The notes beneath the pieces are model-generated. The model made no database searches. It saw only the letters and a program-made list of their open reading frames with translations, and was not told the origin of the DNA. From Bacilli bacterium (lineage in GTDB: Bacteria; Bacillota_I; Bacilli_A; RFN20; CAG-288): a stretch of 64,000 bases of DNA. Shown here in pieces: positions 1 to 64,000 of the stretch. The DNA is taken from the NCBI GenBank assembly GCA_022652945.1, contig JALCRV010000003.1, forward strand, positions 88,128 through 152,127, in the 5' to 3' direction. Numbering within the stretch: the first letter of the stretch is position 1; the number at the start of each line of letters is the position of its first letter. The position numbers and the translations under genes are program-made.

Positions 1-10
1 ACCGTTTTCT

Positions 11-703
11 TTGAACAGTTATAAAACTTTAAACAACATGGAGAAAGCTAAAGCTAATGAAGATCTCTATCGCAAAGTCATCGCCGCAGTCGGAAGAGAA
101 GAGTTTGCAAACGCTAAAGGCAAGACTGATCAATTAGTTATCAGGTGCAGCAATAAAGGCGTAGGGGAAAGGATTGCGAAAGCCAATCCTTTAAAGCTAG
201 ATTACGCTGTCATTTCCAGCCGTCAGGAGTATTATGACTATAAGATCTTTAATCAACTGCCTAGGCCTTATATGAAGGAAAGCCTGGTTAATGCTTATAC
301 GATGATGGAAGTCGTGGTGGCCTTAGCGGTATCAGCTGTTATGATCGGGACCATTACGATGGCGGTTATCGGCATTAATGCCATCAATACCAGAACGATT
401 ATTAAAGAAAAAGCCGGCTTTTATCTGAATCAGGTTTCTGAACTTTATCAATCGGAGAACAACTTAAAGAACGTGTTTTTCTCATCGGAAGACCTGAACG
501 CTGATAAAACCATATACGTTAATTACATCGGCGGTAATTTTTCTAGCGTCACTTCTATTCCGAATTCTTACTTATTTCAGTTTACCTACGACGAAGCTAC
601 TCTCCCCGTTAACGGGAAGACCGCCTACACTTTAACGATCAGCAACTTAAAAGATAGCCGGACAACACTGGTTACTAAACAAATAATCAAGGCTATCAGA
701 TAG
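11..703 (+). CDS. Pseudopilin-like or bitopic pilus-assembly protein. The frame is open to the window edge, and the true start may be the ATG at 272.
   Basis: Internal 'MKESLVNA|YTMMEVVVALAVSAVMIGTITMAVIG' resembles a prepilin leader plus a hydrophobic helix with Glu at +5. The preceding 87+ codons are in frame with no stop back to nt 2. The gene lies directly upstream of other pilin-like genes and a prepilin peptidase. Confidence 0.5.
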   Translation: MNSYKTLNNMEKAKANEDLYRKVIAAVGREEFANAKGKTDQLVIRCSNKGVGERIAKANPLKLDYAVISSRQEYYDYKIFNQLPRPYMKESLVNAYTMMEVVVALAVSAVMIGTITMAVIGINAINTRTIIKEKAGFYLNQVSELYQSENNLKNVFFSSEDLNADKTIYVNYIGGNFSSVTSIPNSYLFQFTYDEATLPVNGKTAYTLTISNLKDSRTTLVTKQIIKAIR

Positions 704-709
704 GACAAA

Positions 710-1138
710 ATGAAGGTCTCTAGACTTAAAAAGGGTCAAGTCTTAGTCTTCACCCTCGTCATTATGATGGTGGTGGGCTTTGTTTTGGCGGGAGTCGGAG
801 GTTATCTTACTTATCGAAGCAATACTAGAAACAAAAACGCTGCCTTAGATCGTGAAAAGGTCAGTTTGAGGACAGCGAGCTTAGATGTCTATCAAAGTCT
901 TTTGACATCCTCGACCGATTATATTACCGTGACGACAAACACCACGGTTGATGTGACTTTTAGCGATGATTCTTATAAAACCTTTAATGGTGGAAGTACG
1001 ACGGTTGTCCTTACTTATCAGACCGGGTATTTCACTTATGATTTAAATGGAACTTACTATAAAGGCAAAACCTCTATCGATATCAGCCTTGGGACTTTAT
1101 CATATGCGAGCTTGGTCTTAACGAGGCTTGCATCATGA
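710..1138 (+). CDS. Minor pseudopilin-like protein (PilX_N/ComGG-like N-terminus, no Glu+5)
   Basis: The N-terminus 'MKVSRLKKGQVLVFTLVIMMVVGFVLAG' has a basic leader, then Gly, then a hydrophobic helix. The gene has an ATGA overlap with the downstream peptidase gene. Confidence 0.5.
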   Translation: MKVSRLKKGQVLVFTLVIMMVVGFVLAGVGGYLTYRSNTRNKNAALDREKVSLRTASLDVYQSLLTSSTDYITVTTNTTVDVTFSDDSYKTFNGGSTTVVLTYQTGYFTYDLNGTYYKGKTSIDISLGTLSYASLVLTRLAS

Positions 1139-1971
1139 TTTTCTTCCAAGTGTTCCTTCCGTTGATCTTCTTGCTAGTTGGTTTGGCTTTAGGGTCTTTT
1201 AGCAATGTGGTTATCTATCGGGAAAGCAATCAGATCCCTCTTAATAGCCGAAAGAGAAGCTTCTGTCCTAACTGCGGGCATGAATTGAAGTGGTATGACA
1301 ATATACCCTTAATCTCATATCTGATATTAAAAGGAAAATGCCGTTACTGCCAGAAGCCGATTTCTAAGCGATACCCTTTGGTTGAATTAACGGGAGCTTT
1401 TATTTTCTTAAGCGTTTATTTTGTCTACGCTTATATCTACGACGGAACAATGTTCGTCTTCCATTATTTAGATTCTCCTCAAGCGATTATTGATTCCGTT
1501 ATTTTTTCTTTGTTGTTGCTTTTCCTTTTCGATGGTTCCTTTATCGACTATAAAACCCGGACCATTCCTTTATATATCTCGATAGGAGTGGCGTTGATGG
1601 GAATTATCAGATACGTTTTAACGGCTATCTTAACTAAAAGCTATCTTCCTTTAAATTTAATATCCGTCGGGGTTTCGCTGGTCTTTTTCTTAAGCACTTA
1701 CTTTTTAGGTATGTTGATTTACAAAAGAGAAGTCATGGGCTTAGGGGATATTATTGTCCTTGTCGGCCTGGCCTTCGGCTTTGATATCTTACGTTATGGA
1801 TTATTCTTCATTCTGATTTCTGTTTTAGCTTCCGTTATTGAATTGATTAGACAGAAAAGCAAAGGACCTAGAGAGATACCTTTTATTCCTTATATTTTTA
1901 ACGGAGTTGTTTTCTTAGTTTTCTTGGTTGAGCCGTTAGCTGGAGTCTTGCTGAATTTCCTGGGGTTTTAA
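1135..1971 (+). CDS. pilD: Prepilin peptidase (A24 family, PilD/ComC type)
   Basis: It has the N-terminal CxxC...CxxC box 'CPNCGHELKWYDNIPLISYLILKGKCRYCQKPIS'. It is polytopic, with the two Asp motifs 'FIDYKTRTIP' and 'GLGDIIVL'. Confidence 0.9.
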   Translation: MIFFQVFLPLIFLLVGLALGSFSNVVIYRESNQIPLNSRKRSFCPNCGHELKWYDNIPLISYLILKGKCRYCQKPISKRYPLVELTGAFIFLSVYFVYAYIYDGTMFVFHYLDSPQAIIDSVIFSLLLLFLFDGSFIDYKTRTIPLYISIGVALMGIIRYVLTAILTKSYLPLNLISVGVSLVFFLSTYFLGMLIYKREVMGLGDIIVLVGLAFGFDILRYGLFFILISVLASVIELIRQKSKGPREIPFIPYIFNGVVFLVFLVEPLAGVLLNFLGF

Positions 1972-1974
1972 CTC

Positions 1975-2478
1975 ATGAGAAAGATAAAAAAAGGATTTAC
2001 CTTAGTTGAGTTGATCGTCTCGATGGCCTTAGCGGCTATTTTGATGTCGACTCTGGCTTTCTTTCTTGTCTATATAACTAGAATGCAAGGATACATTCAA
2101 AACGGGGATAAGGAGTTTAAGAACGCTGATGAGTTCAGATTGGTGATTACTTCAAATATTCAGGCTAATCAGGATAAAGAATTGACCTTTTATACGAGAA
2201 CGGATGACAAGGACAATATTAAAACAACAGGTTATAATACGAAGATTTTCAGTTATGAGAGCGGGACTAAGTATTATTACTACGATGCGACAAAAGGTGA
2301 ATACGGAGTCAATAACGGATCTGGTGAGCAGTTCTCTTACCAAGCCAAGATGAACTATCTAATGTCTATCCAGCAAGTCTCGACTTATCAGATGGTGGAG
2401 ATTGACTTACGGAATCCAACTGATTTCACCCTTATTATAAGTTTCAGATTGAATATCAGCCACCTGGTAATGAGTTAA
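1975..2478 (+). CDS. Minor pilin with a prepilin-type N-terminal cleavage/methylation motif
   Basis: 'MRKIKKG|FTLVELIVSMALAAILMSTLAFFLV' is a canonical G|FTLxE motif followed by a hydrophobic helix. Confidence 0.8.
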   Translation: MRKIKKGFTLVELIVSMALAAILMSTLAFFLVYITRMQGYIQNGDKEFKNADEFRLVITSNIQANQDKELTFYTRTDDKDNIKTTGYNTKIFSYESGTKYYYYDATKGEYGVNNGSGEQFSYQAKMNYLMSIQQVSTYQMVEIDLRNPTDFTLIISFRLNISHLVMS

Positions 2479-2542
2479 TATAAACAGATTGTTATTTTTA
2501 CTGATGAATAAAAGTTATAATAAGGCACGGCAATAATAACAA

Positions 2543-5500
2543 ATGGAAAAAGAGAACGAGCGAAAATTAAATAACAAAAAGATAAAAAAGGTAGTTGTGC
2601 TTTCTTTATGCTTTCTTTTAGTCGTCGGTGGAGCGGTGGGTACCACTATATTGGTTAAAAACACTCTAGATGTAAGATCCTTTGAAGAGCAAGCGACCAG
2701 CGCTTTTAATAAGTATTACAACAATTTGGTCTTATCTGATGCGGTTACCATGGGGAATTTAAGGGTTGTTTATTCAGATGGAAATCAATACCAAGTGTTC
2801 TTGGGAAAAAACACAAGTTCTTATTTGGGAAAATGGAACAAAGAAGACAACGCCTTTTCCAATGATTCATCCAAAAACTATCTCATCGATATAAATTCTT
2901 TGGGCCAAAAAGTAATTGTAAACATCAACAAGTTTTCATCCATCACTTCAGATTATAGATCTTCAAAAAAAGATGAAATTATACCGGCCGATGAAGGCAC
3001 TCAATTAACCACAATTGATTCAGATGGAGAAATTGTTGCTAAAACTAGGCCGGTGTTTTGGGGAGCCCCCGTTTTTTATTATTCTGGTAAGGCTTTATGC
3101 AAATATAACCCAAAATATAATGACGGGACAACTGATCAAATGTTCGATACCAGATTCCAAGATTTGTTTATTAGCAACTATCCTTCTGAATCATTATATA
3201 AAGACGCCAACGGACACACATCTTGGGCTAGAGTTTTTTCATCGTCTAAAGATTGCGTAATTCATGGGGCAAAAGAAACAGATTATCCCGTTTCTGACGA
3301 TACAAATTCACTCGTTTTGCCGTCGTATGGAGATTTTTGCTCCGACTTAAGCAGTTATTTTGGTAAAAAAAAGACAACTCCATTTTCCACTGCGGAATCT
3401 TTGGAAATCGATGGAGGCATAACACATATCGGGGATGGAAGCGAAGGAGCCCTGTCTGCTTTTACTGGGTTGATGTCATTAAAAATCGATGCGACAACAG
3501 ACGAGATCCTTGATTCGTCTTATGTCTTCGGAAGGCAAACGGAGGATTTTGCATCCTCGTTAGCCAGCATTAATTTTGGAACGCCCAACGGTATCTTTTC
3601 TATATCCGACGATGCCTTTAATGGAATTAAGGCCCTGAAATCGATAGTCCTTAACTCAAACAATGCTGTCACCCAAAAATGTAAAATTGGAAAGCGAGCA
3701 TTTAAAGGCTGTACTAATTTGGAAAAGGTTAGTTTACCAGATCTCGGGTATATTTCGATTGATTCAGGTGCTTTTCTTGGATGTGATTCATTTGCAAAGA
3801 TTTATTCCGCCCCAGATTTAATGTTTGAAGTGCCTTCTAGTTTTGTATTTGCCTATGCTTCTGGAGCAAACGATGAAAATGGCTTTCCGTTCCCGAGTAA
3901 TATGTTCCTTGATTTTGCTGATGTTAACTCTGAATCGTGTAAGTCATTTATCACTAGTTATAGCGGTTACCCGAGATATTTTTATTTAGGTGCCTTAGGG
4001 ACTTTAGAAGACCGGGTCAACGATTCTCACGAAAGGGTAACTAATATCTTTTCCAATCTTATTACCGATGGGCCAGCCAAAGACGCAAAAGAGATTTATC
4101 TCCCCTCTGCTATTAAATCTGTGGCTCAGGGTAAGTCTCTTTTAATTCCTTACATACATGATGGAAAGGTTGTTGTTCCAGCTGTTCATTCTGCGTTGGC
4201 TACCGGAAGCATCGTGCTTAATCCAGATAACAAGACGACCACTCTAAAATTAACTCAAGATATAGTGCTGTACGGTTCCTTGCAAGTTGGAGGATTAACT
4301 AATTTCGCTTCATCTGTTTCTTATCAGGGGTTTGTAGTTGGAGAATATGCCGAATTAGATTTAAATGGATTCAAAGTGATTGTTGAAAGTGGTGGCTCTT
4401 TAGACATAGCTGGGAATTTAGTTGACTCCAGTCCGTCCAAGACAGGAGAAGTGATAGTTCATAACGGAGGGAAGGTCAAATCTAATTTTGCGCTATGTGA
4501 TTTTAATGGTGGAACCAACACGTTTTCGCGCTTAGGATTAGGAGTTTCGCCTTTTAATTTCTATATGATGCCTTACTTAAACGCGAAGATTCACTTTGAG
4601 TATGGAAGTTCCCTTGTTGGTTATTGTGTTTTGTTTGCGGGAGGGAACCATAATAGCATTGAAGTAAATATGATAGGCAACGAATCTGAATCATCTTTAA
4701 TCGCTTGGGATTCAGAACAGCCCACAAGTTATATTGACAGAACTCAGGAAGATTATCCGACCGTGGTTATAACTGACAAAGATTTATCGAAATACAAAGA
4801 GCATTATAATTTTTACGGCTCTTTCAAATCAACCCCGATGGATTTTGGAGTTATGTCCGGTGAAACTCTTATAGGAATATGCACCGGTTTAATTGATTTT
4901 CCTGTCTCGCCATTTATCGATGTCGCTTTTCAAGGAACGGGAACAAATGAAAAGGGAAAATTGACCATTGGTAACACTTTTATGATGTTACCTGGCTCCA
5001 AAGTTGAAATCGCGCAAAATGAAGATTTGGTTTTTGCGCCCACGCCAAGGATTGACTATTGTTTCAGAACTGGCGTTTGGGGACAACAAGAGTACAATGC
5101 GCCCTATCACTTCTTAACAACGGGTGGTATTACAGGAATATTCGACGATTTTTATCAAAGACTTGGATCGGAAAACAAAGAATCGATTCTTGATATTAAA
5201 GGAAACGTTGTTTTTAAAGAATTAAATGGTATGCCGAAATATGTTTTGGCTGGTAACGTTTTGGCTTCAGATACTACGGTTGAACAGATTTCCCAAAATG
5301 TAAGCAAGATAACTGATGAAGCGGTGGGGATTGTCCCTGAAGGTTATGACACCTTAGATATTAGCAAATACATTGTCAGCCCTTTAAAACTTAATGGTTT
5401 TGTTACTAAACTTGGGACAAATCTTAAGTTAACGGAAGATTCAGCAAGACCGGGAATCTATAACGACACCTCTACAGGGAATTGTTATTTCTTCAAACTG

Positions 5501-5833
5501 GTTAATAATTCATATCTTTGTCAGCTAGGAACCGTCCCCCCTAACTTTGATTATCCTGTAGCTGCAGGAAGATACATCAGCAATCAAGACGGAGAATTAA
5601 CCAAAGCATCAACGTACTCAGATACCCAGCACTTCCTCACTTATAATGAGCAAACATTCGTTTATTTTAATGGCTTGTTTGTGGGAATTGACCCACAAAC
5701 ACTTATATCTTCGCTAACTCGTTTCTTGGGACAAACAACAGATATAGATTTAGGCGGATCGCAAATGGTATACGACAACACCTTAAATTATTGGAAAACT
5801 CAAGTTCAGTATAGTCATCCTCCAAAAGAGTAA
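2543..5833 (+). CDS. Large (1096 aa) N-terminally anchored surface protein with BspA-type leucine-rich repeats
   Basis: It has a single N-terminal TM segment 'VVVLSLCFLLVVGGAVGTTILV'. The segment 'DDAFNGIKALKSIVLNSN...IGKRAFKGCTNLEKVSLPD...IDSGAFLGCDSFAKI' matches the AF-xGC-xxL pattern of LRR_5/BspA repeats. It is a long uninterrupted ORF in an AT-rich genome. Confidence 0.6.
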   Translation: MEKENERKLNNKKIKKVVVLSLCFLLVVGGAVGTTILVKNTLDVRSFEEQATSAFNKYYNNLVLSDAVTMGNLRVVYSDGNQYQVFLGKNTSSYLGKWNKEDNAFSNDSSKNYLIDINSLGQKVIVNINKFSSITSDYRSSKKDEIIPADEGTQLTTIDSDGEIVAKTRPVFWGAPVFYYSGKALCKYNPKYNDGTTDQMFDTRFQDLFISNYPSESLYKDANGHTSWARVFSSSKDCVIHGAKETDYPVSDDTNSLVLPSYGDFCSDLSSYFGKKKTTPFSTAESLEIDGGITHIGDGSEGALSAFTGLMSLKIDATTDEILDSSYVFGRQTEDFASSLASINFGTPNGIFSISDDAFNGIKALKSIVLNSNNAVTQKCKIGKRAFKGCTNLEKVSLPDLGYISIDSGAFLGCDSFAKIYSAPDLMFEVPSSFVFAYASGANDENGFPFPSNMFLDFADVNSESCKSFITSYSGYPRYFYLGALGTLEDRVNDSHERVTNIFSNLITDGPAKDAKEIYLPSAIKSVAQGKSLLIPYIHDGKVVVPAVHSALATGSIVLNPDNKTTTLKLTQDIVLYGSLQVGGLTNFASSVSYQGFVVGEYAELDLNGFKVIVESGGSLDIAGNLVDSSPSKTGEVIVHNGGKVKSNFALCDFNGGTNTFSRLGLGVSPFNFYMMPYLNAKIHFEYGSSLVGYCVLFAGGNHNSIEVNMIGNESESSLIAWDSEQPTSYIDRTQEDYPTVVITDKDLSKYKEHYNFYGSFKSTPMDFGVMSGETLIGICTGLIDFPVSPFIDVAFQGTGTNEKGKLTIGNTFMMLPGSKVEIAQNEDLVFAPTPRIDYCFRTGVWGQQEYNAPYHFLTTGGITGIFDDFYQRLGSENKESILDIKGNVVFKELNGMPKYVLAGNVLASDTTVEQISQNVSKITDEAVGIVPEGYDTLDISKYIVSPLKLNGFVTKLGTNLKLTEDSARPGIYNDTSTGNCYFFKLVNNSYLCQLGTVPPNFDYPVAAGRYISNQDGELTKASTYSDTQHFLTYNEQTFVYFNGLFVGIDPQTLISSLTRFLGQTTDIDLGGSQMVYDNTLNYWKTQVQYSHPPKE

Positions 5834-5921
5834 GAGATGGATTTAAATGAGGCTCTTAGAAGAGAAAGGGCATCTTTTTCTTTATTACTTTTTTGATTGT
5901 ATGATTAAAGGCGCCATTTTC

Positions 5922-5950
5922 TTAAACGAAAGAAACAATTGCGATATAAT
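5922..5950 (+). promoter_or_regulatory. Possible sigma70-type promoter for the ABC operon (TTAAAC-17-TATAAT), giving a very short leader
   Basis: A TATAAT box at 5945-5950 lies 15 nt upstream of the ATG at 5966, with a weak -35 at 5922-5927. No SD is visible before the ATG. Confidence 0.3.
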
Positions 5951-5965
5951 TAATTCATTAAAACC

Positions 5966-6682
5966 ATGCTAGAAATAAATAATTTATCTAAATCATTCCA
6001 AGACAATAAAATATTAAATGGCGTTTCTTTTAAGTTAGAGCCTTCTCACGTCTATGGTTTGATAGGAAAAAACGGAATCGGGAAAACAACGATATTGAAT
6101 TGTCTTTCCGGTGTTTTGAACTATGAAGAAGGAGAAGTGCTATTAGATGGGAAAAACATCCAGGACGATATGATGTCCTACAAGAAAAGGATTGCTTATA
6201 CTCCTGATGAATGTGCGGCTTTGGAGTATTTGACCGGGAAAGAATACCTCGAGTTTATTTATTCCGTTTATTATCCAAAAGCCAGCCAAGAAAAGAGCAA
6301 CGAATTACAAGAAAAAGCTTCTCCATTAATTAAACTTTTCGATATGGAGCCTTTTATGAACAAACTGATCCGCTCCTATTCCCACGGAACTAAACAGAAA
6401 ATATCTTTAATTGCTTCCTATCTACACGATCCGGATATCTGGTTCCTTGATGAACCGCTTCTCGGTCTGGATCCGAAGGCGACAGCGGGTTTATATAAGC
6501 TTTTCGAGGAAAGAAAAGCCAACGGGAAAATTGTTCTAGTCACAATTCACGATATCTTAGCCGCTGAAGAAATATGCGATACGGTTTTCTTATTGAAAGA
6601 TCAGCACATCTATAAGACTTATCTCGACGTAAAAGGGAACGACACCTTCCCCATCGATGCCATCAAGGAACTTAAGTCCTAA
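5966..6682 (+). CDS. ABC transporter ATP-binding protein (ABC-2-like)
   Basis: It has Walker A 'GKNGIGKTT', the signature variant 'YSHGTKQKISL' and Walker B 'IWFLDEPLLGLD'. Confidence 0.9.
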   Translation: MLEINNLSKSFQDNKILNGVSFKLEPSHVYGLIGKNGIGKTTILNCLSGVLNYEEGEVLLDGKNIQDDMMSYKKRIAYTPDECAALEYLTGKEYLEFIYSVYYPKASQEKSNELQEKASPLIKLFDMEPFMNKLIRSYSHGTKQKISLIASYLHDPDIWFLDEPLLGLDPKATAGLYKLFEERKANGKIVLVTIHDILAAEEICDTVFLLKDQHIYKTYLDVKGNDTFPIDAIKELKS

Positions 6683-6693
6683 GGCAAAAGAGC

Positions 6694-8406
6694 ATGTTTA
6701 ATACCCTTTTAAAGAAGGAACTGAGGTTCATAACTCGAAGCAGCAAGAAGAGCGGGGACCCGCTAAACATTTTAATGGATGCTCTTTTAAATATTATTTT
6801 AGTTGGGTTTCTTTCTTATCTTCTTTATTTTTTGCTAAATAAGATAAAACAGATTGGAGACGGGACTAACAATCCTTTTGGAAATGCCGATGCGGCTATT
6901 TTTGCTTTAGCTCTCGCTTTAACTCAGATCACTTACTTTATTATCTACCTTCCCCTTACTATGAAGATTCTTTATGAAGAAGATGAGAAGCTATCGATTC
7001 GGCCTTTACCAATTCCTTTGAAGACTTTGCAGTTATCTAAATTAACAGGTTTATACATTAAGTCTCTTACTGATTTTGGCTTAATGGAATTTGGATTCTT
7101 TGTCGCTTTCTTTTTTGTAAGACAAGAAAGCCTGTTGTTTTTAGTCCTAGCCTTATTTGCGGTGATTCTGTCAGCGGCGTTGCTGCTCTTTTTCGATGTT
7201 TTGTTTTCTTACCCATTTAAAAGGGTCTCCGACCGCTTAAATGAAAATACTGTAGTTCTGTTGGTGGTTTCTATTCTTATATCTGTCGGTATCGGGACTT
7301 TATATTTCTATTTGCTGATAGGCATCATCAACATTATCTCCAGTCAAAATATCAATAATGTTTTTAGCGTTGAGAGCTTAAAGGTTTTTACCTCTTTAGC
7401 CACTTATCTTTTCCCGGTTGATGGCTTTATCAGCCTTGTTCTGTTGAGAGGGAATCCTTTTATTATTATTTTATCAATCCTCATCCCTTTGCTTTCTATT
7501 CCGGGTTCCTTATTTATCAGTAAAACGTACGCTAAGATGAACTTTAAAAACGGAGATAAATCCTCAAAAGGAGTTATTATTTCTGCTGAAAAGCAGGAAT
7601 TGAAACCGGTTAAGCATCCGTTGTTATTTAAGGAACTGAGGAGAATTATCCGCAGTTCTAAAAAGACCTTTTCTTATTTTGCTCTTTTGATTTTGGTCCC
7701 GATGTTTTCATTCTACTCGGCTTTTTTGATTAACCAAGTCTTTATCTTGTTTGGCTTAAACACCGTTCGTTCCGCTCAGTCTTTAATCGATAGCGGAGCC
7801 TCTCCTCTTTTAGCAACCTTTATTTCCTTTATCCCTTCTTATCGGGTGCCGCTTATTATCTTTTTAGTTACTTTATTTACTTCTTTGATTTATTCCCCGG
7901 GAGATGAGGTGCTCTCTGGAGAAGAAAATGCTTTAGGAACCCTGCTTACTTTACCTCTCAGTTTTCATCAGCAATTAGTCTTGAAGTTTAAAGAAGGGAT
8001 CTTTTTCTCGGGGCTTACTTCTTTAATAACTTCCTTAATCCTTTTAATTTCATCTATCTTTAATCCTGTAGCCGCTTTGTTTTTCTTTCTTCTTAATTCT
8101 CTTTTTACTTGGTCTGGATACCTCTTTTCAGAAGCGCAGGGGATTAAAAATCTGGGGCTAAGTAAAGAATCCTCTTTAGGGCTTATTTATATCTTCTTAG
8201 GATCTTTATTCCTTTTGTTGTTCTCTTTGCTTCTCATTAATGCCTTACCGGCTTCTTTAACTCCTCCTTTTAGTCAACTTATCGTCGGGAGTCTTCTTAC
8301 CCTTACTTCTATAGGCTTATTATCAGTGTCTTTTTTATCTATTAAGAAAGCCTCTCTTCAGGCGGTTAATTATTTGGGGAAGAACGGAGGGAGAGAATTA
8401 GCATGA
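6694..8406 (+). CDS. Polytopic membrane protein, putative ABC exporter permease
   Basis: It is 570 aa with many hydrophobic segments. It lies 12 nt downstream of the ABC ATPase gene and has an ATGA overlap with the next gene. Confidence 0.6.
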   Translation: MFNTLLKKELRFITRSSKKSGDPLNILMDALLNIILVGFLSYLLYFLLNKIKQIGDGTNNPFGNADAAIFALALALTQITYFIIYLPLTMKILYEEDEKLSIRPLPIPLKTLQLSKLTGLYIKSLTDFGLMEFGFFVAFFFVRQESLLFLVLALFAVILSAALLLFFDVLFSYPFKRVSDRLNENTVVLLVVSILISVGIGTLYFYLLIGIINIISSQNINNVFSVESLKVFTSLATYLFPVDGFISLVLLRGNPFIIILSILIPLLSIPGSLFISKTYAKMNFKNGDKSSKGVIISAEKQELKPVKHPLLFKELRRIIRSSKKTFSYFALLILVPMFSFYSAFLINQVFILFGLNTVRSAQSLIDSGASPLLATFISFIPSYRVPLIIFLVTLFTSLIYSPGDEVLSGEENALGTLLTLPLSFHQQLVLKFKEGIFFSGLTSLITSLILLISSIFNPVAALFFFLLNSLFTWSGYLFSEAQGIKNLGLSKESSLGLIYIFLGSLFLLLFSLLLINALPASLTPPFSQLIVGSLLTLTSIGLLSVSFLSIKKASLQAVNYLGKNGGRELA

Positions 8407-10547
8407 GAAAGAAACTGATCGCTATCATCTTCCTCTTACCGATCATTATTATCGGTCTTTTATATTCCGTCTCTTATGTCCTGATCGGTAATGTAGTCGA
8501 TGAGCCGGATTCTATTTCCTTTGCTGAATCGACAGCCTTTTTACTCGTGGGTGGGGGAATGGATTTGAAAGTAACGAGCTCTCCAAATAATGAAAAGTTC
8601 GCTTCGAATATCACTTATGTTTCTGATCGAGAGGATATTCTTACCGTCAAGGACAATAAGGCTTACGGCTTAAAATCGGGATCCAGCCAAGTCACAGCTA
8701 GATATAAAGAAACCAATATCACGGATACCTTAAATGTTTTTGTCTACACCCCGCAATCTAAAGAGCTTTATATTATCGATCCCAACACTTCCTATACAGG
8801 CATAACTAGTCAAAAAGCTTACGGTGAATATGATCTAGGCGAAGGATTTATTAAAGAAAGCGGGAAGGTTTCCTTAAAGGCCTTTGATTTTGGAGCTTCT
8901 TTAACTATCGATGGTCAACTGACTCCGAGAGGTAAAGCGGAAAGAGCGAACATTATTAAAGGCGAAGGGAAGCTTTCTTACGATGAGAAGAAAGAGACGT
9001 ATAACATTGAGATCTTAGGAGGAGATGATATAACGGTTCGTTTTGTCTCCCAGGTCGGAGAAAGCTTAGATTACACAATAAAAGTCATTCCGGAGGGATT
9101 TAATGTTTATACCTACGCTCAATTGCTTTATTGCACCAACCATTCTCTAAACGGAGAGAAAGTAGTTTTAAGGAGCAATCTGGAGTCTTATTCGAATTCT
9201 TATTTAGGAGAAGAAACAAAGACCGCTAAAAAGAACACTAACCCTCTGCTTTTAACTCAGCAAGAAAAAGACAGTCTTAAGAATCTCGGACAAGAAGAGT
9301 ATCACTACCTTAAAAGGACTTACGATGAAAAAGATTATTACGTAGAATATCTGACTAGAGAATCTACTTACGATACCAGATATCTTACCAGGCTTAATAA
9401 GAGCACTAAGATCAATATCGGATTATCCTTGAAAAAAGATCTTTATGCCAATGGCTTCACTATCAATTTCCACGCTTTGACTTATCCGACTGGAGATCCG
9501 ACTCTGGTCAAAGGGGTTTATCTTCCTTCCTTAAGCGAGAACGATATCTTCCGTGGTCCTTTAGATTATTGCGGAGTTTTAGCTGATGAAAACAATCAAG
9601 CGGCTGCTTCCGTCGGAGGAGAAGATAACTGCGCTTTAGAAGTCGAAGGAGATAATTTGATCTTATCCGGGCTGATTGTTAAAAACTGTAACACCATTAC
9701 GGCTTTAGCTCAGTTAGATTATGTCGGCACGGTTATCGGGATTAAGCATCAATCGAACGTGAAGATTGAAGATTCGATAATCATGAACGGCAGGAATCTA
9801 GTCAGAGCTTTTTCTAATGATGGAGTGACAGTCTCTCATTGCTTATTAGAGTATGCTAAAGACTTCTTATTACGCCTAGGAGCCGATGAGTTTATCCAAC
9901 TGACGAAGGATGAATTCTTAAGCGGAGGAGATTATAACTATCCGGATGGCGAAAGAATCGGTAATACTCTTGAAGTAGATAACACATATTTTTATGATTC
10001 AGGCTTTTTCTCAATCGGCTTAGAATCTCATTTTAATGGGAGATATCTGTATGACAAAGACGAAATCTTCTCTTATACCTTGCCTTTAGGAGGGATTTCT
10101 AAAGGGACGGATCTGACTATTAAAGGCGATACCCGTTTTTATGACTGGAAAGATGTCGATTCGATCTCAACAGACACCATGCTGCAGGTTAAAGCTGATC
10201 TAGGCGATCTTTCCCAATATCTTTCTAATTTTGATATTGTCCCAATCATTAAAAGGGAATTAGCTAAAGAAGAGAATAAAAAGTTCGCTTTAAATGTAGA
10301 AGGAAAAACTTATCTAAATAGCGCCATAGCTGATTATGGCGGAGGTATTAATAACTCGGTAATTAACTCGAACACTGACCTTACCGCCCTTGGGCTTGCA
10401 AAGCTCGGCCCGGTGGTTTTTGATCCAGTCGAGGATAAATTCTTGGCAAATTGCGCAGGAACAGCCCCCTTTAATTTCTATTTATATCCTTCCGACAGTA
10501 AAATCACATATAAAGACACTCCCAAAACTGGTGATTTAGCTGATTAG
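8403..10547 (+). CDS. Large (714 aa) anchored surface protein with a Big_2-like Ig domain and parallel beta-helix-like repeats
   Basis: It has an N-terminal TM segment 'LIAIIFLLPIIIIGLLYSVSYVLIG'. 'ITYVSDREDILTVKDNKAYGLKSGSSQVTARYKE' looks Big_2-like. 'NLILSGLIVKNCNT...VKIEDSIIMNGRNLVRAFSNDGVTVSHCLL' looks PbH1-like. It is translationally coupled to the permease gene. Confidence 0.55.
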   Translation: MRKKLIAIIFLLPIIIIGLLYSVSYVLIGNVVDEPDSISFAESTAFLLVGGGMDLKVTSSPNNEKFASNITYVSDREDILTVKDNKAYGLKSGSSQVTARYKETNITDTLNVFVYTPQSKELYIIDPNTSYTGITSQKAYGEYDLGEGFIKESGKVSLKAFDFGASLTIDGQLTPRGKAERANIIKGEGKLSYDEKKETYNIEILGGDDITVRFVSQVGESLDYTIKVIPEGFNVYTYAQLLYCTNHSLNGEKVVLRSNLESYSNSYLGEETKTAKKNTNPLLLTQQEKDSLKNLGQEEYHYLKRTYDEKDYYVEYLTRESTYDTRYLTRLNKSTKINIGLSLKKDLYANGFTINFHALTYPTGDPTLVKGVYLPSLSENDIFRGPLDYCGVLADENNQAAASVGGEDNCALEVEGDNLILSGLIVKNCNTITALAQLDYVGTVIGIKHQSNVKIEDSIIMNGRNLVRAFSNDGVTVSHCLLEYAKDFLLRLGADEFIQLTKDEFLSGGDYNYPDGERIGNTLEVDNTYFYDSGFFSIGLESHFNGRYLYDKDEIFSYTLPLGGISKGTDLTIKGDTRFYDWKDVDSISTDTMLQVKADLGDLSQYLSNFDIVPIIKRELAKEENKKFALNVEGKTYLNSAIADYGGGINNSVINSNTDLTALGLAKLGPVVFDPVEDKFLANCAGTAPFNFYLYPSDSKITYKDTPKTGDLAD

Positions 10548-10644
10548 GGCCTTAACTTTTTTTTAAAACATAAATAGAGTAAAGTAAATACAGAACAATG
10601 AAGTGCATATATAAGGGTCGTACTCTTGGAAAGGAGGAACGCTG

Positions 10645-11877
10645 ATGCCAATTTACCATTATGTTGGTATCAACTTTCAAGGGAAGAGAATCAAAGGTGA
10701 TTTATCTTGCCAAGATCCGATTGAACTCAAAGATGAATTAAAAAAGCAGAACATCATCATCCGTTCTTATGCAGAAGCCAAAGAAAAAAGACGGAGTGAT
10801 TTTTTAGCCGTCTCTTCAAGAGTCTCCTCGAGAGAATTTGTCACATTCTGCCGTGAATTCTCGATTATGTTAAATGCGGGAGCCTCGATTGGCGACTGCC
10901 TTGATACTTTAAGAAAACAGAAGTTTGGCACCGTCTTCAAAAACACTATCTCCAGGGTTTACGAAGATGTCTTAAAAGGCGAGGAATTGTCCTCGGCTTT
11001 AAGAAAAGAGAAGAAAGGCTTCCCGGATTTCTTCGTTTCGATGGTTTATGTCGGAGAAGTCTCCGGGACCTTAGCCGGGACTTTAACTCAGGCGGCTGAT
11101 TATTATGAAAACAGCGAGAAGACAAAAGGTGAGACCCGCTCAGCTTTGATTTATCCGATTTTCTTATTGGTCGTAGTTCTCGGGATTGTCATTATGCTGA
11201 TGAATGTAGTCATCCCGGAATTTAAAGCGGTCTTATCAGAACTGGGAGCCAGCTTACCTCCGATTACGATCGGAGTTATTGCGGTTTCTGATTTCTTTGT
11301 TTCTTACGGGCTTTATGTTTTAGGGGGTATCGTTGTTTTGATCTTATTGATTTCTTTGATCAATATGACCAAGAAAGGCAAATACTGGAAAGACTGGTTA
11401 TCCTGGAACATGCCTTTATTCGGGCAGATCAAAAGAGCAACGATCGTTTCCGTCTTCTGCGATTCTTTCCAGATTATGCTTAAGTCTGGCTTAACAGTTA
11501 TCGATTGTATGCACGCTATGCCTGGGATTATCAATAACGAGTATTTCAATGACAAGTTCAAATACGCAGCGGAAGAAGTGAATAACGGGAAACGTTTAAG
11601 CAGAGCTTTAGAGAATACGGATCTATTCCCTCCGATGCTGATCCAGATGATTCAGGTCGGGGAAAACTCTTCCGATCTGTCCGGTTGTTTCTCAGCGATT
11701 GGTAAATACTACCAGACTCAGCAGAGAAACACCGTTAAGAAAGTCACTTCCTTATTAGAGCCGACGATTATTCTTTTTATGGGTGCGATTGTCTTAGTTA
11801 TTCTGTTAAGTGTCTTCTTGCCGATGTTTGAAATCTATAATTCGGTGGATAATGGAGGTAACTCAATAAACTACTAG
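10645..11877 (+). CDS. pilC: Type IV pilus / T2SS platform protein (GspF/PilC family)
   Basis: It has two GspF-type repeats ('FCREFSIMLNAGASIGDCL', 'FCDSFQIMLKSGLTVIDCM') and three TM segments. A strong RBS GGAAAGGAGG precedes the gene. Confidence 0.9.
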   Translation: MPIYHYVGINFQGKRIKGDLSCQDPIELKDELKKQNIIIRSYAEAKEKRRSDFLAVSSRVSSREFVTFCREFSIMLNAGASIGDCLDTLRKQKFGTVFKNTISRVYEDVLKGEELSSALRKEKKGFPDFFVSMVYVGEVSGTLAGTLTQAADYYENSEKTKGETRSALIYPIFLLVVVLGIVIMLMNVVIPEFKAVLSELGASLPPITIGVIAVSDFFVSYGLYVLGGIVVLILLISLINMTKKGKYWKDWLSWNMPLFGQIKRATIVSVFCDSFQIMLKSGLTVIDCMHAMPGIINNEYFNDKFKYAAEEVNNGKRLSRALENTDLFPPMLIQMIQVGENSSDLSGCFSAIGKYYQTQQRNTVKKVTSLLEPTIILFMGAIVLVILLSVFLPMFEIYNSVDNGGNSINY

Positions 11878-11878
11878 T

Positions 11879-13636
11879 ATGGATACCAATGAATATTTAG
11901 CTGAACAGTTTGTTCAGCAGGGTCTTCTCCATAGCATGGATGATGCTAAGAGCATCTTACAAGCGGCGGATAAAAAAGGCGTGCCCTTTTTTGAGTTAGC
12001 TCCAGCCTTAGGTAATCTTGAATCAGCGGAAGTCTACGCTTTAGTCGCCAGATTATTTAATATGCGTTACGTTACGGTCTCCGTCTATAACCTCGATGCA
12101 ATCGTAGTTCAGAAAGTCCCGGTCTCTTTAATTAAAGAGGGACGAGTAATTCCGATTTCTATCGAGAAAGGAGTCGTCAATATCATTGTCGATTCGCCTT
12201 ATAAAATGGCTGAAGCCCGCATTGTCGGAACCTTCTTTGAAGAACCTTACGAGGTGTCTTTAACCACGCCGGCGATGCTGGATAGTTTAATTAACAATGT
12301 TACCGGAAGAGAAAGAAGAATCAAAGCGGCTCAGGATTTCAACAAAGAAAACGCCAAGATCGAAGGCAAGGGGAATCATAACTACCGCTCCCTTGATGAC
12401 TACGTCAACGCTCCTTCTGTTCAGTTCGCTGATACTTTACTAGAAGAAGCGGTAGCTCAGAAGGCTTCCGATATTCATATCGAACCTTTGGAATCCAGCG
12501 TCCGTGTCCGCTTCAGAATCGATGGCATTCTAGTCCACCATTGCGAAATCACCGCTTCCTTATATCCAGCTGTTATCGCCCGTTATAAGATTATGGCCAA
12601 CTTGGATATCGCGGAAAGAAGACTCCCTCAGGATGGTAAGATCTCGAAAGTCTTCGACGGTAAATCCTACGATTTCCGTATTTCGACCTTGCCGAATATT
12701 TACGGTGAAAATCTCGTTATCCGTATTTTTAATACTTTAGGTTCTGAGACTAGCATCCACACTCTCGCTAACACTCCGGAAGAAGAAGTGAAGTTCTTAG
12801 AAATGTTAAAAGCCCCTCACGGAATTATCGTCTTAACTGGTCCGACCGGTTCAGGAAAGACCACTACGCTTTATACCTTCTTAAAGGAACTTAATAATCC
12901 GGGAGTTAACATCCAGACGGTTGAGGATCCGGTGGAAAATCAAATGGCCGGGATTAATCAACTGCAGGTCAATACTAAAACAGGTCTGACTTTCGGCAAC
13001 GCCTTAAGATCCATTCTCCGTCAGGATCCTAATATCATCATGATCGGAGAAATCCGTGATGAAGAGACGGCGCACATCGCTGTCCAAGCCGCTATTACCG
13101 GACATCTAGTTTTAAGTACCGTTCACACTAATGATGCGGTGACCGCCATTACTCGTTTAATCGATATGGGAGTTGAGCCTTATCTGGTGGCGGATTCTTT
13201 GGTTGGTTCTATCTCTCAACGTCTGGTCAGAAAACTCTGCCCGGATTGTAAGAAAGAACATAAGCTTACGAAGGAAGAAGCTATCTTCACCGGTTTAAAA
13301 GAAGGAACGAAGATCTATCAGCCGACCGGCTGCTCCAAGTGTAACTTCACAGGTTATTTAGGCAGAACAGCGGTTTTTGAAATGATGATTATGGATGATA
13401 AGATCAGAGAGTCCATCGATAGTAAGCATTTCTCTTTTGATGAGACTAGAAATATCGCTGAACATCAGCCAGGCTTTGTTTCCTTAAGAGAAGCGGGAGC
13501 TCAGCTTGTCGCTCAAGGTGTTACCTCAATCGAGGAATTCGATCATTTAATCAATATTATGGATATCGATGAAAAGCTGGAAGCGAATAAAAAAGAACAC
13601 GAACAAAAAGAAGAAACAGAAAAGCAGAAAGACTGA
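11879..13636 (+). CDS. pilB: Type IV pilus assembly ATPase (GspE/PilB family)
   Basis: It has Walker A 'GPTGSGKTTT', 'RQDPNIIMIGEIRD', 'TGHLVLSTVHTN' and the tetracysteine 'CPDCKKEH...CSKCNFTGY'. There is an N-terminal GSPII_E_N-like domain. The start lies 1 nt after the pilC stop. Confidence 0.93.
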   Translation: MDTNEYLAEQFVQQGLLHSMDDAKSILQAADKKGVPFFELAPALGNLESAEVYALVARLFNMRYVTVSVYNLDAIVVQKVPVSLIKEGRVIPISIEKGVVNIIVDSPYKMAEARIVGTFFEEPYEVSLTTPAMLDSLINNVTGRERRIKAAQDFNKENAKIEGKGNHNYRSLDDYVNAPSVQFADTLLEEAVAQKASDIHIEPLESSVRVRFRIDGILVHHCEITASLYPAVIARYKIMANLDIAERRLPQDGKISKVFDGKSYDFRISTLPNIYGENLVIRIFNTLGSETSIHTLANTPEEEVKFLEMLKAPHGIIVLTGPTGSGKTTTLYTFLKELNNPGVNIQTVEDPVENQMAGINQLQVNTKTGLTFGNALRSILRQDPNIIMIGEIRDEETAHIAVQAAITGHLVLSTVHTNDAVTAITRLIDMGVEPYLVADSLVGSISQRLVRKLCPDCKKEHKLTKEEAIFTGLKEGTKIYQPTGCSKCNFTGYLGRTAVFEMMIMDDKIRESIDSKHFSFDETRNIAEHQPGFVSLREAGAQLVAQGVTSIEEFDHLINIMDIDEKLEANKKEHEQKEETEKQKD

Positions 13637-13840
13637 CGAATAATAAAAAAACCTTGGTTTTGCCTCAATTAATTTTTGCTTACGGATAATTATTTTCATT
13701 AATTTTTTATATTAAATACAAAAAAGAAAACGCCTTGATATTCATTTTTTATAAAGAGGGTGAAATTGTTAATAATTTTTGATTTTTTGGATGTATTACT
13801 GATTAAAAGGTGTGGAAAAGTCCACGGTGACTTTTTGTCG

Positions 13841-13869
13841 TTGACAAAACAGGTTTAAAATTTTAACAT
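13841..13869 (+). promoter_or_regulatory. Putative promoter of the major pilin gene (TTGACA-17-TAACAT)
   Basis: A perfect -35 hexamer sits at 13841-13846 with a 17-nt spacer and a weak -10. It lies in a 297-bp AT-rich spacer. A GCAGCA/TGCTGC hairpin and the RBS AAAAGGAGGG follow. Confidence 0.35.
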
Positions 13870-13933
13870 ATTTGTACTATTAATAAAGCAGCAATCCTAA
13901 TGATGCTGCAAAAAAGGAGGGTTAACAACCTTT

Positions 13934-14506
13934 ATGAAGCTGTTTAAGAAAGCTAAGAAGGCCTTTACGTTGGTTGAGTTGATTACGGTTATGGCTATTA
14001 TCGCTGTCTTGGCTGGTGTTTCTGTCGGAGCCTACTTTGGGATTGTCGAGAACGCCAAGAAGAGCGCTGTCAGACAAGAGACCGATCAGATTAAGACTCA
14101 GTTGGTCGCTGCTACTTCTGGAGACGGATACACTGTCAGCGCTGCTACTATTAAAGAAGGTTCTGTTACTGGTTTTACAGCAGTCATGACTACTAACGAT
14201 ACGGTTACTATTACTTTAGCTCCGACCACTCTGACTGATGTCACTGTTAACGATGTTCGTTATGTCCTTGCTTATATTGTTGCTGATAACAATGGCACTC
14301 TGACAGTTGCCGGTGTTCAAGCTGTGGCCAATAGAATTAATGTTACCTTGACCACTGATTACACTGTCGATGCAACAAATAAATATGTGGCTGCAGTTAA
14401 AGGCTTTACCTGCAAGAAAGATGGCAGAGATGCTCATACTACGTTTATTACTAACGCAGTGAATGTTGCCACTGCCGCAAATTTTGACACCATCACTATT
14501 TCTTAA
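13934..14506 (+). CDS. pilA: Major type IV pilin (prepilin N-terminal cleavage/methylation domain)
   Basis: 'MKLFKKAKKA|FTLVELITVMAIIAVLAGVSVGAYFG' is followed by a T/V/A-rich globular part. The gene has a strong RBS, its own upstream spacer and a terminator directly downstream. Confidence 0.85.
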   Translation: MKLFKKAKKAFTLVELITVMAIIAVLAGVSVGAYFGIVENAKKSAVRQETDQIKTQLVAATSGDGYTVSAATIKEGSVTGFTAVMTTNDTVTITLAPTTLTDVTVNDVRYVLAYIVADNNGTLTVAGVQAVANRINVTLTTDYTVDATNKYVAAVKGFTCKKDGRDAHTTFITNAVNVATAANFDTITIS

Positions 14507-14532
14507 TCCTAGTCTTCCTTAAATCTAAAGAA

Positions 14533-14559
14533 AGCTCCGCTGAAAGGCGGGGCTTTTTT
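14533..14559 (+). terminator. Rho-independent terminator between the convergent pilin and GH3 genes
   Basis: AGCTCCGC-tgaaag-GCGGGGCT hairpin followed by TTTTTT. Confidence 0.7.
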
Positions 14560-14592
14560 AGTGTCATCAATGAATTAATAAGGCTGGATTAT

Positions 14593-17019
14593 TTACTTTC
14601 CTGTCAGCATCTTAAAGATACCCTTCAGTGGTCTCTTATTAACGTACATCAGAAGTCCTTGGACTTTTTGATAAGAGAAGCGGCTGCCTAGGAATCCCAC
14701 GATCATGGAGACTGAAATATTAGGTAAGGAAAGAATGAAGTTTTTAGCGGAAACGACAGCATCGTAACGTTTAGGATCATTGATATCTAAAGCTTCCGCT
14801 TTCTTTAAGTTCTTTAAAGCGTATTTGAAGGCGAGCTTATAAACCTTTCTTCCTCTCTTGGTCTGCTTAAAATCATCCAAGGTGGATTCCATATCTAAAG
14901 GCAGACGAGGAGCTTCCGGAGGAATCTTATGACCCAGGAGTATCTCGAATTGCTGCTGAGGGAAGATGTTGTTGATCGGAGAGAAATAACTCGGGAAATC
15001 TGATGGAGCGAAAGGAGCCGGGATATCGTTGCGCCCGGAGATCTTAACATCCTTCCGTAAGCGGATATCAGCGGAAGAGGATCCGACTAAGATTGAAGCG
15101 ACGGAAGATTCAACGACAAACTCTTTAAGCTTAATATTGTAGTAAGCAAACTCTTCCTTGCCGACTTCAAACAGAATCTCTTTCTCTTCGGTCGGTTCAA
15201 GGGTGATTCGTTGGAACTTCTTTAAAGCTTTAAGGGCTTTAAAGACACCGGTGTCGCGCTGGCTGATATATAGTTGAGCTACTTCAGTTCCCGCTTTAGT
15301 CCCGACATTTTTGATCTTAAAGGAAACAGCGAAATCTGTTTCGTTATCTTTAACGTTTAAATCTGAATATTCGAATTTCGTATAAGTCAGTCCGTGTCCG
15401 AAGGGGAAGAGAGGAGTGATTCCTGTCTTGTCGTAATAACGATAGCCGACAAAGATCGATTCTCGATATTCCTGAATATCCTTTCTCTTGTTGAAGTAAG
15501 GATAGGAAGGGACATCCTGAAGATCCTTTGGCCAAGTCTCCATTAAGTGGCCGGAAGGGTTGACGTCACCGAAAAGCAGATGGGCGCAGGCGGTTCCTCC
15601 GCCTTGGCCCGGGAGGTACATATCTAAAATTGAATCTACCTTATCAATAAAGGGCAAGGCGACAGGTGAGCCGTTAAAAAGAACGAGGACCACACGTTTA
15701 CCTAAATCTAATAAAAGAGAAATCAGATGAAGCTGATTAGCAGGTAAATTAAGGTCTTTACGGTCGTAGCCTTCCGATTCCATAAGATCGGTTAATCCGG
15801 CGAAAATAACAATCTTATCAAAGTTACCCGCTAACTGAACAGCGGCCTTTTCCATCTCGCTATCGATTTCCTCAGAATCGATTCTGTAACCAGGTGCATA
15901 ATCGATTTTGCGGTATAAACGTAAAGCCTCTAAAGGCGAAGAGATTTTGGTCGGGTTAACATGAGAAGAACCCAGACCTTCGAATCTCATCTTGTCAGCT
16001 AAGGTTCCGATGACGCAGAAGTTTTCCGTGATAATCAAAGGAAGACTCTTATTTTCGTTCTTTAGTAAAACGGCTCCCTCTTCGGCGATTCTGGTCGCGA
16101 TCTTATGATGCTCATCGCGATTATATTTAATCCCGGGTTGTTCAGTGGCCTTAAGTTTCTGGGCTAGTTCAATCACTCTTTGGCAGGAACGATCGACCGC
16201 CCCCATATCTAAGTTGCCTTGTTTTTGAGAATTAACAATAGAGTCTGAGTGGTATTTGACTTCCCCAGGCATTTCCAAATCTAAGCCGTTGATTAAAGAG
16301 CCTCTGCCATCGATGACTGCTCCCCAGTCAGAGACGAATACACCGTTGAAGTTCCATTCTAGACGAGCCACATCAATCAAAAGTTCATGGTTAGCAACTG
16401 CTTTGCTTCCTCTGACTTTGTTGTAAGACGCCATGATGGTGGTCGGACGTGCTTCTCTGATGACCATCTCAAAAGGTTTTAAATAGATTTCTCTTAAGGC
16501 TCTTTCATCTACTTCAGAATCCGAGATAAAACGGTAGTCTTCCTCGTTGTTGCAGCAGTAATGCTTTAAAGAAGTTCCTACCCCTTTGGATTGAACACCT
16601 TGGACGTAGTTAATGCCGATTCTGCCAGCTAAGTAAGGATCTTCAGAGACATATTCAAAATTGCGTCCGCAAAGAGGGTTGCGTTTAATGTTAACTCCCG
16701 GACCTAGGATAATATCGACACCGTTTTCTAAGCACTCTTCTCCTAAGGCTACACCCATATCGTAAACGATGCTTTCATCAAAAGTGTTTCCGACCGTGCA
16801 TAAAGGAGGGAAGCAGGTGGCAGGGACAGCGGGTTTAGCTTCCTCGCCTTTATCAACCTTCCTTAAGCCGTAAGGCCCATCGGACATTCTGATTTTAGGT
16901 ATTTTAAATTTTTGATTTTCTCCGGTATACCAAAGATCGTGCCCAGTAAGCAACTGAGCCTTTTCTTCGATGGTCATGCCTTTTAGCAAATTCTTGATAT
17001 TTGAATAATCTGGTTCCAT
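14593..17019 (-). CDS. Glycoside hydrolase family 3 beta-glucosidase
   Basis: It has 'MTIEEKAQLLTG', 'RMSDGPYGLR' and 'GVFVSDWGAV' (the GH3 SDW nucleophile motif) plus a long C-terminal extension. The ORF is open to 17067, but the Met at 17019 (MEPDY...) fits typical GH3 N-termini. The start is uncertain. Confidence 0.85.
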   Translation of the reverse strand: MEPDYSNIKNLLKGMTIEEKAQLLTGHDLWYTGENQKFKIPKIRMSDGPYGLRKVDKGEEAKPAVPATCFPPLCTVGNTFDESIVYDMGVALGEECLENGVDIILGPGVNIKRNPLCGRNFEYVSEDPYLAGRIGINYVQGVQSKGVGTSLKHYCCNNEEDYRFISDSEVDERALREIYLKPFEMVIREARPTTIMASYNKVRGSKAVANHELLIDVARLEWNFNGVFVSDWGAVIDGRGSLINGLDLEMPGEVKYHSDSIVNSQKQGNLDMGAVDRSCQRVIELAQKLKATEQPGIKYNRDEHHKIATRIAEEGAVLLKNENKSLPLIITENFCVIGTLADKMRFEGLGSSHVNPTKISSPLEALRLYRKIDYAPGYRIDSEEIDSEMEKAAVQLAGNFDKIVIFAGLTDLMESEGYDRKDLNLPANQLHLISLLLDLGKRVVLVLFNGSPVALPFIDKVDSILDMYLPGQGGGTACAHLLFGDVNPSGHLMETWPKDLQDVPSYPYFNKRKDIQEYRESIFVGYRYYDKTGITPLFPFGHGLTYTKFEYSDLNVKDNETDFAVSFKIKNVGTKAGTEVAQLYISQRDTGVFKALKALKKFQRITLEPTEEKEILFEVGKEEFAYYNIKLKEFVVESSVASILVGSSSADIRLRKDVKISGRNDIPAPFAPSDFPSYFSPINNIFPQQQFEILLGHKIPPEAPRLPLDMESTLDDFKQTKRGRKVYKLAFKYALKNLKKAEALDINDPKRYDAVVSAKNFILSLPNISVSMIVGFLGSRFSYQKVQGLLMYVNKRPLKGIFKMLTGK

Positions 17020-17196
17020 TTGGATATAGTTTAGCATTGTTGACGATATGAATAAAAGAATTTTCAAATGGCTCTTTATAGCCTATTTAAGGTCTCGGCT
17101 CAAAGGTTGATGCTCTTTTGGATTTTTATTTTCCTTTTTGGTGGTTTTAGAACAGTTTTAATATGGTAAAATCTTAATTAACAGGTATACAACAAA

Positions 17197-18498
17197 ATGC
17201 AGGATTTCCTCTGGGGTGTTGGCACATCAGCTTACGAGATTGAAGGGGCCTTTGACGTTGGGAAGAAGGGGAGATCTGTTCTAGATAATTTAGCCCACAG
17301 CGTCTCTTTGATTAAAGATGGAACAAACGGTGATCAAGGTGCGGACTTTTTCCACTCCTTCCATGAAGATATCCTTCTTCTTAAGGAGTTAGGGGTTAAT
17401 TCTTTCCGTTTCTCCTTATCCTGGCCGAGAATCATTACCGATGGTAAAAGCGAAGTCAGCCAATTCGGCTTGAACTTTTATTCCCAGGTAATCGATGAAT
17501 TGATCGCTAACGGCATCGAGCCGATTATTTGTATATATGATTGGGATATGCCGGCTGTTTTGGCTATCGAAGGAGGATTGCTTTCTCCAGAGATGCCGAA
17601 GTGGTTTGCGTTTTATACCGAGACTGTCGTTAAAGCTTTCGGCGATAGAGTAAAGAAATGGATTACTTTCCGCGATCCGGAAATCGCTATCGGCGGAGGC
17701 ATTTATAAAGGGTTATTTATTCCGTGGCTGAAGTTAAAGACACCTCTGCTTTCTTTGGCTCTTAAGAACTTTTTCTATCTCCATGCCGCAGCTTCAAAGA
17801 TTATTAAAGATAACTGCAAAGACGGCTTGGTTGGTATCGGCTCTTATGCCGAAGGCATTCTTCCTAATACCAAAAAGAAAGAAGATGTAAAAAAACTTCA
17901 AGAGATTTATTTCGCTCAGAATCAGGATAATATCTTAACTACGCCTCCTTTATTTATGGATGCGATTTTCTTAAAGGAAGTAAATAAGCAGTATCGTTCT
18001 TTGCTGCAGATAGAGAATGTCAAAGATGAAAGAGCCTTTTTAAAAAAGATCAACTCTGTGACCGATTTTATCGCCCTTGATATTTTCTCTTCTTACGTAA
18101 ATAACGGTCAGCCGCCTAATCCGAATCTGACATTTAGCTCTGATTTACAAGCGGCGAATTCGCTTTATTGGGTCTGTAAGTTCTTCTATCAAAGATATAA
18201 TGTCCCGCTGCTGATCAACGGCACCGGAATCAACACCTTCCAAGAAGGAGTTCACGATAAGACCAGAATCGAATATCTGAAGAGATGCTTGACCAGCTTA
18301 GATAAGTTAAAGCAAGAGAAGGTCCAGCTTATAGGCTTCTGTCATTGGTCCTTCCTTGATGGATTCGAGATGCAGGATGGTTATTCAGCTCAGTATGGCT
18401 TAGTCAGCGTCGATCGCAAGACGATGGCCAGAGAGAAGAAAGATTCGTTTAATTTCTATAAAGAAGCTATATCACAGGAGGAAAAACATAATGGATGA
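17197..18498 (+). CDS. GH1-like protein lacking both canonical catalytic glutamates (possible pseudoenzyme)
   Basis: The GH1 N-terminal signature 'FLWGVGTSAYEIEGA', 'RFSLSWPRI' and the C-terminal 'HWSFLDGFEMQDGYSAQYGLVSVD' are present. However, 'WITFRDP' replaces W-x-T-x-NEP, and 'LLINGTG' replaces I-T-E-N-G. Confidence 0.75.
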   Translation: MQDFLWGVGTSAYEIEGAFDVGKKGRSVLDNLAHSVSLIKDGTNGDQGADFFHSFHEDILLLKELGVNSFRFSLSWPRIITDGKSEVSQFGLNFYSQVIDELIANGIEPIICIYDWDMPAVLAIEGGLLSPEMPKWFAFYTETVVKAFGDRVKKWITFRDPEIAIGGGIYKGLFIPWLKLKTPLLSLALKNFFYLHAAASKIIKDNCKDGLVGIGSYAEGILPNTKKKEDVKKLQEIYFAQNQDNILTTPPLFMDAIFLKEVNKQYRSLLQIENVKDERAFLKKINSVTDFIALDIFSSYVNNGQPPNPNLTFSSDLQAANSLYWVCKFFYQRYNVPLLINGTGINTFQEGVHDKTRIEYLKRCLTSLDKLKQEKVQLIGFCHWSFLDGFEMQDGYSAQYGLVSVDRKTMAREKKDSFNFYKEAISQEEKHNG

Positions 18499-19504
18499 GA
18501 TAGTCTCAATTACTAATAACCTTGGGATGAGTGTGACTTGTTCCACGGTCGGGGCGGGTCTAGTTGATATTAAGGTTCCTGATAAAGATGGAAAGATTGA
18601 GTCGGTCTTGGTAAGGCCGGCTAAATATTCCCAGTACTATCATGCAAAAGGGAGCTTTGGCAAACCTTGCGGCAGGACCGCAGGAAGAATCTCTCCGAAG
18701 ACTTTTACCATCGATGGGAAGTCATATACGATTGAAACCGGCAACGATAAGACCTTCGCCCTTCACGGAGGAAAAGAAGGCTATTCTGACAAGACTTTTG
18801 ATTATAAGAGGGAAGTGGCTGATGATCATTATTCCTTGATTTTCACATATCTTTCTAAAGATGGTGAAGGTGGGTATCCTGGCAACCTGAAGGTTACTAT
18901 TACTTATACGATTTTCAATGATCAGTATCGTCTGCTGATTCATTATGGGGCGACGACTGATAAACCTACTTTATGCAATATCACCTGTCACGCTTATTTC
19001 AATATGTCGGGAGAAGCTAAGAGAAACATCCTTAACCAAGTGATGTTTATCAACGCTTCTAAAGTCGGGGAAGTCAACGAAAACACGGTCGCTATTAAGC
19101 TAAATCCGGTCGATAAGGCTTTCGATTTCCGTAAGCCTCATAAGATTGGAGATTATATTGAATTGCCGGAAGTGCAGAAATATACGCTTGGCTATGATAT
19201 TCCTTACGCTTTGGATAAACAGGGCAAGGATGTTTTACAGGCTTCAGTCTGGGATGAGGAATCCGGACGCTTATTGGAAATCTATACTTCTTACGATGCG
19301 GTTGTCTGCTACTCCTCTAACCATCCTTCCGAATATATCATACAGAACGGCAACGAATTAGGAAAATACGATGGTATCTGTCTTGAAATGCAGTACTTCC
19401 CTAATTCGATTAATTCGCCTTTTATTAAAGAAAAGAAAGATATTCTTCGTCCGGGGAAGGATTACGATAACTTCATCGAGTATCGCTTCTCCATTAAAAA
19501 GTAG
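18491..19504 (+). CDS. galM: Aldose 1-epimerase (galactose mutarotase family)
   Basis: It has 'FALHGG', 'NITCHAYFNM' and 'LEMQYFPNS'. It overlaps the GH1-like gene by 8 nt. Confidence 0.85.
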   Translation: MDEIVSITNNLGMSVTCSTVGAGLVDIKVPDKDGKIESVLVRPAKYSQYYHAKGSFGKPCGRTAGRISPKTFTIDGKSYTIETGNDKTFALHGGKEGYSDKTFDYKREVADDHYSLIFTYLSKDGEGGYPGNLKVTITYTIFNDQYRLLIHYGATTDKPTLCNITCHAYFNMSGEAKRNILNQVMFINASKVGEVNENTVAIKLNPVDKAFDFRKPHKIGDYIELPEVQKYTLGYDIPYALDKQGKDVLQASVWDEESGRLLEIYTSYDAVVCYSSNHPSEYIIQNGNELGKYDGICLEMQYFPNSINSPFIKEKKDILRPGKDYDNFIEYRFSIKK

Positions 19505-19522
19505 TCTTAAGTTTCTACCTTC

Positions 19523-19549
19523 AGCCGCTTAATTTTAAGCGGCTTTTTT
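19523..19549. terminator. Bidirectional rho-independent terminator (galM / vsr)
   Basis: A perfect 10-bp stem AGCCGCTTAA-tt-TTAAGCGGCT is followed by TTTTTT. Confidence 0.8.
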
Positions 19550-19979
19550 ATTCTTCACCATAAGGATTTTTAGCTGTTTTATAGGCTTCTTCGACAATAT
19601 CAGCTAGACGGGAAACGTCTTTATTGATGTCATTTTCCCAGAGGCGGATAACTAGATAACCTTCCTGCTGAAGTTTTAAGGTGTATTCATTATCGCGTTT
19701 CATGTTGGTTTCGATTTTCTTTAACCAGTAAGAACGGTGGGATTTGATATCTTTTTTTCTGTTTTCCCAATCTCGGCCATGCCAGAAGTCTCCATCGACA
19801 AAAATAACGATCTTTTCCTTAGGGAAGGCGATATCAGGGTGACCGAGTATTTTCCCGTAGTTAACGCGATAACGGAGACCACGACTAAATAAAGCCTTCC
19901 TAAGCTTTAATTCCGGATTGGTGTTCTTACCTCTGATTAAGGCCATTTCGGCGCTGATTTGTTCTTTTGATCTTTTCAT
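19548..19979 (-). CDS. vsr: Very-short-patch repair endonuclease (Vsr)
   Basis: 'ISAEMALIRGKNTNPELKLRKALFSRGLRYRVN...HPDIAFPKEKIVIFVDGDFWHG...YWLKKIETNMKRD...GYLVIRLWE' matches the Vsr pattern. Confidence 0.85.
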   Translation of the reverse strand: MKRSKEQISAEMALIRGKNTNPELKLRKALFSRGLRYRVNYGKILGHPDIAFPKEKIVIFVDGDFWHGRDWENRKKDIKSHRSYWLKKIETNMKRDNEYTLKLQQEGYLVIRLWENDINKDVSRLADIVEEAYKTAKNPYGEE

Positions 19980-20020
19980 TTTTTATTTCTTAGACCATTT
20001 TAGGCCTTTTAAGGCATTAT

Positions 20021-20039
20021 GTTAGGTGACAAAGTTAAG
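20021..20039. repeat. Copy 1 of a ~20-nt motif TGTTAGGTGACAA(A)GTT(T)AAG, forming the left outer inverted repeat of the GC-rich insert
   Basis: GTTAGGTGACAAAGTTAAG here has an inverted near-copy at 21137-21157 and a direct near-copy at 36358-36378. Confidence 0.7.
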
Positions 20040-20210
20040 TATACGAAACAGGATTGATCCGTCCGCTCCTGCCCAGACGTCCGATTCTTTTGCGTTTACC
20101 ATGTCAAATCTTTGACATCCGCCCTCTTTTGTGTCATATTCTGGGCATGGCGAAAGTGGAGCCTCCGATGAATGTGTCAGACTCATCGCAAAGCTCTTTA
20201 CATAGATGGT

Positions 20211-21060
20211 TTAGCCCCGCTCCCGCCTGCCCTCACACGCCGTCCTGAACTATTTCTTCAGGACGACTTTTCTTTTGCCTATCTTCCTTGCCGGCATCTT
20301 GTCCATGATCTCCTTGCCGAACCTGCGCTCCATCAGCTCATAGGGTGTCCTGTCGCCCTTCGAGGGGCGGACGGCGGAGTCGATGTTCGACATCATCTCG
20401 TCGACGCCGTCCTGCGTCAGATCGTCCATGCTCTTGCCCTTGGGCATGAAGTAGCGTATGTACTCGTGGCACCTCTCGCACTCGGCCTTGTCCGTCGCCC
20501 TGTACGGCCCTGCGTAGAACGTGCGGCAGAGCTTCTCGCCTCCTCGCTCCTCTATGCAGTAGAACGTGAGGAACTCGGTCCCGTTGTCGCAGAGACAGCA
20601 TCCTAACAGCTCCCGCGCCTCGCCGTCGGTGAAGCGGGCCATCAGGCCCCTGATCGCCGAAAGGGCGCTGGACGGGTCTCCTTTCCTGATGAGGAGACCC
20701 AGCTGGAAGTCGTATTCCTTCCATGTCACGGTAAGTATCGCCGCCTCGTCGGACTGCATCCCTATCACCGAGTCGAACTGCACCACCACGGCCCTCCTGT
20801 GCTTGGCGACGTACAGGAGGAAGTCGGTGTATGTCCTGCCGATGATCTTGGAAATGTCCTTGAGCATGTAGGCCTTCCTGGGCTTGGCGTAGGAATGCCT
20901 GTAGACCACGTACATCCTCAGCTCGCTCGGGCTGGCACTGAGCCGGCGCTGGTAGCAGAGGCGCCTGATCGTCCTCTCGTATTAATTGCAAGTTAATTTT
21001 CACCAATTATGATGTTTTGGCTTTCACCATTTGTGATGGGCAGGCGGAGGGCGGGGCTGA
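20211..21060 (-). mobile_element. Degenerate IS30-family insertion sequence (imperfect terminal inverted repeats, 5'-truncated transposase)
   Basis: The IR TTAGCCCCGCTCCCGCCTGCCCTCACA (20211-20237) pairs with the reverse complement of 21032-21060, TCAGCCCCGCCCTCCGCCTGCCCATCACA. The transposase stop lies 13 nt from the first IR. Sampled 60-nt lines are 55-68% GC against 38% in the flank. Confidence 0.65.
20250..20981 (-). pseudogene. IS30-family DDE transposase fragment lacking the N-terminal HTH region
   Basis: It has 'FDSVIGMQSDEAAILTV', 'CDNGTEF' and 'ECERCHEYIRYFMPKGKSMDDLTQDGVDEMMSNIDSAVRPSKGDRTPYELM', which fit D..D..E spacing and an IS30-like tail. The in-frame coding-like sequence ('YERTIRRLCYQRRLSASPSELR') runs up to a TAA at 20982-20984, exactly where GC-rich DNA ends. 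Confidence 0.6.
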
Positions 21061-21136
21061 GATGATTATGGCACGCGATGAAAAAAATTTTTTCGAGCCA
21101 CTAGTGGCTCAGTGGCAAGGATACATACTGCTTTGC

Positions 21137-21157
21137 TTTTAACTTGTCACTTAACAC
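21137..21157. repeat. Copy 2 (inverted) of the ~20-nt motif, forming the right outer inverted repeat of the GC-rich insert
   Basis: The reverse complement GTGTTAAGTGACAAGTTAAAA aligns with 20020-20040. 'AGGCATTA' occurs just outside both copies (20012-20019 and 21163-21170). Confidence 0.6.
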
Positions 21158-21241
21158 TTTTTAGGCATTAATTATAATTGTTGTCAACAAATCACTTTAG
21201 ATTTAGAATACTTTTATATGTTTAGAAAGAAGGAAAAACCA

Positions 21242-24136
21242 ATGAAGAATTACACTCTTGAGCAATCGAAGTATATAGAGGAAATTCATTCCGAAATGAA
21301 GATTTATACTCACGATAAGACGGGAGCTCGTATTTGCTGCATCAGCAACGACGATACGAACAAAGTTTTCGCAATCGCTTTTAGAACTCCTCCTATTAAT
21401 TCCACCGGGTTAACTCATATTCTGGAACATTCGGTTCTTTGCGGCTCGAAGAAGTTCCCGGTTAAAGATCCTTTCTTGGAAATGATGAAAGGCTCTTTGA
21501 ACACATTCTTAAACGCTTTTACTTTTCCTGATAAAACCGTCTATCCTGTCGCTTCTCAAAATGAAAAAGATTTTAAGAACTTGATGGAAGTCTATATGGA
21601 TGCTGTGTTGTATCCTAACATCTATAAGAGAGAAGAAATCTTCCGCCAAGAAGGCTGGAGATATGAAATCTTCGATAAAAAGGATTCTTTAGTCTATAAC
21701 GGGGTTGTCTATAACGAAATGAAAGGTGCCTTCTCGAATCCTGATGATATTCTCTTTAGAAATATGATGCATAGTCTGTTTCCTGATAACGCCTATCAAT
21801 ATGAATCAGGCGGGGAACCTTCAGTTATTCCGGAACTTACCTATAAACAATTCAAAGAATTCCATAAGAAGTATTACAGCCCGTCCAATTCTTATATCTA
21901 TCTTTATGGCAATTGCGATATGGAAGAAAGACTTGAATGGTTGGATAAGGAATACCTCTCGAAGTTTGAACGTGTTGACTTCGATACCAGGATTGCTCTG
22001 CAGCCGGATTTTAATAAGCTTAACGAAGTGAAACTGCCGTATCCGATCGGTCAAGAAGAGAGCGAAGATCATAAAGCGATGTTCGCTTATTCGATGGCTT
22101 TAAAAGATCGTAAGGATGCGCTTCTTGGGGTGGCGATTCAGATTCTCGATGCCGTCTTGGTCAATGATCCGGGGGCACCTTTAAAGAAGGCTTTCTTGGA
22201 TGCCGGAATTGGCGACAGCGTAGATATTGGGAGTGACGCAGGACTTGTTCAGCCGATTATTTTCTTGATAATTAAAAATGCCAACCTCGAGGATAGAGAT
22301 AAGTTGCTTCAAGTTTACCGCGACACTTTACAATCAATTGCTCAAAAAGGCCTCGACCATAAATCTATCGCTTCTCACATTGATAACATTGAATTTGCCC
22401 TCAGGGAAGATAAGTTTGGCAGCACGCCTAAAGGCCTGGATTATGTTCTCAATTCACTTAATTCATGGCTTTACGATGATAATGATGCTTCTTCGGAATT
22501 CGAGGTCCTTAAGTTATTCCCGATTTTAAGAGAAAAGCTTGAGCAGGGTTATTTTGAAGATGTCATTAAGAACGTTTTCTTAAGCCAAGTTCACGCTTCT
22601 TTGGTTGAACTTTATCCTTCGAAGACTATTCAAGCGGAGAAAGATAAAAAGTTGGTGGAAAAGCTGGCCGCTTATAAGGCCTCGCTTACCGATAAACAGA
22701 TTGATGAACTGATTAAGAAGAGCAATGAGCTTAGAGCCTACCAGGCTGCTCCTTCCACGCCTGAAGAAATCAACACTTTGCCCAAGCTGAAGAAAGAAGA
22801 TTTGACTGATAAGCCGAAGAATTATGCCTGTCAGAAGATCGATGAAGGATTCGATTCATATTTTGAGAATTATGTGACTAATGGCATCTGCTACGGGACC
22901 TTCGCTTTCGATATGTCAAAACTCCCCATACAGTATGTCCAATATCTGTCTTTATTAACCAACATTTTTTCTAGGCTTCCCACCGAGAAAAAGGATTTAC
23001 AGGCTCTAAATAGCGAAGTATTAGCTAAAGCCGGGGTGATTAATTTTAACTTTACGATTACCAAAGACCTTGAAAGACGTGATAAGAGTTTGCTTACCGC
23101 CTCTTTCTCCTCTTTAAGCAAGAATATGTCTTCCGTCATCGATCTGCTAAGAGAAATCATCTTTGAGACCAAGTTTGATGATGAGCATTTATATGAAGTC
23201 ATCTGCGCAGTGAAGAACGATATCTTAAGCTCTCTTAGTTACGGCGGGAATCGTTACGCCACTATGCGCTCTTTATCTCATTTCGATGAACTCGGTTATA
23301 AGAATGATCTAGTTAATGGAATCGGATTCTTGGATTTCGTGACCGATCTTTGCAATTCCTTCAAGGAAAAGAAAGAAGAAATCATTTCTTCTTTGATTAA
23401 GACTCGTGACTTTGTTTTCTGCCAGGAGCGTTTCCTTACTAACTTCACCGGCAGCCAAGAAGACTATAAAGCCTTCATCCTTGAAGCGAAACAGTTTAAG
23501 AAAGCCTTACCTTCCAACAAGGCAAAATGGGAATTCAATTATGTCCCGGATCATAAATCAGAAGCCATTAAGGCTCCTTATGATGTGGTCTTCTTGGGAA
23601 GAGGAGGCACGCTTACTGATTGTCCGTATCAGTTCTCCGGCAGCCTATTGACCTTGTCTAATGCGATTAATATCGATCATCTTTGGATGAAAATCAGAGT
23701 TAAAGGCGGAGCGTATGGAGCTTATGTAAATGTCGCTAATAACGGATCTTTCGCCTTTACCACTTACCGCGATCCTAATATCGCTTCCTCCGATGAAGTC
23801 TTCCTTTCCACTCCGGAATTTATCCAAGGGATTAATTTCACCGATGAGCAACTCCTCTCTTATAAGATTGGAGCATTGGGGGTCTTCAATGAAGTCTTCC
23901 ATGTCTCTAGACAAGGTAAAGAGGCCTTCAATCGAGCTCGTCTAGGTTTACGTTATGAAAACCTTGTGCAGCAGTATGAGGGGCTTATTAATGCGACCGA
24001 TGCCGACTTAAAACAGTTCGCCGAGCCCTTTAGACGCGGCTTAAAGGGCACTTCTTTAGTGGCCTTAGGCTCTGGCAAGCTTATCGAGCAGAACAAAGGC
24101 ATGTTCGATATAATCCGCGACTTAATTAAGGAGTAA
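21242..24136 (+). CDS. M16C-family (PreP/insulinase-like) zinc metallopeptidase
   Basis: It has the inverted zinc motif 'GLTHILEHSVLCGSKKFP' (HxxEH) and 'YNEMKGAFS', and is ~960 aa. The ATG at 21242 is preceded by GAAGGAAAAA. The ORF is open from 21218. Confidence 0.85.
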   Translation: MKNYTLEQSKYIEEIHSEMKIYTHDKTGARICCISNDDTNKVFAIAFRTPPINSTGLTHILEHSVLCGSKKFPVKDPFLEMMKGSLNTFLNAFTFPDKTVYPVASQNEKDFKNLMEVYMDAVLYPNIYKREEIFRQEGWRYEIFDKKDSLVYNGVVYNEMKGAFSNPDDILFRNMMHSLFPDNAYQYESGGEPSVIPELTYKQFKEFHKKYYSPSNSYIYLYGNCDMEERLEWLDKEYLSKFERVDFDTRIALQPDFNKLNEVKLPYPIGQEESEDHKAMFAYSMALKDRKDALLGVAIQILDAVLVNDPGAPLKKAFLDAGIGDSVDIGSDAGLVQPIIFLIIKNANLEDRDKLLQVYRDTLQSIAQKGLDHKSIASHIDNIEFALREDKFGSTPKGLDYVLNSLNSWLYDDNDASSEFEVLKLFPILREKLEQGYFEDVIKNVFLSQVHASLVELYPSKTIQAEKDKKLVEKLAAYKASLTDKQIDELIKKSNELRAYQAAPSTPEEINTLPKLKKEDLTDKPKNYACQKIDEGFDSYFENYVTNGICYGTFAFDMSKLPIQYVQYLSLLTNIFSRLPTEKKDLQALNSEVLAKAGVINFNFTITKDLERRDKSLLTASFSSLSKNMSSVIDLLREIIFETKFDDEHLYEVICAVKNDILSSLSYGGNRYATMRSLSHFDELGYKNDLVNGIGFLDFVTDLCNSFKEKKEEIISSLIKTRDFVFCQERFLTNFTGSQEDYKAFILEAKQFKKALPSNKAKWEFNYVPDHKSEAIKAPYDVVFLGRGGTLTDCPYQFSGSLLTLSNAINIDHLWMKIRVKGGAYGAYVNVANNGSFAFTTYRDPNIASSDEVFLSTPEFIQGINFTDEQLLSYKIGALGVFNEVFHVSRQGKEAFNRARLGLRYENLVQQYEGLINATDADLKQFAEPFRRGLKGTSLVALGSGKLIEQNKGMFDIIRDLIKE

Positions 24137-24146
24137 CTACGTAAAA

Positions 24147-24190
24147 AGGTCTATGATTTGATACGTATTTTGAATCCTAGACCTTTTTTA
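24147..24190 (+). terminator. Rho-independent terminator after the M16C gene
   Basis: An AGGTCTA...TAGACCT stem is followed by TTTTTT. The loop is fairly large. Confidence 0.5.
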
Positions 24191-24258
24191 GTGCCTTATT
24201 TACCTGCAACAAATTCTAGTCCGCAAGTCGTAATAATTATTCCATAAACCGGAATATG

Positions 24259-24669
24259 TTACATTATCCATTCGAATTCGATGTAGTCTGCCCTTACATC
24301 CAGGCATATATAAGTATCGCAAAATAATTTTATGATGATAGATTCGTAACCAATGTAATGATACAGGTATTCAAGACATCCTTCTTTAGCCTTTTTACAT
24401 AATTGCTTATTGTCGATGTGAGCATAAGTATCATTACACAAAGGTGTTTTATAGTCCTTTAATTCAAATGTATCAAAATCATCAAGCAAATGAATTTTAA
24501 CAATTAAGGATTTTGCTTCAGGCTGATGACATTTGATGGATTCGCGTGCCGAAATATTATCTTCAAAAAAGAAGGTAAGTAAATCTTGTTTAATATCAAC
24601 TTTCTTTACGACACAGTCATGTAGAGACGGTATGGTAGGAATATTCCCTTTATTTAGATAATAAATCAT
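24259..24669 (-). CDS. Hypothetical protein (136 aa, Cys-rich, no recognised motif)
   Basis: It is an uninterrupted ORF in AT-rich DNA, wedged between the M16C terminator and the guaA 3' end. I recognise no family motif. Confidence 0.5.
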   Translation of the reverse strand: MIYYLNKGNIPTIPSLHDCVVKKVDIKQDLLTFFFEDNISARESIKCHQPEAKSLIVKIHLLDDFDTFELKDYKTPLCNDTYAHIDNKQLCKKAKEGCLEYLYHYIGYESIIIKLFCDTYICLDVRADYIEFEWIM

Positions 24670-24709
24670 TCTATTTCCAAATTTACTAAATAGATCTACT
24701 TAAAGTAGA

Positions 24710-26239
24710 CTACTCCCACTCAATTGTTGACGGGGGTTTAGAGGTGATATCGTAAACCAATCGATTGACTCCTTTAACCTCGTTGATGATTCTTGTCGAG
24801 ACCTTCGAGAGGAAATCCATATCGAAGTGATAAAAGTCCGCAGTCATGCCATCGACTGAGGTGACAGCGCGGATTGCTAAGGTATGCATATAAGAACGCT
24901 GATCACCCATTACTCCTACGCTTCTATCAGAAGTCAAAACGCAGAAGTACTGCCAGATCTTTTTATCTAAACCAGCTTTTTTGACTTCATCGAGAAGGAT
25001 GGCATCCGCCTCCCTTAAGATGGAAAGCTTTTCAGGGGTGATATCCCCGATAATTCGAATAGCTAAGCCGGGGCCGGGGAAAGGCTGACGGGAGACAAAG
25101 GCTTCATCCAGACCTAATTTCTTACCTAGTTCTCTGACCTCATCTTTATATAATTCATCTAAGGGTTCGATTAACTTAAAGCCCAATTCTTTAGGAAGCC
25201 CTCCGACATTATGATGAGATTTAATAACGACCGAGGTTCCGCCTTGACCCGATTCGACTTTATCGGTATATAAGGTTCCTTGTCCGAGATACGTGAAATC
25301 ATCTCCGAGCTTTTTAGCTTCTTCTTTAAAGACATCGATGAAGGTTTTACCGATGATTTTACGTTTGGTCTCCGGATCGGTGACCCCTTGAAGGCGGGAA
25401 AGGAAAACAGCGGAAGCATCGATGCATTTTACGGGGATGCCAAGTTTTTCTTTGAAGGCGATATTCACTTGCTCCGCTTCATTTTTCCTTAATAAGCCGT
25501 GATCGATGAATAAGCAGGTAAGTTGATTGCCGATGGCTTTATGAAGCAAAACTGCAGTTACGGCGGAATCCACACCACCGGAGATTCCTAAAAGGACCTT
25601 CTTATCTCCGACTTCCTTTTTAATTGCTTTGGTCTTCTGCTCGATGTAATTATCTATCGACCACTCTTTGTTCGCGTGGCAGATATTGAAAACGAAGTTA
25701 GAAAGGATACCTTTACCTTGGACGGTATTAGTGACCTCCGGGTGGAATTGAATAGCAAAAATGTTATCTTTTTGAACCCCAGCGAACGCGGTGGATTTCG
25801 AGGAGGCGATATCGTTAAAGCCTTCAGGGGTCTTAACGACGGTATCACCGTGAGACATATAAACGATTGAATCAGTATTCAAGCCTTGGAATAAAGGGGA
25901 CGAAGTCTTAAAAAGGCAGGATGTGTTTCCATACTCTCTGATCTTTGAGGAAGCGACTTCTCCTCCGAGGACTTTTACGATCAACTGCATACCGTAGCAG
26001 ATACCTAAGACAGGGATACCTAAAGAAAGAATCTTGATATCGATTGAAGGGGCCAAAGGATCATTTACTGAGTTAGGGCCACCGGAGAGAATGATGCCTT
26101 TCACCCCAGACATCTTTTTAATCTCTTCTGCGGTTATAGTATTGGGAAGCAACAAGGAATAGACACCTAGATCCTTGATTCTTCTGACGATTAAGGCGTT
26201 GTACTGACTTCCGTAGTCCAAGACTAAGATTTGATCCAT
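24710..26239 (-). CDS. guaA: GMP synthase (glutamine-hydrolysing)
   Basis: The GATase part has 'GICYGMQL' and 'FAIQFHPEV'. The ATP-PPase part has 'GISGGVDSAV'. The C-terminus is 'PPSTIEWE'. Confidence 0.97.
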   Translation of the reverse strand: MDQILVLDYGSQYNALIVRRIKDLGVYSLLLPNTITAEEIKKMSGVKGIILSGGPNSVNDPLAPSIDIKILSLGIPVLGICYGMQLIVKVLGGEVASSKIREYGNTSCLFKTSSPLFQGLNTDSIVYMSHGDTVVKTPEGFNDIASSKSTAFAGVQKDNIFAIQFHPEVTNTVQGKGILSNFVFNICHANKEWSIDNYIEQKTKAIKKEVGDKKVLLGISGGVDSAVTAVLLHKAIGNQLTCLFIDHGLLRKNEAEQVNIAFKEKLGIPVKCIDASAVFLSRLQGVTDPETKRKIIGKTFIDVFKEEAKKLGDDFTYLGQGTLYTDKVESGQGGTSVVIKSHHNVGGLPKELGFKLIEPLDELYKDEVRELGKKLGLDEAFVSRQPFPGPGLAIRIIGDITPEKLSILREADAILLDEVKKAGLDKKIWQYFCVLTSDRSVGVMGDQRSYMHTLAIRAVTSVDGMTADFYHFDMDFLSKVSTRIINEVKGVNRLVYDITSKPPSTIEWE

Positions 26240-26276
26240 GTTTTTATTCCCCTTTGAATAAATTAACCAAAATTAA

Positions 26277-27185
26277 TCAGATATCAGCTAGCATATCGAC
26301 TTCGCAGCTGTTGGTCTCTTCACATTTGATTGTGAGATCAGCCATCCTTTTACCTAGCTTCACCCCTTCTTTTAAGGAACGACCTTTTAACAAGGAGTAA
26401 ATAACGCCGGAATATAAAGCATCTCCTGCGCCATTGGTAGAAACAACATTTTCTATCTTATCAGCTTTAAGGAAGCTTACCCCTGCTTTTTTACTGCCGA
26501 AGTAGATCCCGTTCGCTCCATTTGTAACAATGGCGTTAAGGACTCCTTTATCTAAAATAGCCTGACAGATCTGTTCCGGCTCCAGGTCTTGACCTATTAG
26601 AGTCTTAGCCTCTAAGTAATTGCAGGATAGGACTGAAAGGTAAGAAAGGAAATCTCTGAATTTAACGATCTTCGCCGCGGACACACCCTCGACAAAAAGA
26701 CGTCTGTCTTTATAGTTATCCACAATATATTGGATAGTTGGGATATCTAAATTCGAATCGATAACGATGTTGTGGTACAAATCAATCGTGGTTTTCATCC
26801 TTATCAGATAAGACCAGTTAAGATTAGCGAAGACTCTTGAATCCACCACTGCGATCTCCAGATCGTTATTTTCGTTATTGATGGCCAGATATGTAGCGGT
26901 CGGATAATGAGGAATCGGGGATAGGACTTTAACCCCTAAATGGGTCATATGCTCCAAGATATCTTTACCGTTTTGATCATCTCCTAAAGGAGTGATAAAA
27001 AGAGGCTTGATACCAAGGCGAGCCAAATTCTCTGTAATATTTCTCATGACTCCTCCAAACGAAACATGGAGAGAGCCGATATTGGAGTCTTTATAAATCA
27101 GTTTCTTTTTAGGGGTGGCAAGATAATCAATATCGCTGCCACCGATCAGAAGAATATCTTCAGTTTCAAGGTTCTCTTGGTTCAT
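26277..27185 (-). CDS. PfkB-family carbohydrate/nucleoside kinase (pseudouridine-kinase-like)
   Basis: It has 'LLIGGSDIDY', 'FGGVMRNITENLARLG' and 'TNGAGDALYSG'. It lies 37 nt upstream of guaA on the same strand. Confidence 0.75.
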   Translation of the reverse strand: MNQENLETEDILLIGGSDIDYLATPKKKLIYKDSNIGSLHVSFGGVMRNITENLARLGIKPLFITPLGDDQNGKDILEHMTHLGVKVLSPIPHYPTATYLAINNENNDLEIAVVDSRVFANLNWSYLIRMKTTIDLYHNIVIDSNLDIPTIQYIVDNYKDRRLFVEGVSAAKIVKFRDFLSYLSVLSCNYLEAKTLIGQDLEPEQICQAILDKGVLNAIVTNGANGIYFGSKKAGVSFLKADKIENVVSTNGAGDALYSGVIYSLLKGRSLKEGVKLGKRMADLTIKCEETNSCEVDMLADI

Positions 27186-27258
27186 ATTAAGTCCTAGCTG
27201 ATATTAAAGAGTATAGCATAGAGCGCCGGTTTTTAATGGAGCAATGAGAACGAAAACT

Positions 27259-27290
27259 AAAAAAGGAGCCGGATATTGCTTCGGCTCCTT
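27259..27290 (-). terminator. Rho-independent terminator of the 27303-28445 gene
   Basis: The minus strand reads AAGGAGCCG-aagcaatatc-CGGCTCCTT followed by TTTTTT. Confidence 0.8.
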
Positions 27291-27302
27291 AATCAATCAA
27301 GA

Positions 27303-28445
27303 CTACTTCTTTTCGGCTTTCTTCTCTTTCGGTTCTTTCTTGGCAATCTTCGCTTCATCCATCATATCGGCAATGAGCTTCTTAGCTCTGTTGACCGACA
27401 AAGTGGATCTGACTTTGAAGACCATCGGGACATCCTCGTAGATCTTCTTGCTGGAGGCATCGCCGTGAGGAATCGGAGTATTGTCATACTTCTTCGGATC
27501 AAGCTTGAAGTACAGCTTTAATTTAGTTCCAGCAACCGTAGCCTTCATATACTTAACTTTATGGAGACGGAAGGTATCACCAGAAGAGGTGACTCTGGAC
27601 TTAATTCCGTAGGAGAGAATTTCAGCTTTGATTTCTTTATAGGCATCTTTGACGACCTGATCAGACTTCTTTAACTTAGTCGGGAACGGAACTCTGATAA
27701 AGGCTTTCTTCTTATCAGCAACAGCAGCAGCCGGGGCAGCGACAACAGCCGGAGCGGGCTCTTCTGCAGGCTTTTCTTCTTCTTTCGGCTCTTCTTGTTT
27801 CGGCTCTTCTTCTTTCTTTTCTTCAGCAGGTTTTTCTTCTTCGACGTGTTTGGCATCTTCCTGCTTCGGCTCTTCTTCTTTCTTCTCTTCTTCGACCGGA
27901 GCCGGTTCAATCGCTTCCTCAGGCTCTTTAGCTAAGAGGCAGCGGAGGATGACATAAAGATTGAAGATGACATAGAGAACAGCGAAGACGAACATAACTA
28001 AGAAGGCAATCTTCAGAGCTCTGGAATAAGCGGCGCTGACATAAGCGGTGCTATTAGCTCCGAAAAGCTGACCGTAGATCTGGGAAATCTTTCCCCAGGC
28101 ACGTCCACCAGCTAACAAAGCCCATTCGCAGGAGAGGAAGAATAAGACGTTGTAGATCTTCCCGACCTTGAAGAAGCCATTGTCTTCGCGCTTATGGAAT
28201 AAAACTTCTAAGAGGATGAAGAGCAGTAATAAGCCAATTACGCAAATCCCAATCAGGATTCCGCCGGTGCTCTTCCAAAGCGAACCATCGAACATCGCTT
28301 GGAACTCTAGGTATGCTTTTAACCAGCTATCGACAACACCGATTTTGAAAGCATAGAAGAACAGACCGTAGGCGACATAGCAAGCGTACGCAACGATCGC
28401 TATGATGAGGAACTGAATCCTCTTGGCTTTTGTGACATTGCCCAT
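27303..28445 (-). CDS. Membrane protein: N-terminal polytopic domain, K/E/P-rich linker and a basic C-terminal domain of unknown function
   Basis: About five hydrophobic helices come first. They are followed by 'EEEKKEEEPKQEDAKHVEEEKPAEEKKEEEPKQEEPKEEEKPAEEP' and then a ~130-aa Lys-rich globular tail. Confidence 0.6.
   Translation of the reverse strand: MGNVTKAKRIQFLIIAIVAYACYVAYGLFFYAFKIGVVDSWLKAYLEFQAMFDGSLWKSTGGILIGICVIGLLLLFILLEVLFHKREDNGFFKVGKIYNVLFFLSCEWALLAGGRAWGKISQIYGQLFGANSTAYVSAAYSRALKIAFLVMFVFAVLYVIFNLYVILRCLLAKEPEEAIEPAPVEEEKKEEEPKQEDAKHVEEEKPAEEKKEEEPKQEEPKEEEKPAEEPAPAVVAAPAAAVADKKKAFIRVPFPTKLKKSDQVVKDAYKEIKAEILSYGIKSRVTSSGDTFRLHKVKYMKATVAGTKLKLYFKLDPKKYDNTPIPHGDASSKKIYEDVPMVFKVRSTLSVNRAKKLIADMMDEAKIAKKEPKEKKAEKK
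27715..27925 (-). repeat. Coding low-complexity repeat (EEPKQE/EEKPAE units)
   Basis: Reiterated ggctcttcttc/tttcttc DNA units encode the K/E/P linker. Confidence 0.7.
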
Positions 28446-28840
28446 ACATTTTTACCTGGATTATACCAGGTCCTCCTTTGTGGATAACGGAAACTGCTGA
28501 GTAGTAAACTGTTCTGCTTGTGTCTTGGAAAATGCCCAAGGCGCAAAGCTAAAAGAACAATTTTTGCTCATTCATTTAGCATAAATTTATTATACTTTTT
28601 TACTTTTTTTTGTAAATCAAAAGTTGCCCTAAAACCTGAATATTTTCCTATTCTGCCAGAAACAATAATTGCGATTCGCTACTGTTTTTAGAAAAAAGCC
28701 CGATACTAGCGGAATTTTTTAAAGAAATTCGTTAAGCGCGAAAATTGTCGGACTATTGTTATCTTCCACTAAGCAAATTTGCTGAAAGCGGTTACAAAGA
28801 TGTGTTATGATTTAAATAGATAGAAGAAAAGGAGGAACTT

Positions 28841-30052
28841 ATGAATCCTTTATATGTATGTTTCGCCCGTTGCTTCCAAGGTGTGACGTGGGTCGCCCTG
28901 CACTTTTTGAACTTCCGCGAGCCTAAACTTGTCGAAGGTGAGAAGGCTATTGAGGAAATACCAGAGATTTTAAGAAAAGAAGGTCGTAAAGGCGCTCTGA
29001 TTGTCACCGATGATGTTATTTTTAAACTTGGTCTTACTAAGAAATTAGAGGAATCTTTGAAAAATGCTGGGGTTCCTTATGATGTTTTCCACGAAGTCGT
29101 ACCTAACCCGACCGTGAAGAACTGCAACGATGCGCTTAAGTTATATAAAGAAAAGGAATTTGATGCAGTAATTGCTCTAGGTGGCGGTTCTTCCATGGAT
29201 ACCGCTAAAGCGGTAGCCGCGATGTCGACTAATCCTCATCGTCCGATTCAAAAGATGAGGGGCGTATGCAAGATTCCTCATAAGACCGATTTGGTTATCG
29301 CTATTCCGACTACAGCCGGTACGGGATCAGAAGCGACTTTAGCCGCTGTTATCTGCGATCCAGAAACGAAAGATAAATATGCGGTCGAAGACCCGCATAT
29401 CATGCCTTCCTACGCTGTGTTGGAGCCTTCTTTATTAGTCGGATTGCCCGGCAAAGTGACTTCCACCACCGGTATCGATGCGTTATGTCATGCGGTGGAA
29501 TCTTATATCGGAAGAGAGAATACCAAGAAGACGAAGAGGGTAGCCAAGATTGCTATCAAGGAAATCTTCGAGAATCTGGAGAAGTCATATAAAGAGCCGA
29601 AGAATCTAGAATACCGTGCAAAAATGCAGGATGCGGCTTACTGGGCCGGTGTGGCTTTCACCCGTGGATTTGTCGGATACGTTCACTCGATGTCACACGC
29701 TTTAGGAGCCCTTTATAACACTCCTCACGGGTTGGCTATTGCGATTACCTTGCCGTATCTATTAGAAGCTTATGGAAAGAATGCATATAAGAAAGAAGCG
29801 GAATTAGCAGATCTTATCGGAGTCGGCAAAGAAGGAATGACCAGAGAAGAGAAAGCTAAGGCCTTTATCCAAGCAGTGAAAGATTTAGAAAAAGCAATCG
29901 ATATTCCTAATACGATTAAAGGAATCGCTGATCCTAAGGATTTCGAAGTCTTAGCGGAACATGCGGTTAAAGAAGCTAATCCTTTATATCCGGTTCCGAA
30001 GATCTTCAATAAGGCGGAGATTATCGAACTATATAAGAAGATGTATATCTAA
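28841..30052 (+). CDS. Iron-containing (group III) alcohol dehydrogenase
   Basis: It has 'IALGGGSSMDTAKA', 'PTTAGTGSE' and His-rich metal-site segments ('CHAVESY', 'VHSMSHALG'). The RBS is AAAGGAGGAA. Confidence 0.9.
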   Translation: MNPLYVCFARCFQGVTWVALHFLNFREPKLVEGEKAIEEIPEILRKEGRKGALIVTDDVIFKLGLTKKLEESLKNAGVPYDVFHEVVPNPTVKNCNDALKLYKEKEFDAVIALGGGSSMDTAKAVAAMSTNPHRPIQKMRGVCKIPHKTDLVIAIPTTAGTGSEATLAAVICDPETKDKYAVEDPHIMPSYAVLEPSLLVGLPGKVTSTTGIDALCHAVESYIGRENTKKTKRVAKIAIKEIFENLEKSYKEPKNLEYRAKMQDAAYWAGVAFTRGFVGYVHSMSHALGALYNTPHGLAIAITLPYLLEAYGKNAYKKEAELADLIGVGKEGMTREEKAKAFIQAVKDLEKAIDIPNTIKGIADPKDFEVLAEHAVKEANPLYPVPKIFNKAEIIELYKKMYI

Positions 30053-30066
30053 AAGATACATCGACG

Positions 30067-30104
30067 AAAAAAGCAAGCTCGGAGACGGGCTTGCTTTTGT
30101 TTTC
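30067..30104. terminator. Rho-independent terminator (Fe-ADH / mntP, convergent)
   Basis: AAGCAAGC-tcggagacgg-GCTTGCTT is flanked by an A-run and a T-run. Confidence 0.75.
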
Positions 30105-30115
30105 AGCTTTCGTTC

Positions 30116-30703
30116 CTAGAAGGAGATATAACCCAAGCCGTTAAGAAGAATCTTTAATCCTAAGAGGACTAAGACGATACCGCCGATGACTTCGGCGATT
30201 TCGTAACGTCCTTTTAAAAGGTCGATAATCTTTCTGCCTAAGAAGATACCTAATAAGCAGATGAGGAATGTGATAACACCGATAAAAGTAATATTAATCC
30301 AGATGTTGATATTGGAGGTTAGAAGGGTGATGCCAATGGCGAAGGCATCGATAGAGACGGCAACACCTTGAATAATGACTTCCTTATAAGAGAATTCCTT
30401 CTTGCTGACATCGCAGGACTTCTTTCTTAAGCCAACGATTCCATCGTAGACCATCTTGCCACCGATGATCAGCAACAAGCCGAAGGCGACCCAGTGATCA
30501 TAGTCTTGAATGGCGGACAAGACAGCCTTACCTAAATAGAAACCAGCTAAAGGGAAAAGGGCCTGGAAAAGGCCAAAGATAAAAGCGATAAAGATCGACT
30601 TATGCTTTTCAATATCTGAATACGCTAAACCATCGCAAATGGAGACTGTGAAGGCATCCATCGCTAAGGAGATAGAAAGCAATACAAGGTATAAATAATC
30701 CAT
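30116..30703 (-). CDS. mntP: Manganese efflux pump MntP family
   Basis: It has the duplicated 'MDAFTVSI' / 'IDAFAIGITL' motifs and six TM segments. The Met at 30703 (MDYLYLV...) fits family N-termini. The ORF is open to 30760. Confidence 0.85.
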   Translation of the reverse strand: MDYLYLVLLSISLAMDAFTVSICDGLAYSDIEKHKSIFIAFIFGLFQALFPLAGFYLGKAVLSAIQDYDHWVAFGLLLIIGGKMVYDGIVGLRKKSCDVSKKEFSYKEVIIQGVAVSIDAFAIGITLLTSNINIWINITFIGVITFLICLLGIFLGRKIIDLLKGRYEIAEVIGGIVLVLLGLKILLNGLGYISF

Positions 30704-31122
30704 GTTCGTGTGTAGAAACGTTTTTAATAATATCACGGAGGAATAGTGCTTGAAAAGCATTATTTGCAGTCATTCATGATTGTTTGTCTTTTTTCCCGTA
30801 TAAGAGATAAAAATAAAGATGATTTTTCCTAAAAACTATCTTGAAAGGGCCTATATCTTTTGAAGGGAAGAAAAAGATGGAACGGGTAAGGGAGAAAAAG
30901 CACTTCTTAAAGGAAAAGAAGATTATGGAAGTGGAGATTTGGCTTTCAGACTCCAAAGGGTTTCTTCGTCGTAAATTCAAGAAGCGAGATTGTTTAGATA
31001 AAGAAGAAGGATATGTGAAGACAATTATCCATTTTGTCAATTAAAGCGTGGCGGTGGGGACGGATAAGATATATCCTTTATATAGGTATTTATTTTTGAG
31101 GTTAAATCAGGAGGAAAAATAT

Positions 31123-31449
31123 ATGGATTCTCTAGAGACTTTGAAAGAAGAGATTGCGAAGTTTGTTCACGATCGTGACTGGGATCAATTCCATTCACCA
31201 GCTAATTTGGCTAAGTCTATTTCCATTGAAGCTAACGAATTGTTGGAATGTTTCCAATGGGATGAAGAGCATTTTGATAACGAAGCTGTAAAAGAAGAAC
31301 TGGCGGACGTGATCAATTACTGCATCCAGATGTCTTTAGTCTTGAATGTCGATATTAAAACAATCGTTGAAGATAAACTGAGAAAAACTGAAAAGAAGTA
31401 CCCGGTTGAGAAATGCAAAGGAAAGTCTACTAAGTACAATAAGTTATAA
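31123..31449 (+). CDS. MazG-like nucleotide pyrophosphohydrolase (YpjD-like)
   Basis: It has 'RDWDQFHSPANLAKSISIEANELLECFQW' and 'EELADVINYC'. The RBS CAGGAGGAAAAA precedes the ATG at 31123. The ORF is open from 31048. Confidence 0.8.
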   Translation: MDSLETLKEEIAKFVHDRDWDQFHSPANLAKSISIEANELLECFQWDEEHFDNEAVKEELADVINYCIQMSLVLNVDIKTIVEDKLRKTEKKYPVEKCKGKSTKYNKL

Positions 31450-31512
31450 AAAGCCCTTAATTTGCATTAAAATCAAATTAAAAGCATACTATTAATACCA
31501 GAGGTAAACGAT

Positions 31513-32352
31513 ATGAAGAAAGCTATCATGGCCATCATGTACGATTTCGATAAAACGCTCTCTTTAGACTACATGCAAAACTACGGCTTTATCCAAGCTT
31601 TAGGCATGACTCCGGAAGAGTTCTGGAAAGAGACGAATGATTTTTCAAATAAGTACGGAGCGGATAAGACTCTTTCTTATATGTATATGATGATTCTTAA
31701 GTGCAAGGAAAAGAATATTCCTTTGACAAAGGAATGGCTCGGATCTTTAGGAACTAACATCAAATTCTTTAAGGGAGTCACCACTTGGTTTAAGAGAATC
31801 AATGATTACGGATTGTCTAAAGGCGTCCAAGTCGAGCACTATCTGATCTCTTCAGGTAACAAGGAAATCGTCGATGGCTGCTTGATCGCTAAGGAGTTTA
31901 AGAAGATCTTCGGTTGTGAATTTATCTTCGACGGTCCGAAAAATGAACCGGTCTGGCCGAAGTTTGCGATTAACTATACGCAAAAGACCCAGTATTTCTT
32001 CCGTATTTCTAAAGGTGCCTTAAATCCTTCCGATGAAGAACAAGTAAATACTAAATCACCTAAGAGAAGAATCCCTTATCACAACATGGTTTACCTGGGG
32101 GATGGAATGACTGATATCCCAGCGATGATTCTCGTCCATAATAATGGCGGCAATTCTATCGCCCTTTATTCCCACGGTTCTAAGAAGAGCGACGTAGTTC
32201 AGCTTTTAAAAGACGATCGGGTTAACTATATCTGCCGAGCCGATTATTCCGCCGGCTCAGAACTCGATACGGTTATGAAGCTTATCGTCGACTCCATCTC
32301 CATCAAGAATACCTTGGAAAGAAAGCAGGAGAAGACAGTCGTTAAAGAATAG
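31513..32352 (+). CDS. HAD-superfamily hydrolase
   Basis: It has motif I 'MYDFDKTLS' (DxDxT) and motif IV 'LGDGMTDIPAM'. Confidence 0.75.
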   Translation: MKKAIMAIMYDFDKTLSLDYMQNYGFIQALGMTPEEFWKETNDFSNKYGADKTLSYMYMMILKCKEKNIPLTKEWLGSLGTNIKFFKGVTTWFKRINDYGLSKGVQVEHYLISSGNKEIVDGCLIAKEFKKIFGCEFIFDGPKNEPVWPKFAINYTQKTQYFFRISKGALNPSDEEQVNTKSPKRRIPYHNMVYLGDGMTDIPAMILVHNNGGNSIALYSHGSKKSDVVQLLKDDRVNYICRADYSAGSELDTVMKLIVDSISIKNTLERKQEKTVVKE

Positions 32353-32370
32353 AAGCCAACAAGGCAAATG

Positions 32371-32402
32371 AAAGGGACAGCCTTCTAACGCTGTCCCTTT
32401 TA
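32371..32402. terminator. Bidirectional rho-independent terminator
   Basis: AAGGGACAGC-cttctaac-GCTGTCCCTT followed by TTT. Confidence 0.75.
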
Positions 32403-32423
32403 TGATGCCTGATTAAAGATAAT

Positions 32424-33023
32424 CTATAGACGTTTGCCGCACTTTTTGCAGAAGACAGCATCGCCATCGTTGATGGTGCCGCAGTCGGGGCATAACTTAG
32501 TCGGCTTGCTGGCATTTAAGGGTTTAGGAAGCTTGGCTCCGCAGGTGGTGCAGAAAGCCATGCCGGCGGGGTTCTTAGCTCCGCAGATCGGGCAGGTGAC
32601 TCCACCTTCCGAGACAGAATCAATACTGGAGGTAGTATCAGCAGCTTTCTCCGGGAAAATAGTTGAATGTGCTTCCTGAGGTTCGCTGGGTTGATTTGTT
32701 GTGTTGCCACCAAAGAGATGAATGCCGTTTTGATTGGATTTATTGAAGTTCATCGAAGAACCATTGGCGGTTCTGAATCCGTTTCCGCGGCTGAAGGAAA
32801 ATAATAAAGAGCCGACGAAAAGCAAAGCGAATCCTCCGAATGAGAACAGGACAATAAAAGGAGACATAAAATCCTGTCCGGTTAAGGCGGAAGAGAAGGC
32901 GATGATGAAAGGAGTGAAAAACAGACCGAAACCCAGAACCATTAAAATGATTGAGAGGACTTTAAAGACTTTCTTTCGTTTTTCTTGCCCTTCGTTTTTA
33001 TTTGGATTCGGATTGTATTCCAT
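32424..33023 (-). CDS. 2-TM membrane protein with a C-terminal double zinc ribbon
   Basis: It has two hydrophobic helices and then 'CPICGAKNPAGMAFCTTCGAKL...CPDCGTINDGDAVFCKKCGKRL'. The RBS AAAGGAG precedes the ATG at 33023. The ORF is open to 33047. Confidence 0.7.
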   Translation of the reverse strand: MEYNPNPNKNEGQEKRKKVFKVLSIILMVLGFGLFFTPFIIAFSSALTGQDFMSPFIVLFSFGGFALLFVGSLLFSFSRGNGFRTANGSSMNFNKSNQNGIHLFGGNTTNQPSEPQEAHSTIFPEKAADTTSSIDSVSEGGVTCPICGAKNPAGMAFCTTCGAKLPKPLNASKPTKLCPDCGTINDGDAVFCKKCGKRL

Positions 33024-33090
33024 TGTTCTTTTCTCCTTTAATAACAACAGTAGTATATTGCTGTTTAAGATTAAAAAGAAACAGTTTAAC

Positions 33091-33110
33091 TAAAAAAGCC
33101 TCTCGGCTTG
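33091..33110 (-). terminator. Weak terminator after the 35-aa ORF
   Basis: The minus strand reads AAGCC-gaga-GGCTT followed by TTTTTT. The stem is short. Confidence 0.35.
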
Positions 33111-33181
33111 AAGGTGGGACAAAACTTAATAGATGTTTTGTTTTCTTTAAGTGTAGCGAGGCTTATAAACGGAGAGTTTAA

Positions 33182-33289
33182 TTAAGCTTTCTTCTGATCG
33201 TTAGCGTTAGTAGCCGGCTGAGGGTTGGCTTGCGTATTAGTAGCCTTCACATCAGCAGTCTGAACGTTCTTCTTATTCTTCTTGCTCAT
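33182..33289 (-). CDS. Small hydrophilic protein (35 aa), absent from the ORF track
   Basis: An ATG is preceded by AAGGAGGT at an 8-nt spacing. It encodes MSKKNKKNVQTADVKATNTQANPQPATNANDQKKA, and a hairpin plus T-run follows. Confidence 0.45.
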   Translation of the reverse strand: MSKKNKKNVQTADVKATNTQANPQPATNANDQKKA

Positions 33290-33574
33290 GCTCTTTTACC
33301 TCCTTGGCGAAGAATGTTATATATCCATTTATAAAGGGAAGCAAGGATTAAACGTGAGATTTACTATTTAGGGATAAAGGGGGAGTTAAAAACTTAATTC
33401 ACAATGATTTTTTAAGGGCGGATAGAGCCAAGAATAATACTTTTCTTCCTTTAAAACATCACCGTTTTTTAATGGGTGGGAAAATAAGCCTAAATAAGCG
33501 GACCTAACGGTCTATTGTAAGGATTCAAACAGTTAATATAGGCCGATTTTTAGGCCTGTTTTATATGTGTGGCA

Positions 33575-33604
33575 TTAGAAAAAAGCACATAAAAATGGTA
33601 TAAT
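33575..33604 (+). promoter_or_regulatory. Putative promoter of the TIR-like gene (TTAGAA-18-TGgTATAAT extended -10)
   Basis: A perfect TATAAT sits at 33599-33604 with TG at 33596-33597, 42 nt upstream of the ATG. A TAACC/GGTTA hairpin lies in the leader. Confidence 0.4.
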
Positions 33605-33646
33605 TTACTTAACCTGAGATTTGCGGGTTAGATAAGAAGGTATCAG

Positions 33647-34192
33647 ATGGAAAACGAAAACAAGCCTTTAAAGGCCTTCGTTTGTTGCTTTGATGACGAT
33701 AAGGCTTACGAGGAAAAACTCCAAGCTCTTTTAGGCGAGGAAAATATCGTCCTCGGTTCGAAGTTCAAAGATGCGGACACTAAAGACGTTAAAGCCTTTA
33801 TGAAGTCTTTAAGAGAAGGTGAATTAAAAGACACCAACGTGACTATCGTCCTGATCGGAGAGAATACGTGGAAACGTAAGTTGATCGATCTGGAGGTCTT
33901 GGCCTCCATGCAGGATGACCCTGCTAAAAAGAGAAACGGTATCATCGGGTTGATTCTTCCTAGCCGTCCCGATTATCAGAAGGGTCATTTTTACCGTTAC
34001 ACGATTCCGCAAAGAGTCTACGATAACTATCCCAACGGATACGTGAAGATTTATAACTGGAAAGAGGATGCCGGGTTTGTTAAACGGATCATGGCTAAGT
34101 CGGTTGAGAGAAAGGATATGCTGGTTCCTAACTTGGATCGGGCGCCTTACTCTAAAAACAAAGCTCCGACAGCTAAGAAGTGGGATAAGTAA
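33647..34192 (+). CDS. ThsB-like TIR-like domain protein (DUF1863-type)
   Basis: 'KAFVCCFDDD...' together with 'DTNVTIVLIGENTWKRKLIDLEVLASM...NGIIGLILP...VKIYNWKE' follows the ThsB/TIR-like pattern: FxSF-xxD, then VxxVLIGxxTxxRxWVxxEI, then IIGIxL. Confidence 0.65.
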   Translation: MENENKPLKAFVCCFDDDKAYEEKLQALLGEENIVLGSKFKDADTKDVKAFMKSLREGELKDTNVTIVLIGENTWKRKLIDLEVLASMQDDPAKKRNGIIGLILPSRPDYQKGHFYRYTIPQRVYDNYPNGYVKIYNWKEDAGFVKRIMAKSVERKDMLVPNLDRAPYSKNKAPTAKKWDK

Positions 34193-34204
34193 CTAAAAGT
34201 CCAT

Positions 34205-34273
34205 AAAAAAAGCAGAGCTGGAGATCGTTGATTCTTAGATGTTTCAGCAATCAACCTGAGCTCTGCTTTTTTT
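34205..34273. terminator. Long bidirectional terminator hairpin between the convergent TIR-like and repeat-protein genes
   Basis: The outer stem is AAAAAAAGCAGAGCT...AGCTCTGCTTTTTTT and the inner stem is GTTGATT...AATCAAC. Confidence 0.75.
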
Positions 34274-34895
34274 AATTGCTTTTCTTGTTGATTTCGTAAT
34301 GGAAGAGTTTCTTCAGGTCGTCTTCTTCAAGGAAAGGATAAAGGGCGTTGACATCGATCGAAGAATTGCCATGGATATAGGCATCTACCGCCTCTGATAA
34401 AGCTTCGTCGCTGACGAAAGGAAGGTATTTAGAGAAATCCTTTCCATTAGTCCAGGCATCCTTAAAGGCGTCGTCGATATCATCATCATCCATAAAAGGA
34501 AGCAGGGAGGAGAGACTTGTTCCGTTAAAGGAACCGCCGTTTTGCTTAAGAAAAGCTGCAAGTTTTTTGATGTCGTCATCATCTAGGAATGGCAATAGCT
34601 TATTAAGATTGACGTTTGTTCCTTTTCCGGAGATGATTTGGTCCACCAACTTACTTAAATCGTCATCATCGACAAAAGGCAGAAGCTTAGTAATATCCAG
34701 GCCTTTTTCTAAAAACTGGGAAAGCAGCGTCCCCAGATAATCATCGTCGAGGAAAGGATAAAGATTTTCCAATCTGACGTTATCGATCATCTGCGTGGGG
34801 CTTTCCATAATACGTTGAGCCAAAAGCTCCAGATCTTCCTCGTCTAAGAAGGGGAGCATGCTTTTGACACTATGGAAGTTTCCGTTGTTGAACAT
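34272..34895 (-). CDS. Acidic tandem-repeat protein (7 repeats of L-[LY]-P-F-[LVM]-D-D-D-D-[LI]-x-x-L), unknown family
   Basis: Seven repeats at ~26-31 aa spacing are visible: 'MLPFLDEEDLELL', 'LYPFLDDDYLGTL', 'LLPFVDDDDLSKL', 'LLPFLDDDDIKKL', 'LLPFMDDDDIDDA', 'YLPFVSDEALSEA' and 'LYPFLEEDDLKKL'. Confidence 0.7.
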   Translation of the reverse strand: MFNNGNFHSVKSMLPFLDEEDLELLAQRIMESPTQMIDNVRLENLYPFLDDDYLGTLLSQFLEKGLDITKLLPFVDDDDLSKLVDQIISGKGTNVNLNKLLPFLDDDDIKKLAAFLKQNGGSFNGTSLSSLLPFMDDDDIDDAFKDAWTNGKDFSKYLPFVSDEALSEAVDAYIHGNSSIDVNALYPFLEEDDLKKLFHYEINKKSN

Positions 34896-34896
34896 G

Positions 34897-35058
34897 TTAT
34901 TTTTCCTTCTTTCTTAACGAATATGATTCTTTATCATCCATCCAATAATTGACGGTTCTTTTCAACTGTTCGCTTTTATAAAGCTTCTGTTCCTCCAAGG
35001 CGGTTTCCTGAATTAAATTGAAGGCCTCATAAGAAGGATTGTTATTTTTTATATACAT
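34897..35058 (-). CDS. Small ORF (53 aa) bridging the XRE and repeat-protein genes, absent from the ORF track
   Basis: The ATG at 35058 lies 11 nt after a GGAGG and overlaps the XRE gene 3' end. The TAA at 34897-34899 lies 1 nt before the downstream ATG. It encodes MYIKNNNPSYEAFNLIQETALEEQKLYKSEQLKRTVNYWMDDKESYSLRKKEK. Confidence 0.45.
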   Translation of the reverse strand: MYIKNNNPSYEAFNLIQETALEEQKLYKSEQLKRTVNYWMDDKESYSLRKKEK

Positions 35059-35509
35059 AATGTGCTTTGCCTCCGTTTAGATAAACGTTTTCCCCGGTAG
35101 TAAGTTTAGGAAGAAGTTCTTGAATGTCGACTCTCAGTTCTTTATCTCTTATAGCTTGCAGAATCTGCAATCTTTCTTCCGGTGAGAACTGATAGAAAAC
35201 ATCTCCTAAATCAACTTTTAAGTCTCCTCTGATAATCGCCTTAACTACATATTCTCTGGAATGTCCGTTAAATAGATCGTGAGGATCGATCGTCTTTTTT
35301 TCGCTTAAGCAGAGGATGTCCTCAAAGGAGACGGAGAAAAGACGAGACATCTCAAGAAGGGAATCGATCGAAGGCAGGGACTGGCCTAGTTCCCACCTGG
35401 AGACCGCTTGACGGGTAACGAAAAGCTTTTCCGCCATTTGATCTTGAGACATTTTGTTCTTCGACCTGAGGTCGTTGATTTTGTTGCCGATGGCTTTTGA
35501 ATCCAGCAT
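35042..35509 (-). CDS. XRE-family HTH regulator with a C-terminal extension
   Basis: 'IGNKINDLRSKNKMSQDQMAEKLFVTRQAVSRWELGQSLPSIDSLLEMSRLFSVSFEDIL' is a classic HTH_3 domain. The C-terminal ~85 aa contains 'FYQFSPEERLQILQAI' and 'VDIQELLPKLT', which resemble the downstream repeat unit. Confidence 0.85.
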   Translation of the reverse strand: MLDSKAIGNKINDLRSKNKMSQDQMAEKLFVTRQAVSRWELGQSLPSIDSLLEMSRLFSVSFEDILCLSEKKTIDPHDLFNGHSREYVVKAIIRGDLKVDLGDVFYQFSPEERLQILQAIRDKELRVDIQELLPKLTTGENVYLNGGKAHYVYKK

Positions 35510-35555
35510 ATTTCTCTTAACCCGCTCCCTATGCTAATAATGTAAACCAGATGGA

Positions 35556-35587
35556 AGAAAAAAACACGCAAGCCGAAGTTGCGTGTT
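35556..35587 (-). terminator. Rho-independent terminator of the alpha/beta hydrolase gene
   Basis: The minus strand reads AACACGCAA-cttcggc-TTGCGTGTT followed by TTTTTTT. Confidence 0.8.
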
Positions 35588-35614
35588 TCTTATCTTTGCT
35601 TACTTTGGATTTCA

Positions 35615-36286
35615 TCACGCTTCTTTCTTATCTAAAAAAGGCTTGATAATCTGAAAGTATTTCGGATTATGGACTATATACGAATCATGAGTTTCTTTTT
35701 TTAAGAACAACAGTTCTGATTCATGGATATTTAAGTAAATACGTCTAGTATCTCTTTTATCCACCATATCTTTCTCCCCAGCGGTAATTAAGACCGGGCA
35801 TTTAATCATCCCCAGCTGTTGATCGGTAATATGCGGCTGAGAAATAATCATCTTCACTTTCTTATCGCGATGGAAGAAATAGTTAAGTTTAAAAAACCTG
35901 TACCATTTCTTGACTAGTCCGTGAGGAGAAGTGTTCGCTCCGGAGATTACCATCTTTCCAATCGAACCCGGCTTTTTAATCTCCATCATTAAAGCGACAA
36001 TCGCTCCATCGGAGAAACCGATAACGGTCGGTTTATCTAATTTAAATCTGGAAAGGAAAGCTAAAACGTCCCCAGCCATTAACTCATAAGAGATTTCTTG
36101 GGTGTCCTGGCTCTTCCCGTGGCAGCGGGAATCCAAAGCATAGACGTGATATCCGTCTTCAACTAAAAAGGGATAAAGCTTATCGAAGATTTCATGAGTC
36201 TCGCCGTTACCATGAAGAAGAATGATAGGTTTCCCCTTTCCGGCTTCTTCATAGTTAATGTTAATGCCGTTAATTTTGACTTCCAT
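35615..36286 (-). CDS. Alpha/beta-fold hydrolase
   Basis: It has 'PIILLHGNGETHEIF' and the nucleophile elbow 'GFSDGA'. The start is uncertain. A GTG at 36316 opens the ORF, and the ATG at 36286 (MEVKING...) is the first Met. Confidence 0.8.
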   Translation of the reverse strand: MEVKINGININYEEAGKGKPIILLHGNGETHEIFDKLYPFLVEDGYHVYALDSRCHGKSQDTQEISYELMAGDVLAFLSRFKLDKPTVIGFSDGAIVALMMEIKKPGSIGKMVISGANTSPHGLVKKWYRFFKLNYFFHRDKKVKMIISQPHITDQQLGMIKCPVLITAGEKDMVDKRDTRRIYLNIHESELLFLKKETHDSYIVHNPKYFQIIKPFLDKKEA

Positions 36287-36357
36287 ATTTTCATTATAAA
36301 ACAAATCTATATACACAGAGGTGCTTTTTACTTAAAAAGAGCATACTTTTGGGCACT

Positions 36358-36378
36358 TGTTAGGTGACAAGTTTAAGG
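36358..36378. repeat. Copy 3 of the ~20-nt motif (TGTTAGGTGACAAGTTTAAGG)
   Basis: It is near-identical to 20020-20040 and lies in the divergent hydrolase/tex intergenic region. Confidence 0.6.
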
Positions 36379-36538
36379 TAGCGGTGTTCTTTAAATCGCT
36401 TCTATTCTATTTAATTCAATTTGTCAGATGGGCTTTCTTACTTCTCTTCTTAAAAAGCCGTCTTCGTCCTTTCCCACTTTCAGTCATTCTAGGTTAAAAT
36501 ACTAAAGGTCGGTCCGTAGATATAAAAAGGAGTTTATT

Positions 36539-38686
36539 ATGGATATCACTAGCAAGATCAGCGCAGAATTAAATTTAAAGCCTACCCAGGTAGAAGCGGC
36601 AGTGAAACTGATGGATGAAGGGAACACCGTCCCCTTCATCGCTAGATATCGTAAGGAAGTCACCGGCAATCTCACCGATGCTGATTTAAGAAACCTCGAA
36701 GAGAGACTTAATTACTTAAGAAAGCTAGATGAAAGAGTCCAGGCCATCATCGGCTTAATCGATGAACAAGGTAAACTGACTCCCGAATTGAAAGACCAGC
36801 TTTTAAAGGTGGAGACTTTAACTGAAGCGGAAGACCTTTATAGGCCTTATAAGCAGAAAAGGAAGACCAGAGCCTCGATTGCTAAAGAGAAGGGCCTGGA
36901 GCCTTTAGCGGCCTATTTAAAGGCCGGACAAAAGACTAAGGATCTTAATACGTATGCCGCATCATTTATAAATCAAGAGAAGAAGGTAAATTCTGCTGAA
37001 GATGCTCTTAATGGAGCGAAGGATATCCTCGCTGAAGAGATATCCGATGAACCGAGATATCGTAAATATATTAAAGACTTAATCCGAGCGATCGGTTTAG
37101 TCTGCTCGAAAGAAATTAAGAAGGATGAAAAGGATACTTATGGTCAGTATAAAGACTATAAGGAACCGATCAGGAGTATTCCGCCTCATCGGATCTTAGC
37201 TCTTAATCGTGGGGAGAAAGAAGAATGCTTAAAAGTAAGTTTAAGTTATGACTATATGTCGATTTATGACTATATCGCCAGGGAATGGAAAGATAATAAC
37301 GAATATAAAGACATCCTTGGAGAAGTGATCGATGATTCTTTGAAAAGATTGATCCTACCTAGCGTGGAAAATGAAATCCGCGGAGAGCTTTTCGATAAGG
37401 CCCAGGATCAGTCGATGGAAGTCTTTAAGAAGAACCTGGCTTCGTTGCTGATGTATCCTCCGCTGAAGAATAAGAGAGTCTTGGGTTTTGATCCGGGTTT
37501 TAGAACCGGCTGCAAGTACGCTTTAGTTAATGAAAACGGGATTCCTGAATTGGTCGGGGTCAGTTATATCACTTCCGATAAGGAAGCCGACGTGATTAAG
37601 GCCAGAGAGCAGTTAAAAGGACTGCTAAGTAAAAACAAGATTGATTATATAGCCTTAGGTAACGGGACCGCTTCTCGAGAGTCAGAAAAGGAATTGAGGG
37701 AGATTGTTAAGGCAAATAATCTGCCGATTAAGATTCATATCGTCAATGAATCGGGGGCCAGCGTCTATTCAGCCTCTAAGCTCGGGGAGGAAGAATTCCC
37801 GGAGTTACCGGTTGAGAAGAGGAGCGCTATCTCTTTAGCAAGAAGATTGCAGGATCCTTTGAATGAACTGGTGAAGATCGAACCGAAGGCGATTGGAGTC
37901 GGGCAGTATCAGCACGATATGGATCAGACACGTTTGACCGATACCCTCCACGGGACGGTGGAGGATTGTGTTAATGAGGTCGGGGTGAATATCAATAATG
38001 CTTCTGTTTCGATTCTGTCATATATTTCTGGTATCAATACCGCTTTAGCCTCTAATATCTATGATTACTTAAAAGAGAATGGGACCTTTAAGAGCCGCGC
38101 GGAGATTAAGAAGGTCAAGAAGATGGGACCGAAGGCTTATGAGCAATGTGCGGGCTTTTTAAGAGTCTATGGGGGAGAGGAGCCTTTAGATACGACTTCC
38201 GTCCATCCGGAGAGTTATAAGCCAGCTAAGGAGATCCTGAAACTGACCAAGATTGATTTAATCAATGATGATGAAAAGACCAAGGAAGAAAAACTGAGAG
38301 ATTTCTCTCGCTCATCTTTCTTAACTAATCATCCGGATTTAGGTGAAGAGACTTTAAATGATATTTTGAAGGAAATCGTTAAGCCAGGAAGAGATATCCG
38401 AGATGAGGTAAAGATTGTAGAGTTGAATAATGAAGCGAGCGATATAAAAGATTTGAAAGTCGGGATGGTTTTAGAAGGTACGGTCAGGAATATCATGGAT
38501 TTCGGTATGTTCGTGGATATCAATGTCCATCAGGACGGCTTGGTTCATATCTCGGAAGTCGCGAATCATTATGTGAAGAATATCTCGGAGTTATATTCCA
38601 TAGGCGATGTCATTAAGGTCAAGGTTATCAGCGTCGATGTGGAAAAGAGAAGAATTGGACTATCGATTAAACAGCTAAATCATTAA
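36539..38686 (+). CDS. tex: Tex-family transcription accessory protein (S1 RNA-binding domain)
   Basis: It has 'VPFIARYRKEVTG', a YqgF-like 'GFDPGFRTGCK', HhH segments and a C-terminal S1 domain 'GMVLEGTVRNIMDFGMFVDI...GLVHISE'. Confidence 0.95.
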   Translation: MDITSKISAELNLKPTQVEAAVKLMDEGNTVPFIARYRKEVTGNLTDADLRNLEERLNYLRKLDERVQAIIGLIDEQGKLTPELKDQLLKVETLTEAEDLYRPYKQKRKTRASIAKEKGLEPLAAYLKAGQKTKDLNTYAASFINQEKKVNSAEDALNGAKDILAEEISDEPRYRKYIKDLIRAIGLVCSKEIKKDEKDTYGQYKDYKEPIRSIPPHRILALNRGEKEECLKVSLSYDYMSIYDYIAREWKDNNEYKDILGEVIDDSLKRLILPSVENEIRGELFDKAQDQSMEVFKKNLASLLMYPPLKNKRVLGFDPGFRTGCKYALVNENGIPELVGVSYITSDKEADVIKAREQLKGLLSKNKIDYIALGNGTASRESEKELREIVKANNLPIKIHIVNESGASVYSASKLGEEEFPELPVEKRSAISLARRLQDPLNELVKIEPKAIGVGQYQHDMDQTRLTDTLHGTVEDCVNEVGVNINNASVSILSYISGINTALASNIYDYLKENGTFKSRAEIKKVKKMGPKAYEQCAGFLRVYGGEEPLDTTSVHPESYKPAKEILKLTKIDLINDDEKTKEEKLRDFSRSSFLTNHPDLGEETLNDILKEIVKPGRDIRDEVKIVELNNEASDIKDLKVGMVLEGTVRNIMDFGMFVDINVHQDGLVHISEVANHYVKNISELYSIGDVIKVKVISVDVEKRRIGLSIKQLNH

Positions 38687-38702
38687 TTGTTCTCTGCTTC
38701 CG

Positions 38703-38733
38703 ACAAGCAAAGAGACATTTTTTGCTTGTTTTT
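38703..38733 (+). terminator. Rho-independent terminator after tex
   Basis: ACAAGCAA-agagacatttt-TTGCTTGT followed by TTTT. Confidence 0.7.
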
Positions 38734-39019
38734 AAAGGCAGAACGTCACTTCGTAACAAACTAAAATCGTTTTATGCAAAAAAATAACAAATAAAAACAG
38801 GAGCAAAGATATAAAAACATTTACCTTAAATTTCAAAAATTAGTTTTATTTTTAACCTTCTTGGTAGAATTAGCATCCTTAAGGGTAATATATTTGCTTT
38901 CGTAAAGCGCTATCTTTACATTAAATACCTATCAAGGGGTAAAATAAAAAATATAGTTGATATGTCGTTACTTTCCTGTATAATTAGTGAAATAAGAAGT
39001 AGAAGAAAGTAAGGTTATA

Positions 39020-40138
39020 ATGAGGATTTTAATGATTGGCCCCAAAACCGTTCCATCCAGGGATGGTGGAATTGAAGTGGTTGTTGGAGAGCTATCAACG
39101 CGGCTGGCGGCATTGGGAAACGATGTAACGATTTTTAATCGAAAAAGAAAACATAAAAAAGGCGAGCAAATATTGACCGAATATCATGGCTGTCATTTAA
39201 AAGAGATATTCACGATTAATAAAAAAGGATTGGATGCTATTGTTTATTCTTTTTTTGCAACTATTAAAGCGAAAAAAATGGCGAGAAAGGGTGAAATTGA
39301 TGTAATACATTATCACGCTGAAGGGCCCTGTTTTTTCTTGTGGATGTTTGGTAAGAAACATAAAGGATATAAGCTTGTTGTCACTATTCACGGGCTTGAT
39401 TGGCAGAGGAGCAAATGGGGCGGTTTTGGCTCCAAAATGATTCTCCAAGGCGAAAAAAGAGCGGTCAAATACGCCGACCAGATCATTGTTTTAAGTAAAA
39501 ACAATCAAAAATATTTTTCTGATAAATACACTCGTAAAACCGTATTTATCCCTAATGGGATTTCCCCTGTATGTTTTCACGAACCCGAACTGATTAAAAA
39601 GCAATGGGGGCTTGAAAAAGGATCTTATGTTTTATTTTTAGGGAGGATTGTTCCTGAAAAAGGGTGCCATTATTTAATAAAGGCGTGGAAACAACTAAAG
39701 CAAGAATTTAATACGGACAAGAAATTAGTTATAGCAGGTAAATCTTCGCATTCTGATGAATATTTTGATTCAATTTGTAATATGGTCAAAGGCGATTCAT
39801 CGATTATCATGACCGGCTTTGTGGAGGGACAAGCGCTGCAAGAATTGTATTCAAATGCTTATTTGTTTGTTCTCCCCAGCGACATTGAGGGTATGCCTAT
39901 GTCTTTGTTAGAAGCTATGGCTTACGGAAATGTCTGTCTGGTAAGCGATATCCCAGAAAATAAAGATTTAATCGATGGAAGGTCATATGTTTTTAAAACT
40001 GGTGACTGGGAGCAATTGAGCGCTAAACTATTTTATATTATTGAGCATGAAAAAGTGCTCGTTCACCAACCATATATAAAGTTCCCGTGGAATGATGTTG
40101 TTTTTTCGACACTTCAAATATATAGAGAAAAAATATGA
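39020..40138 (+). CDS. GT4-family glycosyltransferase
   Basis: It has 'FLGRIVPEKG' and 'PSDIEGMPMSLLEAMAYGNVCLVSD' (the E-x7-E region). It is the first gene after a 330-bp AT-rich spacer. Confidence 0.8.
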   Translation: MRILMIGPKTVPSRDGGIEVVVGELSTRLAALGNDVTIFNRKRKHKKGEQILTEYHGCHLKEIFTINKKGLDAIVYSFFATIKAKKMARKGEIDVIHYHAEGPCFFLWMFGKKHKGYKLVVTIHGLDWQRSKWGGFGSKMILQGEKRAVKYADQIIVLSKNNQKYFSDKYTRKTVFIPNGISPVCFHEPELIKKQWGLEKGSYVLFLGRIVPEKGCHYLIKAWKQLKQEFNTDKKLVIAGKSSHSDEYFDSICNMVKGDSSIIMTGFVEGQALQELYSNAYLFVLPSDIEGMPMSLLEAMAYGNVCLVSDIPENKDLIDGRSYVFKTGDWEQLSAKLFYIIEHEKVLVHQPYIKFPWNDVVFSTLQIYREKI

Positions 40139-41355
40139 AAATTGCACTTGTAAACAAATTTTTTTATTACAGAGGCGGCTCTGAGACTTATTATTTTAAT
40201 TTGGCAAGCGCTCTGAAGAAAGAAGGAGTTGAAGTCTCATATTTTGCTATGAATAGCCCACAAGACTTAAAAACAGAAGATAATAAATATTTTGTTTCTC
40301 ATAAAGATTACAATGGTGCCACTTCAATTTTTCAGAAATTAAAGATGACATTGTCATTGAATTATTCAAAGGAAACCTATAGAAATATGATGCGCTTTTT
40401 GACGGATAAAAAGCCTGATTTTGTATTACTGAATTTAATTAATAAACAGATTACTTTTTCTGTTGTGAACGCAATTGAAGATTTTAACAAAAAATATAGT
40501 GCAAATATCAAAACCCTGTATTTCTGCCACGATATGTCTCCGGTGTGTCCCGATTATTTGTGCCTGAATAATCAATGCGAGATATGTGAAGAGTGCTTTA
40601 ATCATAATTTCAAACAATGCTTAAAAAAAAGCTGCATTGACGGGTCCAGATTAAAAAGCTTCCTTGGCTATTATGAGGCGGAATACATTTACAAGCACAA
40701 ATATTATGAGCGAATAGATGGCCTTTTGGTGGCTTCGGAATTTCAAAAACAGTTGCTTTTAAAATCAAATGATATTAAAAACCGTATTTTTGTTGTGAAC
40801 CATATGTTACCGCCAGATTTTGTTTATTTGTGCAATATAAAAAACTCAGACTATTATTTATATTTAGGGAGGATAGCAAAAGAGAAAGGGTTGAGCACCC
40901 TTTGTGAAGCGTTCAAGTTGAATAAATTATCCCTAAAGATTGTTGGGGACGGAGATATTCTTGCTTCGTTAATCCAAAAATATCACTCATGTACAAATAT
41001 TGAATTTGTAGGATCTATACATCATGACCAAATTGAAGATTTTATTGATGGAGCAAAGGCGGTGATAATTCCTTCTGAGTGGTATGAAGTCGGTCCATAT
41101 TCTGCTTATGAAGCCTTGGGGCGAGGGAAGCCACTAATTGTCAGTGATTCTGGGGCGCTTCCATTTAGAATTAAAGATAATGGGTTTGTGTTCAAAACAA
41201 AAAATGTTGAGTCTTTAAATCAAGCGGTTTCAAAAATTGAAGAAATGTCGGAATCAGAATATATTGATTTGTGTGAAAAGGCTTATAAAAGTTCTTTCGA
41301 GTATGATGCAAGTAAAAATGCGAAAATTCTTATTTATCTTTTCAAATCATTGTAA
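40135..41355 (+). CDS. GT4-family glycosyltransferase
   Basis: It has 'YLGRIAKEKG' and 'PSEWYEVGPYSAYEALGRGKPLIVSD'. It has an ATGA overlap with the upstream gene. Confidence 0.75.
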   Translation: MKIALVNKFFYYRGGSETYYFNLASALKKEGVEVSYFAMNSPQDLKTEDNKYFVSHKDYNGATSIFQKLKMTLSLNYSKETYRNMMRFLTDKKPDFVLLNLINKQITFSVVNAIEDFNKKYSANIKTLYFCHDMSPVCPDYLCLNNQCEICEECFNHNFKQCLKKSCIDGSRLKSFLGYYEAEYIYKHKYYERIDGLLVASEFQKQLLLKSNDIKNRIFVVNHMLPPDFVYLCNIKNSDYYLYLGRIAKEKGLSTLCEAFKLNKLSLKIVGDGDILASLIQKYHSCTNIEFVGSIHHDQIEDFIDGAKAVIIPSEWYEVGPYSAYEALGRGKPLIVSDSGALPFRIKDNGFVFKTKNVESLNQAVSKIEEMSESEYIDLCEKAYKSSFEYDASKNAKILIYLFKSL

Positions 41356-41366
41356 ATGGAGGGTTT

Positions 41367-42542
41367 ATGAAAAAATTAAACGGAACGATAATCGTTACTT
41401 ACAGATGTAACGCCAGATGTACAATGTGCAATAGATATAAAGCGCCATCTTTACCAGAGGAAGAAATATCGCTTGATACAATAAGAAAACTACCGCGAAT
41501 GTATTTTACTAACGTTACTGGTGGTGAGCCTTTTATTAGAACCGATTTAAAAGATATCATTAGAGAACTTTATAAAAAATCCGACAGGATAGTTATATCT
41601 ACAAACGGCTTTTTTACCGATAGAATTATTGCATTGTGCAAAGAGTTCCCTCGTGTTGGAATTCGTATTTCAATTGAGGGCTTGGAAAAAACAAATAATG
41701 AGATAAGGGGCTTGCCGGATGGATTTAATCGTGGATATGCCACCTTGAAGGAACTTGTAGATATGAAACATCCGGATGTGGGCTTTGGAATGACGGTCCA
41801 GGACAAGAACGCGCCCGATCTTGTTCCTTTATATCAAGAGAGCGAAAAATTGGGGATGGAATTTGCGACGGCGTCATTACACAATTCTTTCTATTTTGTT
41901 GAAGCTAAAAATATTATTCATGATAGATTAATGGTTGCACAAAATTTCGAGAATTTAATTAATGAATTATTAAATTCAAAATCACCCAAAAAATGGTTTC
42001 GGGCATATTTTAATCATGGTTTAATTAATTATATATTTGGCCAGAAACGGTTGTTGCAGTGTGATATGTCCTTCGACACTTTTTTTATTGATCCCTATGG
42101 TGATGTCATGCCATGTAACGGAACAAAAGACAAGGAAGTAATGGGAAACTTAAATAAACAGTCGTGGGATGAGATATGGTCTTCAAAACAGGCAGATGCT
42201 GTTAGGCGGAAAGTTAGATGCTGCGATAGAAATTGCTGGATGATAGGATCTGTGTCACCAGCAATGCACAAATATTTTTACAAGCCTTTCTTCTGGGTCA
42301 TTAAGCACAAATTTCTTAGGTTCTTTAAAAAGAAGAAATATTCTATGTATGAGTTAAAAGTTGTTAGAGATTATAGAGATGGAAAGATATCAAAAGAAGA
42401 GCTGGACAAACTTTCCACCTGTGATTTAACGGCGTCTGTTAATAATGGATTAAGTACAGCCTCTAAAGAGCAACTTAATAAAAAAAGCGGAGAAGAAATT
42501 GTTGCTGAGGACATCAAAGGACAGGGATATATTTCAAAGTAG
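41367..42542 (+). CDS. Radical SAM enzyme with a SPASM/twitch-like C-terminal Cys cluster
   Basis: It has 'YRCNARCTMCN' (CxxxCxxC), 'TGGEPF' and 'ISTNG'. Later Cys residues occur at 'LLQCDMS...DVMPCNG...RCCDRNCW'. Confidence 0.8.
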   Translation: MKKLNGTIIVTYRCNARCTMCNRYKAPSLPEEEISLDTIRKLPRMYFTNVTGGEPFIRTDLKDIIRELYKKSDRIVISTNGFFTDRIIALCKEFPRVGIRISIEGLEKTNNEIRGLPDGFNRGYATLKELVDMKHPDVGFGMTVQDKNAPDLVPLYQESEKLGMEFATASLHNSFYFVEAKNIIHDRLMVAQNFENLINELLNSKSPKKWFRAYFNHGLINYIFGQKRLLQCDMSFDTFFIDPYGDVMPCNGTKDKEVMGNLNKQSWDEIWSSKQADAVRRKVRCCDRNCWMIGSVSPAMHKYFYKPFFWVIKHKFLRFFKKKKYSMYELKVVRDYRDGKISKEELDKLSTCDLTASVNNGLSTASKEQLNKKSGEEIVAEDIKGQGYISK

Positions 42543-42561
42543 TTAAAAGCAACATAATTCC

Positions 42562-43779
42562 ATGAATCATAAAAACAAATTATCCGCAGACATCTATTTA
42601 GTTCATCCATATAGGCAACATTCTTTAGAGTGCGCCGCTCAATTGCAAAAAAGCAACTTTAATTTTAAATACATCACTTCGAATTATTATAAAGACTCAA
42701 TTTTCATGAGACTATTGCCTAAAAAGATATGTGGAAAAATTGCCAAGAAACAGAATCGAACATTACCAGACGATTCAATCGTAACGATTAATACATTTAC
42801 CTACTATTTTTCTCGTATCTTATATTACATTCACGCAAAATGGCTTTTTCGATTAATTGATGAAATGAATTTAAAAAGCTTTAGTAGAAAAGTAGGGAGA
42901 ATGATTATCAAAAATCACATTAAAGTACTGATTAGTTATGATAGATGCTCATCGTATTTGTATAGATATCTTAACAAGCACAATAGTGACTGCTTAAAGA
43001 TTTTAGATGTGACAATTTTGGGTGTTGGCTCTCTTCAAAAAAACATGAGCATGATTTTAAATGGGATTTTTCAAAAGGAACAATGTCATCAAAACAAAGA
43101 AACATTTTCAAAGAAAAATGTATCCAATTTTGAGTTTGAATATCGCGATGCTGATTATTGCTTGGCAGGATCAAATATGGTTAAGGAATCTCTTGTCGGT
43201 TATGTCAAAGATCCGAGCAAGGTTATAGTCATTAATTACGGGAGTCAAGTCTTACCAAAAGAGACGAGTGGTTATCATGATAACAAATCCATCCTTTTTG
43301 TTGGCGCTATTAATTACCGAAAGGGATTAGATATGATTTATGAAATTGCCAGCCAAATGAAAGAATACAGGTTCACTTTAGTTGGAAAATTTGAGAAGGG
43401 AAGTGTTTTATACAAGGAATTGAAAACTCTTCCCAATGTTAATATGGTTGGCTTTATTGACAACAGAGAATACTTAGAAAGATTTTACCAGCAAGCGGGG
43501 ATTTTTCTCCTACCCTCAAGAGGTGAAGGCCTGCCATTAGTCCTTCTTGATGCAATTAGTTACAATTTGATACCTGTTTGCTCAATGTTTTGTGGTTCTT
43601 CGGATATAATTAAGAACAATGGAGTAATTGTTCAAGAATATTCCGTCTCTGCCTTCATCAATGCAATCCGTTCCGTCAATAAAACAATGTTCAAAACCAC
43701 CTACGAATATGAAAATTTATCTTGGGATAATTATGGGTCTACACTTTCTCTTTTTTTACGTGGAGTTTTAGGAGAATAA
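42562..43779 (+). CDS. GT4-family glycosyltransferase
   Basis: It has 'FVGAINYRKG' and 'PSRGEGLPLVLLDAISYNLIPVCS'. Confidence 0.7.
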   Translation: MNHKNKLSADIYLVHPYRQHSLECAAQLQKSNFNFKYITSNYYKDSIFMRLLPKKICGKIAKKQNRTLPDDSIVTINTFTYYFSRILYYIHAKWLFRLIDEMNLKSFSRKVGRMIIKNHIKVLISYDRCSSYLYRYLNKHNSDCLKILDVTILGVGSLQKNMSMILNGIFQKEQCHQNKETFSKKNVSNFEFEYRDADYCLAGSNMVKESLVGYVKDPSKVIVINYGSQVLPKETSGYHDNKSILFVGAINYRKGLDMIYEIASQMKEYRFTLVGKFEKGSVLYKELKTLPNVNMVGFIDNREYLERFYQQAGIFLLPSRGEGLPLVLLDAISYNLIPVCSMFCGSSDIIKNNGVIVQEYSVSAFINAIRSVNKTMFKTTYEYENLSWDNYGSTLSLFLRGVLGE

Positions 43780-43783
43780 TTAC

Positions 43784-45028
43784 ATGGAATTAACGGTAAT
43801 AGATAAGGCTAGAATAATTACAACACGGCAGAGCAAAATTGGCCAAGTGGTGATTGGTCTTTCTTTTCTGTTGCTATTTGTTTCCTTGATTTTTGGGTAT
43901 CAAATCAAATTTCTGTCATACGTTGATGAAATTTTATGCTTAATATATGGTGTCGCTTTGGTAATTGGCGTAATCAAAAAAAGATTTTCGTTAATAAAAG
44001 AAGACAAAACAGTTGTTTTCTTACTTGCCTTAACAATATTCTTGGGCCTAATCTCGAATCTGATCAATGCCCTAGCCCACAGCTTGTTTTGGATCCTTCT
44101 TGATTTGTTGGGGTTTGTAAAAGTATTTGTGGCGTATTTGTTCTTTAAATATTTCTTTAGCAAGAGTACGCTTTTGTTTTTTATAAATAAATGGTCCGGT
44201 GTTGCCAAAATATTAATCTCTATTTCTTTCATCTGCGCAATTATTTCATTGTTTTATGACATTGGAATGCGCGGCCAATACAGATATGGTCTTTATGGTT
44301 TTAATTTCGTCTTTAGTTATGCACATGAATTTGAGGTTTTCTTGATCTGCTGTATTTCGGTTATATTGATTTCAAACACAAGGAACAAATTACTTTATTT
44401 ATTCTTTATGGTACTCTTACTTGCTTTAAGTCTTAAAGGCCCGTCTTTTGTTTTGGCTGTTACTCTTCCATTTTTGTTTTTTTATTTTAAGAAATTTAAG
44501 CACATTCACCTTATATACTTTGTTGTCCCGCTTGTTATTATTCTGCTTTTATCTTCATATCAAATTCAGACCTATTTTTTAGACACCGATTCAGCCAGAT
44601 CAACATTAATCAGATTTGGCTTTATTACAGGAATAAATTACTTTCCTTTAGGATCGGGTTTCTCGACCTATGGGACTTACACCGCCTTTTCTGATTATTC
44701 AACGCTATATTATCAATATGGATTTGACCAACTTAATGGTTTAAATCCATATGATGGCTCGTTCTTGAATGACAATTACTTCCCGATGATTGTCGCGCAG
44801 TTTGGGCTTTTTGGATTGCTCAACATGCTATTTTTGTTCTTTACATTCTTTCAGCAATCATATAAAAACCATACCTCCGCAGGGAAAGCTGTATTGCTTT
44901 CAATATTGCTTTTTGCTCTTGTACATTCTTTGGGGTCTGCTTTGCTCACATCTTCAGCCGGTTTCCTGTTGTTTTCTGTTTTGGGGGTCATCGATAAAGC
45001 CACCATAGAAAGAAAAAACTCGCTATGA
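43784..45028 (+). CDS. O-antigen/repeat-unit polymerase (Wzy-like) polytopic membrane protein
   Basis: It has ~10-12 hydrophobic segments and a large loop region, and it sits in a Wzx-containing glycan locus. No sharper motif was recognised. Confidence 0.5.
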   Translation: MELTVIDKARIITTRQSKIGQVVIGLSFLLLFVSLIFGYQIKFLSYVDEILCLIYGVALVIGVIKKRFSLIKEDKTVVFLLALTIFLGLISNLINALAHSLFWILLDLLGFVKVFVAYLFFKYFFSKSTLLFFINKWSGVAKILISISFICAIISLFYDIGMRGQYRYGLYGFNFVFSYAHEFEVFLICCISVILISNTRNKLLYLFFMVLLLALSLKGPSFVLAVTLPFLFFYFKKFKHIHLIYFVVPLVIILLLSSYQIQTYFLDTDSARSTLIRFGFITGINYFPLGSGFSTYGTYTAFSDYSTLYYQYGFDQLNGLNPYDGSFLNDNYFPMIVAQFGLFGLLNMLFLFFTFFQQSYKNHTSAGKAVLLSILLFALVHSLGSALLTSSAGFLLFSVLGVIDKATIERKNSL

Positions 45029-45834
45029 ATGATGTGGAAACAAAAGCAATTCAAAAAGAACTACTTAAGCTAATTGGATTTTTTGATTCGATTTGCAAAC
45101 AATATAATCTTATTTACTTTATGATGGGAGGCACTTTACTCGGAGCGGTAAGACATAAAGGTTTCATACCATGGGACGATGATGCTGATTTTGGAATGAA
45201 GTTTAATGATTATTTTGCATTAAAGCAATTAATACTCTCTGGCACAATTAAATCGGAAGAGTATGGATTTTCTTTGCTAGAAAACGGCGCCGAATACTGC
45301 ATGCCATTTTTAAAAATCTTTTCTAAACGGTGCAACATAATAGAAGAAGGAAAAGAAGGCATTCAACAAGGCTTATTTATTGATGTTTTTCCTGTCTCTT
45401 TTTGCGGAAACACAAAAAAAGAGGCATTAAAAAACAGATCCAAATATAGGTTGTTATATTCGTTATCAAACAGAAAAAACTATCATGTTTGCTGTGCCAA
45501 TCCTATCAGGAATCTTATTCTTGAAACTATGTCTCGATGCATTTCAAAAAAACAACTGGCAAACAAGATTGATGCCTTTTACAAAAAGATGAATAAAAAA
45601 GAGACCAATTTTTCTTGCGATTTTGACGGGAACGAAAAAGGGATTGTTGAAAGCGGTCTTTTAAACGACTTGAGTTCTTTTACTTTTGAAAATCTGAAGC
45701 TGCCGGGTTTTTCCCATTTTGATGAATATTTAAAGGACATTTTTGGCGAGTATTTAATTCTTCCTCCAGAAAAAGATCGCCACTCACACATTGTTAGTTA
45801 TCAAATAGTTGAAAACGGAAAGGCGGCTGTTTAA
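45025..45834 (+). CDS. licD: LicD-family phosphotransferase (phosphocholine / ribitol-phosphate transferase type)
   Basis: It has 'YFMMGGTLLGAVRHKGFIPWDDDADFGM' and 'IDVFP'. Confidence 0.85.
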   Translation: MNDVETKAIQKELLKLIGFFDSICKQYNLIYFMMGGTLLGAVRHKGFIPWDDDADFGMKFNDYFALKQLILSGTIKSEEYGFSLLENGAEYCMPFLKIFSKRCNIIEEGKEGIQQGLFIDVFPVSFCGNTKKEALKNRSKYRLLYSLSNRKNYHVCCANPIRNLILETMSRCISKKQLANKIDAFYKKMNKKETNFSCDFDGNEKGIVESGLLNDLSSFTFENLKLPGFSHFDEYLKDIFGEYLILPPEKDRHSHIVSYQIVENGKAAV

Positions 45835-47373
45835 ATGACAGATTCATTAAATAGGAAGGTTGGAGCCGCTCTTCAATTTGTACAAGTGCTTTTTTATGTA
45901 GTTATTTCTCTTTTGTACACACCATTCATGCTTAAATCTTTAGGAACAGAAGAATACAGTGTTTATAGTGTATGCACTTCAACAATCTCATATCTTAGTC
46001 TATTGTCAATGGGGTTTGGCAGCAGTTATATCAGGTTCTATTCCAAAATGAAAGTGGAAAACCCTGAAGGTATATCGAAATTAAATTTTCAATACATTAT
46101 GATTTTTTCTTTCTTTGGAACACTATCCTTAATTGTTGGTCTAATTATGTCACAATATTCTCAGTTGTTTTTCAATGAGACATATTCAAAAGAAGGGATT
46201 GAAACGGCAAGAACGCTCTTTTTCATTTTGGCTTTTAATATGGCCATATCATTTCCAGCATCAGTTTTCACCTCATATATTTCTAGTCAGCAGAAATTTA
46301 TTTTTCTTAAGTTGGTTAATATTCTGAGAAGTGTTTGTTCCCCCTTGGTTTCTGTTTTGTTTCTAATTAATGGATTTGGCTCGATAGGCATCGTTATTTC
46401 AATGATTTGTGTGAGTTTTATGGCTGATATAATTAGCGTCGTTTATTGCGTATTCTGGGCTGGCATGAAATTTCAAAGATCGCATTTAGACAAAAGACTT
46501 ATAAGGGAAATAGCGGCTTTTTCCTTTTTTATAGGAATAAATCAGATTGTTAATCAATTAAATTTTTCATCTGACAAATTGGTTTTAAGTAAAGTCTCAA
46601 CAGCCACACAAGTTTCCATATATTCACTTGGCTCAACAATAAATACATATTTTGAGCAGATTGGCAATTCAATACCAAGTATTTTTGACACCAAAATTAA
46701 CAAGATCGTTTCCTCGGACAGTTTGGATGAGATGCAGAAAAATGAAGAGCTTAATTCGATTTTCATTAAGGTGGGTCGAATACAATTCTTATTATTAGGG
46801 CTGATTGCATCTGGGTTTGTTTTCTTCGGCCAGTTTTTTATTTCTTTATGGGTTGGCTCGGATTATAAAGATAGCTTTGTTGTCGTATGTTTGATAATGC
46901 TGCCTATGTTAATACCACTGATTCAAAATACTGCTGTATATATTCAAAGAGCCAAATATTTGCACAAATTCAGAAGCGTTGTTTATCTTTCTACTGCGAT
47001 AATGAACGTTGTCATATCTATTTTTCTTGCAATTTATTTCGGCGCAATTGGCTCCGCGTTAGGGACAACCATTACAATCGTTTTGTCCAACATTATTATT
47101 AATTTTTACTATGAGAAAAAGGTAAAATTAAATATTCCCCAGTTTTGGCTGGAAATATTAAAGACTCTGCCTGGATTGTTAATTCCCTTGACTTGTGGTT
47201 CATTGTTGCTTTTGTTTTACAAGTTTAATGGTTGGGCGGATTTCTTCGGGATGATATTTGCCTATTCTTTCATTTACTGCGTATCAATATATGCTCTTTC
47301 TCTTAACAAATATGAGAGGAATCTAATTAAATCTGTTTTTACTCCCAAAAGAGGTAATCAAAATGGAAAGTAA
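45835..47373 (+). CDS. wzx: Wzx-type oligosaccharide flippase (MOP superfamily)
   Basis: It is 512 aa with ~12-14 TM segments. This is the typical size and position for a flippase in the locus. Confidence 0.7.
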   Translation: MTDSLNRKVGAALQFVQVLFYVVISLLYTPFMLKSLGTEEYSVYSVCTSTISYLSLLSMGFGSSYIRFYSKMKVENPEGISKLNFQYIMIFSFFGTLSLIVGLIMSQYSQLFFNETYSKEGIETARTLFFILAFNMAISFPASVFTSYISSQQKFIFLKLVNILRSVCSPLVSVLFLINGFGSIGIVISMICVSFMADIISVVYCVFWAGMKFQRSHLDKRLIREIAAFSFFIGINQIVNQLNFSSDKLVLSKVSTATQVSIYSLGSTINTYFEQIGNSIPSIFDTKINKIVSSDSLDEMQKNEELNSIFIKVGRIQFLLLGLIASGFVFFGQFFISLWVGSDYKDSFVVVCLIMLPMLIPLIQNTAVYIQRAKYLHKFRSVVYLSTAIMNVVISIFLAIYFGAIGSALGTTITIVLSNIIINFYYEKKVKLNIPQFWLEILKTLPGLLIPLTCGSLLLLFYKFNGWADFFGMIFAYSFIYCVSIYALSLNKYERNLIKSVFTPKRGNQNGK

Positions 47374-48499
47374 TAAAAAAATAGGAATTGTAAGCGTAGA
47401 TATCAACACCCCCATGTTTAATTACGGAGCGGTTCTTCATACTTGGGCATTTGAACAATATCTTTCAAAACATAACTTTACTAATTTTGAAGTCCTTAAT
47501 TATTATCCAGAAAGTATAGAGTATCAAAATAGAATCTTGCCTTTTTGGGACTTTTTTACGGATTGTCACCCCAGGCTTTCATTAAATTATTGTCTGCATT
47601 ATTTTAAATATTTTCGAAAATATAAGGCTATCAGGCGATTTGTGAAAAAAGAATTGATTGTTTCTAAGAAAAAATATAGATATAGTAGCATTGCTAGACA
47701 AAAACTGCCTTATGATGTTTTAATTGCTGAAGATGATGTAATATGGGCACCTGGTTTTTTATGTAGAAAAGAGCTTGTTGATAAAACCTTTTATTTGGCA
47801 CATGAAAATATGGAATGTTGTAAGAAGATTGCTTATGCACCCAGTATGGCTGAATGTAATTTCAAGAACGAGGAATTTGAAATTATACGTTCATATTTGA
47901 GTTCTTTCGATTTCGTTTCTGTGCGAGAGCAGTATCAAAAAGAGTTCGTTATTAATCGACTTAATATTAATTGCGAAAAAGTACTTGATGCTGTTTTCCT
48001 CCTTGACGAAAGTGATTATTCAAGAATAATTTCCGAAAGATTTAAAGGAAAGAAATTCATTTTGGTTTATTTGCCAGCCGATGACAACATTGAATTGAGA
48101 AAATCTGCGCTTAGTTATTCCAAAGAACATAATTTGCCGATAATTGAATTAACAAATAAAATATGGGACAGAGGCAATGCTATTTCAACCTGTGGCGTAG
48201 AAGATTTTTTATCGGGAATAAAATATTCGACGTGTGTATTTACCAATTCTTTTCACGCGGTTTGCTTTTCAATAATTTTTCAAAAAGAGTTTTATGCTTT
48301 TTCAAGACAAAACGCTGGAAAGGTTAAAGATATTTGCTCTCTATTTGACTTGAGTGAAAGGTTTAATGAAGGTGATAATATTTCGCTGGATTTGAAAACC
48401 ATTGATTATAAAGGATCGGTTAATAATTTAAGAAAAAAATTATCAGACGAATCTAAAACCTGGTTACTTTCCGCTATGAAAGAAGTGTTATTCAAATGA
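47363..48499 (+). CDS. Polysaccharide pyruvyl transferase family protein (paralog 1)
   Basis: It has 'NYGAVLHTWAFEQYL', 'VSVREQ' and 'NSFHAVCFSIIFQKEFYAF'. Confidence 0.7.
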   Translation: MESNKKIGIVSVDINTPMFNYGAVLHTWAFEQYLSKHNFTNFEVLNYYPESIEYQNRILPFWDFFTDCHPRLSLNYCLHYFKYFRKYKAIRRFVKKELIVSKKKYRYSSIARQKLPYDVLIAEDDVIWAPGFLCRKELVDKTFYLAHENMECCKKIAYAPSMAECNFKNEEFEIIRSYLSSFDFVSVREQYQKEFVINRLNINCEKVLDAVFLLDESDYSRIISERFKGKKFILVYLPADDNIELRKSALSYSKEHNLPIIELTNKIWDRGNAISTCGVEDFLSGIKYSTCVFTNSFHAVCFSIIFQKEFYAFSRQNAGKVKDICSLFDLSERFNEGDNISLDLKTIDYKGSVNNLRKKLSDESKTWLLSAMKEVLFK

Positions 48500-49617
48500 G
48501 TACTTTTAAAGGGAAAAGAGCATTAATTACCTCATTGGGGTCCAGATCCACATGTGAAAATTATGGAGCAGTTTTACAAATGTTGGCCTTCTGTTGGCTT
48601 TTGAAAGAAAATTATAGAATAGAGCCAACGGTATTGGATTATATCGGTATCAATTGCCAAAATTATACCTCAGAAATAGTGGTTTCTGATTTTCTATATA
48701 ACAAAGGAGTTAAAGGGAAAATCAAAAAGATTATTTTCGGCAATTCTGTTCGAAAAAGATTTATAAGGAATCTCCGCTTCATAAAGAAAAACGTAAATGT
48801 GACTTCTTTATTTGATTACAAGACAATTAAGGGAGCGCATTTTGATTTCGATTGTTATTTTGCCGAAAGTGATGTAATTTGGGACCCCACCTTTAGAGGA
48901 CACGGATTTGATGATACATTTTTCTTGCCCGAAGCAATATTTTCAAACGGGAAGAAATTTGTATATGGTGCCGGGGTCGGTGATTGTTCTTTTACTGAAG
49001 AAGAAGAACGCGAGCTTGTGAGCAAAATCAAACAAATAGATAGAGTGTCTGTTAGGGAAAAATATGCAAAACAAGCAATTCAAAGATTATTGCATGTAGA
49101 TATTCCTTGCGTTCTTGATCCAACTCTAATGGTTAATACTGACTTTTATTCACGTTTTATAAAGGACAGGAGGCCAATCAAGAAAAAGTATGCCCTGGTT
49201 TACTCCCCGGCTTTTCAAAACAAAAAAATGCTCTCTGATGCATATAAATTTGCGAAGAAAAAAGGCTTACATGTATTAATAATTAAAAGGGAATTCTCTA
49301 AAGCACATTTTTTTGATACAAGAATTAACGTAGATGTGGAACGGTTTTTAAACCTCTTGTTTTATTGTGACACCTTTTTTTGCGATTCATTTCATGGAGT
49401 TTGCCTGTCTGTAATGTTTAAAAAGCAATTTTATGTTTATAACAGAGAAAACGGCAGAAAAATCAAAGATATTTGCAATAGACTCTCTTTAGAAAAAAAC
49501 ATTGTCAATAATGATTTTCACGAGAACAACATTGATTATGATTTGGTATATGATAATTTAAAGGCGGAAAGACAAGCCTCCTTTGATTTTTTAGATTCAT
49601 GCCTTGAAGAGATTTAA
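48496..49617 (+). CDS. Polysaccharide pyruvyl transferase family protein (paralog 2)
   Basis: It has 'ENYGAVLQMLAFCWLL', 'VSVREK' and 'DSFHGVCLSVMFKKQFYVY'. It is collinear with the preceding paralog. Confidence 0.7.
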   Translation: MSTFKGKRALITSLGSRSTCENYGAVLQMLAFCWLLKENYRIEPTVLDYIGINCQNYTSEIVVSDFLYNKGVKGKIKKIIFGNSVRKRFIRNLRFIKKNVNVTSLFDYKTIKGAHFDFDCYFAESDVIWDPTFRGHGFDDTFFLPEAIFSNGKKFVYGAGVGDCSFTEEEERELVSKIKQIDRVSVREKYAKQAIQRLLHVDIPCVLDPTLMVNTDFYSRFIKDRRPIKKKYALVYSPAFQNKKMLSDAYKFAKKKGLHVLIIKREFSKAHFFDTRINVDVERFLNLLFYCDTFFCDSFHGVCLSVMFKKQFYVYNRENGRKIKDICNRLSLEKNIVNNDFHENNIDYDLVYDNLKAERQASFDFLDSCLEEI

Positions 49618-49649
49618 ACACTTCTTCATTTTAAAAGGAGATAGAGGAA

Positions 49650-50372
49650 ATGAACTTTGTTGTAATTTTTGCCGGTGGCGTTGGACAGAGAATGAATTCT
49701 GTGTCTTTGCCCAAGCAGTTTTTAAAAGTACACGGGAAAGAAATTATTGTACATACGATTTTACACTTTCAGGAAAGTAAGCAAATTGACTCGATTATTG
49801 TTTCTTGTCATCCAGAATACATTGATTTTATGCTCTCTTTAATTAAAACATATGGATTAACAAAAGTAACAAGTGTCGTTCCTGGTGGGAGCAGCGGTCA
49901 GGAATCAATTTTCAATGGGCTTGTTGAAGCAAAAAGATTATCTAAATCAAGCGATGATATTGTCCTAATTCATGATGGGGTTAGGCCTGTAATTGATGAG
50001 GAAACGATTCAAAAAAACATTGCTTGCGTTAAGAAAAACGGGAACGCGATAACAGTTGCAAAAGCCGTTGAAACAGTTCTTGTACTGGATGATAACTCAG
50101 ATGTTAAAGATGTGGTTGATAGATCAAAGTGCTTTCTCGGACGAGCTCCACAGAGTTTCTATCTAAAAGACATATATAACGCGCATCTAAAAGCCAATGA
50201 ATTAAACAAACACGATTTCATTGACTCAGCTATGTTAATGAAATATTTCGGCTATACAATGCATACTGTTTTAGGGCCTGCCAACAACATTAAAATAACT
50301 ACACCTATGGACTTTTATATGTTTAAAGCTATGCTAGATGCTAAGGAAAATGAGCAGATAAAAGAGCTTTAA
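49650..50372 (+). CDS. tarI: IspD/TarI-family cytidylyltransferase (probable ribitol-5-phosphate cytidylyltransferase)
   Basis: It has 'VVIFAGGVGQRMNSVSLPKQFLKVHGKEIIVHT' and 'HDGVRP'. It is followed by a reductase-type SDR gene, and LicD is in the locus. Confidence 0.75.
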   Translation: MNFVVIFAGGVGQRMNSVSLPKQFLKVHGKEIIVHTILHFQESKQIDSIIVSCHPEYIDFMLSLIKTYGLTKVTSVVPGGSSGQESIFNGLVEAKRLSKSSDDIVLIHDGVRPVIDEETIQKNIACVKKNGNAITVAKAVETVLVLDDNSDVKDVVDRSKCFLGRAPQSFYLKDIYNAHLKANELNKHDFIDSAMLMKYFGYTMHTVLGPANNIKITTPMDFYMFKAMLDAKENEQIKEL

Positions 50373-50376
50373 TAAC

Positions 50377-51399
50377 ATGGACACTTTAAGCAGTGCGTAC
50401 TTGCAAAAGATAGTTGATAATTTCAATTATTTAAAAGAGATTCAAGGCAAAACAATTCTTGTCACCGGCGGGACAGGATTCATCGGATCCTCAATAATTA
50501 AAATACTGCTGCTTTTAAATGCTCAAAAAAAGGCAGATATTAAAATAGTTGGCTTAGCAAGAAATTCTTCTAAAGTGGCTTCTATGGGCTTTTCCGGAAA
50601 TTTGTCTTGGATTTATCAGGACATGAGCGAACGTCTGGCCCTCAATCAACCTGTGGATTATATTATTCACACGGCCAGTCCAACCGATTCTAAATATTTC
50701 ATTACAAATCCTGTGGAAACAATTAATGTTTCAACAGCAGGCCTTAATAACATTTTGTCTTTTGGAGCCAAATCAGGTTGCAAGAGCCTAGTCTTTTTAT
50801 CATCGATGGAAGTATATGGAACTTGTGAAGAAGATCGATTCATAAATGAAAATGAATTCTTTTCTATAAACCCCACCAATGTAAGAAGTAGCTATTCAGA
50901 AGGAAAAAGAATATTAGAATGCTTATGCGCCTCGTATAATGCGGAATTTAATCTGCCTGTTAAGATTGTTAGGCTTTGCCAAACCTTTGGCCCGGGCATT
51001 TCAAAAGATGATAATAGAGTATTTGCTCAGTTTGGACGTAGTGTTTGTGAAGGAAGGGATATTGTCCTATCCACTAAAGGAGAGACAAAGCGCTCTTATT
51101 GTTCTTTAATTGATGCAGTACTTGGTATCTTTTGCGTTCTGCTTAAAGGGGAGAATGGCGAGGCCTATAATTTGGCCAGCGACAATTCATATTGTTCGAT
51201 ATATGAGTTGGCACAATTGTTTGCAAAAGACACAAACTCGAAGGTAATTATCCAAGAGCAAAAAGACAATAAATATTTAAGCACCATTAAGTTTGGCCTT
51301 GATACCGAAAAGATCAAAAAAATCGGTTTTACATCGATAGAAGATTTAAAAACAATGGTGTTGGTGTTCAAAAAGTATTACAACCAATTTATCCTATAA
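50377..51399 (+). CDS. NAD(P)-dependent SDR (epimerase/dehydratase fold), candidate ribulose-5-P reductase partner of TarI
   Basis: It has the Rossmann motif 'VTGGTGFIGSS' and the catalytic 'YSEGK' (YxxxK). Its position mirrors Bcs1/Acs1-type cytidylyltransferase-reductase pairs. The function is inferred. Confidence 0.6.
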   Translation: MDTLSSAYLQKIVDNFNYLKEIQGKTILVTGGTGFIGSSIIKILLLLNAQKKADIKIVGLARNSSKVASMGFSGNLSWIYQDMSERLALNQPVDYIIHTASPTDSKYFITNPVETINVSTAGLNNILSFGAKSGCKSLVFLSSMEVYGTCEEDRFINENEFFSINPTNVRSSYSEGKRILECLCASYNAEFNLPVKIVRLCQTFGPGISKDDNRVFAQFGRSVCEGRDIVLSTKGETKRSYCSLIDAVLGIFCVLLKGENGEAYNLASDNSYCSIYELAQLFAKDTNSKVIIQEQKDNKYLSTIKFGLDTEKIKKIGFTSIEDLKTMVLVFKKYYNQFIL

Positions 51400-51512
51400 T
51401 CGATATAGCTTTTTTGTTGCCTAAATTTTCGCTTTTCGTCGATCTATATGCTTGAAAAGTTTTTCACAATAATTCATAACTTATATAATTGGTTTGATAA
51501 TGAGAGGAAATT

Positions 51513-52487
51513 ATGGATTGTAAAACTTTAATTTCTGGAACCGCCGGATTTATTGGCTCCAATTATTGTCGACTTGTTTGCGAAGGAAAAAGAGACTTTG
51601 TAATTTTCGATTTAATTAGCCGATTCGATTTTTGGGACGACTTTAAAGGGGAAAACAAAAAAACCACATCGATAAAAGTGGATGTTTGTGATCGGTCAGC
51701 CGTTTTTAACCTATTTGAGTACTATCATTTTAATTATGTCATTCATTTCGCCGCTGAAACCGATGTCGACCGTTCCTACAAGGATCCGGATTTATTCTAT
51801 AAGACCAACGTAATAGGCACTCAGGTCCTTTTAGATGCTTGTCTTAAATACGGGGTAAAGAGATTTCATCAAGTTTCTACCGATGAAGTATATGGAGATT
51901 TGCCTTTAGATAGGCCCGACTTGTTCTTTACTGAAGAGTCACCATTAAATCCTTCCAATCCTTATAGTGCCTCTAAAGCAGCGGCCGATCTATTGGTCAT
52001 GGCTTACCATAAGTCATACGGGCTTCCGGTGACTATATCCAGATCCTCCAATAACTATGGCCCATATCAGTTCCCGGAGAAATTAATTCCTTTGATGATT
52101 AAAAAGGCCCTAAATAATGAACCTCTTCCTATTTATGGGAACGGATTAAATATCCGCGATTGGATTTACGTTGAGGATCACTGCCGCGCCATTCAGACCA
52201 TTTTAGAAAAAGGCAAGGATGGTGAAATCTATAATGTCGGCGGACATAACGAAAGGACTAATCTTCAAATAGTGAAGGCAATCCTTAAAGTGCTTAATAA
52301 ACCAGAAAGTTTAATTACTTACGTGAAAGACAGGCCCGCTCACGACCGGAGATACGCTTTGAACACCTCAAAGATTGAAAACGAACTTGGTTGGAAACCC
52401 GAACAGAATTTTGAAGAAGGCCTTGTTAAGACTGTTAAATGGTACCAAGAGCATAAAGAGTGGCTGGACGATTTTAAAGCGGCTTAA
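51513..52487 (+). CDS. rfbB: dTDP-glucose 4,6-dehydratase-like SDR
   Basis: It has 'GTAGFIGSNY', 'HFAAETDVDRS', 'STDEVYG', 'YSASKAAADLLV', 'NNYGPYQFPEKLIP' and 'RPAHDRRYALNTSKIENELGWKP'. Confidence 0.85.
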   Translation: MDCKTLISGTAGFIGSNYCRLVCEGKRDFVIFDLISRFDFWDDFKGENKKTTSIKVDVCDRSAVFNLFEYYHFNYVIHFAAETDVDRSYKDPDLFYKTNVIGTQVLLDACLKYGVKRFHQVSTDEVYGDLPLDRPDLFFTEESPLNPSNPYSASKAAADLLVMAYHKSYGLPVTISRSSNNYGPYQFPEKLIPLMIKKALNNEPLPIYGNGLNIRDWIYVEDHCRAIQTILEKGKDGEIYNVGGHNERTNLQIVKAILKVLNKPESLITYVKDRPAHDRRYALNTSKIENELGWKPEQNFEEGLVKTVKWYQEHKEWLDDFKAA

Positions 52488-52611
52488 ACAATAAACAAAA
52501 AAGTTTACCAAGGAGGTAAATTATTTATATTTACATCTTCCTTTTTTTATGCTATCTTTTATATGAGGGCTGTTTGCCTGGCGGAAGTCAAATAGAAAGA
52601 CCTGATATTTT

Positions 52612-52965
52612 ATGGAAGTGATTTATGCCAATGCGAATGTTGAAGAATGCTGTAAAAACATCAAGATTTCTTTTCGAAGATTGGGAGCACAAATCGCCAA
52701 CAAACTAAATAAAAGGATTTCTCAATTAATGTCATTTGATAATTTGTATGACGTTATGAATTCGGGATTCGACAACCCACACATTCTAACCGGCGATATC
52801 AAGGGTTATATAGCGTGGGATATTAACGAAAACTATCGCTTGATTCTTGATCCTTTGGTAAATATGGATCAGAGTTTCAAGGAAGAAACGAAAAATATCA
52901 GGAAGATTGAAGTGAAAGGAGTAGTTGATTATCATGGTGGAACCCAAAATTGGATCTTATGTTGA
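52612..52965 (+). CDS. higB: HigB-like (RelE superfamily) toxin
   Basis: 'PHILTGDIKGYIAWDINENYRLILDP...IEVKGVVDYH' fits the H-x-L-x-G-D-x-x-G...YR[LI]...DYH pattern. It sits immediately upstream of, and overlaps, a HigA-type gene. Confidence 0.6.
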   Translation: MEVIYANANVEECCKNIKISFRRLGAQIANKLNKRISQLMSFDNLYDVMNSGFDNPHILTGDIKGYIAWDINENYRLILDPLVNMDQSFKEETKNIRKIEVKGVVDYHGGTQNWILC

Positions 52966-54046
52966 AGCGTTATCTTTTCCGGGGCAGTCTATCGAAGAAC
53001 TTTTAAATTCCAACGGAATGACTCAAAGAGAACTGGCTGCACGAATAGGGTTTTCCACTAAACACATCAACGAAGTCATTCAGGGAAAAAGGGATATCAG
53101 CCCTTTATTGGCAAGCAAATTGGCCAATGTCTTTCAGCCTAGTGCTCAATTCTGGAATAATCTACAGAGCATTTATAATGCCGAAAAACAAAGAATTGAA
53201 GATGAGGAAGGAATAACAGAAGAAGAAAAGGATATCGCCAAAAGATTGCCATATAACAAATTGGTTTCTTGGAACTATTTAGAAGAATGCAATTCGATTG
53301 TCGACAGAGTAATTAAGTTGAGAAAGTTTATGGGGTTAAGCGATATCAGAAACGCACCAGCGTTTATGAAAAATATATCAATAGCCTCTGCGAATTCTAG
53401 TTTGGCATTTAGAAAGTCGGAAAGCCTGAAAATCGATGATTATGTGATGACTATCTGGCTGAAAATGTGCACCCTATCGTTTAATCAAAATGTGCCTGAA
53501 TTCGACAAAAGCAAACTGAGGGAAAGTCTCCCGCTGATAAAATCACAGATTTCCGGATCAGATATTAACACTTCGGTTAATACAATCAAGGAGATTCTGT
53601 CTAATTGTGGAGTTTCATTTTCGATTATCCATAACTTGGCTGGAGCGCCCGTCCAGGGCTTTATTAAGTTTCAAAACAACAAAGCCGTTTTGTGCTTAAC
53701 TTTAAGGCAGAAGTTCGACGATATCCTTTGGTTTACTTTATTCCATGAAATCGGTCATTTATTATTGGCAAGGCAATGTAAAGAGACAATTGTTGATTTC
53801 TCTTCTGACTCGGGGCTGGCTCTATCAAACGAAGACGAAGCTGATAAATTCGCTCAAGATATCCTGATAGATAAGAAAAGATTTGAAGTCTTTTCGGCAA
53901 GGAGATTTATCAGTGAAGCCGAAGTTATTGAATTTGCCAAAGAGGAAAAGGTCCCTCCTTCAGTAGTGGTGGGAAGACTGGGGCATTCATCGCCTAATTA
54001 TTTCTCGAGAATGGCAAATCTGAGGCAGAGAATTAATTGGGACTAA
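52934..54046 (+). CDS. higA: HigA-type HTH antitoxin fused to an ImmA/IrrE (M78) metallopeptidase domain
   Basis: The N-terminus 'GMTQRELAARIGFSTKHINEVIQGKRDISPLLASKLANVFQPSAQFWNNLQ' is a HigA/VapI HTH. The C-terminal domain has 'FTLFHEIGHLLL' (HExxH). The start could be the ATG at 52934 or the TTG at 52925. Confidence 0.75.
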   Translation: MVEPKIGSYVEALSFPGQSIEELLNSNGMTQRELAARIGFSTKHINEVIQGKRDISPLLASKLANVFQPSAQFWNNLQSIYNAEKQRIEDEEGITEEEKDIAKRLPYNKLVSWNYLEECNSIVDRVIKLRKFMGLSDIRNAPAFMKNISIASANSSLAFRKSESLKIDDYVMTIWLKMCTLSFNQNVPEFDKSKLRESLPLIKSQISGSDINTSVNTIKEILSNCGVSFSIIHNLAGAPVQGFIKFQNNKAVLCLTLRQKFDDILWFTLFHEIGHLLLARQCKETIVDFSSDSGLALSNEDEADKFAQDILIDKKRFEVFSARRFISEAEVIEFAKEEKVPPSVVVGRLGHSSPNYFSRMANLRQRINWD

Positions 54047-54148
54047 AAGTGTAACCCTTCATAATTCTGACTAATTTTACATAACCTTCTTTGTTCGTGG
54101 TTTAATAGTATCAAGTAAAAGACTCAGTTCCATTCGGAGGTACCCAAT

Positions 54149-54640
54149 ATGGAAAACTTAAAAAAGAAGATCCTGAAAGCCATCGAAAACGATTCAAGGA
54201 TTTCCGTTGCTGATTTAGCAGCGGAATTAGGAGTTAAAGATGTCGATGTCGCTAACGCAATCACCGAAATGGAAGAAAAGAAAATCATCTGTGGCTACCA
54301 CACCCTGATTAACTGGGACAATACGGACGAGGAAATTGTCACTGCCTTAATTGAAGTCAAAGCTTCTCCGCAGAGGGGCAACGGCTTTGATAAGATTGCG
54401 GAGCGCATCATGAAATTCGATGAAGTCAACACCATCTATCTCATGAGCGGTGGTTATGATTTCTGCGTCATCATCGAAGGCAAATCTATGAAGGAAGTTT
54501 CAAGGTTCGTCTTTGAAAAACTCTCAACCTTGGAATGCATCCTTTCCACCGCGACCCACTTCGTCTTAAAGAAGTATAAGGATCACGGAACAGTTCTTGA
54601 AGAAACAGCCAAAAAGAACCGGATGATTCTTAGCGCCTAA
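54149..54640 (+). CDS. Lrp/AsnC-family transcriptional regulator
   Basis: It has the N-terminal HTH 'ILKAIENDSRISVADLAAELGVKDVDVANAI' and a RAM-type C-terminal domain. Confidence 0.85.
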   Translation: MENLKKKILKAIENDSRISVADLAAELGVKDVDVANAITEMEEKKIICGYHTLINWDNTDEEIVTALIEVKASPQRGNGFDKIAERIMKFDEVNTIYLMSGGYDFCVIIEGKSMKEVSRFVFEKLSTLECILSTATHFVLKKYKDHGTVLEETAKKNRMILSA

Positions 54641-54666
54641 GCTTAAAAGAACTTTATATTTAATCC

Positions 54667-55827
54667 ATGCGTAATTTTATCAATCCTTCTTTATCTAACA
54701 TCAAGCCTTCCGGAATCGAGAAGTTCTTTGATATCGCCTCTAAAACCCCCGGAGTGGTTTCTTTGGGTGTCGGTGAGCCTGATTTTGATACACCTTGGCA
54801 TATTTCCGATGAAGGAATTTCTTCGATTGAACAAGGCAATACTTTCTACACTACTAGCCCCGGCTTAATTGAATTAAGGAATGCGATCGGTGGGTTCCTA
54901 AAGAGAAAATACGGTCTGAATTACAATAGCGAGGAAATACTAGTTACCGTCGGTGGCTCCGAAGCTATCGACTTAGCCTTCAGAGCTCTGCTTTCTCCCG
55001 GCGATGAAGTCATCATCCCCGAGCCGGCTTATGTCTCTTATACCCCTTGCGTTCTTTTGGCTGGTGGAAAACCAGTTCCCTTAGTCTTAAAGGAAGAGAA
55101 CGGCTTTCAGCTTACTAAAGAATCCCTTGAGTCGGTCCTGACTCCTCGGACAAAAATCTTAATGATGAACTACCCGAACAATCCAACTGGTGGGGAAATG
55201 GATCTTTCCCATCTTCAGGAAGTAGCGGATTTTTGTATTGAACATGATATTTTCGTCATCTCTGATGAAATATATTCCGAACTCACTTACCAGGGCATTA
55301 AACATATCTCCATCGGAAGCCTGGACGGGATGAAAGAAAGAAGCCTGATTATCAACGGCTTCTCTAAGTCTTACTCGATGACCGGCTGGAGACTCGGTTA
55401 TGCCTGCTCCACGAAAAACATCATTTCAGCTTTGCTGCAGATCCATCAATACACGATAATGTGCGCCTCCATAGTATCCCAGTATGCGGGAGTCGAAGCT
55501 TTAAATAACGGAGATAAAGATATCGAAAAAATGAAAGAAGAATACGCCAAGAGAAGACTTTATGTTCTGAAAAGATTGAAGGATATGGGCCTTACTTGCT
55601 ACCAACCTCAAGGCGCCTTCTATGTCTTCCCCTCAATTAAAAAGTTCGGGCTGACCTCGGAAGATTTCTGCTTGAAGCTTATCAAGGAAGAAAAGGTAGC
55701 CATCATCCCCGGCAGCGCCTTCGGCGACTGCGGGGAAGGCTACGTCAGAATTTCTTATGCTTATTCTTTAAACGACTTAAGGACAGCTTTAGATAGGTTG
55801 GCAAGATTTATTCGGAAGCAGATCTAA
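54667..55827 (+). CDS. PLP-dependent class I/II aminotransferase
   Basis: It has 'NYPNNPTG' and 'FSKSYSMTGWRLGY' (the PLP lysine), and a typical ~386 aa length. Confidence 0.9.
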   Translation: MRNFINPSLSNIKPSGIEKFFDIASKTPGVVSLGVGEPDFDTPWHISDEGISSIEQGNTFYTTSPGLIELRNAIGGFLKRKYGLNYNSEEILVTVGGSEAIDLAFRALLSPGDEVIIPEPAYVSYTPCVLLAGGKPVPLVLKEENGFQLTKESLESVLTPRTKILMMNYPNNPTGGEMDLSHLQEVADFCIEHDIFVISDEIYSELTYQGIKHISIGSLDGMKERSLIINGFSKSYSMTGWRLGYACSTKNIISALLQIHQYTIMCASIVSQYAGVEALNNGDKDIEKMKEEYAKRRLYVLKRLKDMGLTCYQPQGAFYVFPSIKKFGLTSEDFCLKLIKEEKVAIIPGSAFGDCGEGYVRISYAYSLNDLRTALDRLARFIRKQI

Positions 55828-55968
55828 CAAGCCTTCATTTTGTTTTGGACGTTTTTACATTACTATGTACTTTTATCCCTTTCTTTTTCTTGTGAGGTAA
55901 ACTAACCTAAATAAAAAGGGAACGTCCTTAAACCAAAATTATTGTTTAAGGCAGAAAGGCTATAAATA

Positions 55969-56964
55969 ATGATCAATCCTTATATCGGAAACGAATGGCA
56001 GTTGAGCGGAGTCGAAGAATATTCGATGCTCGGTGGCAAAAAAGAAGGGATGCGGATTGTCCATGTCCGCAACGGACTTGGACTGGATTTATACATCTCC
56101 TTGGACCGCGGAGGAGATATCTGCAATCTCACCTATCAGGGCAAAAACGTCAATTACCTGACCCCAAACGGATTAGTCTCCTCTAAATATTTCGATCCGA
56201 AAGGCGATGGGTGGATTAAATCTTTCACCGCTGGTTTTATAACCACCTGCGGTCTGGAAAATGTCGGTTCTCCCAACGTCGATCAAGGCGAGGAATTAGG
56301 CTTACACGGGTCACGCTCTCAGATTCCGGTTGAAAATTGGGGCTACGATGAAGACGAAGAATCTTTTGATATCAAGACAGTTCTCCGCGATGAAGGCATC
56401 TTCAAACGCAAGTGGAAAATCATCCGTCATATCATCGTTTCTAAGGTGGAGAATATCTTCTCCATCCAGGATGAAATCATCAATACCAGCGGAGAAGAAC
56501 AACCTTTAGAGTATCTCTTCCATATAAACTTCGGTTATCCGTTGTTAAGCGAAGACAGCGAGATTTATATCGCTTCTGATAAAGTAAAAGCCAGAAATAA
56601 ACACGCGGAAGAAGATATCGCCAACTGGGCCAAAATGGAAAAGCCGCAGGTGGGTTACGAAGAAAGATGTTATTACCATCACATGAAGACTAAAGAAGGC
56701 AAAGCGGCCATTTTTAATCAAAAAGCCGGATTTGGTGCCTGTCTTTCCTTTGATTCTTCCGTCTTAGACTGCTTTACTGAATGGAAGATGATGGGTTTCC
56801 GTGATTACGTTTTGGGCCTAGAGCCTGGCAACTGCACTCCCGATGGCCGCGACCAAGTCAGAAAGCAAGGTATTCTGAAATTCGTAAAAGCCAACGACGC
56901 TGTTATCTATAGAGTTGATGTCTCTATTCTGAAAGACCACAAAGAATTTCTTAAGCTTAAATAA
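55969..56964 (+). CDS. Aldose 1-epimerase-fold protein (DUF4432-like)
   Basis: It has 'NGLGLDLYISLDRGGDI', 'TCGLENVG' and 'LGLHGS'. This is a mutarotase-like pattern. Confidence 0.65.
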   Translation: MINPYIGNEWQLSGVEEYSMLGGKKEGMRIVHVRNGLGLDLYISLDRGGDICNLTYQGKNVNYLTPNGLVSSKYFDPKGDGWIKSFTAGFITTCGLENVGSPNVDQGEELGLHGSRSQIPVENWGYDEDEESFDIKTVLRDEGIFKRKWKIIRHIIVSKVENIFSIQDEIINTSGEEQPLEYLFHINFGYPLLSEDSEIYIASDKVKARNKHAEEDIANWAKMEKPQVGYEERCYYHHMKTKEGKAAIFNQKAGFGACLSFDSSVLDCFTEWKMMGFRDYVLGLEPGNCTPDGRDQVRKQGILKFVKANDAVIYRVDVSILKDHKEFLKLK

Positions 56965-57081
56965 ACAAAAACAGCATTATCATATGCAAAAAGGCACTCT
57001 TTTTCTTTAGGGCGCAAGTTTTAAATTCTTTTGGGTCTTCTTAATTTATAATAATTTTATGTTAGGGCAAAGGAGGAGAAG

Positions 57082-57957
57082 ATGAGCAAGCCTTATACGC
57101 TTCCTCTCACCAGAAAAGATCTCTTTAAAAATGCTTATCGCATGGATCTTTTCACCTTACTTAAAATCTCAATGCTGATAGCGATGTTCTTCATTCCTCT
57201 TTTTGTTTTCTTTACCGCCAATGGTTATTTGGAGAGCGGAGTTATCACCAAGATAGATACCACTGTCGCCAATCCGGATTACCGTCCATTATTAGAATTC
57301 CGAATCTATATGGACTTGTTTTATATTCCTTGTTTCATGATTGCTTCCTTAGGTCTAAGCGGAGCCTTTTCTTTCTTTAAGAAATACACCTTTAATGAAG
57401 GAGCGTTAATTAAACGTGACTTCTTCGGGGGTATCAAAGAAAACCTGAAGAATAGTTTATTGGTGTCGTTCTTTTACTCCGCAGTTTTCTATCTTTTGAG
57501 ATTCGCAGTCAATTATTTATCCATCCTCGACTTCACTTACTTTTTAGTCCTGAGTATTTTCTGCTGGATTTTCATCTTTGTGTTGATGATTCAAGTCATC
57601 TTTGCTTTCGCCCAGATGCCTATTTATACCAACGGTTTCTGGACCATCATTAAAACCAGTTTTTTTTGCTCCTGTAATCAGATATTCAAAGGACTTTTAA
57701 CCGTACTTTGCTCCTTTTTCCCTTTGATATTGATACCGTACTTCGGTATTCAGATTCTCACCTATATCACGATGCTTTTATATATCTTCTTGGGCTTTTC
57801 TAACGGCGTCTTTCTTTCTTTGCTTTATGCGGAAGATTCTTTCGATGTCCTCGTAAACAAAAAACAGTTTCCCTCAATCTATCGTAAGGGTTTGTTTCAA
57901 GCGCCTTCTTCTTATCTTAAAGACGATGATTTCTTAAAGGATCTCGATTATGAATGA
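57082..57957 (+). CDS. Polytopic membrane protein (possibly DUF624/YesL-like)
   Basis: It has ~6 hydrophobic segments, the RBS AAAGGAGGAG, and an 8-nt overlap with the downstream ABC ATPase gene. The family assignment is weak. Confidence 0.45.
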   Translation: MSKPYTLPLTRKDLFKNAYRMDLFTLLKISMLIAMFFIPLFVFFTANGYLESGVITKIDTTVANPDYRPLLEFRIYMDLFYIPCFMIASLGLSGAFSFFKKYTFNEGALIKRDFFGGIKENLKNSLLVSFFYSAVFYLLRFAVNYLSILDFTYFLVLSIFCWIFIFVLMIQVIFAFAQMPIYTNGFWTIIKTSFFCSCNQIFKGLLTVLCSFFPLILIPYFGIQILTYITMLLYIFLGFSNGVFLSLLYAEDSFDVLVNKKQFPSIYRKGLFQAPSSYLKDDDFLKDLDYE

Positions 57958-59029
57958 TATCTGCTTAAAAGGAGTCTCTTTTTCTTACGAAGAAGGAAAA
58001 GAGATAATCGCGAATCTCAATCTAAACCTGGATAGAGAGAAAATCTATGTTATCATGGGCCCCTCCGGCTCGGGGAAGACTACGCTTTTAAAATTGATTT
58101 CCGGTCTTTTATTTCCGACAAATGGCAAGATAGAAATAAACGGGAAAGATGTAACGGACCTCGGGGCGGAAGATCGCAACATTTCCTTCGCTTTCCAGGA
58201 AAACGGGCTATATCCGAACCAAAGTATTTATGAAAATGTAATTTTTGCTCTCCAAAAACAAAAGATGTCTTGGGCCGAGAAAGATCAGAAAGCCAAAGAT
58301 ATACTTTCCCGTTTTGGCTTAGCTCCTTATCTGAATGCTAAGCCCAAATATCTCTCGGAAGGGGAAAAACAAAGGGCGGTCATCTGTAAATGCTTAGTCA
58401 AAAAAGATGCCGCCGTCTGTCTGATGGATGAGCCCTTAGCAAGCTTGGATGTCTTAAAACGTCAGCGTTTTATTCTTTTCTTGAAAAAGCTTCATCAGCG
58501 GAGAAATGTACCTCTGATCATCGTCATGCATGATCAGCAGGATTCCTTTCTTTTGGCGGACGAAATCCTGATGATGCGAGGTGGGAAAATCATTCAAAAA
58601 GGCCAGGGCCAGGATCTTTATGATCATCCTTTGGATTTACAAGTTGCCTCGTTTCTGATGGATGGATTAAATGTGTTTTCAGGGGAAATAAAAGAAGGCA
58701 AAGGGGATAAAGAAATTTTCATCGGAAAGGCTTCTTTTGCCTTGCCCATCGATCTCAAAGGATATAAAAACACTTCCTTGCTTGTCGGGATTCCAAAAGA
58801 AATCATTTCCTTTACACCTTATAAACAAAACTTTTCCTTTACAGCCGTCTTCAAGGAAAAGCAACTGGTCGGGGGAGAAAAAGCTCTCTATAAATTTGAC
58901 TTCCAGGGACACATTATCAACGTCTTAACTGATGACCGGGAATTTAAAGAAAATGAAAAAGTAAAACTTTTTGCCGCCTTGTCAGGCCTTAAGTTCTTCG
59001 CGGCTTCGACAGGTATGAATCTGGAATAG
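57950..59029 (+). CDS. MalK/UgpC-like ABC ATPase with a C-terminal regulatory (TOBE-like) domain
   Basis: It has Walker A 'GPSGSGKTT', the signature variant 'LSEGEKQR' and Walker B 'CLMDEPLASLD', plus a ~120-aa C-terminal beta-rich extension. Confidence 0.8.
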   Translation: MNDICLKGVSFSYEEGKEIIANLNLNLDREKIYVIMGPSGSGKTTLLKLISGLLFPTNGKIEINGKDVTDLGAEDRNISFAFQENGLYPNQSIYENVIFALQKQKMSWAEKDQKAKDILSRFGLAPYLNAKPKYLSEGEKQRAVICKCLVKKDAAVCLMDEPLASLDVLKRQRFILFLKKLHQRRNVPLIIVMHDQQDSFLLADEILMMRGGKIIQKGQGQDLYDHPLDLQVASFLMDGLNVFSGEIKEGKGDKEIFIGKASFALPIDLKGYKNTSLLVGIPKEIISFTPYKQNFSFTAVFKEKQLVGGEKALYKFDFQGHIINVLTDDREFKENEKVKLFAALSGLKFFAASTGMNLE

Positions 59030-59047
59030 TTTAATTCAGAGCGACTT

Positions 59048-59101
59048 AAAAAGCCTGCAGGCTTCTTTCCGAAAAAGGAATCGAGATCCAGCAGGCTTTT
59101 T
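59048..59101. terminator. Bidirectional terminator (ABC ATPase / GH51)
   Basis: AAAAGCCTGC...GCAGGCTTTTT, with an inner AAGCCTGCAGGCTT palindrome. Confidence 0.7.
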
Positions 59102-59110
59102 GATTGGTTA

Positions 59111-60613
59111 TTATGCTTTAAACGAGACTAAGTAGACAGAATATTTAGGCATTTGAATTGTATGCTTATGACCTTTAGCGGCTTTTACATCTTCCTTTTG
59201 AGGAACGATGTTGTCCGGCTGATCCACCGTGTTCTTAATCTTGAGATTATCCGAGACCAGCTTTACTAAAGAAGTCTCTTCGACCGCTTCGCCAAAATCA
59301 AGCTGGACGGAATTGACTTTGTCTGAAGCATTGACTAATAAAGCGGCGTATTCTTTCTTTTCTTCATCGTAACCGACCGAAGTATAAAGCAGCGGGACCT
59401 TGCCGTAAGTTTTTGTCTCACCATTAGGGACCATGTTGACTGTCCTCAAGGTCGTCTTGCCGATAAAAGCATCCGCCGCCATCTTAATCGGATAGTAAGT
59501 TGTCTGCTTGATTACTTTGCCTTTCTTATCATTCGGATCGGTATAAATTGGAGCGATGACATTGACCAACTGTGCGAAGCAGGCAATCTTAATGCGATCT
59601 GAATTATTCATAATTGTCGTTAACAACCCGCCGACCACGACCGCATCAGCATAATCGTAAAGGTTCTCATTTCTAGGAAGACCGTATTCCCATTTAACCT
59701 TCGTTTCATTCGTCCCATCCCACATATGCCAGACATTCCATTCATCCAAGGCGAAAAGTATATCTTTGTTAGAACGCTTCAGCGCTTTAACATAGTCGCA
59801 GGTGGCTCTCATTGTGTGGATATAGTTTTCCAAACCGGTCGGAGAAGCCATAAATTCAGCCATACTGTGATCGGGAGTCGGATAGGAATAGTAAGAATGC
59901 AGGGAAAGATAATCTACGCGATCGTAAGCAATTTCCAAGACTTTACGGTCCCACTCCGGATAAGTCGGATTTGCCGTAGAGGAAGAGCCACAGGCGACGA
60001 CCTCAATCGTGGGATCGACCCACTTCATGATCTTCGCCGCTTCTAAGGCCAGACGCCCATATTCTTCAGCGGTTTTGGTACAAATCTGCCACGGGCCATC
60101 CATCTCGTTGCCCAAGCACCAATAATGAACCTTATAAGGGTCTTTATGCCCGTTAGCGATTCTTTGTTTGGCCCAGTAGCCAGCCTTTTCCATATTGCAA
60201 TATTCGACAATCTCTTGGCATTCTCCGATTGAGCCGGTGCCCAAATTTACAGACATCATAACTTCCGACCCGGTTTTGCCGGCGAAATTCATAAATTCAT
60301 CTAAGCCGACAATATTCGGCTCCACTGCTTCCCAAGCGATATCGATGCACTCTCTTCTCTTGGGCCCGATTGAATCCTTCCATTCGAATCCAGAAACGAA
60401 ATTACCGCCCGGGTAACGAATTAAGGAGGTGTGAAGATCTTTTACTAAATCGATAACATCTCTGCGGAAGCCATTCTTATCAGCCGTGGGGTGTTCGGGT
60501 TGATAAATCCCGTTATAAACACATCTTCCCAGGTGCTCAACGAAGCTACCGAAAACATTCTTTTCGACTTTTCCGATTTGCTGTAACTTATCGATACTGA
60601 CTATGGATTTCAT
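59111..60613 (-). CDS. abfA: GH51 alpha-L-arabinofuranosidase
   Basis: It has 'RYPGGNFVSGFEWKDSIGP' and 'WCLGNEMDGPWQ' (the acid/base Glu), and is 500 aa. Confidence 0.9.
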   Translation of the reverse strand: MKSIVSIDKLQQIGKVEKNVFGSFVEHLGRCVYNGIYQPEHPTADKNGFRRDVIDLVKDLHTSLIRYPGGNFVSGFEWKDSIGPKRRECIDIAWEAVEPNIVGLDEFMNFAGKTGSEVMMSVNLGTGSIGECQEIVEYCNMEKAGYWAKQRIANGHKDPYKVHYWCLGNEMDGPWQICTKTAEEYGRLALEAAKIMKWVDPTIEVVACGSSSTANPTYPEWDRKVLEIAYDRVDYLSLHSYYSYPTPDHSMAEFMASPTGLENYIHTMRATCDYVKALKRSNKDILFALDEWNVWHMWDGTNETKVKWEYGLPRNENLYDYADAVVVGGLLTTIMNNSDRIKIACFAQLVNVIAPIYTDPNDKKGKVIKQTTYYPIKMAADAFIGKTTLRTVNMVPNGETKTYGKVPLLYTSVGYDEEKKEYAALLVNASDKVNSVQLDFGEAVEETSLVKLVSDNLKIKNTVDQPDNIVPQKEDVKAAKGHKHTIQMPKYSVYLVSFKA

Positions 60614-60899
60614 AGTTTTAGCCTCCAGTAAAATGCTGTACTCTTAAAAATCTATAACCCATTTCAAAAGCGTTTGCAACTAGTACAAAAAAGCATTTTC
60701 CGGCTCCATTTCTATTATATAGAAATGGACATTTTCTAAATGTTTTATAAGCTTTTTGGTTTCTAAAAATTAATGGTGCCAATTTGTATAAAATGAGTGT
60801 TTTTTTGCATTGTAAGGGTTTTCAATCGCTTTTTATAATGAAATTGTCTAGTGCGGATATGCGATTTTGCACCCGCACGGAATTTATAGGGAGGTAAAG

Positions 60900-63425
60900 A
60901 TGAAAAGAAAAGTTCTGCTTTCTGTTCTGACGACTTGTGGAATGCTTGTCGCCGGCTTAGCAGCTTGTGGCCAGACTGTAACTTCTAGTTCAGCTGCGGC
61001 TTCATCGGTTGCGTCTTCTGCCGCTTCGTCCGTTGTTGTTTCTTCAACCGCTTCATCCGCTCAATCTTCGGCTGTCGCTTCCTCATCCGCGGTCGCTTCT
61101 TCATCGGCCGTCGTTTCTTCTTCTCAGTCCTCAGCCGCTTCTTCGGTCGTTTCTTCGGAGAACCTGATTGATATACCGTTCTCCAAGGAAGCTGATTTGA
61201 CCGAAAAGACGATTTCTTATTGGGCTGGCACGAAGGTTACGGTCGCCAAAGCTAAGAAAGGCGACGTTACAGATGCCTTCGCTTATACCTCGACTACTGG
61301 AGCAAACTGGCTTTCCTTCCAGGTTCTTTACAAGAATTCCGATTTGGTTAACGGCAATGCTTATAAAGTTGCCTTTACGCTTAATTCTTCTGTCGAAGGT
61401 GATGTCACCATTAACGGTAAAGTCGTCCATATCGTAAGTGGGGATAACGCTATTAATCAAAAGTATGTCTGTGGCACCGATACCGGAGCTACGACAGGCT
61501 TGGCCTTAGTAATGGGCACGGAAGCTGGAGGATTTATCGCCTCGGCTGAATTCACCATCACGATGCCTACATGGACCGAGACCGATCTCCACGTCTACTC
61601 CCACGATGGGTGGAAGAACGCGATGGAGAATTCGTCTAACCCGTCTACGAAGAAGGGATATTATTTTGATGATTATGATACGAAAGGCGAGATCGTCGAA
61701 CACGGGAATACTTTGGAAAGAAGCAATTCCGTAGTCAGAACCGACGCCACCGTCGATGATTACTATTCAGTTGAGATGGATGCCCAGTCTGAAATGGGGA
61801 CTCCGGTCACTGAACTTATCCAAATCGGCCTTGTCGCTTGGTATCTAGATGATGCGAACTGGATTGAATTCTATTACGATTATCACGTTGATCAGAGACC
61901 TGATCAGATTTGGGGCTTCCATGTCACTGGTTATATCGATGGAAACCACGTCGGCTGGAACGATTTCTGGGGCGATCAGTCTCCTTACAAAGATTACAGC
62001 GCTGCTCCTAACCTGAAGAATCACTTCAAGGTTGATGTTGCGAAGATGCAGACCAAGACCGGCTACGCCAGATCTTACACTGCTTACTTCAACGGCAACC
62101 TTATCGGTTCAAGAACCTTCGCCACGAAGGAAAATGCGGCGACTTACGGAATCTGCTTCACCGGCGATACCATCACCGCTTCCAACATTACGTACACCAA
62201 GAACACTGAGCCGGAAAGACAATATTCTGTCGTTTATCCGGTTGGCGTTACTCCTACTTGGAAAGTCGAAGACGATAAATCTGTCACGGTCAGCAAAGTC
62301 GGCACCGATGGCTTCTTAGCCAACGCGGTCGGCTACGATGATCCGATGGCCCAAGGTGACTACACTGTTTCCACCACATTCAAAGGAACTCAGGCTTATC
62401 CGATGACTTATGAGCTCCAGTACGGAATCATGGCTTGGTACAAAGATAACAGCAACTTTGTCACTGTCTACCTCAGATGGTCTAGTGATGCTGGATTTGA
62501 ATCCACCTTACGTGAATGCCAGATTACCGGCTTCATCAATGGTGCCCATGTCGGCTGGAATTCTCGCTGGGCAGATCAGTCCTTCCCGAACATCTCTGAT
62601 GCGTCCATAGCTCCTAACGCTGCCATCAGCATGAAGGTCGTCAAGGTCGGTTCTACCTTCCAGGCTGTTGTTAACGGTGTTACGATGGGCGATCCGGTTG
62701 ACTTCTCCGCTTACGATGCCAATAAAGGCACGGCTACGGCGGTTGACTTCTCCGGCTTAGCCAAAGTCGGCTACTATGTCCACCAGAATGTCGCTGGTGC
62801 TACTGCCTCCGCTAACTTCTCTCCGATGAAAGTCGGTTTGGTCGGCGATACTTATTCGGTCTTGAATAAATCAGTTGTCCCGACTTGGAAAGCCGATGAC
62901 AATGACAATGTCGCGATGACGATGGGCTCCGATGGTTTCTTGGGCTGCTTCGTCTCCCCGACTAACAGAAAAGCCACTGGAGACTACACTGTTTCTTCCG
63001 TCATTACCGGCACCGCCGCTTATCCTCTGACTGCTGAGGTCCAGGAAGGTCTGTTATGCTGGTATGTCAACGAGAGCAACTATTTGGTTGCTTACATCAG
63101 ATGGGCTCCGGATGCTGGTTTCGAAAGTGCAGTCCGCAACCTTGAAATCACTGGCAAGGTCGGTGGAACCGATGTTGGCTGGCATGATTTCTGGGTCAGC
63201 ACCAACGGAACTGATGCCGCCTATGCCCCGACTGCCGCTATCACCTTCGCTATTAAGAAAGTCGGTTCGACTTTCCAGCCGTCTATCAACGGTGCGACCT
63301 TCGGTGATGCGGTTGACTTCGACTCTTACGATACTGGTAATACTCTGACTTGGGCTGAAAGTGTCAATGTCGGCTACTATGCTCACATGACTACTTGCAC
63401 TTTCGCTAAGCTTACTATCGCTTAA
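60900..63425 (+). CDS. Surface lipoprotein with a Ser/Ala-rich linker and three tandem ~200-aa domains of unknown family
   Basis: It has a lipobox 'LVAGLAAC' after 'MKRKVLLSVLTT', with the RBS GGGAGG before the ATG at 60900. Repeats start near 61570, 62220 and 62847 and share 'GDYTVS..YP.T.E.Q.G...WY...SN....Y.RW..DAGFES..R...ITG...G..VGW'. Confidence 0.75.
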   Translation: MKRKVLLSVLTTCGMLVAGLAACGQTVTSSSAAASSVASSAASSVVVSSTASSAQSSAVASSSAVASSSAVVSSSQSSAASSVVSSENLIDIPFSKEADLTEKTISYWAGTKVTVAKAKKGDVTDAFAYTSTTGANWLSFQVLYKNSDLVNGNAYKVAFTLNSSVEGDVTINGKVVHIVSGDNAINQKYVCGTDTGATTGLALVMGTEAGGFIASAEFTITMPTWTETDLHVYSHDGWKNAMENSSNPSTKKGYYFDDYDTKGEIVEHGNTLERSNSVVRTDATVDDYYSVEMDAQSEMGTPVTELIQIGLVAWYLDDANWIEFYYDYHVDQRPDQIWGFHVTGYIDGNHVGWNDFWGDQSPYKDYSAAPNLKNHFKVDVAKMQTKTGYARSYTAYFNGNLIGSRTFATKENAATYGICFTGDTITASNITYTKNTEPERQYSVVYPVGVTPTWKVEDDKSVTVSKVGTDGFLANAVGYDDPMAQGDYTVSTTFKGTQAYPMTYELQYGIMAWYKDNSNFVTVYLRWSSDAGFESTLRECQITGFINGAHVGWNSRWADQSFPNISDASIAPNAAISMKVVKVGSTFQAVVNGVTMGDPVDFSAYDANKGTATAVDFSGLAKVGYYVHQNVAGATASANFSPMKVGLVGDTYSVLNKSVVPTWKADDNDNVAMTMGSDGFLGCFVSPTNRKATGDYTVSSVITGTAAYPLTAEVQEGLLCWYVNESNYLVAYIRWAPDAGFESAVRNLEITGKVGGTDVGWHDFWVSTNGTDAAYAPTAAITFAIKKVGSTFQPSINGATFGDAVDFDSYDTGNTLTWAESVNVGYYAHMTTCTFAKLTIA
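60981..61160 (+). repeat. Coding low-complexity Ser/Ala/Val repeat (linker)
   Basis: It encodes 'TSSSAAASSVASSAASSVVVSSTASSAQSSAVASSSAVASSSAVVSSSQSSAASSVVSSE', with reiterated gcttc(n)tc DNA units. Confidence 0.8.
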
Positions 63426-63492
63426 TTCTTCTTCCGTAAATCCTTTCCAAAAGCGGCCGGGCTCAAAACCTAGCTGCTTTTTTTGTTCAAAG

Positions 63493-63518
63493 AAAAAGGC
63501 TCGGGAATGACCCGAGCC
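63493..63518 (-). terminator. Rho-independent terminator of the aldolase gene
   Basis: The minus strand reads GGCTCGGG-tcatt-CCCGAGCC followed by TTTTT. Confidence 0.8.
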
Positions 63519-63538
63519 GATAAGAACAGCGACAGCCT

Positions 63539-64000
63539 TTACTTTATTCCGTAGAAGACTCTGACGGTTCGATCAAGATCAGCGGCCATCGCTTTAGTGG
63601 CGGCGTCAGCAATATCGTGATAGAAGGTCAGATCCGGAGTCTCGGCGATAATCTTCTTAGCGGCCTTAACGCCCTCTAAGGACATATACGTATAGTAATT
63701 GATCTTCTCAATACCAGCAGCGATTGCCTTGATATAATCTTCCGGTGAAACACCTGAGCCGCCGTGCATGACCAGCGGAATCCCGACCGCAGCTCTGACA
63801 TTTTTGATAGTGTCGAAGCTGAGTTTAGGTTTGGTGTGGTAAATTCCGTGAACGGTGCCGAAGGCGCAGGCCAGGGCATCGATCTTGGTGTCGTTGACGA
63901 ATCTCTTGGCCAGTTCAGGTTTGGTATACATATCTTCCGGCTTCATCTTTGCGGAATCCCCCGGCAGTTCACGACCACCGATGATTCCGACTTCCGCTTC
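63539..64000 (-). CDS. Class II fructose/tagatose-bisphosphate aldolase, 5'-truncated by the window end
   Basis: It has 'ALACAFGTVHGIY' and 'PLVMHGGSGV'. The frame stays open past the annotated Met to nt 64000 ('EAEVGIIGG...'). Confidence 0.85.
   Translation of the reverse strand, partial: EAEVGIIGGRELPGDSAKMKPEDMYTKPELAKRFVNDTKIDALACAFGTVHGIYHTKPKLSFDTIKNVRAAVGIPLVMHGGSGVSPEDYIKAIAAGIEKINYYTYMSLEGVKAAKKIIAETPDLTFYHDIADAATKAMAADLDRTVRVFYGIK

Follow-up and report, generated by a model that had tools for sequence, protein, structure and literature searches.

The window analyzed in this study (the whole 64-kb stretch of DNA from an uncultured gut Bacilli bacterium), together with ~1.6 kb upstream of it, holds what we judge, with somewhat better than even confidence, to be a genuine adhesive type IV filament locus interleaved or fused with a giant-protein/ABC module that is widely conserved and undescribed. 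The preliminary description of this DNA had proposed a minimal fibre or secretion apparatus dedicated to the display or release of two giant proteins. An unusual type IV filament locus did stand, with pilus machine genes confirmed by profile searches and a giant protein linked to it by descent, and the proposed centering on an exporter did not. The gene inventory was genuine (PilD, PilC, PilB, the LRR giant, an ABC ATPase, a 12-TM permease, and a 714-aa anchored protein), as was the tight single-strand packing: eleven ORFs occupy the region 1-14560 at the coordinates first assigned, all on the + strand, with 4-nt overlaps at 1135/1138 and 8403/8406. The features of the locus, as identified by sequence comparison, are as follows.

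1..703, + strand: predicted PilM/GspL-like domain plus complete minor-pilin module, 3' part (residues ~203-435 of 435 aa), frame open to window position 2
710..1138, + strand: ORF2, 142-aa bitopic protein, KKG↓QVLVF, one hydrophobic helix; candidate GspK/PilX/ComGG-type minor pilin
1135..1971, + strand: PilD prepilin peptidase, family A24, with an N-terminal CxxC...CxxC domain (A24_N_bact 1.8e-31, Peptidase_A24 6.5e-08)
1975..2478, + strand: 167-aa minor pilin, KKG↓FTLVE (N_methyl 7.6e-08, TIGR02532 2.2e-06)
2543..5833, + strand: 1096-aa giant surface protein, one N-terminal hydrophobic helix
2582-3133, + strand: its pilin-derived N-terminal module (residues 14-197), without cleavage motif
3554-3808, + strand: its BspA-type LRR (residues 338-422; LRR_5 1.7e-09)
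4310-5122, + strand: its GD domain (residues ~590-860; GD HMM), a shared uncharacterized giant-protein domain of ~270 aa
5852..5871, + strand: terminator-like hairpin that follows the giant-protein gene and precedes the ABC genes (consensus scan only)
5966..6682, + strand: ABC ATPase, DrrA/GldA/CcmA-like, ABC-2 exporter type (ABC_tran 8.4e-27)
6694..8406, + strand: 570-aa fused (duplicated) polytopic permease, ~10-12 hydrophobic segments
8403..10547, + strand: 714-aa membrane-anchored extracytoplasmic protein with an N-terminal helix, two Ig-like domains, and a beta-rich C-terminal part
10645..11877, + strand: PilC/GspF platform protein (T2SSF 8.3e-59)
11879..13636, + strand: PilB/GspE extension ATPase, long form, MshEN-like N-terminal domain (T2SSE 1.8e-129, MshEN 3.6e-06)
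13811-13826 and 13841-13869, + strand: terminator-like hairpin, then promoter-like site, ahead of the pilin gene (consensus scan only)
13934..14506, + strand: 190-aa candidate major pilin, KKA↓FTLVE (N_methyl and TIGR02532 matched, the latter at 7.7e-06)

The profile matches bore out the peptidase, platform protein, and ATPase first read from the letters, and the translations carry the expected residues: FIDYKTRTIP and GLGD in PilD, and the Walker A motif GPTGSGKTTT with the tetracysteine CPDC...CSKC in PilB. PilC scored 311 bits against GspF, 251 against PilC, and 160 against ComGB (cut-off 240), and PilB scored 532 bits against GspE, 518 against PilB, and 273 against ComGA (cut-off 300). Neither a second PilB/PilT-like ATPase nor PilT, PilN, or PilO was found in the 64 kb of the window; the latter three could lie elsewhere in the genome. 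The spacer before the last pilin gene measured 297 nt, and its promoter-like site includes a perfect TTGACA. Orthologues of this 190-aa pilin have 194 aa in lineage L082, where two other genes separate it from pilB, and 180 aa in L171, where it directly follows pilB.

Four prepilin-like N-termini had been proposed for the locus, and three canonical class III motifs were retained, one of them internal to its protein. A search for the motif pattern in six frames of the window returned exactly three matches (293, 1993, and 13961), every one inside the locus, and the pattern is not due to chance. The 167-aa minor pilin additionally gave weak matches to ComGF/ComGG. The fourth candidate, the G↓QVLVF start at 710, is pilin-like. 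Its place between the fusion gene and pilD is kept in six lineages, in which K8, G9, and L12 are invariant and the K-G precedes the hydrophobic helix; Glu5 is missing. Since ORF2 has no Pfam match, we infer its identity as a candidate GspK/PilX/ComGG-type minor pilin rather than a proven pilin.

The most novel element of the locus is the PilM::pilin fusion gene at the start of the window. Its motif had been read as A↓YTMME at 272, the N-terminus of a small pilin. The motif, A↓YTMMEVVVALAV, instead starts at 293 and sits at residue ~300 of a protein of 435 aa. The window edge cuts the gene for this protein and leaves its 5' half upstream of position 1; the full-length gene is found at L081 994-2301. 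This internal class III motif is evident at the sequence level, as K(G/A)(F/Y)(T/S)LxEVVV is kept at the same position in six lineages, and Glu+5 is the sole invariant column in the family alignment (23 members). Relatives of the fusion protein also give internal N_methyl matches. Furthermore, in ~85 stand-alone pilins an alignment that begins within residues 1-16 covers positions 293-420 of the fusion profile, and mature PDB pilins align, from their own residue 1, to position 303; judged by these alignments, the C-terminal module and the stand-alone pilins are homologous.

For the N-terminal domain, the best Foldseek matches were PilM (E 5e-10), then FtsA and cyto-EpsL/GspL (1yf5, 4pht, 5tkw). 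These come from a model of low to moderate confidence (mean pLDDT 54, ~60-87 in the N-terminal domain, TM-scores ~0.3), and a sequence-level match of this domain to PilM was not found. The domain is therefore described as PilM/GspL-like by fold, with a putative actin fold. Consequently, the earlier statement that PilM, PilN, PilO, and PilT were all missing from the window is correct for the last three and incorrect for PilM. PilM fused to a membrane partner is already known from PulL and from Clostridioides difficile PilMN (PMC10191384, PMC6916266), with which the fusion shares an actin-like cytoplasmic domain of ~290 aa, one membrane helix, and ~130 aa outside. Unlike in GspL/PulL and PilMN, what lies in and beyond the membrane does not resemble PilN: it is a complete pseudopilin bearing a canonical K-G↓F-T-L-x-E, so that the PilM-like domain occupies the position of the prepilin leader peptide. 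No prior description of a PilM domain as leader was found in the literature searched, which does not prove its absence.

The 1096-aa BspA-LRR protein, confirmed as such by its LRR_5 match, is tied to the pilus by descent, since its residues 14-197 share 32% identity (E 2e-29) with the N-terminus of a bona fide prepilin whose gene lies just upstream of the window, in an alignment that spans the hydrophobic helix. An LRR modular pilin, divergently transcribed, lies just outside the window. Additional similarity was found to an N_methyl + LRR_5 pilin of 564 aa from L171 (25% identity over 549 residues, E 4e-30) and, in the GD region, to a true giant pilin of 741 aa from L002 (E 5e-08). The giant protein itself is without G/A(-1), F(+1), and E(+5), and G/A-F-T-L-x-E is absent too from its orthologues of 1085 and 1081 aa; in L169 the same slot after the minor pilin holds a protein of 1007 aa whose KA↓FTLVE motif is canonical. 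On these comparisons, descent from a pilin is evident, and the 1096-aa protein is paralogous to true LRR modular pilins, with its cleavage motif lost.

Downstream of the giant-protein gene, the ABC ATPase and the permease were also confirmed as first described. The ATPase matched the DrrA (4e-42) and GldA (1.7e-33) models, both under their equivalog cut-offs. The permease itself has no Pfam match, and its relatives show a weak ABC2_membrane_4 match and a 12TM_1 match; its halves resemble each other (N-half versus C-half, E 1.4e-05) and form an internal duplication. The 714-aa protein has one N-terminal hydrophobic helix, and its AF2 model (pLDDT 87, pTM 0.88) predicts tandem Ig-like domains followed by the beta-rich part. 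Foldseek matched this model to Big_2 and S-layer Ig domains and to a pectin-lyase-fold phage protein (574 columns, E 3e-05), so the C-terminal part is, on this weak model-based indication, probably beta-helical. The Big_2/beta-helix label given earlier finds support only in the model and in relatives within the family (Big_2 in 5/19, Beta_helix in 2/19); Pfam assigned no families to the protein itself. The protein had also been counted among the displayed or released giants, but it behaves as a fixed third component of the transporter rather than as cargo: among lineages with enough upstream DNA, both the ATPase and the permease genes directly precede the 714-family gene in 23 of 25, and one of the pair does so in the remaining two. 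In the ABC-2 exporters NosDFY and GldAFG, the accessory protein is large and extracytoplasmic, and NosD is a beta-helix protein. The three genes described here likewise comprise an ABC-2-type ATPase with a GldA match, a polytopic permease, and a large, probably external, beta-rich partner. Unlike in those systems, the permease is a duplicated 12-TM fusion and the partner combines an N-terminal anchor with two Ig-like domains; no sequence match of the 714-aa protein to NosD or another solved beta-helix protein was found, and the resemblance is a functional analogy only.

A search for homologues of the 714-aa protein recovered 26, and 90 loci were identified that group into 40 clusters; the ABC-permease-714 cassette occurs in ~40 lineages of gut Bacilli. 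Of the 22 lineages whose flanks were sufficient in a first tally, 17 had no pilB, pilC, or pilD within 10 kb, and genes of these types were adjacent in the other 5. Thus, the exporter is not the core of the locus; it belongs to an autonomous cassette whose linkage to pilus genes is tight and clade-specific. A more regular partner is the GD giant protein, whatever its N-terminal anchor: the GD HMM found the domain in 46 cassette loci and next to the cassette in 20 of 29 evaluable lineages, across both 714 subfamilies. The domain was found in 0/78 control loci, an enrichment that may be partly lineage-specific since these controls were drawn from other phyla.

The extra genes are nevertheless not a random insertion, since three lineages at species level (those of the window, L082, and L171) have kept the block ABC-permease-714-pilC-pilB-pilin through rearrangement and since pilin or pilin-derived genes adjoin the cassette in 8/8 lineages examined of the short-form subfamily, to which the 714-aa protein belongs. 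In relatives, the PilD block moves relative to this block or is separated from it, and the hairpin at 5852..5871 coincides with the boundary of two such permuted blocks.

This conservation could be taken to mean that the ABC genes and the 714-aa protein belong as accessories to the type IV machine, whose fibre would display or release the giants. The gap of just 97 nt between the 714 gene and pilC, where the consensus scan placed no terminator-like site, and the true prepilin N-termini that GD giant proteins often carry are consistent with such an integrated apparatus. A precedent that would favor it is found in Myxococcus xanthus, where both pilin translocation and pilus biogenesis are reported to require PilG, PilH, and PilI (PMC3724824, with reference to Wu et al. 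1998). By gene content, the analogy covers a three-part ABC system (ATPase, permease, and third protein) encoded within a set of type IV pilus genes, but the PilGHI host is diderm and the cassette described here occurs mostly without pilus genes. We consider this explanation unlikely, because in the related pilus locus of L003/L004 PilC-PilB directly follow PilD with no cassette between them, the PilD block of L169/L170 stands alone with its giant pilin, and the 1096-aa protein is without the residues for PilD cleavage and incorporation.

An improbable explanation is that of neighbors only, with an ABC-2 transporter and its accessory protein forming an unrelated exporter (of drug, peptide, lipid, or glycan) among surface-protein genes. 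The autonomy and wide distribution of the cassette, an ATPase nearest to generic DrrA/GldA/CcmA-type exporters, and the terminator-like site that separates it from the giant-protein gene are compatible with this; the genomes may also be small (one related contig has 1.1 Mb), and operons would then be packed closely. However, the adjacency to pilin genes in the subfamily involves three junction partners (pilC, a pilin gene, and the PilM::pilin gene), the association with GD giants extends to both subfamilies, and a large surface-exposed partner of the 714 family is atypical of simple efflux pumps. Least probable is a Com-like DNA-uptake pilus typical of monoderm Bacilli, with four minor pilins and with the LRR and ABC genes as passengers: Com pili are described without PilMNO and PilT (PMC10191384), in line with the missing PilT, PilN, and PilO, and the small pilins match ComGE/ComGF/ComGG weakly, but PilB and PilC fall under the ComGA and ComGB cut-offs, PilB has a long N-terminal domain, a PilM-like domain is predicted, and the modular LRR pilins indicate adhesion.

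The adhesive filament interleaved or fused with a giant-protein/ABC module, which we favor, has one of its closest parallels in the type IVa pili of monoderms (Streptococcus sanguinis, Clostridia; PMC6916266, PMC8179133), where a secretin is absent, as in this locus, and where large pilins carry an adhesin module grafted onto the pilin module. Such modular pilins are an established class (PMC8179133), represented here by N_methyl + LRR_5 proteins of 446 and 564 aa and by N_methyl giants of 741-1121 aa. Several features set the locus apart from those pili: no PilT, PilN, or PilO was found in the 64 kb, a minor pilin and the PilM-like domain share one protein instead of being separate, one giant paralogue has lost its class III motif, and an ABC cassette is embedded upstream of pilC.

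Under the favored explanation, a first module would be the pilus machine, comprising the PilM/GspL-like::minor pilin fusion, the K-type pilin-like protein, PilD, the minor pilin, PilC, PilB, and the major pilin with its own promoter-like site. A second would span nt 2543-10547 (giant LRR protein, ABC-2 ATPase, duplicated 12-TM permease, and anchored Ig/beta-rich protein), and its homologues are widespread in settings that lack pilus genes, in most cases next to a giant protein with the same ~270-aa domain. The prepilins would be processed by PilD, and PilB, docked via the PilM-like domain, would assemble the fibre with PilC. This fibre would be adhesive and probably non-retractile, with LRR modular pilins on its tip or shaft, and the 1096-aa paralogue would probably stay membrane-anchored as a pilin-shaped surface adhesin. 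The adjacency of cassette and pilus genes could come from co-regulated surface structures rather than a common pathway. The ABC cassette, in this clade presumably co-expressed with pilC-pilB, would probably have its role not in pilus polymerization itself but in how the giant proteins, or their ligand or glycan, are made, matured, or handled at the surface.

The genes at positions 1-14,506 of the window form a type IV filament locus. Its eleven ORFs, all on the plus strand, are separated by short gaps or, in two cases, overlap by 4 nt, the tightly packed arrangement reported in the preliminary description. Profile HMM searches of the kind proposed there matched Peptidase_A24, T2SSF, T2SSE, N_methyl, LRR_5 and ABC ATPase, bearing out PilD, PilC and a PilB with Walker A and CxxC...CxxC motifs.

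Features of the pilus locus (positions within the window)
1-703, plus strand: 3' part of the gene for a 435-aa protein, its 5' half beyond the window edge
1135-1971, plus strand: A24 prepilin peptidase PilD (A24_N_bact 108 bits, Peptidase_A24 33 bits, both above the gathering scores)
1975-2478, plus strand: minor pilin, 167 aa (N_methyl / TIGR02532)
2543-5833, plus strand: LRR_5 protein, 1096 aa (profile search)
5966-6682, plus strand: ABC ATPase (profile search)
8403-10547, plus strand: 714-aa membrane-anchored protein
10645-11877, plus strand: GspF/PilC platform protein (T2SSF 197 bits)
11879-13636, plus strand: GspE/PilB ATPase, long form (T2SSE 432 bits; Walker A and CxxC...CxxC)
13934-14506, plus strand: pilin, 190 aa (N_methyl / TIGR02532)

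Class III pilins, an A24 peptidase, a GspE/PilB ATPase and a GspF/PilC protein, by which the type IV filament superfamily is recognized, are all present. The class III motif pattern gave three regex matches in the six frames of the 64-kb window, all inside this locus. These three account for three of the four prepilin-like N-termini noted earlier, except that the first is internal to the 435-aa protein and heads no small pilin. A minor-pilin start at window 2023 was dismissed, as it would remove the N_methyl motif. The GC content of the locus is similar to that of its flanks. PilB scored 273 bits against the ComGA equivalog, below the cut-off of 300, and 532 bits against GspE, and PilC scored 160 bits against ComGB, below the cut-off of 240. 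No second PilB/PilT-like gene was found in the 64-kb window or the related loci listed, and profile searches matched no gene of the locus or its relatives to PilN or PilO. The closest machine is a monoderm T4aP with modular pilins, from which the window locus differs, within the DNA seen, in missing PilN/PilO and PilT.

The frame of the first ORF is open to window position 2, and on the source contig the gene encodes 435 aa. The window fragment gave one partial match in a large protein database, and a profile of its relatives was used instead. The architecture is common to six lineages, with the motif K-(G/A)-(F/Y)-(T/S)-L-x-E-V-V-V-S-L-A-V at about residue 300, of which the +5 Glu is the sole invariant column in a 23-member family alignment. 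All distant members tested carry an internal N_methyl match, at residues ~285-340 or, in a longer form, at 527. A full HMMER scan of 1.84 billion representatives recovered full-length members in ~25-30 clusters at 50% identity. In the same scan, ~85 ordinary pilins of 120-200 aa aligned to profile positions 293-420, starting at residues 1-16 of the pilin and extending through the globular part too, and mature pilins among PDB sequences matched from residue 1 at profile position 303. Taken together, the N_methyl, stand-alone pilin and mature-pilin alignments show that the C-terminal third is a genuine pseudopilin. A separate pilin gene starting at Met 275 was rejected, since the frame is open and the part upstream of this residue is conserved in the six lineages and ~25 further clusters, several of them lacking a Met near the motif.

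The N-terminal ~290 residues were modeled at no more than moderate confidence (pLDDT ~60-87; mean of the whole 435-aa model, 54), and their secondary-structure elements follow the order known from actin-like folds. In Foldseek, PilM took all nine top places (3jc8 chain Ma, 5eox/5eoy/5eq6/5eou and 2ych; E 5e-10 to 2e-08), ahead of FtsA and the cytoplasmic domain of EpsL/GspL. No PilM match was obtained at the sequence level, even with the full HMMER scan or a PDB sequence search, and the PilM assignment therefore stays structural. A PilM gene sought as a profile bridge in the Agathobacter locus L005 was not found there. Within the DNA seen, the earlier statement that PilMNO and PilT are absent holds for PilT, PilN and PilO, while of the T4aP PilMNO feature the locus has a predicted PilM-like fold only, at Foldseek E 5e-10 on a low-confidence model of the 435-aa N-terminal domain.

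Fusions of PilM to a membrane partner are known from PulL and from C. difficile PilMN (PMC10191384, PMC6916266). The 435-aa protein resembles GspL and PilMN in its predicted actin-like cytoplasmic domain followed by one membrane helix. However, their external domain is of the PilN-type ferredoxin-like kind, whereas here the membrane and external part matches pilins and not PilN. The protein falls outside the GspL/PilMN family on account of its pilin membrane part, although by analogy it may work like a member. With a pilin as partner, the PilM-like domain occupies the place of the leader peptide, which is topologically consistent since prepilin leader peptides are cytoplasmic. A family of PilM-like::pilin fusions exists, of which no description was found in the open-access literature. 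Its members may be natural prepilin peptidase substrates with a folded PilM-like factor of ~290 aa as leader peptide; PilD would free this domain on the cytoplasmic side, and the minor pilin would go into the fiber. Alternatively, the fusion would remain uncleaved and tether a PilM ring directly to the filament base. The PilM-like domain would dock PilB, as GspL docks GspE.

Gene order in the window locus and related loci (numbers are protein lengths in aa; < and > mark orientation; semicolons separate blocks)
Window/L081: <LRR pilin 446; PilM::pilin-142-PilD-167-LRR1096; ABC-permease-714-PilC-PilB; pilin 190
L082-84 (714 homologue 66% identical): ABC-permease-714-PilC-PilB-pilin-312-pilin-PilM::pilin-139-PilD-167-LRR1085
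L171 (714 homologue 61%): giant pilin> <LRR1081 <LRR pilin 564; ABC-permease-711-PilC-PilB-pilin
L169/L170: PilM::pilin-137-PilD-169-giant pilin block, stand-alone
L086/L089-94 (714 homologue 32%): ABC-permease-703-pilin-pilin-PilM::pilin-137-PilD-PilC-PilB
L001/L002: (permease fragment, E 2e-04)-714 homologue-PilM::pilin-143-PilD-pilin <giant pilin <pilin> PilC-PilB
L173: ABC-permease-683-pilin-346-pilin
L174: 674-aa N_methyl giant-ABC-permease-656
L085: ABC-permease-739, convergent with an 810-aa protein

The L082-84 loci hold the genes of the window with two blocks swapped, and flanking genes are wholly different in L082, L169 and L171, so the pilus blocks have moved. Terminator-like hairpins after the giant-protein gene (5852-5871) and at 13811-13826, the latter followed by a TTGACA promoter-like site before the pilin gene, are weak hints of transcription units, and these boundaries coincide with the blocks moved in relatives. 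No terminator-like site was found between the 714 gene and pilC, and Rfam returned no RNA family in the window. A related pilus locus on short contigs (L003/L004) has PilD-PilC-PilB contiguous; the upstream ORF in L003 was ruled out as a member of the 714 family. In L169/L170, a Phd/YoeB toxin-antitoxin pair follows the giant pilin gene (L169 16404-16930), and in L002 a Schlafen AlbA_2 / HATPase_c_4 protein follows pilB (11909-13378).

Pilins with grafted functional modules are an established, diverse class (Raynaud et al. 2021; PMC8179133), and LRR modular pilins are present at this locus. Just upstream of the window, on the opposite strand, a 446-aa protein starts with MKNSKFEKA/FTLVELIVV (slash between positions -1 and +1). 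Its residues 13-188 align with residues 14-197 of the 1096-aa giant, hydrophobic helix included (32% identity, E 2e-29). The KAFTLVE of the true pilin is aligned to NNKKIKK in the giant, with N or K in place of A(-1), F(+1) and E(+5). The giant has the layout of a modular pilin (pilin module 14-197, LRR_5 338-422, and a shared giant-protein domain, GD, at 590-860), with a single N-terminal hydrophobic helix and neither an N-terminal class III signal peptide nor an N_methyl match. The same motif loss in its 1085-aa (L082) and 1081-aa (L171) orthologues argues for a stable feature rather than a pseudogene. True pilins occur in the related loci: L171 has a 564-aa paralogue of the giant with N_methyl and LRR_5, a 1007-aa protein with canonical NKA/FTLVE holds the place of the giant after the minor pilin in L169/L170, and L001 (970 aa) and L002 (741 aa) encode true giant pilins. 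Judged from these alignments, the 1096-aa giant is pilin-derived and lacks the cleavage motif; presumably uncleavable, it would stay anchored in the membrane. In L082-84, two ORFs take the place of the 446-aa LRR pilin, one for a 214-aa prepilin and one LRR-like of 312 aa (L082 15696-17345); this split is either a frameshift/pseudogene or a real two-gene arrangement.

The remaining genes before pilC form a cassette of ABC ATPase, permease and 714-family gene. It may be an ABC-2 type exporter, a class that pairs an ATPase of the DrrA/CcmA/GldA group with a polytopic permease. The ATPase scores 144 bits against DrrA, below the cut-off of 312. The 570-aa permease has ~10-12 hydrophobic segments and an internal duplication; it matched no Pfam family itself, and its relatives match ABC2_membrane_4 at E 0.0014 and also 12TM_1. 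The AF2 model of the 714-aa protein (pLDDT 87, pTM 0.88) predicts a single N-terminal helix, hydrophobic in the sequence, then two Ig-like domains and a C-terminal part rich in beta structure. In both libraries its Foldseek matches are mostly to Big_2 and S-layer Ig domains, through the N-terminal Ig domains. The sole clue to the C-terminal fold was one long alignment to a pectin-lyase-fold phage protein. The Big_2/beta-helix annotation proposed initially is matched by weak Pfam hits in relatives (Big_2 in 5/19, Beta_helix in 2/19), with the beta-helix fold weakly indicated. A NosD-like reading was rejected for want of sequence support: none of 19 family members matched NosD in Pfam, and the PDB sequence match was to a Big_2 domain only. 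Searches of PDB sequences with the 714-aa protein, the permease, the 435-aa and 1096-aa proteins and their profiles returned only LRR, Big_2 and pilin N-termini.

Database searches found 26 homologues of the 714-aa protein, and a metagenome scan added 80 further loci; 40 sequence clusters, comprising 90 loci, entered the first cassette tally. In 23 of the 25 clusters with enough upstream DNA, the 714-family gene is immediately preceded by genes for an ABC ATPase and a permease of 520-570 aa, and the remaining two clusters have one of the pair. The long-form, majority subfamily (~800 aa) has a conserved order of its own: ~420-aa protein, ABC ATPase, permease, ~810-aa protein, ~370-aa lipoprotein with Flg_new, ~227-aa protein and a giant of variable length (800-2900 aa), the extra partners (L095-L167) lying ~2 kb before and 0-2 kb after the 714-family gene. 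Two of them are missing in the clade of the window, the ~420-aa protein without family matches (49 loci) and the ~370-aa lipoprotein with its Flg_new repeat (64 loci). In L149 (13295-18798) and L105 (13306-18104), the N-terminal hydrophobic helix of the ~227-aa protein and of the giant ends in (G/A)-F-(S/A)-S-W-(T/L/S)-I, which differs from a class III motif and is possibly a separate signal for sorting or cleavage.

A common domain links the giants to the cassette. In the 1096-aa protein it spans residues ~590-860 (nt 4310-5122); the true giant pilins contain a homologous region (E 5e-08), and the region recurs in long-form giants (1607-aa protein of L149 against the 810-aa protein of L085, E 3e-09). 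The L085 protein is also a full-length homologue of the L002 giant pilin (E 1e-39) with a degenerate N-terminus, KKGKFTWVH. An HMM built from eight such regions matched giant ORFs of 46 cassette loci (E down to 1e-101) and the stand-alone giant pilin of L169/L170, with no matches in 78 PilB-anchored control loci from other phyla or elsewhere in the window. A GD giant lies within the fetched flanks in 20 of 29 evaluable clusters. The cassette is thus associated with giants carrying GD, a domain without Pfam or PDB sequence matches. Since GD connects giants with cassette loci, the 8-kb stretch previously listed as additional genes is a coherent module of giant and ABC cassette, widespread on its own and mostly without pilus genes.

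One could suppose that the cassette assists assembly of the pilus in the manner of PilGHI, a reading we consider unlikely. Comparison of neighborhoods, as suggested initially, did reveal linkage to the pilus: in the short-form subfamily, to which the window belongs, pilin or pilin-derived genes stand beside the cassette in all eight lineages, with at least three different junction partners. However, of 22 clusters in the first tally, only 5 had pilB, pilC or pilD inside the fetched ±10 kb, and the cassette is like PilGHI, NosDFY and GldAFG in architecture only. The cassette is autonomous and tied tightly to pilus genes in one clade. No description of it was found in the open-access literature. 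It would serve the giant proteins rather than polymerization. ABC ATPase, 12-TM permease, Ig/beta-rich protein and GD giant may form an undescribed surface-protein biogenesis system of gut Bacilli, coupled in one clade to a type IV pilus through pilin N-termini given to the giants. That PilM::pilin is a PilD substrate and that the ABC/giant genes are a new biogenesis system are not mutually exclusive; we put the two forward jointly as a tentative reading, well short of an even chance.

Two metagenome contigs, of 31 kb and 192 kb, carry the same DNA. The closest PilB relatives (54-62% identical) come from 'uncultured bacterium' bins and from Candidatus Onthovivens (Bacilli in the NCBI taxonomy) or 'Bacilli bacterium' MAGs, and one distant 714-family member is labeled Acholeplasmatales. 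Related loci derive chiefly from human-gut and rumen-type metagenomes. Right after the pilin gene (14593-19979) lie a GH3 beta-glucosidase-like gene (minus strand), GH1, aldose 1-epimerase and a Vsr-type endonuclease. Housekeeping-type genes for a PreP-like M16 peptidase (21218-24136) and Tex (36539-38686) are consistent with a chromosomal rather than mobile-element context. Same-strand polysaccharide-synthesis genes at 39020-51399 (GC ~33% versus ~40%), with two GT4 glycosyltransferases, a radical SAM/SPASM protein, a Wzx-type flippase, a pyruvyl transferase and an epimerase, are possibly a horizontally acquired surface-glycan cluster. An 852-aa ORF at 60867-63425 has no Pfam match at 1e-05, and GC rises to 50% at the window end (62001-64000).

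Type IV filaments of monoderm and wall-reduced gut bacteria are poorly explored, and two elements of this locus could be new in kind if confirmed. The LRR modules, together with the lack of ComGA and ComGB equivalogs and of PilT, suggest that the fiber is adhesive; both the LRR pilins and the LRR giant of pilin descent could plausibly be adhesins that bind a host or partner. The fusion family, with a PilM-like domain physically joined to a minor pilin across an intact cleavage motif, offers a direct handle on how proteins of the PilM type couple the ATPase to the elongating fiber; if cleaved, it would be an unusual prepilin peptidase substrate. The ABC/giant-protein module is common in human-gut and rumen metagenomes, and its permease, 714-aa partner and GD domain carry no family annotation above threshold. 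Insight into this module would show how the main surface adhesins of these bacteria are made.

Follow-up and report, generated by a model that had tools for sequence, protein, structure and literature searches.

The genes of known Thoeris systems form operons or lie close together, and at least 29 types of Thoeris effector are known or predicted, many of them unannotated. In the type I Thoeris system of B. cereus MSX-D12, the TIR protein BcThsB (PDB 6LHY and 9B7D; PF08937/DUF1863) is a single-domain protein of ~180–190 amino acids. Type III systems combine multiple TIRs with a SLOG effector, and type VII systems pair a TIR with the SLATT effector ThsH (Yirmiya et al. 2025, bioRxiv 10.64898/2025.12.03.692087). 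Published work regards TIRs encoded by lone genes as probable effectors that deplete NAD+. Systematic surveys of Thoeris and of TIR immunity set aside such genes, and solo ThsB-like TIRs are routinely discarded; the class is defined by exclusion and, in the literature searched, is uncharacterised for the subfamily described here.

Here, we analysed one such gene in a 64-kb stretch of DNA, referred to below as the window. Like BcThsB, its product is a single-domain TIR in the same size range, and ThsBs are its best matches in both sequence and structure, with ~22% identity to BcThsB over the aligned core. Unlike type I Thoeris, the window TIR gene has no adjacent SIR2-SLOG ThsA and is monocistronic, and its locus is part of the vertically inherited core genome and not an evident mobile defence island. 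It resembles the stand-alone bacterial TIRs in being a single gene outside any multigene operon and is set apart from the others by long vertical inheritance and by loss of the S-x-H part of the ThsB motif. The window TIR is a "solo TIR", a modest addition to a class that has been little studied, and not a new kind of system. See Table 1 for the coordinates of all features.

Table 1. Features of the TIR locus, with positions given in the window
Feature	Position	Strand	Basis or remark
MazG-like NTP pyrophosphohydrolase, 108 aa from ATG	31123..31449	+	PF12643, E 2.6e-16; syntenic upstream gene
HAD-superfamily hydrolase, PADLOC PDC-S34	31513..32352	+	Full-length member, E 8e-108; constant upstream neighbour
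Terminator hairpin after HAD, common to convergent zinc-ribbon gene	32371..32400	.	11-bp stem, 6 GC pairs
Two-TM double-zinc-ribbon protein, between HAD and TIR	32424..33047	-	DZR/Zn_Ribbon matches, two hydrophobic segments
35-aa Lys/Asn-rich small protein gene (MSKKNKK...)	33182..33289	-	Conserved N-terminus, AGGAGG Shine-Dalgarno
Extended -10 sigma-70-type promoter, TAGAAA-17 nt-TGgTATAAT	33576..33604	+	10/12 matches plus TG motif
RBS GAAGG, 6 nt before ATG	33636..33640	+	Read from sequence
TIR CDS, 181-aa single-domain ThsB-family TIR protein	33647..34192	+	ATG start; ORF, profile, and structure evidence
Strand βA and next loop, LKAFVCCFDDD (aa 8–18)	33668..33700	+	Divergent from ThsB motif
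E83 codon GAG, predicted catalytic glutamate in helix αC	33893..33895	+	Alignment to B. cereus ThsB E85
Bidirectional intrinsic terminator, common to TIR gene and convergent acidic-repeat operon	34204..34272	.	Long hairpin between A-run and U-run
XRE regulator/53-aa/acidic-repeat operon, 7x LPF[LVM]DDDD	34272..35509	-	HTH_3 match, repeats; convergent with TIR

A ThsB-family TIR protein with a conserved glutamate

The original prediction described a 181-aa ThsB-like TIR protein and proposed profile searches and structure prediction as checks. The open reading frame is exactly as described, with its ATG start, and all of the quoted motifs were found in the translation. The Pfam profile ThsB_TIR (PF08937) matched residues 16–107 at 39.2 bits (gathering cutoff 21.2; E 9.4e-10), and the PADLOC ThsB1 profile matched at an E value of 1.3e-8; the match to Pfam TIR_2 was weak. 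The AlphaFold 2 model (pLDDT 93.2, pTM 0.90) shows alternating β-α elements in a predicted TIR (flavodoxin-like) fold. A Foldseek search with this model gave EcThsB (8WCF), a B. cereus TIR (8FZ9), ThsB-Tad3 (9B7D), and EcThsB2 (8V6T) as the top matches, all at a probability of 1.00 but with TM scores of only 0.46–0.52 and E values of ~1e-3. Profiles and structure agree on a ThsB-like TIR. The N-glycosidases DNPH1/Rcl and the nucleoside 2'-deoxyribosyltransferases (NDT), which share the flavodoxin-like fold class and a catalytic Glu with the window TIR, were remote matches (probability 0.82–0.90), weaker than the ThsBs. A viral structure library gave weak, generic matches only, and phage records contained only partial, distant matches, in Streptococcus prophages and satellites.

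BcThsB and the window protein have in common a central motif, VLIGxxTxxRxWVxxEI, that carries the catalytic Glu (E85 in BcThsB, E83 here). E83 had been proposed to occupy the catalytic position, and in alignments with the B. cereus ThsB chains 6LHY and 9B7D it indeed falls on the Glu within RYEIMKS; an E85Q substitution in B. cereus ThsB abolishes defence. We aligned 117 subfamily sequences, consisting of five orthologues from the clade of the window and 112 others. Both E83 and D81 are invariant in 117/117. The other core residues kept in the window protein are G71, T74, W75, R77, K78, R96, G98, P105, P121, R123, N127, and W138.

Divergence of the N-terminal motif

Strand βA and the loop that follows it differ from those of the ThsBs. 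The subfamily motif aligns to FFSFHYQD in BcThsB and FYSFHFDND in EcThsB, and H8, S13, and H16 are each present in 100% of the 112 other members. The F-x-S-[FY]-H motif of BcThsB, EcThsB, and the subfamily is missing from the window protein, which has F-V-C-C-F-D in its place. Orthologues of the clade have L8, C/V/I13, and D16 instead, with S13 and H16 changed in 5/5 and F11 kept. With H8, S13, and H16 replaced, members of the clade may bind substrate or catalyse differently. The Pfam PF08937 match begins only at residue 16.

A βA Phe has been reported for NADase-type TIRs, and a βA Tyr for His-ADPR ThsBs and for DNPH1/NDT. Here, F11 probably corresponds to that residue, a match made by motif and not by structural superposition. 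Accordingly, the catalytic βA Tyr next to Glu in the DNPH1/NDT N-glycosidases is absent, with Phe in its place.

The TIR gene forms its own transcription unit

The gene had been assigned its own extended -10 promoter and a strong bidirectional terminator, and both assignments hold. The promoter is the top-scoring promoter-like site within 30.7–36.6 kb of the window. Its AAAATGnTATAAT motif, ~40 nt 5' of the start codon, is kept in the orthologous loci L001, L007, L014, and L101, with TATACT in L011, and the orthologues have an RBS of GGAGG or GGAGGG at the matching position. The hairpin 3' of the TIR gene has a predicted dG of -34.4 kcal/mol (z -5.45), with 0/200 shuffles as stable, and a terminator is present 3' of TIR at every orthologue locus. 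Since the promoter and terminators recur in all relatives examined, we conclude that the TIR gene is monocistronic. With its own promoter and terminators on either side, it does not share an operon with an effector, as Thoeris TIRs do, and has the single-gene arrangement of the stand-alone TIR effectors.

A hairpin in the 5'UTR, after the -10 element and before the RBS, looked conserved by eye in 3/5 lineages. It was rejected because its stability did not exceed that of shuffles (z -0.4 to -1.9). Neither the 357-nt intergenic region 5' of the gene nor the rest of the window contains an Rfam element.

Vertical inheritance in a variable slot

We identified six TIR-bearing lineage groups, namely the window with L001, L007, L011, L014, L101, and L106. 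The TIR open reading frame is intact and full length in all six, down to 44% identity, and dN/dS is 0.038 against L001, at a dS of 1.4. GC and GC3 of the gene match those of its neighbours, and the TIR tree is congruent with that of the upstream HAD gene, on which grounds we rejected recent horizontal transfer of TIR. From the congruent trees, a dN/dS of 0.04, and the neighbour-like composition, we conclude that TIR is an old, vertically inherited gene under selection and not a relic.

The genes around TIR in the window are housekeeping genes in a core-genome setting, which does not look like a defence island. Within this setting, TIR occupies a short variable slot beside HAD and has been kept at this one site though HAD has diverged to only 70–75% identity. 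The sister lineages L104 and L105 retain MazG-HAD and have no TIR. In L104, the slot 3' of HAD holds a PDC-M12A/AbiLi-like ATPase (E 1.9e-112), and other cargo fills it in L105/L110/L177 and in L179. The cargo of sister lineages includes an AAA_33 protein and glycosyltransferase-like genes, and a DUF3990 candidate is inserted near the slot in L105.

The TIR-bearing clade is uncultured and, judged by gene content, probably a low-GC, Firmicute-like group from wastewater or digester metagenomes. The Firmicute-like assignment also draws on HAD relatives at ~63% identity, which carry "Bacilli bacterium" labels. A scan of GTDB species representatives with a 9-sequence alignment as query found no close relative, the best TIR match being at 38% identity. 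The assembly GCA_000987605.1 carries two lineages of the locus, L007 and L104, and so behaves as a metagenome assembly.

A possible single-gene immune TIR

Three options had been offered for the gene: a stand-alone enzyme, a source of signal for some unrecognised neighbouring effector, and a defence remnant. Only the stand-alone enzyme remains in favour. Our best explanation, which we hold tentatively, is that the gene encodes a self-contained immune TIR, an NAD+-cleaving sensor and effector in one. An ancestor of the clade would have acquired TIR beside the core HAD phosphatase gene, in the short stretch that holds other cargo in sister lineages, including the AbiL-like defence-candidate ATPase. 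The gene has since passed down vertically under strong purifying selection, without the effectors that accompany ~80% of its relatives, and is transcribed alone from the conserved extended -10 promoter to the strong terminator. The protein may be made constitutively and kept inactive until a phage component triggers its self-association. The E83 active site would then cleave NAD+, leading to NAD+ depletion or to an ADPR-type product. If the TIR itself cleaves NAD+, sensor and effector would be one polypeptide.

Several observations stand against a single-gene immune role. The gene lies in a core-genome setting and not in an evident defence island, such stable retention at one site is unusual among defence genes, and at 181 aa the protein lacks a distinct sensor domain. 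Furthermore, H8, S13, and H16, common to the validated BcThsB and EcThsB, are replaced in the clade.

The window TIR is a clean study case, being monocistronic, old, vertically inherited, and under strong purifying selection. The sister lineages with other cargo in its place are natural controls, and in the protein itself the N-terminal motif common to validated ThsBs has varied naturally. Its function would tell whether ThsB-type TIRs can act alone, be it by depleting NAD+, by signalling to a receptor that is not linked to it, or in something non-immune.

Search for effector partners

One alternative, which we consider unlikely, is a split Thoeris-like system in which the TIR, upon infection, would make a cADPR-type or other ADPR-derived messenger and the receptor-effector would lie beyond the 64-kb window. 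The protein does cluster with the ThsB signalling TIRs, and its wider subfamily has partners. Among relatives at 28–38% identity, 55/69 loci are Thoeris-like operons, with TIR-SLOG, SLATT/DUF4231, multiple TIRs, or a ~160-aa partner, and 11/69 look solitary. These counts tie the subfamily to immunity and show that solo members recur. Among the partners that adjoin these relatives, TIR_2+SLOG(LD_cluster2), DUF4231/SLATT_1, and extra TIR paralogues are of the type III and type VII kinds (bioRxiv 10.64898/2025.12.03.692087), a likeness drawn from partner domains alone. An adjacent effector or extra TIRs occur in 80% of subfamily relatives. With so many effector types unannotated, an unrecognised effector could have been missed, and a core-encoded receptor would fit the long vertical retention of TIR.

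Against a split system, known Thoeris components are linked, and we found no candidate within +/-30 kb and none conserved in the 8–10 kb flanks of the six lineage groups. The reported absence of SIR2, SLOG, and Macro proteins was borne out among the 54 window proteins using PADLOC and Pfam scans, and no SLATT or other recurrent TIR-partner gene was found in the window. The adjacent effectors that define Thoeris (SIR2-SLOG, TM-Macro, SLOG, caspase-like, DUF2270, SLATT, and CMP-hydrolase, among others) were likewise missing from the 64 kb and from the flanks of all six groups, and neither the window nor the orthologue loci of the clade contain type III or VII partners. A six-frame phmmer search of the window with 255 neighbour proteins from the distant relatives found no homologues. 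Analysing the neighbourhoods of close homologues had been suggested as a check, and no ThsA-type effector occurs at any orthologue locus examined (8–10 kb flanks, six lineage groups). Finally, TIR was lost in sister lineages, and the flanks examined show no other gene lost along with it.

Association with HAD and MazG

The sole constant neighbour of TIR is the HAD gene, found upstream in 6/6 TIR-bearing lineage groups and two genes upstream in the window. The MazG-like gene precedes HAD in most clade lineages and is missing in L106/L112, where HAD-TIR persists. A second alternative, that the TIR is domesticated and non-immune, draws on this constancy. Such a protein would have been co-opted for regulation or for a housekeeping N-glycosidic reaction on NAD or nucleotides, perhaps working with HAD and MazG in nucleotide clean-up or turnover. 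We regard this as doubtful. HAD remains immediately or nearly upstream even in L106/L112, where upstream synteny is broken, and the congruent trees, low dN/dS (0.038), neighbour-like composition, core-genome context, loss of the S-x-H motif, and remote likeness of the fold to DNPH1/Rcl/NDT N-glycosidases are all consistent with domestication. In addition, the distant TIR relatives of L030, L067, and L075 have a MazG+MazG_C gene beside them, unrelated to the window MazG.

However, HAD and TIR are separate transcription units. The hairpin after HAD separates it from the TIR unit, equivalent terminators follow HAD in L007, L011, and L101, and unrelated genes are inserted between the two; together with the TIR promoter, these contradict HAD-TIR co-transcription. 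HAD also belongs to a family of 6810 homologues, of which those sampled beyond the clade lie in housekeeping contexts without TIR, and HAD loci at ≤68% identity have none. This HAD or MazG was found in 0/80 distant TIR loci, and neither these nor the HAD-anchored loci showed HAD-TIR co-occurrence outside one vertically related clade. We therefore rejected a MazG-HAD(PDC-S34)-TIR module, given this confinement, the separate units, and the inserted genes, and retain a link to HAD or MazG solely within the domestication alternative. Domestication is further opposed by L104 and L105, which keep MazG-HAD and have lost TIR, by a βA Phe where DNPH1/NDT typically have Tyr, and by N-glycosidase structural matches weaker than those to ThsBs.

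A more specific form of domestication appears rather improbable to us. A ThsB-type TIR would have been fixed beside HAD for family-level time, effector-free, with its substrate-side βA loop remodelled (H8L, S13C, and H16D) and its catalytic Glu kept. Today it would catalyse an NAD- or nucleotide-derived reaction that is non-immune or hard-wired, or supply a receptor encoded in the core genome. If true, this would be a bacterial case in which physiology has recruited a TIR from immune signalling.

Local neighbours

The neighbours match their earlier description. One is a protein with two hydrophobic segments and a double zinc ribbon; the others are a 35-aa ORF and an XRE/53-aa/acidic-repeat operon. 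That one of these lineage-specific neighbours is the effector is very improbable. They are physically close, a protein with two TM segments might conceivably act as an effector in the membrane, and the convergent operon shares a terminator with TIR. All candidates lie on the strand opposite to TIR, however, and their distribution does not follow it. Zinc-ribbon homologues are present only in the window and L001–L006, with none in L007, L011, L014, L101, or L106, and this gene is an insertion specific to that lineage, placed between HAD and TIR, and no partner. The XRE/53-aa/acidic-repeat operon is limited to the same lineages among those with TIR, and an orthologous operon occurs in L104/L111 without TIR (XRE, E 2e-68; repeat protein, E 1e-46); it is independent of TIR. 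The 35-aa gene is present in the window, L001, L101, and L011/L013, thus in only 3/6 TIR-bearing lineage groups, and is absent from L007 and L014. It is a real gene and at most a candidate partner. This presence/absence pattern argues strongly against all three as TIR effectors and disfavours the proposed signalling to an unrecognised effector close by.

Decay of a Thoeris system to a functionless remnant, as also proposed, would account for the missing partner and for the loss of three otherwise invariant N-terminal residues, but can hardly be reconciled with a dN/dS of 0.038 at dS 1.4, an ORF that is full length across six lineage groups, even at 44% identity, and a conserved promoter, RBS, terminator, and catalytic core.

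Finally, the window HAD is a full-length member of PADLOC family PDC-S34, of which we found no mention in the literature searched. In this locus it resembles the conserved border of a variable slot more than a defence protein. This suggests that PDC-S34 may mark the edge of a variable slot and not be a defence protein, which is relevant to anyone counting PDC-S34 matches as defence systems.

A divergent ThsB-type TIR protein with an altered N-terminal motif

The 181-aa open reading frame begins with ATG, and every motif originally quoted for it is present in its translation. Profile searches agree with the predicted family: Pfam ThsB_TIR (PF08937) matches at 39.2 bits against a curated threshold of 21.2 (E 9.4e-10) and the PADLOC ThsB1 models at E 1.3e-8, with no matching NCBIfam model. 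A sequence search of solved structures gave only the B. cereus ThsB chains 6LHY and 9B7D as significant matches. E83, the expected catalytic Glu, aligns with the Glu of 'RYEIMKS' in these chains (E85), where the E85Q mutation abolishes Thoeris defence. The AlphaFold2 model (pLDDT 93.2, pTM 0.90, 117-sequence alignment) is one compact alpha/beta domain and lacks a separate sensor domain. In the PDB, Foldseek places EcThsB (8WCF), a B. cereus TIR (8FZ9), ThsB-Tad3 (9B7D), and EcThsB2 (8V6T) first, each at probability 1.00, followed by the TIRs of MyD88 and plant RUN1 and, more remotely, DNPH1/Rcl/deoxyribosyltransferases. TM-scores are only ~0.5, and we therefore regard the protein as a divergent TIR. 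By profile, fold, and catalytic Glu, it belongs to the ThsB/TIR-like family, without the N-terminal motif.

That subfamily motif, F-I-S-Y-H-H-x-x-D, aligns to FFSFHYQD in BcThsB and FYSFHFDND in EcThsB, so the Ser and His lost in the window's clade are part of a motif common to validated ThsBs. In the clade, H8 has become L, S13 has become C/V/I, and H16 has become D. These residues, situated on strand betaA and the loop that follows it, are invariant (100%) across the remaining 112 subfamily sequences. In TIR NADases, the loop after betaA borders the NAD+ pocket. The catalytic core is retained in the clade (G71, T74, W75, R77, K78, D81, E83, R96, G98, P105, P121, R123, N127, and W138), as is the betaA Phe F11. 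At the position where a Tyr bonds the catalytic Glu in His-ADPR-type ThsBs and DNPH1/NDT, NADase-type TIRs usually carry Phe or Ala; F11 was assigned to this position by motif rather than superposition.

The TIR gene is monocistronic and has no partner in the window

The gene has its own extended -10 promoter (TAGAAA-17-TGgTATAAT), the top promoter-like site of the region, and a strong bidirectional terminator (dG -34.4 kcal/mol, z -5.45, A- and U-runs at the flanks), both as first described. Its own promoter and an intrinsic terminator ending the upstream HAD-superfamily hydrolase gene are conserved in every lineage compared below, and unrelated genes have been inserted between the two. The TIR gene is monocistronic. 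See the table for all coordinates.

The reported lack of a ThsA-type effector was borne out, as PADLOC and Pfam scans of the 54 window proteins found no SIR2, SLOG, or Macro protein, and no SLATT or other Thoeris effector. Defence-like matches were few (generic ATPase or HTH, the HAD gene, and a Vsr on its own). When all six frames of the window were searched with 255 neighbour proteins of distant TIR relatives, the only matches were generic ones to Fe-ADH, Vsr, and ABC ATPases. The DNA inspected comprised 64 kb for this genome and, for the relatives, flanks of 5-10 kb. The setting is ordinary core genome, with glycoside hydrolases, aldose epimerase, PreP peptidase, GuaA, PfkB, Fe-ADH, and MntP upstream and Tex and a polysaccharide cluster downstream. 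Unlike Thoeris, there is neither an adjacent effector nor an operon, and the locus is therefore not a Thoeris system; it belongs with the stand-alone TIRs, a class with only a loose definition. The Vsr very-short-patch-repair endonuclease homologue (PF03852, E 2e-26) is flanked by an aldose epimerase gene and small unannotated ORFs, with no adjacent cytosine methyltransferase.

Distant relatives are mostly paired with Thoeris-type partners

We collected 80 loci from GTDB species representatives with TIR relatives of 28-38% identity, calling neighbours by a simple longest-ORF heuristic. A recurrent partner or second TIR lies on the same strand within two genes in 55 of the 69 loci with a callable TIR ORF, and 11 have an apparently solitary TIR; solo members are recurrent but a minority, and uncharacterised. 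Partners include TIR_2+SLOG(LD_cluster2) proteins (~680 aa), DUF4231/SLATT_1 two-TM proteins, an unannotated helical protein and, in a few loci, MazG+MazG_C upstream with a 5-hmdU-DNA-kinase-like gene downstream. An Acinetobacter plasmid relative has a TIR-TIR-TPR-TIR operon. By partner domains, these arrangements match type III (multiple TIRs plus SLOG) and type VII (SLATT) Thoeris, as named by Yirmiya et al. 2025 (bioRxiv 10.64898/2025.12.03.692087), and the subfamily is therefore immune-associated. A systematic survey of 29 predicted effector types, which includes both arrangements, explicitly left out stand-alone TIRs, taking them for probable effectors that deplete NAD+.

The helical protein (~160 aa, or ~220 aa with a TM in its N-terminus) is the commonest partner, directly 3' in about 30 loci. 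It has no Pfam or PADLOC matches and may correspond to an unnamed predicted Thoeris effector. The arrangement in which a TIR relative sits between MazG+MazG_C (PF18722) and HMUDK_hel (PF18723) genes has the style of a cassette for nucleotide or DNA modification and not that of a classic Thoeris operon. In two Treponema MAGs, a 374-381-aa protein without Pfam or PADLOC matches follows the TIR relative (gap of 9 nt in L020, similarly small in L021 by coordinates), possibly another uncharacterised partner.

The best-supported reading, which we favour tentatively, is a self-contained single-gene immune TIR. The analysis shows the family, fold, catalytic residue, monocistronic unit, absence of a local partner, and the vertical descent and purifying selection described below. 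Constitutive expression from the gene's own promoter would supply a protein kept inactive until a phage component triggered self-association, whereupon NAD+ would be cleaved at E83; we infer the substrate, the phage trigger, the oligomerisation, and the immune role. Of the three options first offered, the stand-alone enzyme is favoured by the monocistronic unit without a local partner, while the nearby effector and the remnant fare poorly (see below). Three features set it apart from a routine orphan TIR: its long vertical descent in a core-genome setting, the naturally TIR-less sister lineages, and the altered betaA motif. That the TIR generates a signal for an unlinked effector is unlikely; the frequent pairing of its subfamily relatives speaks for such a role, and the lack of effector candidates among the window proteins against it.

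The HAD hydrolase and other neighbours are probably not partners of the TIR

A word-index search found just four close TIR homologues (91, 62, 59, and 50% identity), and exhaustive searching across 1.84 billion representatives gave 409 at E<=1e-3 but a single one at E<=1e-30. The contexts of the close homologues, with further lineages found via the HAD neighbour, gave six TIR-bearing lineage groups (window/L001, L011, L101, L007, L014, and L106/L112, named by locus). The TIR gene is just 3' of the HAD gene in all six, and most TIR-bearing lineages share the upstream synteny GuaA-PfkB-Fe-ADH-MntP-MazG-like-HAD. The genes 3' of the TIR vary in almost every lineage (Tex; PfkB+ADP-ribosylglycohydrolase+ABC transporter; ManC; ABC transporter; XRE operon).

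Because the HAD protein matches the PADLOC candidate PDC-S34 over its full length (E 8e-108), a HAD-TIR system was considered. That idea was rejected on four grounds. Among 6810 HAD homologues (up to 60+% identity in Bacilli MAGs), members outside the clade have housekeeping contexts without TIR or MazG; window-type HAD or MazG occurs in 0 of the 80 distant loci; HAD and TIR are separate transcription units; and lineages L104 and L105 keep MazG-HAD with the TIR absent. One result points in the opposite direction: HAD-TIR adjacency persists in L106/L112, where MazG is missing. A functional link of HAD/MazG to the TIR is retained only within a minority rival that we consider improbable, in which the TIR has been domesticated as an NAD or nucleotide enzyme without an immune role and may be tied to HAD/MazG. 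Domestication to a non-immune function as such is quite doubtful. The 'defence candidate' status of PDC-S34 may reflect guilt by association, not function. At L104-L108, L110-L187, and the window, HAD looks like a conserved core gene.

The unusual neighbours originally pointed out are present but lineage-specific: among TIR homologues, the 91% one alone is likewise accompanied by the zinc-ribbon gene and the XRE/53-aa/acidic-repeat operon. The TIR-less loci L104 and L111 carry the XRE (E 2e-68) and acidic-repeat (E 1e-46) genes, which are therefore not obligate TIR partners. With the zinc-ribbon gene lineage-specific, a local neighbour acting as the TIR effector is very unlikely. The operon comprises genes for a 155-aa XRE regulator, for a peptide of 45-53 aa, and for a protein of ~205 aa built from seven acidic repeats ('L(L/Y)PF(L/V/M)DDDD'). 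No Pfam family reaches its threshold with the repeat protein (TTRAP, 26.8 bits vs 27). The 35-aa ORF is a real small gene: a 35-41-aa Lys/Asn/Ala-rich protein in the HAD-TIR interval is conserved in three lineage groups, always begins with MSKKNKK, and has a strong Shine-Dalgarno sequence (AGGAGG).

An old, vertically inherited gene in a variable slot

In this clade, HAD flanks a variable slot on its 3' side, and the cargo of the slot differs among sister lineages: an AAA_21 ATPase in L104 (full-length PADLOC PDC-M12A match, E 1.9e-112; AbiLi, E 1.8e-32), an AAA_33 protein in L105, L110, and L177 (in L105, a 200-aa kinase-like gene), and glycosyltransferase-like genes in L179, judged by reading sequences, with no profile search. 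The slot thus tolerates replacement, at times with defence-type genes.

The TIR gene itself is old, vertically inherited, not hopping, and under strong purifying selection. TIR and HAD neighbour-joining trees have identical topology (Pearson r 0.74 for pairwise distances), and the two TIR-less lineages are sisters, so a single loss is enough. Syntenic housekeeping genes (PfkB 38-58%, Fe-ADH 54-68%, MazG 69-73%, HAD 72-87%, GuaA 78-83%) span a range that includes the TIR identity among compared lineages (50-62%); in the most divergent lineage, L106, TIR identity is 44%. GC and GC3 resemble those of the neighbours. Between the window and its 91% relative, dN/dS is 0.038 at dS 1.4 (0.007-0.023 for HAD, MazG, Tex, and Fe-ADH), dS being near saturation except for this closest pair. 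An intact gene with such selection and descent is hardly credible as a relic, and the suggested defence remnant is contradicted.

In L105, a DUF3990 defence-candidate (PDC-M13/M42/M10-like) and a 165-aa gene are inserted between Fe-ADH and MntP. GCA_000987605.1 (LAHS01) is the source of both L007 and L104 (HAD 74% and 79% identical to the window's); with two lineages of the locus, it behaves like a metagenomic or mixed assembly and not like one genome.

Coordinates of features in the window and at relatives' loci (L handles)
Feature	Locus	Position (strand)	Remark
TIR gene	window	33647-34192(+)	
TIR promoter	window	33576-33604	
Terminator hairpin	window	34204-34272	
HAD gene	window	31513-32352(+)	
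MazG-like gene	window	31123-31449(+)	
Vsr homologue	window	19548-19979(-)	
Small Lys/Asn/Ala-rich gene	window; L101; L011	33182-33289(-); 6908-7015; 7552-7677	
XRE operon	window; L104	34272-35509(-); 7046-8253	conserved in TIR-less sister lineage
Slot ATPase (AAA_21, 366 aa)	L104; equivalent in L111	5936-7036; 6894-8033	second system gene apparently not adjacent
Sister-lineage insertions	L105	2142-3487 and 5934-6536	also L110, L177
~160-aa partner, examples	L044; L095; L086	2815-3297; 10501-10986; 10492-10983	
~220-aa TM version, examples	L047; L085	1275-1943; 9015-9680	
TIR between MazG+MazG_C and HMUDK_hel	L030, L067, L075	~10001	also L070, L088
374-381-aa protein, Treponema	L020; L021	10562-11707; 5071-6195

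What the first reader, a model, noticed from the sequence alone, without database searches (positions are those of the whole stretch)
34272..35509. Three-gene operon: an XRE regulator, an overlapping 53-aa ORF and a 7-repeat acidic 'LPFxDDDDL' protein of unknown family
On the minus strand, an HTH_3 regulator (155 aa) comes first. It is followed by a 53-aa ORF whose ATG overlaps the regulator's last codons and whose stop lies 1 nt before the next ATG. That next gene encodes a 207-aa protein made almost entirely of seven ~26-31-aa repeats with the consensus L-[LY]-P-F-[LV]-D-D-D-D-[LI]-x-x-L-x(6-8)-G. The regulator's own C-terminal extension contains two degenerate copies of the same unit ('FYQFSPEERLQILQAI', 'IQELLPKLT'). 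This suggests the two proteins share a fold and may interact, for example through regulator sequestration. The very acidic solenoid-like repeat protein could be a DNA mimic or a scaffold. I do not recognise the repeat as a named family. The operon is convergent with the TIR-like gene and shares its terminator.
Basis: partly seen in the sequence, partly recalled or inferred. Interest (0 to 1): 0.65.

Follow-up and report, generated by a model that had tools for sequence, protein, structure and literature searches.

The report
Split XRE regulator with acidic repeat partner
This is a conserved, self-contained bacterial gene switch in which a DNA-binding regulator is always paired with, or fused to, an undescribed acidic helical-repeat protein and sits behind a conserved palindromic DNA site; the 53-codon gene between them and the neighbouring TIR gene are not conserved parts of it.

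Summary

- **Repeat protein:** It belongs to a large family with no name (649 representatives). AlphaFold predicts a confident alpha-solenoid (pLDDT 93.9). It has no Pfam family and no close solved structure, and is only distantly HEAT-like.
- **Pairing:** In 30 of 34 related loci across Bacillota, an XRE gene lies directly upstream. In 3 more loci the HTH and the repeats form one polypeptide. The two genes co-diverge (r=0.73).
- **Shared repeat:** The regulator's C-terminal domain aligns in register with the repeat (hhalign; 0 of 150 shuffles reach the score). In natural fusions (L060, L061) it runs straight into the array.
- **New palindrome:** CGCAA-N7-TTGCG lies about 60-75 nt upstream of the XRE start in 21 of 28 loci (0.4 expected). 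It abuts the -35 and is probably the operator.
- **53-aa ORF:** It recurs only in the closest relative. Most operons have no spacer. However, every spacer of 85 nt or more is bridged by an unrelated ORF, which suggests a translational relay.
- **TIR gene:** It is not linked; it only shares the terminator.

Best reading: an autoregulated two-subunit XRE regulator. The DNA-mimic idea is untested. The acidic tetrads sit at helix N-caps.

The parts
35567..35583 (-). Perfect palindrome CGCAACTTCGGCTTGCG (CGCAA-N7-TTGCG), the putative XRE operator. In this window it is also the stem of a hairpin followed by a T-run, just after the upstream hydrolase gene.
   Evidence: the same motif (2 or fewer mismatches, invariant CAA/TTG) occurs upstream of XRE in 21 of 28 loci, against 0.37 expected; it is the only perfect copy in the 2.09-Mb genome; hairpin.
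35539..35567 (-). Putative promoter: -35 GTGTTT (35567-35562, overlapping the operator), a 17-nt spacer, and -10 TACATT (35544-35539).
   Evidence: Read from the sequence by analogy with relatives, which have TTGC-GTGACA-N17-TACAAT/TATAAT. The consensus scan did not call it. Inferred.
35042..35509 (-). XRE-family regulator, 155 aa. It has an HTH_3 domain (about residues 1-68) and a C-terminal domain (about 80-150) of roughly 2.5 degenerate LPF-type helical units.
34897..35058 (-). 53-aa hydrophilic bridging ORF. It overlaps the XRE stop by 17 nt and ends 1 nt before the repeat gene's ATG. It is lineage-specific.
34272..34895 (-). Acidic repeat protein, 207 aa, with seven LPF-x-DDDD units. Predicted alpha-solenoid, distantly HEAT-like.
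34204..34274 (.). Bidirectional intrinsic terminator (A-run, long hairpin, T-run) shared with the convergent TIR-like gene.
   Evidence: -28.8 kcal/mol, z -5.05, 0 of 200 shuffles fold as well.

Best explanation
The locus encodes an autoregulated, two-subunit XRE transcription factor.

- **DNA binding.** The XRE protein probably binds as a dimer to the palindrome CGCAA-N7-TTGCG. This site abuts the -35 of the operon's own promoter, so binding would repress it.
- **The partner.** The regulator's short C-terminal domain is made of about 2.5 degenerate copies of the unit that builds the downstream acidic solenoid. The solenoid is the detachable remainder of the regulator's C-terminal domain. It docks head-to-tail on the XRE tail, as it does covalently in the natural fusions. 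It would supply the oligomerisation and/or signal-sensing surface that controls operator binding.
- **Stoichiometry.** Translational coupling keeps the two subunits in balance. Most relatives have overlapping stop and start codons. In this window a 53-codon relay ORF bridges the gap.

**Shown here:** gene order, coupling geometry, co-location, co-divergence, fusions, repeat homology, the predicted fold and the conserved palindrome.

**Inferred:** DNA binding at the palindrome, the physical complex and its geometry, and the direction of regulation. The signal is unknown. A cationic ligand is only a guess from the acidic surface.
For: - **Co-location.** Of 34 genome-contig loci with a repeat gene, 30 have an XRE gene immediately upstream on the same strand. 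In 28 of these the XRE has the same C-terminal domain. In 3 loci the HTH and repeats are one ORF. Metagenome loci L001-L009 show the same arrangement.
- **Coupling.** In 22 of 30 split loci the two genes abut or overlap, with gaps of -53 to +9 nt.
- **Co-divergence.** XRE and partner distances correlate with r=0.73. None of 2000 Mantel permutations reaches this.
- **Fusions.** Of 221 retrieved repeat proteins, 42 carry the same HTH subfamily N-terminally. In L060 (P0121) the XRE with its own C-terminal domain runs in frame into the array. In L061 (P0138) the XRE tail is joined directly to a 7-unit array.
- **Shared repeat.** hhalign of the C-terminal domain against the array is in register with score 24.9, and 0 of 150 column shuffles reach it. 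The two AF2 models share the same helix-length pattern.
- **Operator.** The palindrome is present in 21 of 28 loci against 0.37 expected. It sits at a near-constant -62 to -74 from the ATG when no leader ORF intervenes, followed by GTGACA-N17-TAnAAT. L060 has it too. It is the only perfect copy in the window's own genome.
- **Relay ORFs.** All 10 spacers of 85 nt or more are bridged by an ORF. Per-locus shuffle probabilities are 0.015-0.29, and the product over 8 lineages is about 4e-9.
Against: - No experiment or complex prediction was possible.
- In L034 and L036 the XRE is HTH-only (72-74 aa) yet still paired, so docking through the C-terminal domain cannot be universal.
- A single-unit HMM does not recognise the XRE tail above shuffles, and hhalign probability is only 27-29%.
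- The window's -35 is poor (GTGTTT). Here the palindrome also looks like the upstream gene's terminator, so its operator role in this particular locus is inferred from relatives.
- There is no recurrent neighbour gene and no second perfect site in the genome, so no regulon or signal is identified.
Confidence: 0.5

Rival explanations
1. The repeat protein is an antagonist or anti-repressor. It would either heterodimerise with the XRE tail in the manner of SinI with SinR, or cover the HTH as an acidic DNA mimic in the manner of DMP19 with NHTF. Either way it would release the operator.
For: - The partner shares a repeat type with the regulator's tail, as SinI shares SinR's C-terminal helices.
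- The protein is very acidic (pI 4.2, net charge -22; family median pI 4.3).
- There is precedent for a DNA mimic neutralising an XRE-family repressor (PMC3384305).
- HTH-only XREs in L034 and L036 are still paired, which fits a contact with the HTH.
Against: - Strict 1:1 translational coupling from the repressor's own operon is unlike SinI, which has separate control (established knowledge).
- 42 of 221 family members have the array permanently fused to the HTH. That is hard to reconcile with a sequestering antagonist.
- The acidic tetrad maps to the N-cap and first helical turn. Position +3 is D, S, E or N in 96% of units, and positions +4 and +5 are acidic in 84-88%. This is a structural role.
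- The XRE domains are not notably basic: median net charge is -1 for the HTH part and +0.5 for the tail.
Confidence: 0.2
2. The system is a peptide-sensing quorum regulator of the RNPP type (XRE HTH plus helical-repeat sensor). The small adjacent ORF, the 53-aa ORF here, would encode the signalling pro-peptide.
For: - The best structural matches of the XRE model are ComR, PlcR and Rgg.
- The architecture of HTH plus alpha-solenoid plus a small, poorly conserved adjacent ORF is reminiscent of RNPP systems.
- Small ORFs sit either between the two genes or between the operator and XRE in many loci.
Against: - The fold matches are driven by the HTH (TMq about 0.4).
- The repeats are not TPRs. No TPR hit was found.
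- The 53-aa peptide is hydrophilic, with no signal peptide or hydrophobic SHP-like segment (sequence).
- 22 of 30 split operons have no intervening ORF.
- The bridging ORFs share no motif.
Confidence: 0.07
3. The two genes are co-transcribed but act separately. The XRE would be a generic autorepressor, and the solenoid a scaffold or binding protein for some unrelated cellular target such as cations, polyamines or a basic protein. A toxin-antitoxin-like or defence-linked pair is another version of this idea.
For: - Contexts vary and no common regulon was found.
- The module is patchy among relatives: 16 of 61 genomes, and 1 of 9 other genomes in the same genus.
- In one clade a polyamine-synthesis operon lies directly downstream.
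- A BlaR1-type membrane protein carries the same repeats after its last TM helix.
Against: - Repeated independent HTH-array fusions and the shared repeat type argue for one functional unit.
- There is no toxin-like or enzymatic domain, no PADLOC hit, and only a weak PHROGs portal hit at E 0.0065.
- There is no match in phages or plasmids.
- TIR is absent from all other loci.
Confidence: 0.13

Closest known systems
RNPP-type regulators (PlcR, ComR, Rgg, PrgX, AimR)
   Same: An N-terminal XRE-type HTH is joined to a C-terminal alpha-helical repeat solenoid that controls DNA binding. They are the best Foldseek matches of the XRE model. Small adjacent ORFs occur.
   Different: The repeats here are short LPF/HEAT-like units (7-residue helix plus 13-residue helix), not TPRs. 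The solenoid is usually a separate polypeptide. It is strongly acidic. No conserved secreted peptide is present.
SinR-SinI (and SlrR-SlrA) of Bacillus subtilis
   Same: An XRE-HTH regulator has a C-terminal helical module, and that same module is also encoded on a separate small partner protein from the same locus (PDB 1B0N appears among the hits).
   Different: SinI is an antagonist with its own regulation. The fold is a two-helix hook, not a multi-repeat solenoid. In this system the partner is translationally coupled and is often fused to the regulator.
DMP19-NHTF of Neisseria (a DNA mimic that neutralises an XRE-family repressor; PMC3384305)
   Same: An acidic all-helical protein acts with an XRE-family autoregulator that binds a palindromic operator in its own 5' region.
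   Different: DMP19 is not a repeat protein. It shares no domain with NHTF and was found by pull-down rather than by gene fusion. Here no DNA-like charge spacing could be examined.
HEAT / PBS-lyase HEAT-like repeats (Pfam HEAT_2, HEAT_PBS) and Pfam TTRAP PF14203 (PDB 2L7K)
   Same: The repeats align in register with the HEAT_2 repeats of a NACHT protein, P0179 (BLASTP E 6e-13). An LPFMDED-type motif is shared with the 76-aa protein 2L7K (E 0.013), and TTRAP scores 26.8 bits. An alpha-solenoid is predicted.
   Different: No HEAT-family Pfam model hits the window protein. TTRAP falls just under its cut-off. The best PDB fold matches are PUF proteins, at only TMq about 0.55 and E of 0.016 or more.

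Membership tests
XRE / Cro-C1 HTH_3 regulators (PF01381) | An HTH_3 domain scoring above the Pfam gathering score | tested here: met
   44.3 bits against a cut-off of 23, residues 13-64; many solved XRE HTH domains match (9k3w, P22 C2, ImmR, SinR).
XRE / Cro-C1 HTH_3 regulators (PF01381) | A palindromic operator in the regulator's own promoter region (autoregulation) | tested here: inconclusive
   A conserved CGCAA-N7-TTGCG site abuts the -35 in 21 of 28 loci. Binding itself was not tested.
Pfam TTRAP (PF14203) | Whole-protein score at or above the gathering score (27 bits) | tested here: not met
   26.8 bits, with one 26-residue stretch only; no genomic match over the cut-off.
HEAT repeat superfamily | Tandem helix-turn-helix units of about 30-40 residues forming an alpha-solenoid | tested here: met
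   the AF2 model (pLDDT 93.9) has 7 units, each a short helix plus a 12-13-residue helix; solenoid (PUF, HEAT-containing) matches only.
HEAT repeat superfamily | A significant match to a HEAT-family profile | tested here: not met
   no HEAT model at E of 1 or below. The only link is indirect, an in-register BLASTP match to the HEAT_2-rich protein P0179.
RNPP quorum-sensing regulators | A TPR-type C-terminal sensor domain | tested here: not met
   no TPR family hit in the XRE, the partner or the fused homologues.
RNPP quorum-sensing regulators | A cognate small secreted pro-peptide gene conserved next to the regulator | tested here: not met
   the small ORFs are absent from most loci, are unrelated in sequence, and here are hydrophilic.
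SinR/SinI-type regulator-antagonist pair | The partner consists of the same module as the regulator's C-terminal domain | tested here: met
   in-register hhalign, with 0 of 150 shuffles reaching the score; same helix pattern; natural fusions.
SinR/SinI-type regulator-antagonist pair | The partner antagonises DNA binding by forming a heteromer | not testable with these tools
   This needs EMSA or SEC, or at least AF-multimer.
DNA mimic proteins | Strongly acidic surface | tested here: met
   pI 4.21, net charge -22, 19% Asp+Glu (40 of 207 residues). The family median pI is 4.30.
DNA mimic proteins | Carboxylate spacing that mimics the phosphate backbone, and competition with DNA for a DNA-binding protein | not testable with these tools
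The acidic tetrad maps to helix N-caps, which offers a structural explanation.
Thoeris or other TIR defence system | Co-conservation with the TIR gene or an effector | tested here: not met
   the TIR protein matches no ORF in any of the 44 related loci; no PADLOC hit for the repeat protein or the 53-aa ORF.
Type II toxin-antitoxin (XRE antitoxin plus toxin) | A recognisable toxin domain in the partner | tested here: not met
   no toxin family. The partner is a pure repeat solenoid.

The most novel reading that the evidence does not exclude
The LPF-D4 solenoid defines a new class of modular sensor domain for XRE regulators in Bacillota. It exists in split, fused and membrane-tethered (BlaR1-M56) forms. 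Its acidic ridge would bind a cationic signal such as polyamines, metal ions or cationic peptides, and this would switch operator binding. Where the two subunit genes have drifted apart, non-conserved relay ORFs are kept under selection purely to preserve translational coupling.
Probability: 0.15. Interest if true: 0.65.

Novelty: new variant of a known kind. Interest (0 to 1): 0.45.

Why it matters
XRE regulators are among the most numerous bacterial transcription factors, and most of their C-terminal domains are unannotated.

This work defines a widespread and so far unnamed partner or domain family. It has 649 representatives at 50% identity, found in uncultured Bacilli, Erysipelotrichaceae, Acholeplasmataceae, Izemoplasmatales, Clostridia and a Lacticaseibacillus. 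It also gives a testable operator (CGCAA-N7-TTGCG) and natural fission and fusion variants that predict how the subunits join.

The family would be a compact model for three questions: how helical-repeat domains control HTH proteins, whether repeat proteins can work as detachable regulator subunits, and whether spacer ORFs are maintained only for translational coupling.

The locus has no visible link to defence, so the TIR neighbour should not be read as a partner.

Tried and rejected
- **Known families.** Pfam, NCBIfam, PADLOC and PHROGs gave nothing for the repeat protein beyond sub-threshold TTRAP and a weak portal hit. They gave nothing at all for the 53-aa ORF.
- **Fold searches.** Foldseek of the repeat model against PDB and BFVD found no match at E of 0.001 or below, only generic solenoids.
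- **Mobile elements.** tblastn against phage and plasmid collections found no match.
- **RNA families.** Rfam found nothing over 32000-37000. The spacer RNA fold is not significant (z -1.57).
- **Transcript test.** RNA-seq could not be used. Only DNA runs from sludge and wastewater metagenomes hold the locus.
- **Unit HMM.** A single-unit HMM against XRE tails was not above shuffles for the window protein. I relied on profile-profile comparison instead.
- **53-aa ORF homology.** The search found only the ORF itself. Gap ORFs compared all-against-all share no similarity, except between close lineages.
- **Regulon.** A genome-wide operator scan found one perfect site (this locus) and about the chance number of one-mismatch sites.
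- **Neighbour genes.** Clustering found no universal partner. ABC exporters recur in 5 lineages, and polyamine genes in one clade.
- **PF25870.** This family is precomputed for the window protein, but it is not in the local Pfam library or the literature.
- **Frameshift idea.** I considered a programmed +1 frameshift joining the 53-aa ORF to the repeat gene (AAA-TAA-C-ATG). I set it aside because an SD (AAGGA) and an ATG are correctly placed for ordinary re-initiation.
Full report
**1. What is in the sequence**

On the minus strand there are three back-to-back ORFs.
- XRE is 35509..35042 (155 aa).
- A 53-aa ORF is 35058..34897. Its ATG lies 17 nt inside the XRE gene, and its TAA is followed by one base and then the next ATG.
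- A 207-aa ORF is 34895..34272.

The first protein has an HTH_3 domain (44.3 bits against a cut-off of 23). The 207-aa protein contains seven units anchored on Pro-Phe at residues 15, 47, 73, 102, 133, 159 and 187. It has pI 4.21 and net charge -22. No Pfam or NCBIfam model passes its cut-off. The best hit is TTRAP PF14203 at 26.8 against 27 bits.

Downstream, a long hairpin flanked by an A-run and a U-run (34204-34274; -28.8 kcal/mol, z -5.05) serves both this operon and the convergent ThsB_TIR-like gene at 33647..34192.

**2. The repeat protein is a member of a large, unnamed family**

A word-indexed search found 96 relatives. An exhaustive HMMER scan of 1.84 billion representatives found 649 at E of 0.001 or below. 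None carries an informative name.

Forty-seven stand-alone homologues of about 200 aa align over their full length (A1). Only the P-F pairs, a few leucines and the C-terminal cap (D193, F198) are nearly invariant.

From 300 units the profile is [LMFI][LYAI]-P-F-[LMVA]-[DSEN]-[DE]-[DE]-[DAEG]-[LIV]-x-x-[LIA]-[FAVL].

AlphaFold2 with A1 gives a confident alpha-solenoid (pLDDT 93.9, pTM 0.82). Each unit is a 7-residue helix (xxLLPFL), a 2-residue turn and a 12-13-residue helix. In unit 1, D18 is the N-cap and E19-E20-D21 are the first helical turn. The 'DDDD' therefore corresponds to an N-cap or capping box plus helix-dipole positions. Position +3 is D, S, E or N in 96% of units, and positions +4 and +5 are acidic in 84-88%. 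The acidity is thus at least partly structural, although it still produces a continuous negative ridge.

Foldseek finds no PDB or viral match at E of 0.001 or below. The best are PUF/Pumilio solenoids (TMq about 0.55).

By sequence, the family profile weakly matches the 76-aa NMR structure 2L7K through an 'LPFMDED' motif (E 0.013). The window protein also aligns in register with the HEAT_2 repeats of a NACHT protein (P0179, BLASTP E 6e-13). I therefore call it a divergent HEAT-like repeat, not a member of any curated family.

**3. The XRE gene and the repeat gene form one conserved module**

A scan of one genome per species returned 35 loci. I built HMMs of the XRE and of the repeat protein and searched all ORFs of all loci.
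- 30 loci have an XRE gene immediately upstream on the same strand. In 28 of these the XRE HMM is covered to position 144 or beyond, which means the same C-terminal domain.
- 3 loci (L037, L039, L043) have the HTH and repeats in one ORF.
- One locus (L038) has no XRE.
- One locus (L044) was a spurious hit.

Metagenome contigs L001-L009 show the same arrangement. In 22 of the 30 split loci the genes abut or overlap, with gaps of -53 to +9 nt.

Pairwise distances of the XREs and of the partners' C-terminal 115 residues correlate (r=0.73). None of 2000 Mantel permutations reaches this value.

Hosts are uncultured Bacilli, Erysipelotrichaceae, Acholeplasmataceae, Izemoplasmatales, Clostridia and, for the fused form, Lacticaseibacillus sharpeae. 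The window's genome (2.09 Mb, from a sludge or wastewater metagenome) has a single copy. Among 60 relatives the module is patchy: 16 of 61 genomes including the window's own, and 1 of 9 other genomes in the genus. It is not on known phages or plasmids.

**4. The regulator's tail is made of the same repeat, and fusions show how the parts join**

The XRE alignment (A2) has a conserved C-terminal domain: GH.R..I…G…(V)DL…FY.FS..ER…L..IK…I……L…LT..E. Izemoplasmatales members carry extra copies of the [FW]-x-x-L-[ST]-x-x-E-[RK] unit at a period of about 28 residues.

hhalign of A2 against A1 aligns 'VVKAIIRGDLKVDLGDVFYQFSPEERLQILQAIRDKEL-RVDIQELLPKLTTG' with 'LVDQIISGKGTNVNLNKLLPFLDDDDIKKLAAFLKQNGGSFNGTSLSSLLPFMDDD'. 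The E-value is 6-7e-4. The score of 24.9 compares with 10.8 ± 1.9 (maximum 17.2) for 150 column-shuffled controls.

AF2 of the XRE (pLDDT 91.6) gives helices 101-107/110-121 and 129-135/138-144. This is the same short-helix, turn, long-helix pattern, occurring twice and preceded by helix 85-94. A 22-residue unit HMM does not detect the tail above shuffles, so the homology is remote. 'SPEER' and 'TTGEN' keep only the S/T-x-x-E capping box of the DDDD position.

Of 221 retrieved repeat proteins, 42 also carry the XRE-HTH. Pfam confirms HTH_3 in about a dozen that were checked. Two loci are literal fusions of this very module.
- P0121 (L060) is a complete 277-aa gene. The XRE with its first tail unit ('VFGQFTGDERMILLKAIKNGKID') continues in frame into five canonical units, and no separate partner gene follows.
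- P0138 (L061) joins the XRE tail ('…LTMNERQYMEEIMKITNMLPFL…') directly to a 7-unit array. The HTH upstream is separated only by a frameshift.

These Rosetta-stone cases place the XRE tail's C-terminal end against the partner's N-terminal unit at normal repeat spacing.

There are exceptions. In L034 and L036 the XRE is HTH-only, and the partner instead has a 60-residue N-terminal extension.

**5. A conserved palindrome: the likely operator**

Reading the 160 nt upstream of each XRE revealed CGCAA-N7-TTGCG, often extended to GCAAC-N5-GTTGC.

Allowing up to 2 mismatches with invariant CAA/TTG cores, 21 of 28 loci have a site within 350 nt. Shuffled upstream regions give 0.37 loci on average, with a maximum of 2.

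Where no leader ORF intervenes, the site sits at -62 to -84 from the ATG. It is followed immediately by GTGACA, a 17-nt spacer and TACAAT/TATAAT (L025, L031, L032, L016, L027). Occupancy would therefore occlude the -35. L060 has the site too.

In the window the site is perfect (35583..35567 on the minus strand). Here it also forms a hairpin followed by TTTTTTTCTT, 27 nt after the hydrolase stop. It thus doubles as that gene's terminator. The -35 is degenerate (GTGTTT) and the -10 is TACATT.

It is the only perfect site in the 2.09-Mb genome, where about 1.4 would be expected by chance (my estimate from the base composition). One of ten one-mismatch sites (AGCAACCTTTGGTTGCG, contig C5:89152) lies 77 nt upstream of another XRE gene with a similar recognition helix. 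No regulon beyond autoregulation is evident.

**6. The 53-aa ORF**

Its only homologue is in the closest relative (L045/L046, where the partner is 77% identical). There it has the same length, the same overlap with XRE, the same 1-nt spacing and 68% identity.

Substitutions are spread 14/9/13 over the three codon positions. dN/dS is 0.37 (dS 0.59), against 0.065 (dS 2.3) for the repeat gene. The chance that the frame stays open after 36 random substitutions is about 0.10. This is weak evidence for coding constraint.

No other relative exists among 5.8 billion proteins. L001, the next relative, has a 58-aa ORF in the same place with no similarity.

However, all ten loci with a spacer of 85 nt or more have an ORF that starts near the XRE stop and ends near the partner's start. 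Per-locus shuffle probabilities are 0.015-0.29, and the product over eight lineages is about 4e-9. The tolerance windows were chosen after seeing the data.

The ATG of the window's small ORF sits where compact loci have the partner's ATG. It lies just after the GGAGG encoded by the conserved Gly-Gly of the XRE tail.

My reading is that these are relay ORFs, kept open so that ribosomes carry through from XRE to the partner. A fast-evolving functional peptide is not excluded.

In another clade a 46-58-aa ORF lies between the operator and XRE instead (L004, L007, L009, L013).

**7. No link to TIR or defence**

The TIR protein matches nothing in any other locus. PADLOC has no hit for the partner or the small ORF. 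Neighbours vary: ABC exporters recur in 5 lineages, a polyamine-synthesis operon in one clade, and Tex or MntP in the window's clade.

**8. Mechanism**

The best-supported reading (about 0.5) is an autoregulated two-subunit XRE regulator. The HTH dimer sits on the palindrome, and the acidic solenoid is the detachable rest of the C-terminal domain. The solenoid docks head-to-tail on the tail units and provides oligomerisation and/or sensing.

The antagonist or DNA-mimic version (about 0.2) has precedent in SinI-SinR and DMP19-NHTF (PMC3384305). It fits poorly with constitutive coupling and with the many covalent fusions.

An RNPP-like peptide system (about 0.07) and functionally independent genes (about 0.13) are less likely.

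The signal is unknown. A BlaR1-M56 protein carrying the same repeats after its last TM helix (P0224) hints that the array can act as a sensor domain.

**9. Novelty**

Searches for the Pfam TTRAP family's full name, for PF25870, and for XRE together with HEAT repeat turned up no paper on such a system. Another first-stage note independently saw an XRE-'LAPF' repeat fusion in a different genome.

I rate this a new variant of a known kind (an XRE regulator with a helical-repeat control domain). It is of moderate interest.

Noticed in passing
own genome G000 contig C5:89152-89168 (outside the window): A one-mismatch copy of the palindrome (AGCAACCTTTGGTTGCG, a perfect GCAAC-N5-GTTGC) lies 77 nt upstream of a different XRE gene (C5:89075..88326, 249 aa). 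That protein has an HTH with a similar 'SRQAVSKWE' helix, an acidic linker and TM segments. This could reflect a shared operator type or cross-regulation.
   Followed up: partly
L004:5376-5552, L009:4403-4552, L013:3367-3543, L007:4413-4553: In one clade a 46-58-aa ORF lies between the conserved palindrome (at -199 to -214) and the XRE start, and overlaps that start by 4 nt. The L004, L009 and L013 versions are homologous (E 1e-16 to 3e-4). L021, L022 and L026 have a different basic 43-aa ORF in the same place.
   Followed up: partly
P0224 (821 aa, metagenomic): A BlaR1-type M56 peptidase membrane protein carries about 8 'LAPFLDSEDL' units after its last predicted TM helix. The same repeat is therefore also used, probably outside the cell, in a signal-transducing membrane protease.
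   Followed up: no
L027:3788-4342, L029:3596-4345, L034:1138-1698, L036:3803-4366: Some partner proteins have an N-terminal extension of 60-125 residues that begins with a shared motif (M.[LY].K.[IL].NG…[VI]), followed by an acidic linker and then four repeats. In L034 and L036 the cognate XRE has lost its C-terminal domain.
   Followed up: no
L004:6694-10176, L007:6097-9565, L009:5696-9178: In one clade a fused arginine/ornithine decarboxylase-agmatine deiminase gene and an N-carbamoylputrescine amidase-like CN_hydrolase gene (putrescine synthesis) lie directly downstream on the same strand, followed by mntP. This may or may not be a regulated target.
   Followed up: no
window 35556-35590: The operator palindrome is extended to a 10-13-bp stem and followed by TTTTTTTCTT on the minus strand, 27 nt after the stop of the alpha/beta-hydrolase gene (35615..36316). 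It therefore probably also terminates that gene. The T-run is absent in relatives.
   Followed up: partly
L061:38-400: The HTH part and the tail-array part of a full fusion gene are separated by a single frameshift near 'LINIFD/LEEILCLNE'. This is either an assembly error or a recent pseudogenisation or fission.
   Followed up: partly
window 34272-34895: The protein database's precomputed annotation lists PF25870.2 for this protein. That accession is absent from the local Pfam copy and from the searchable literature, so a very recent Pfam entry may already cover the family.
   Followed up: partly
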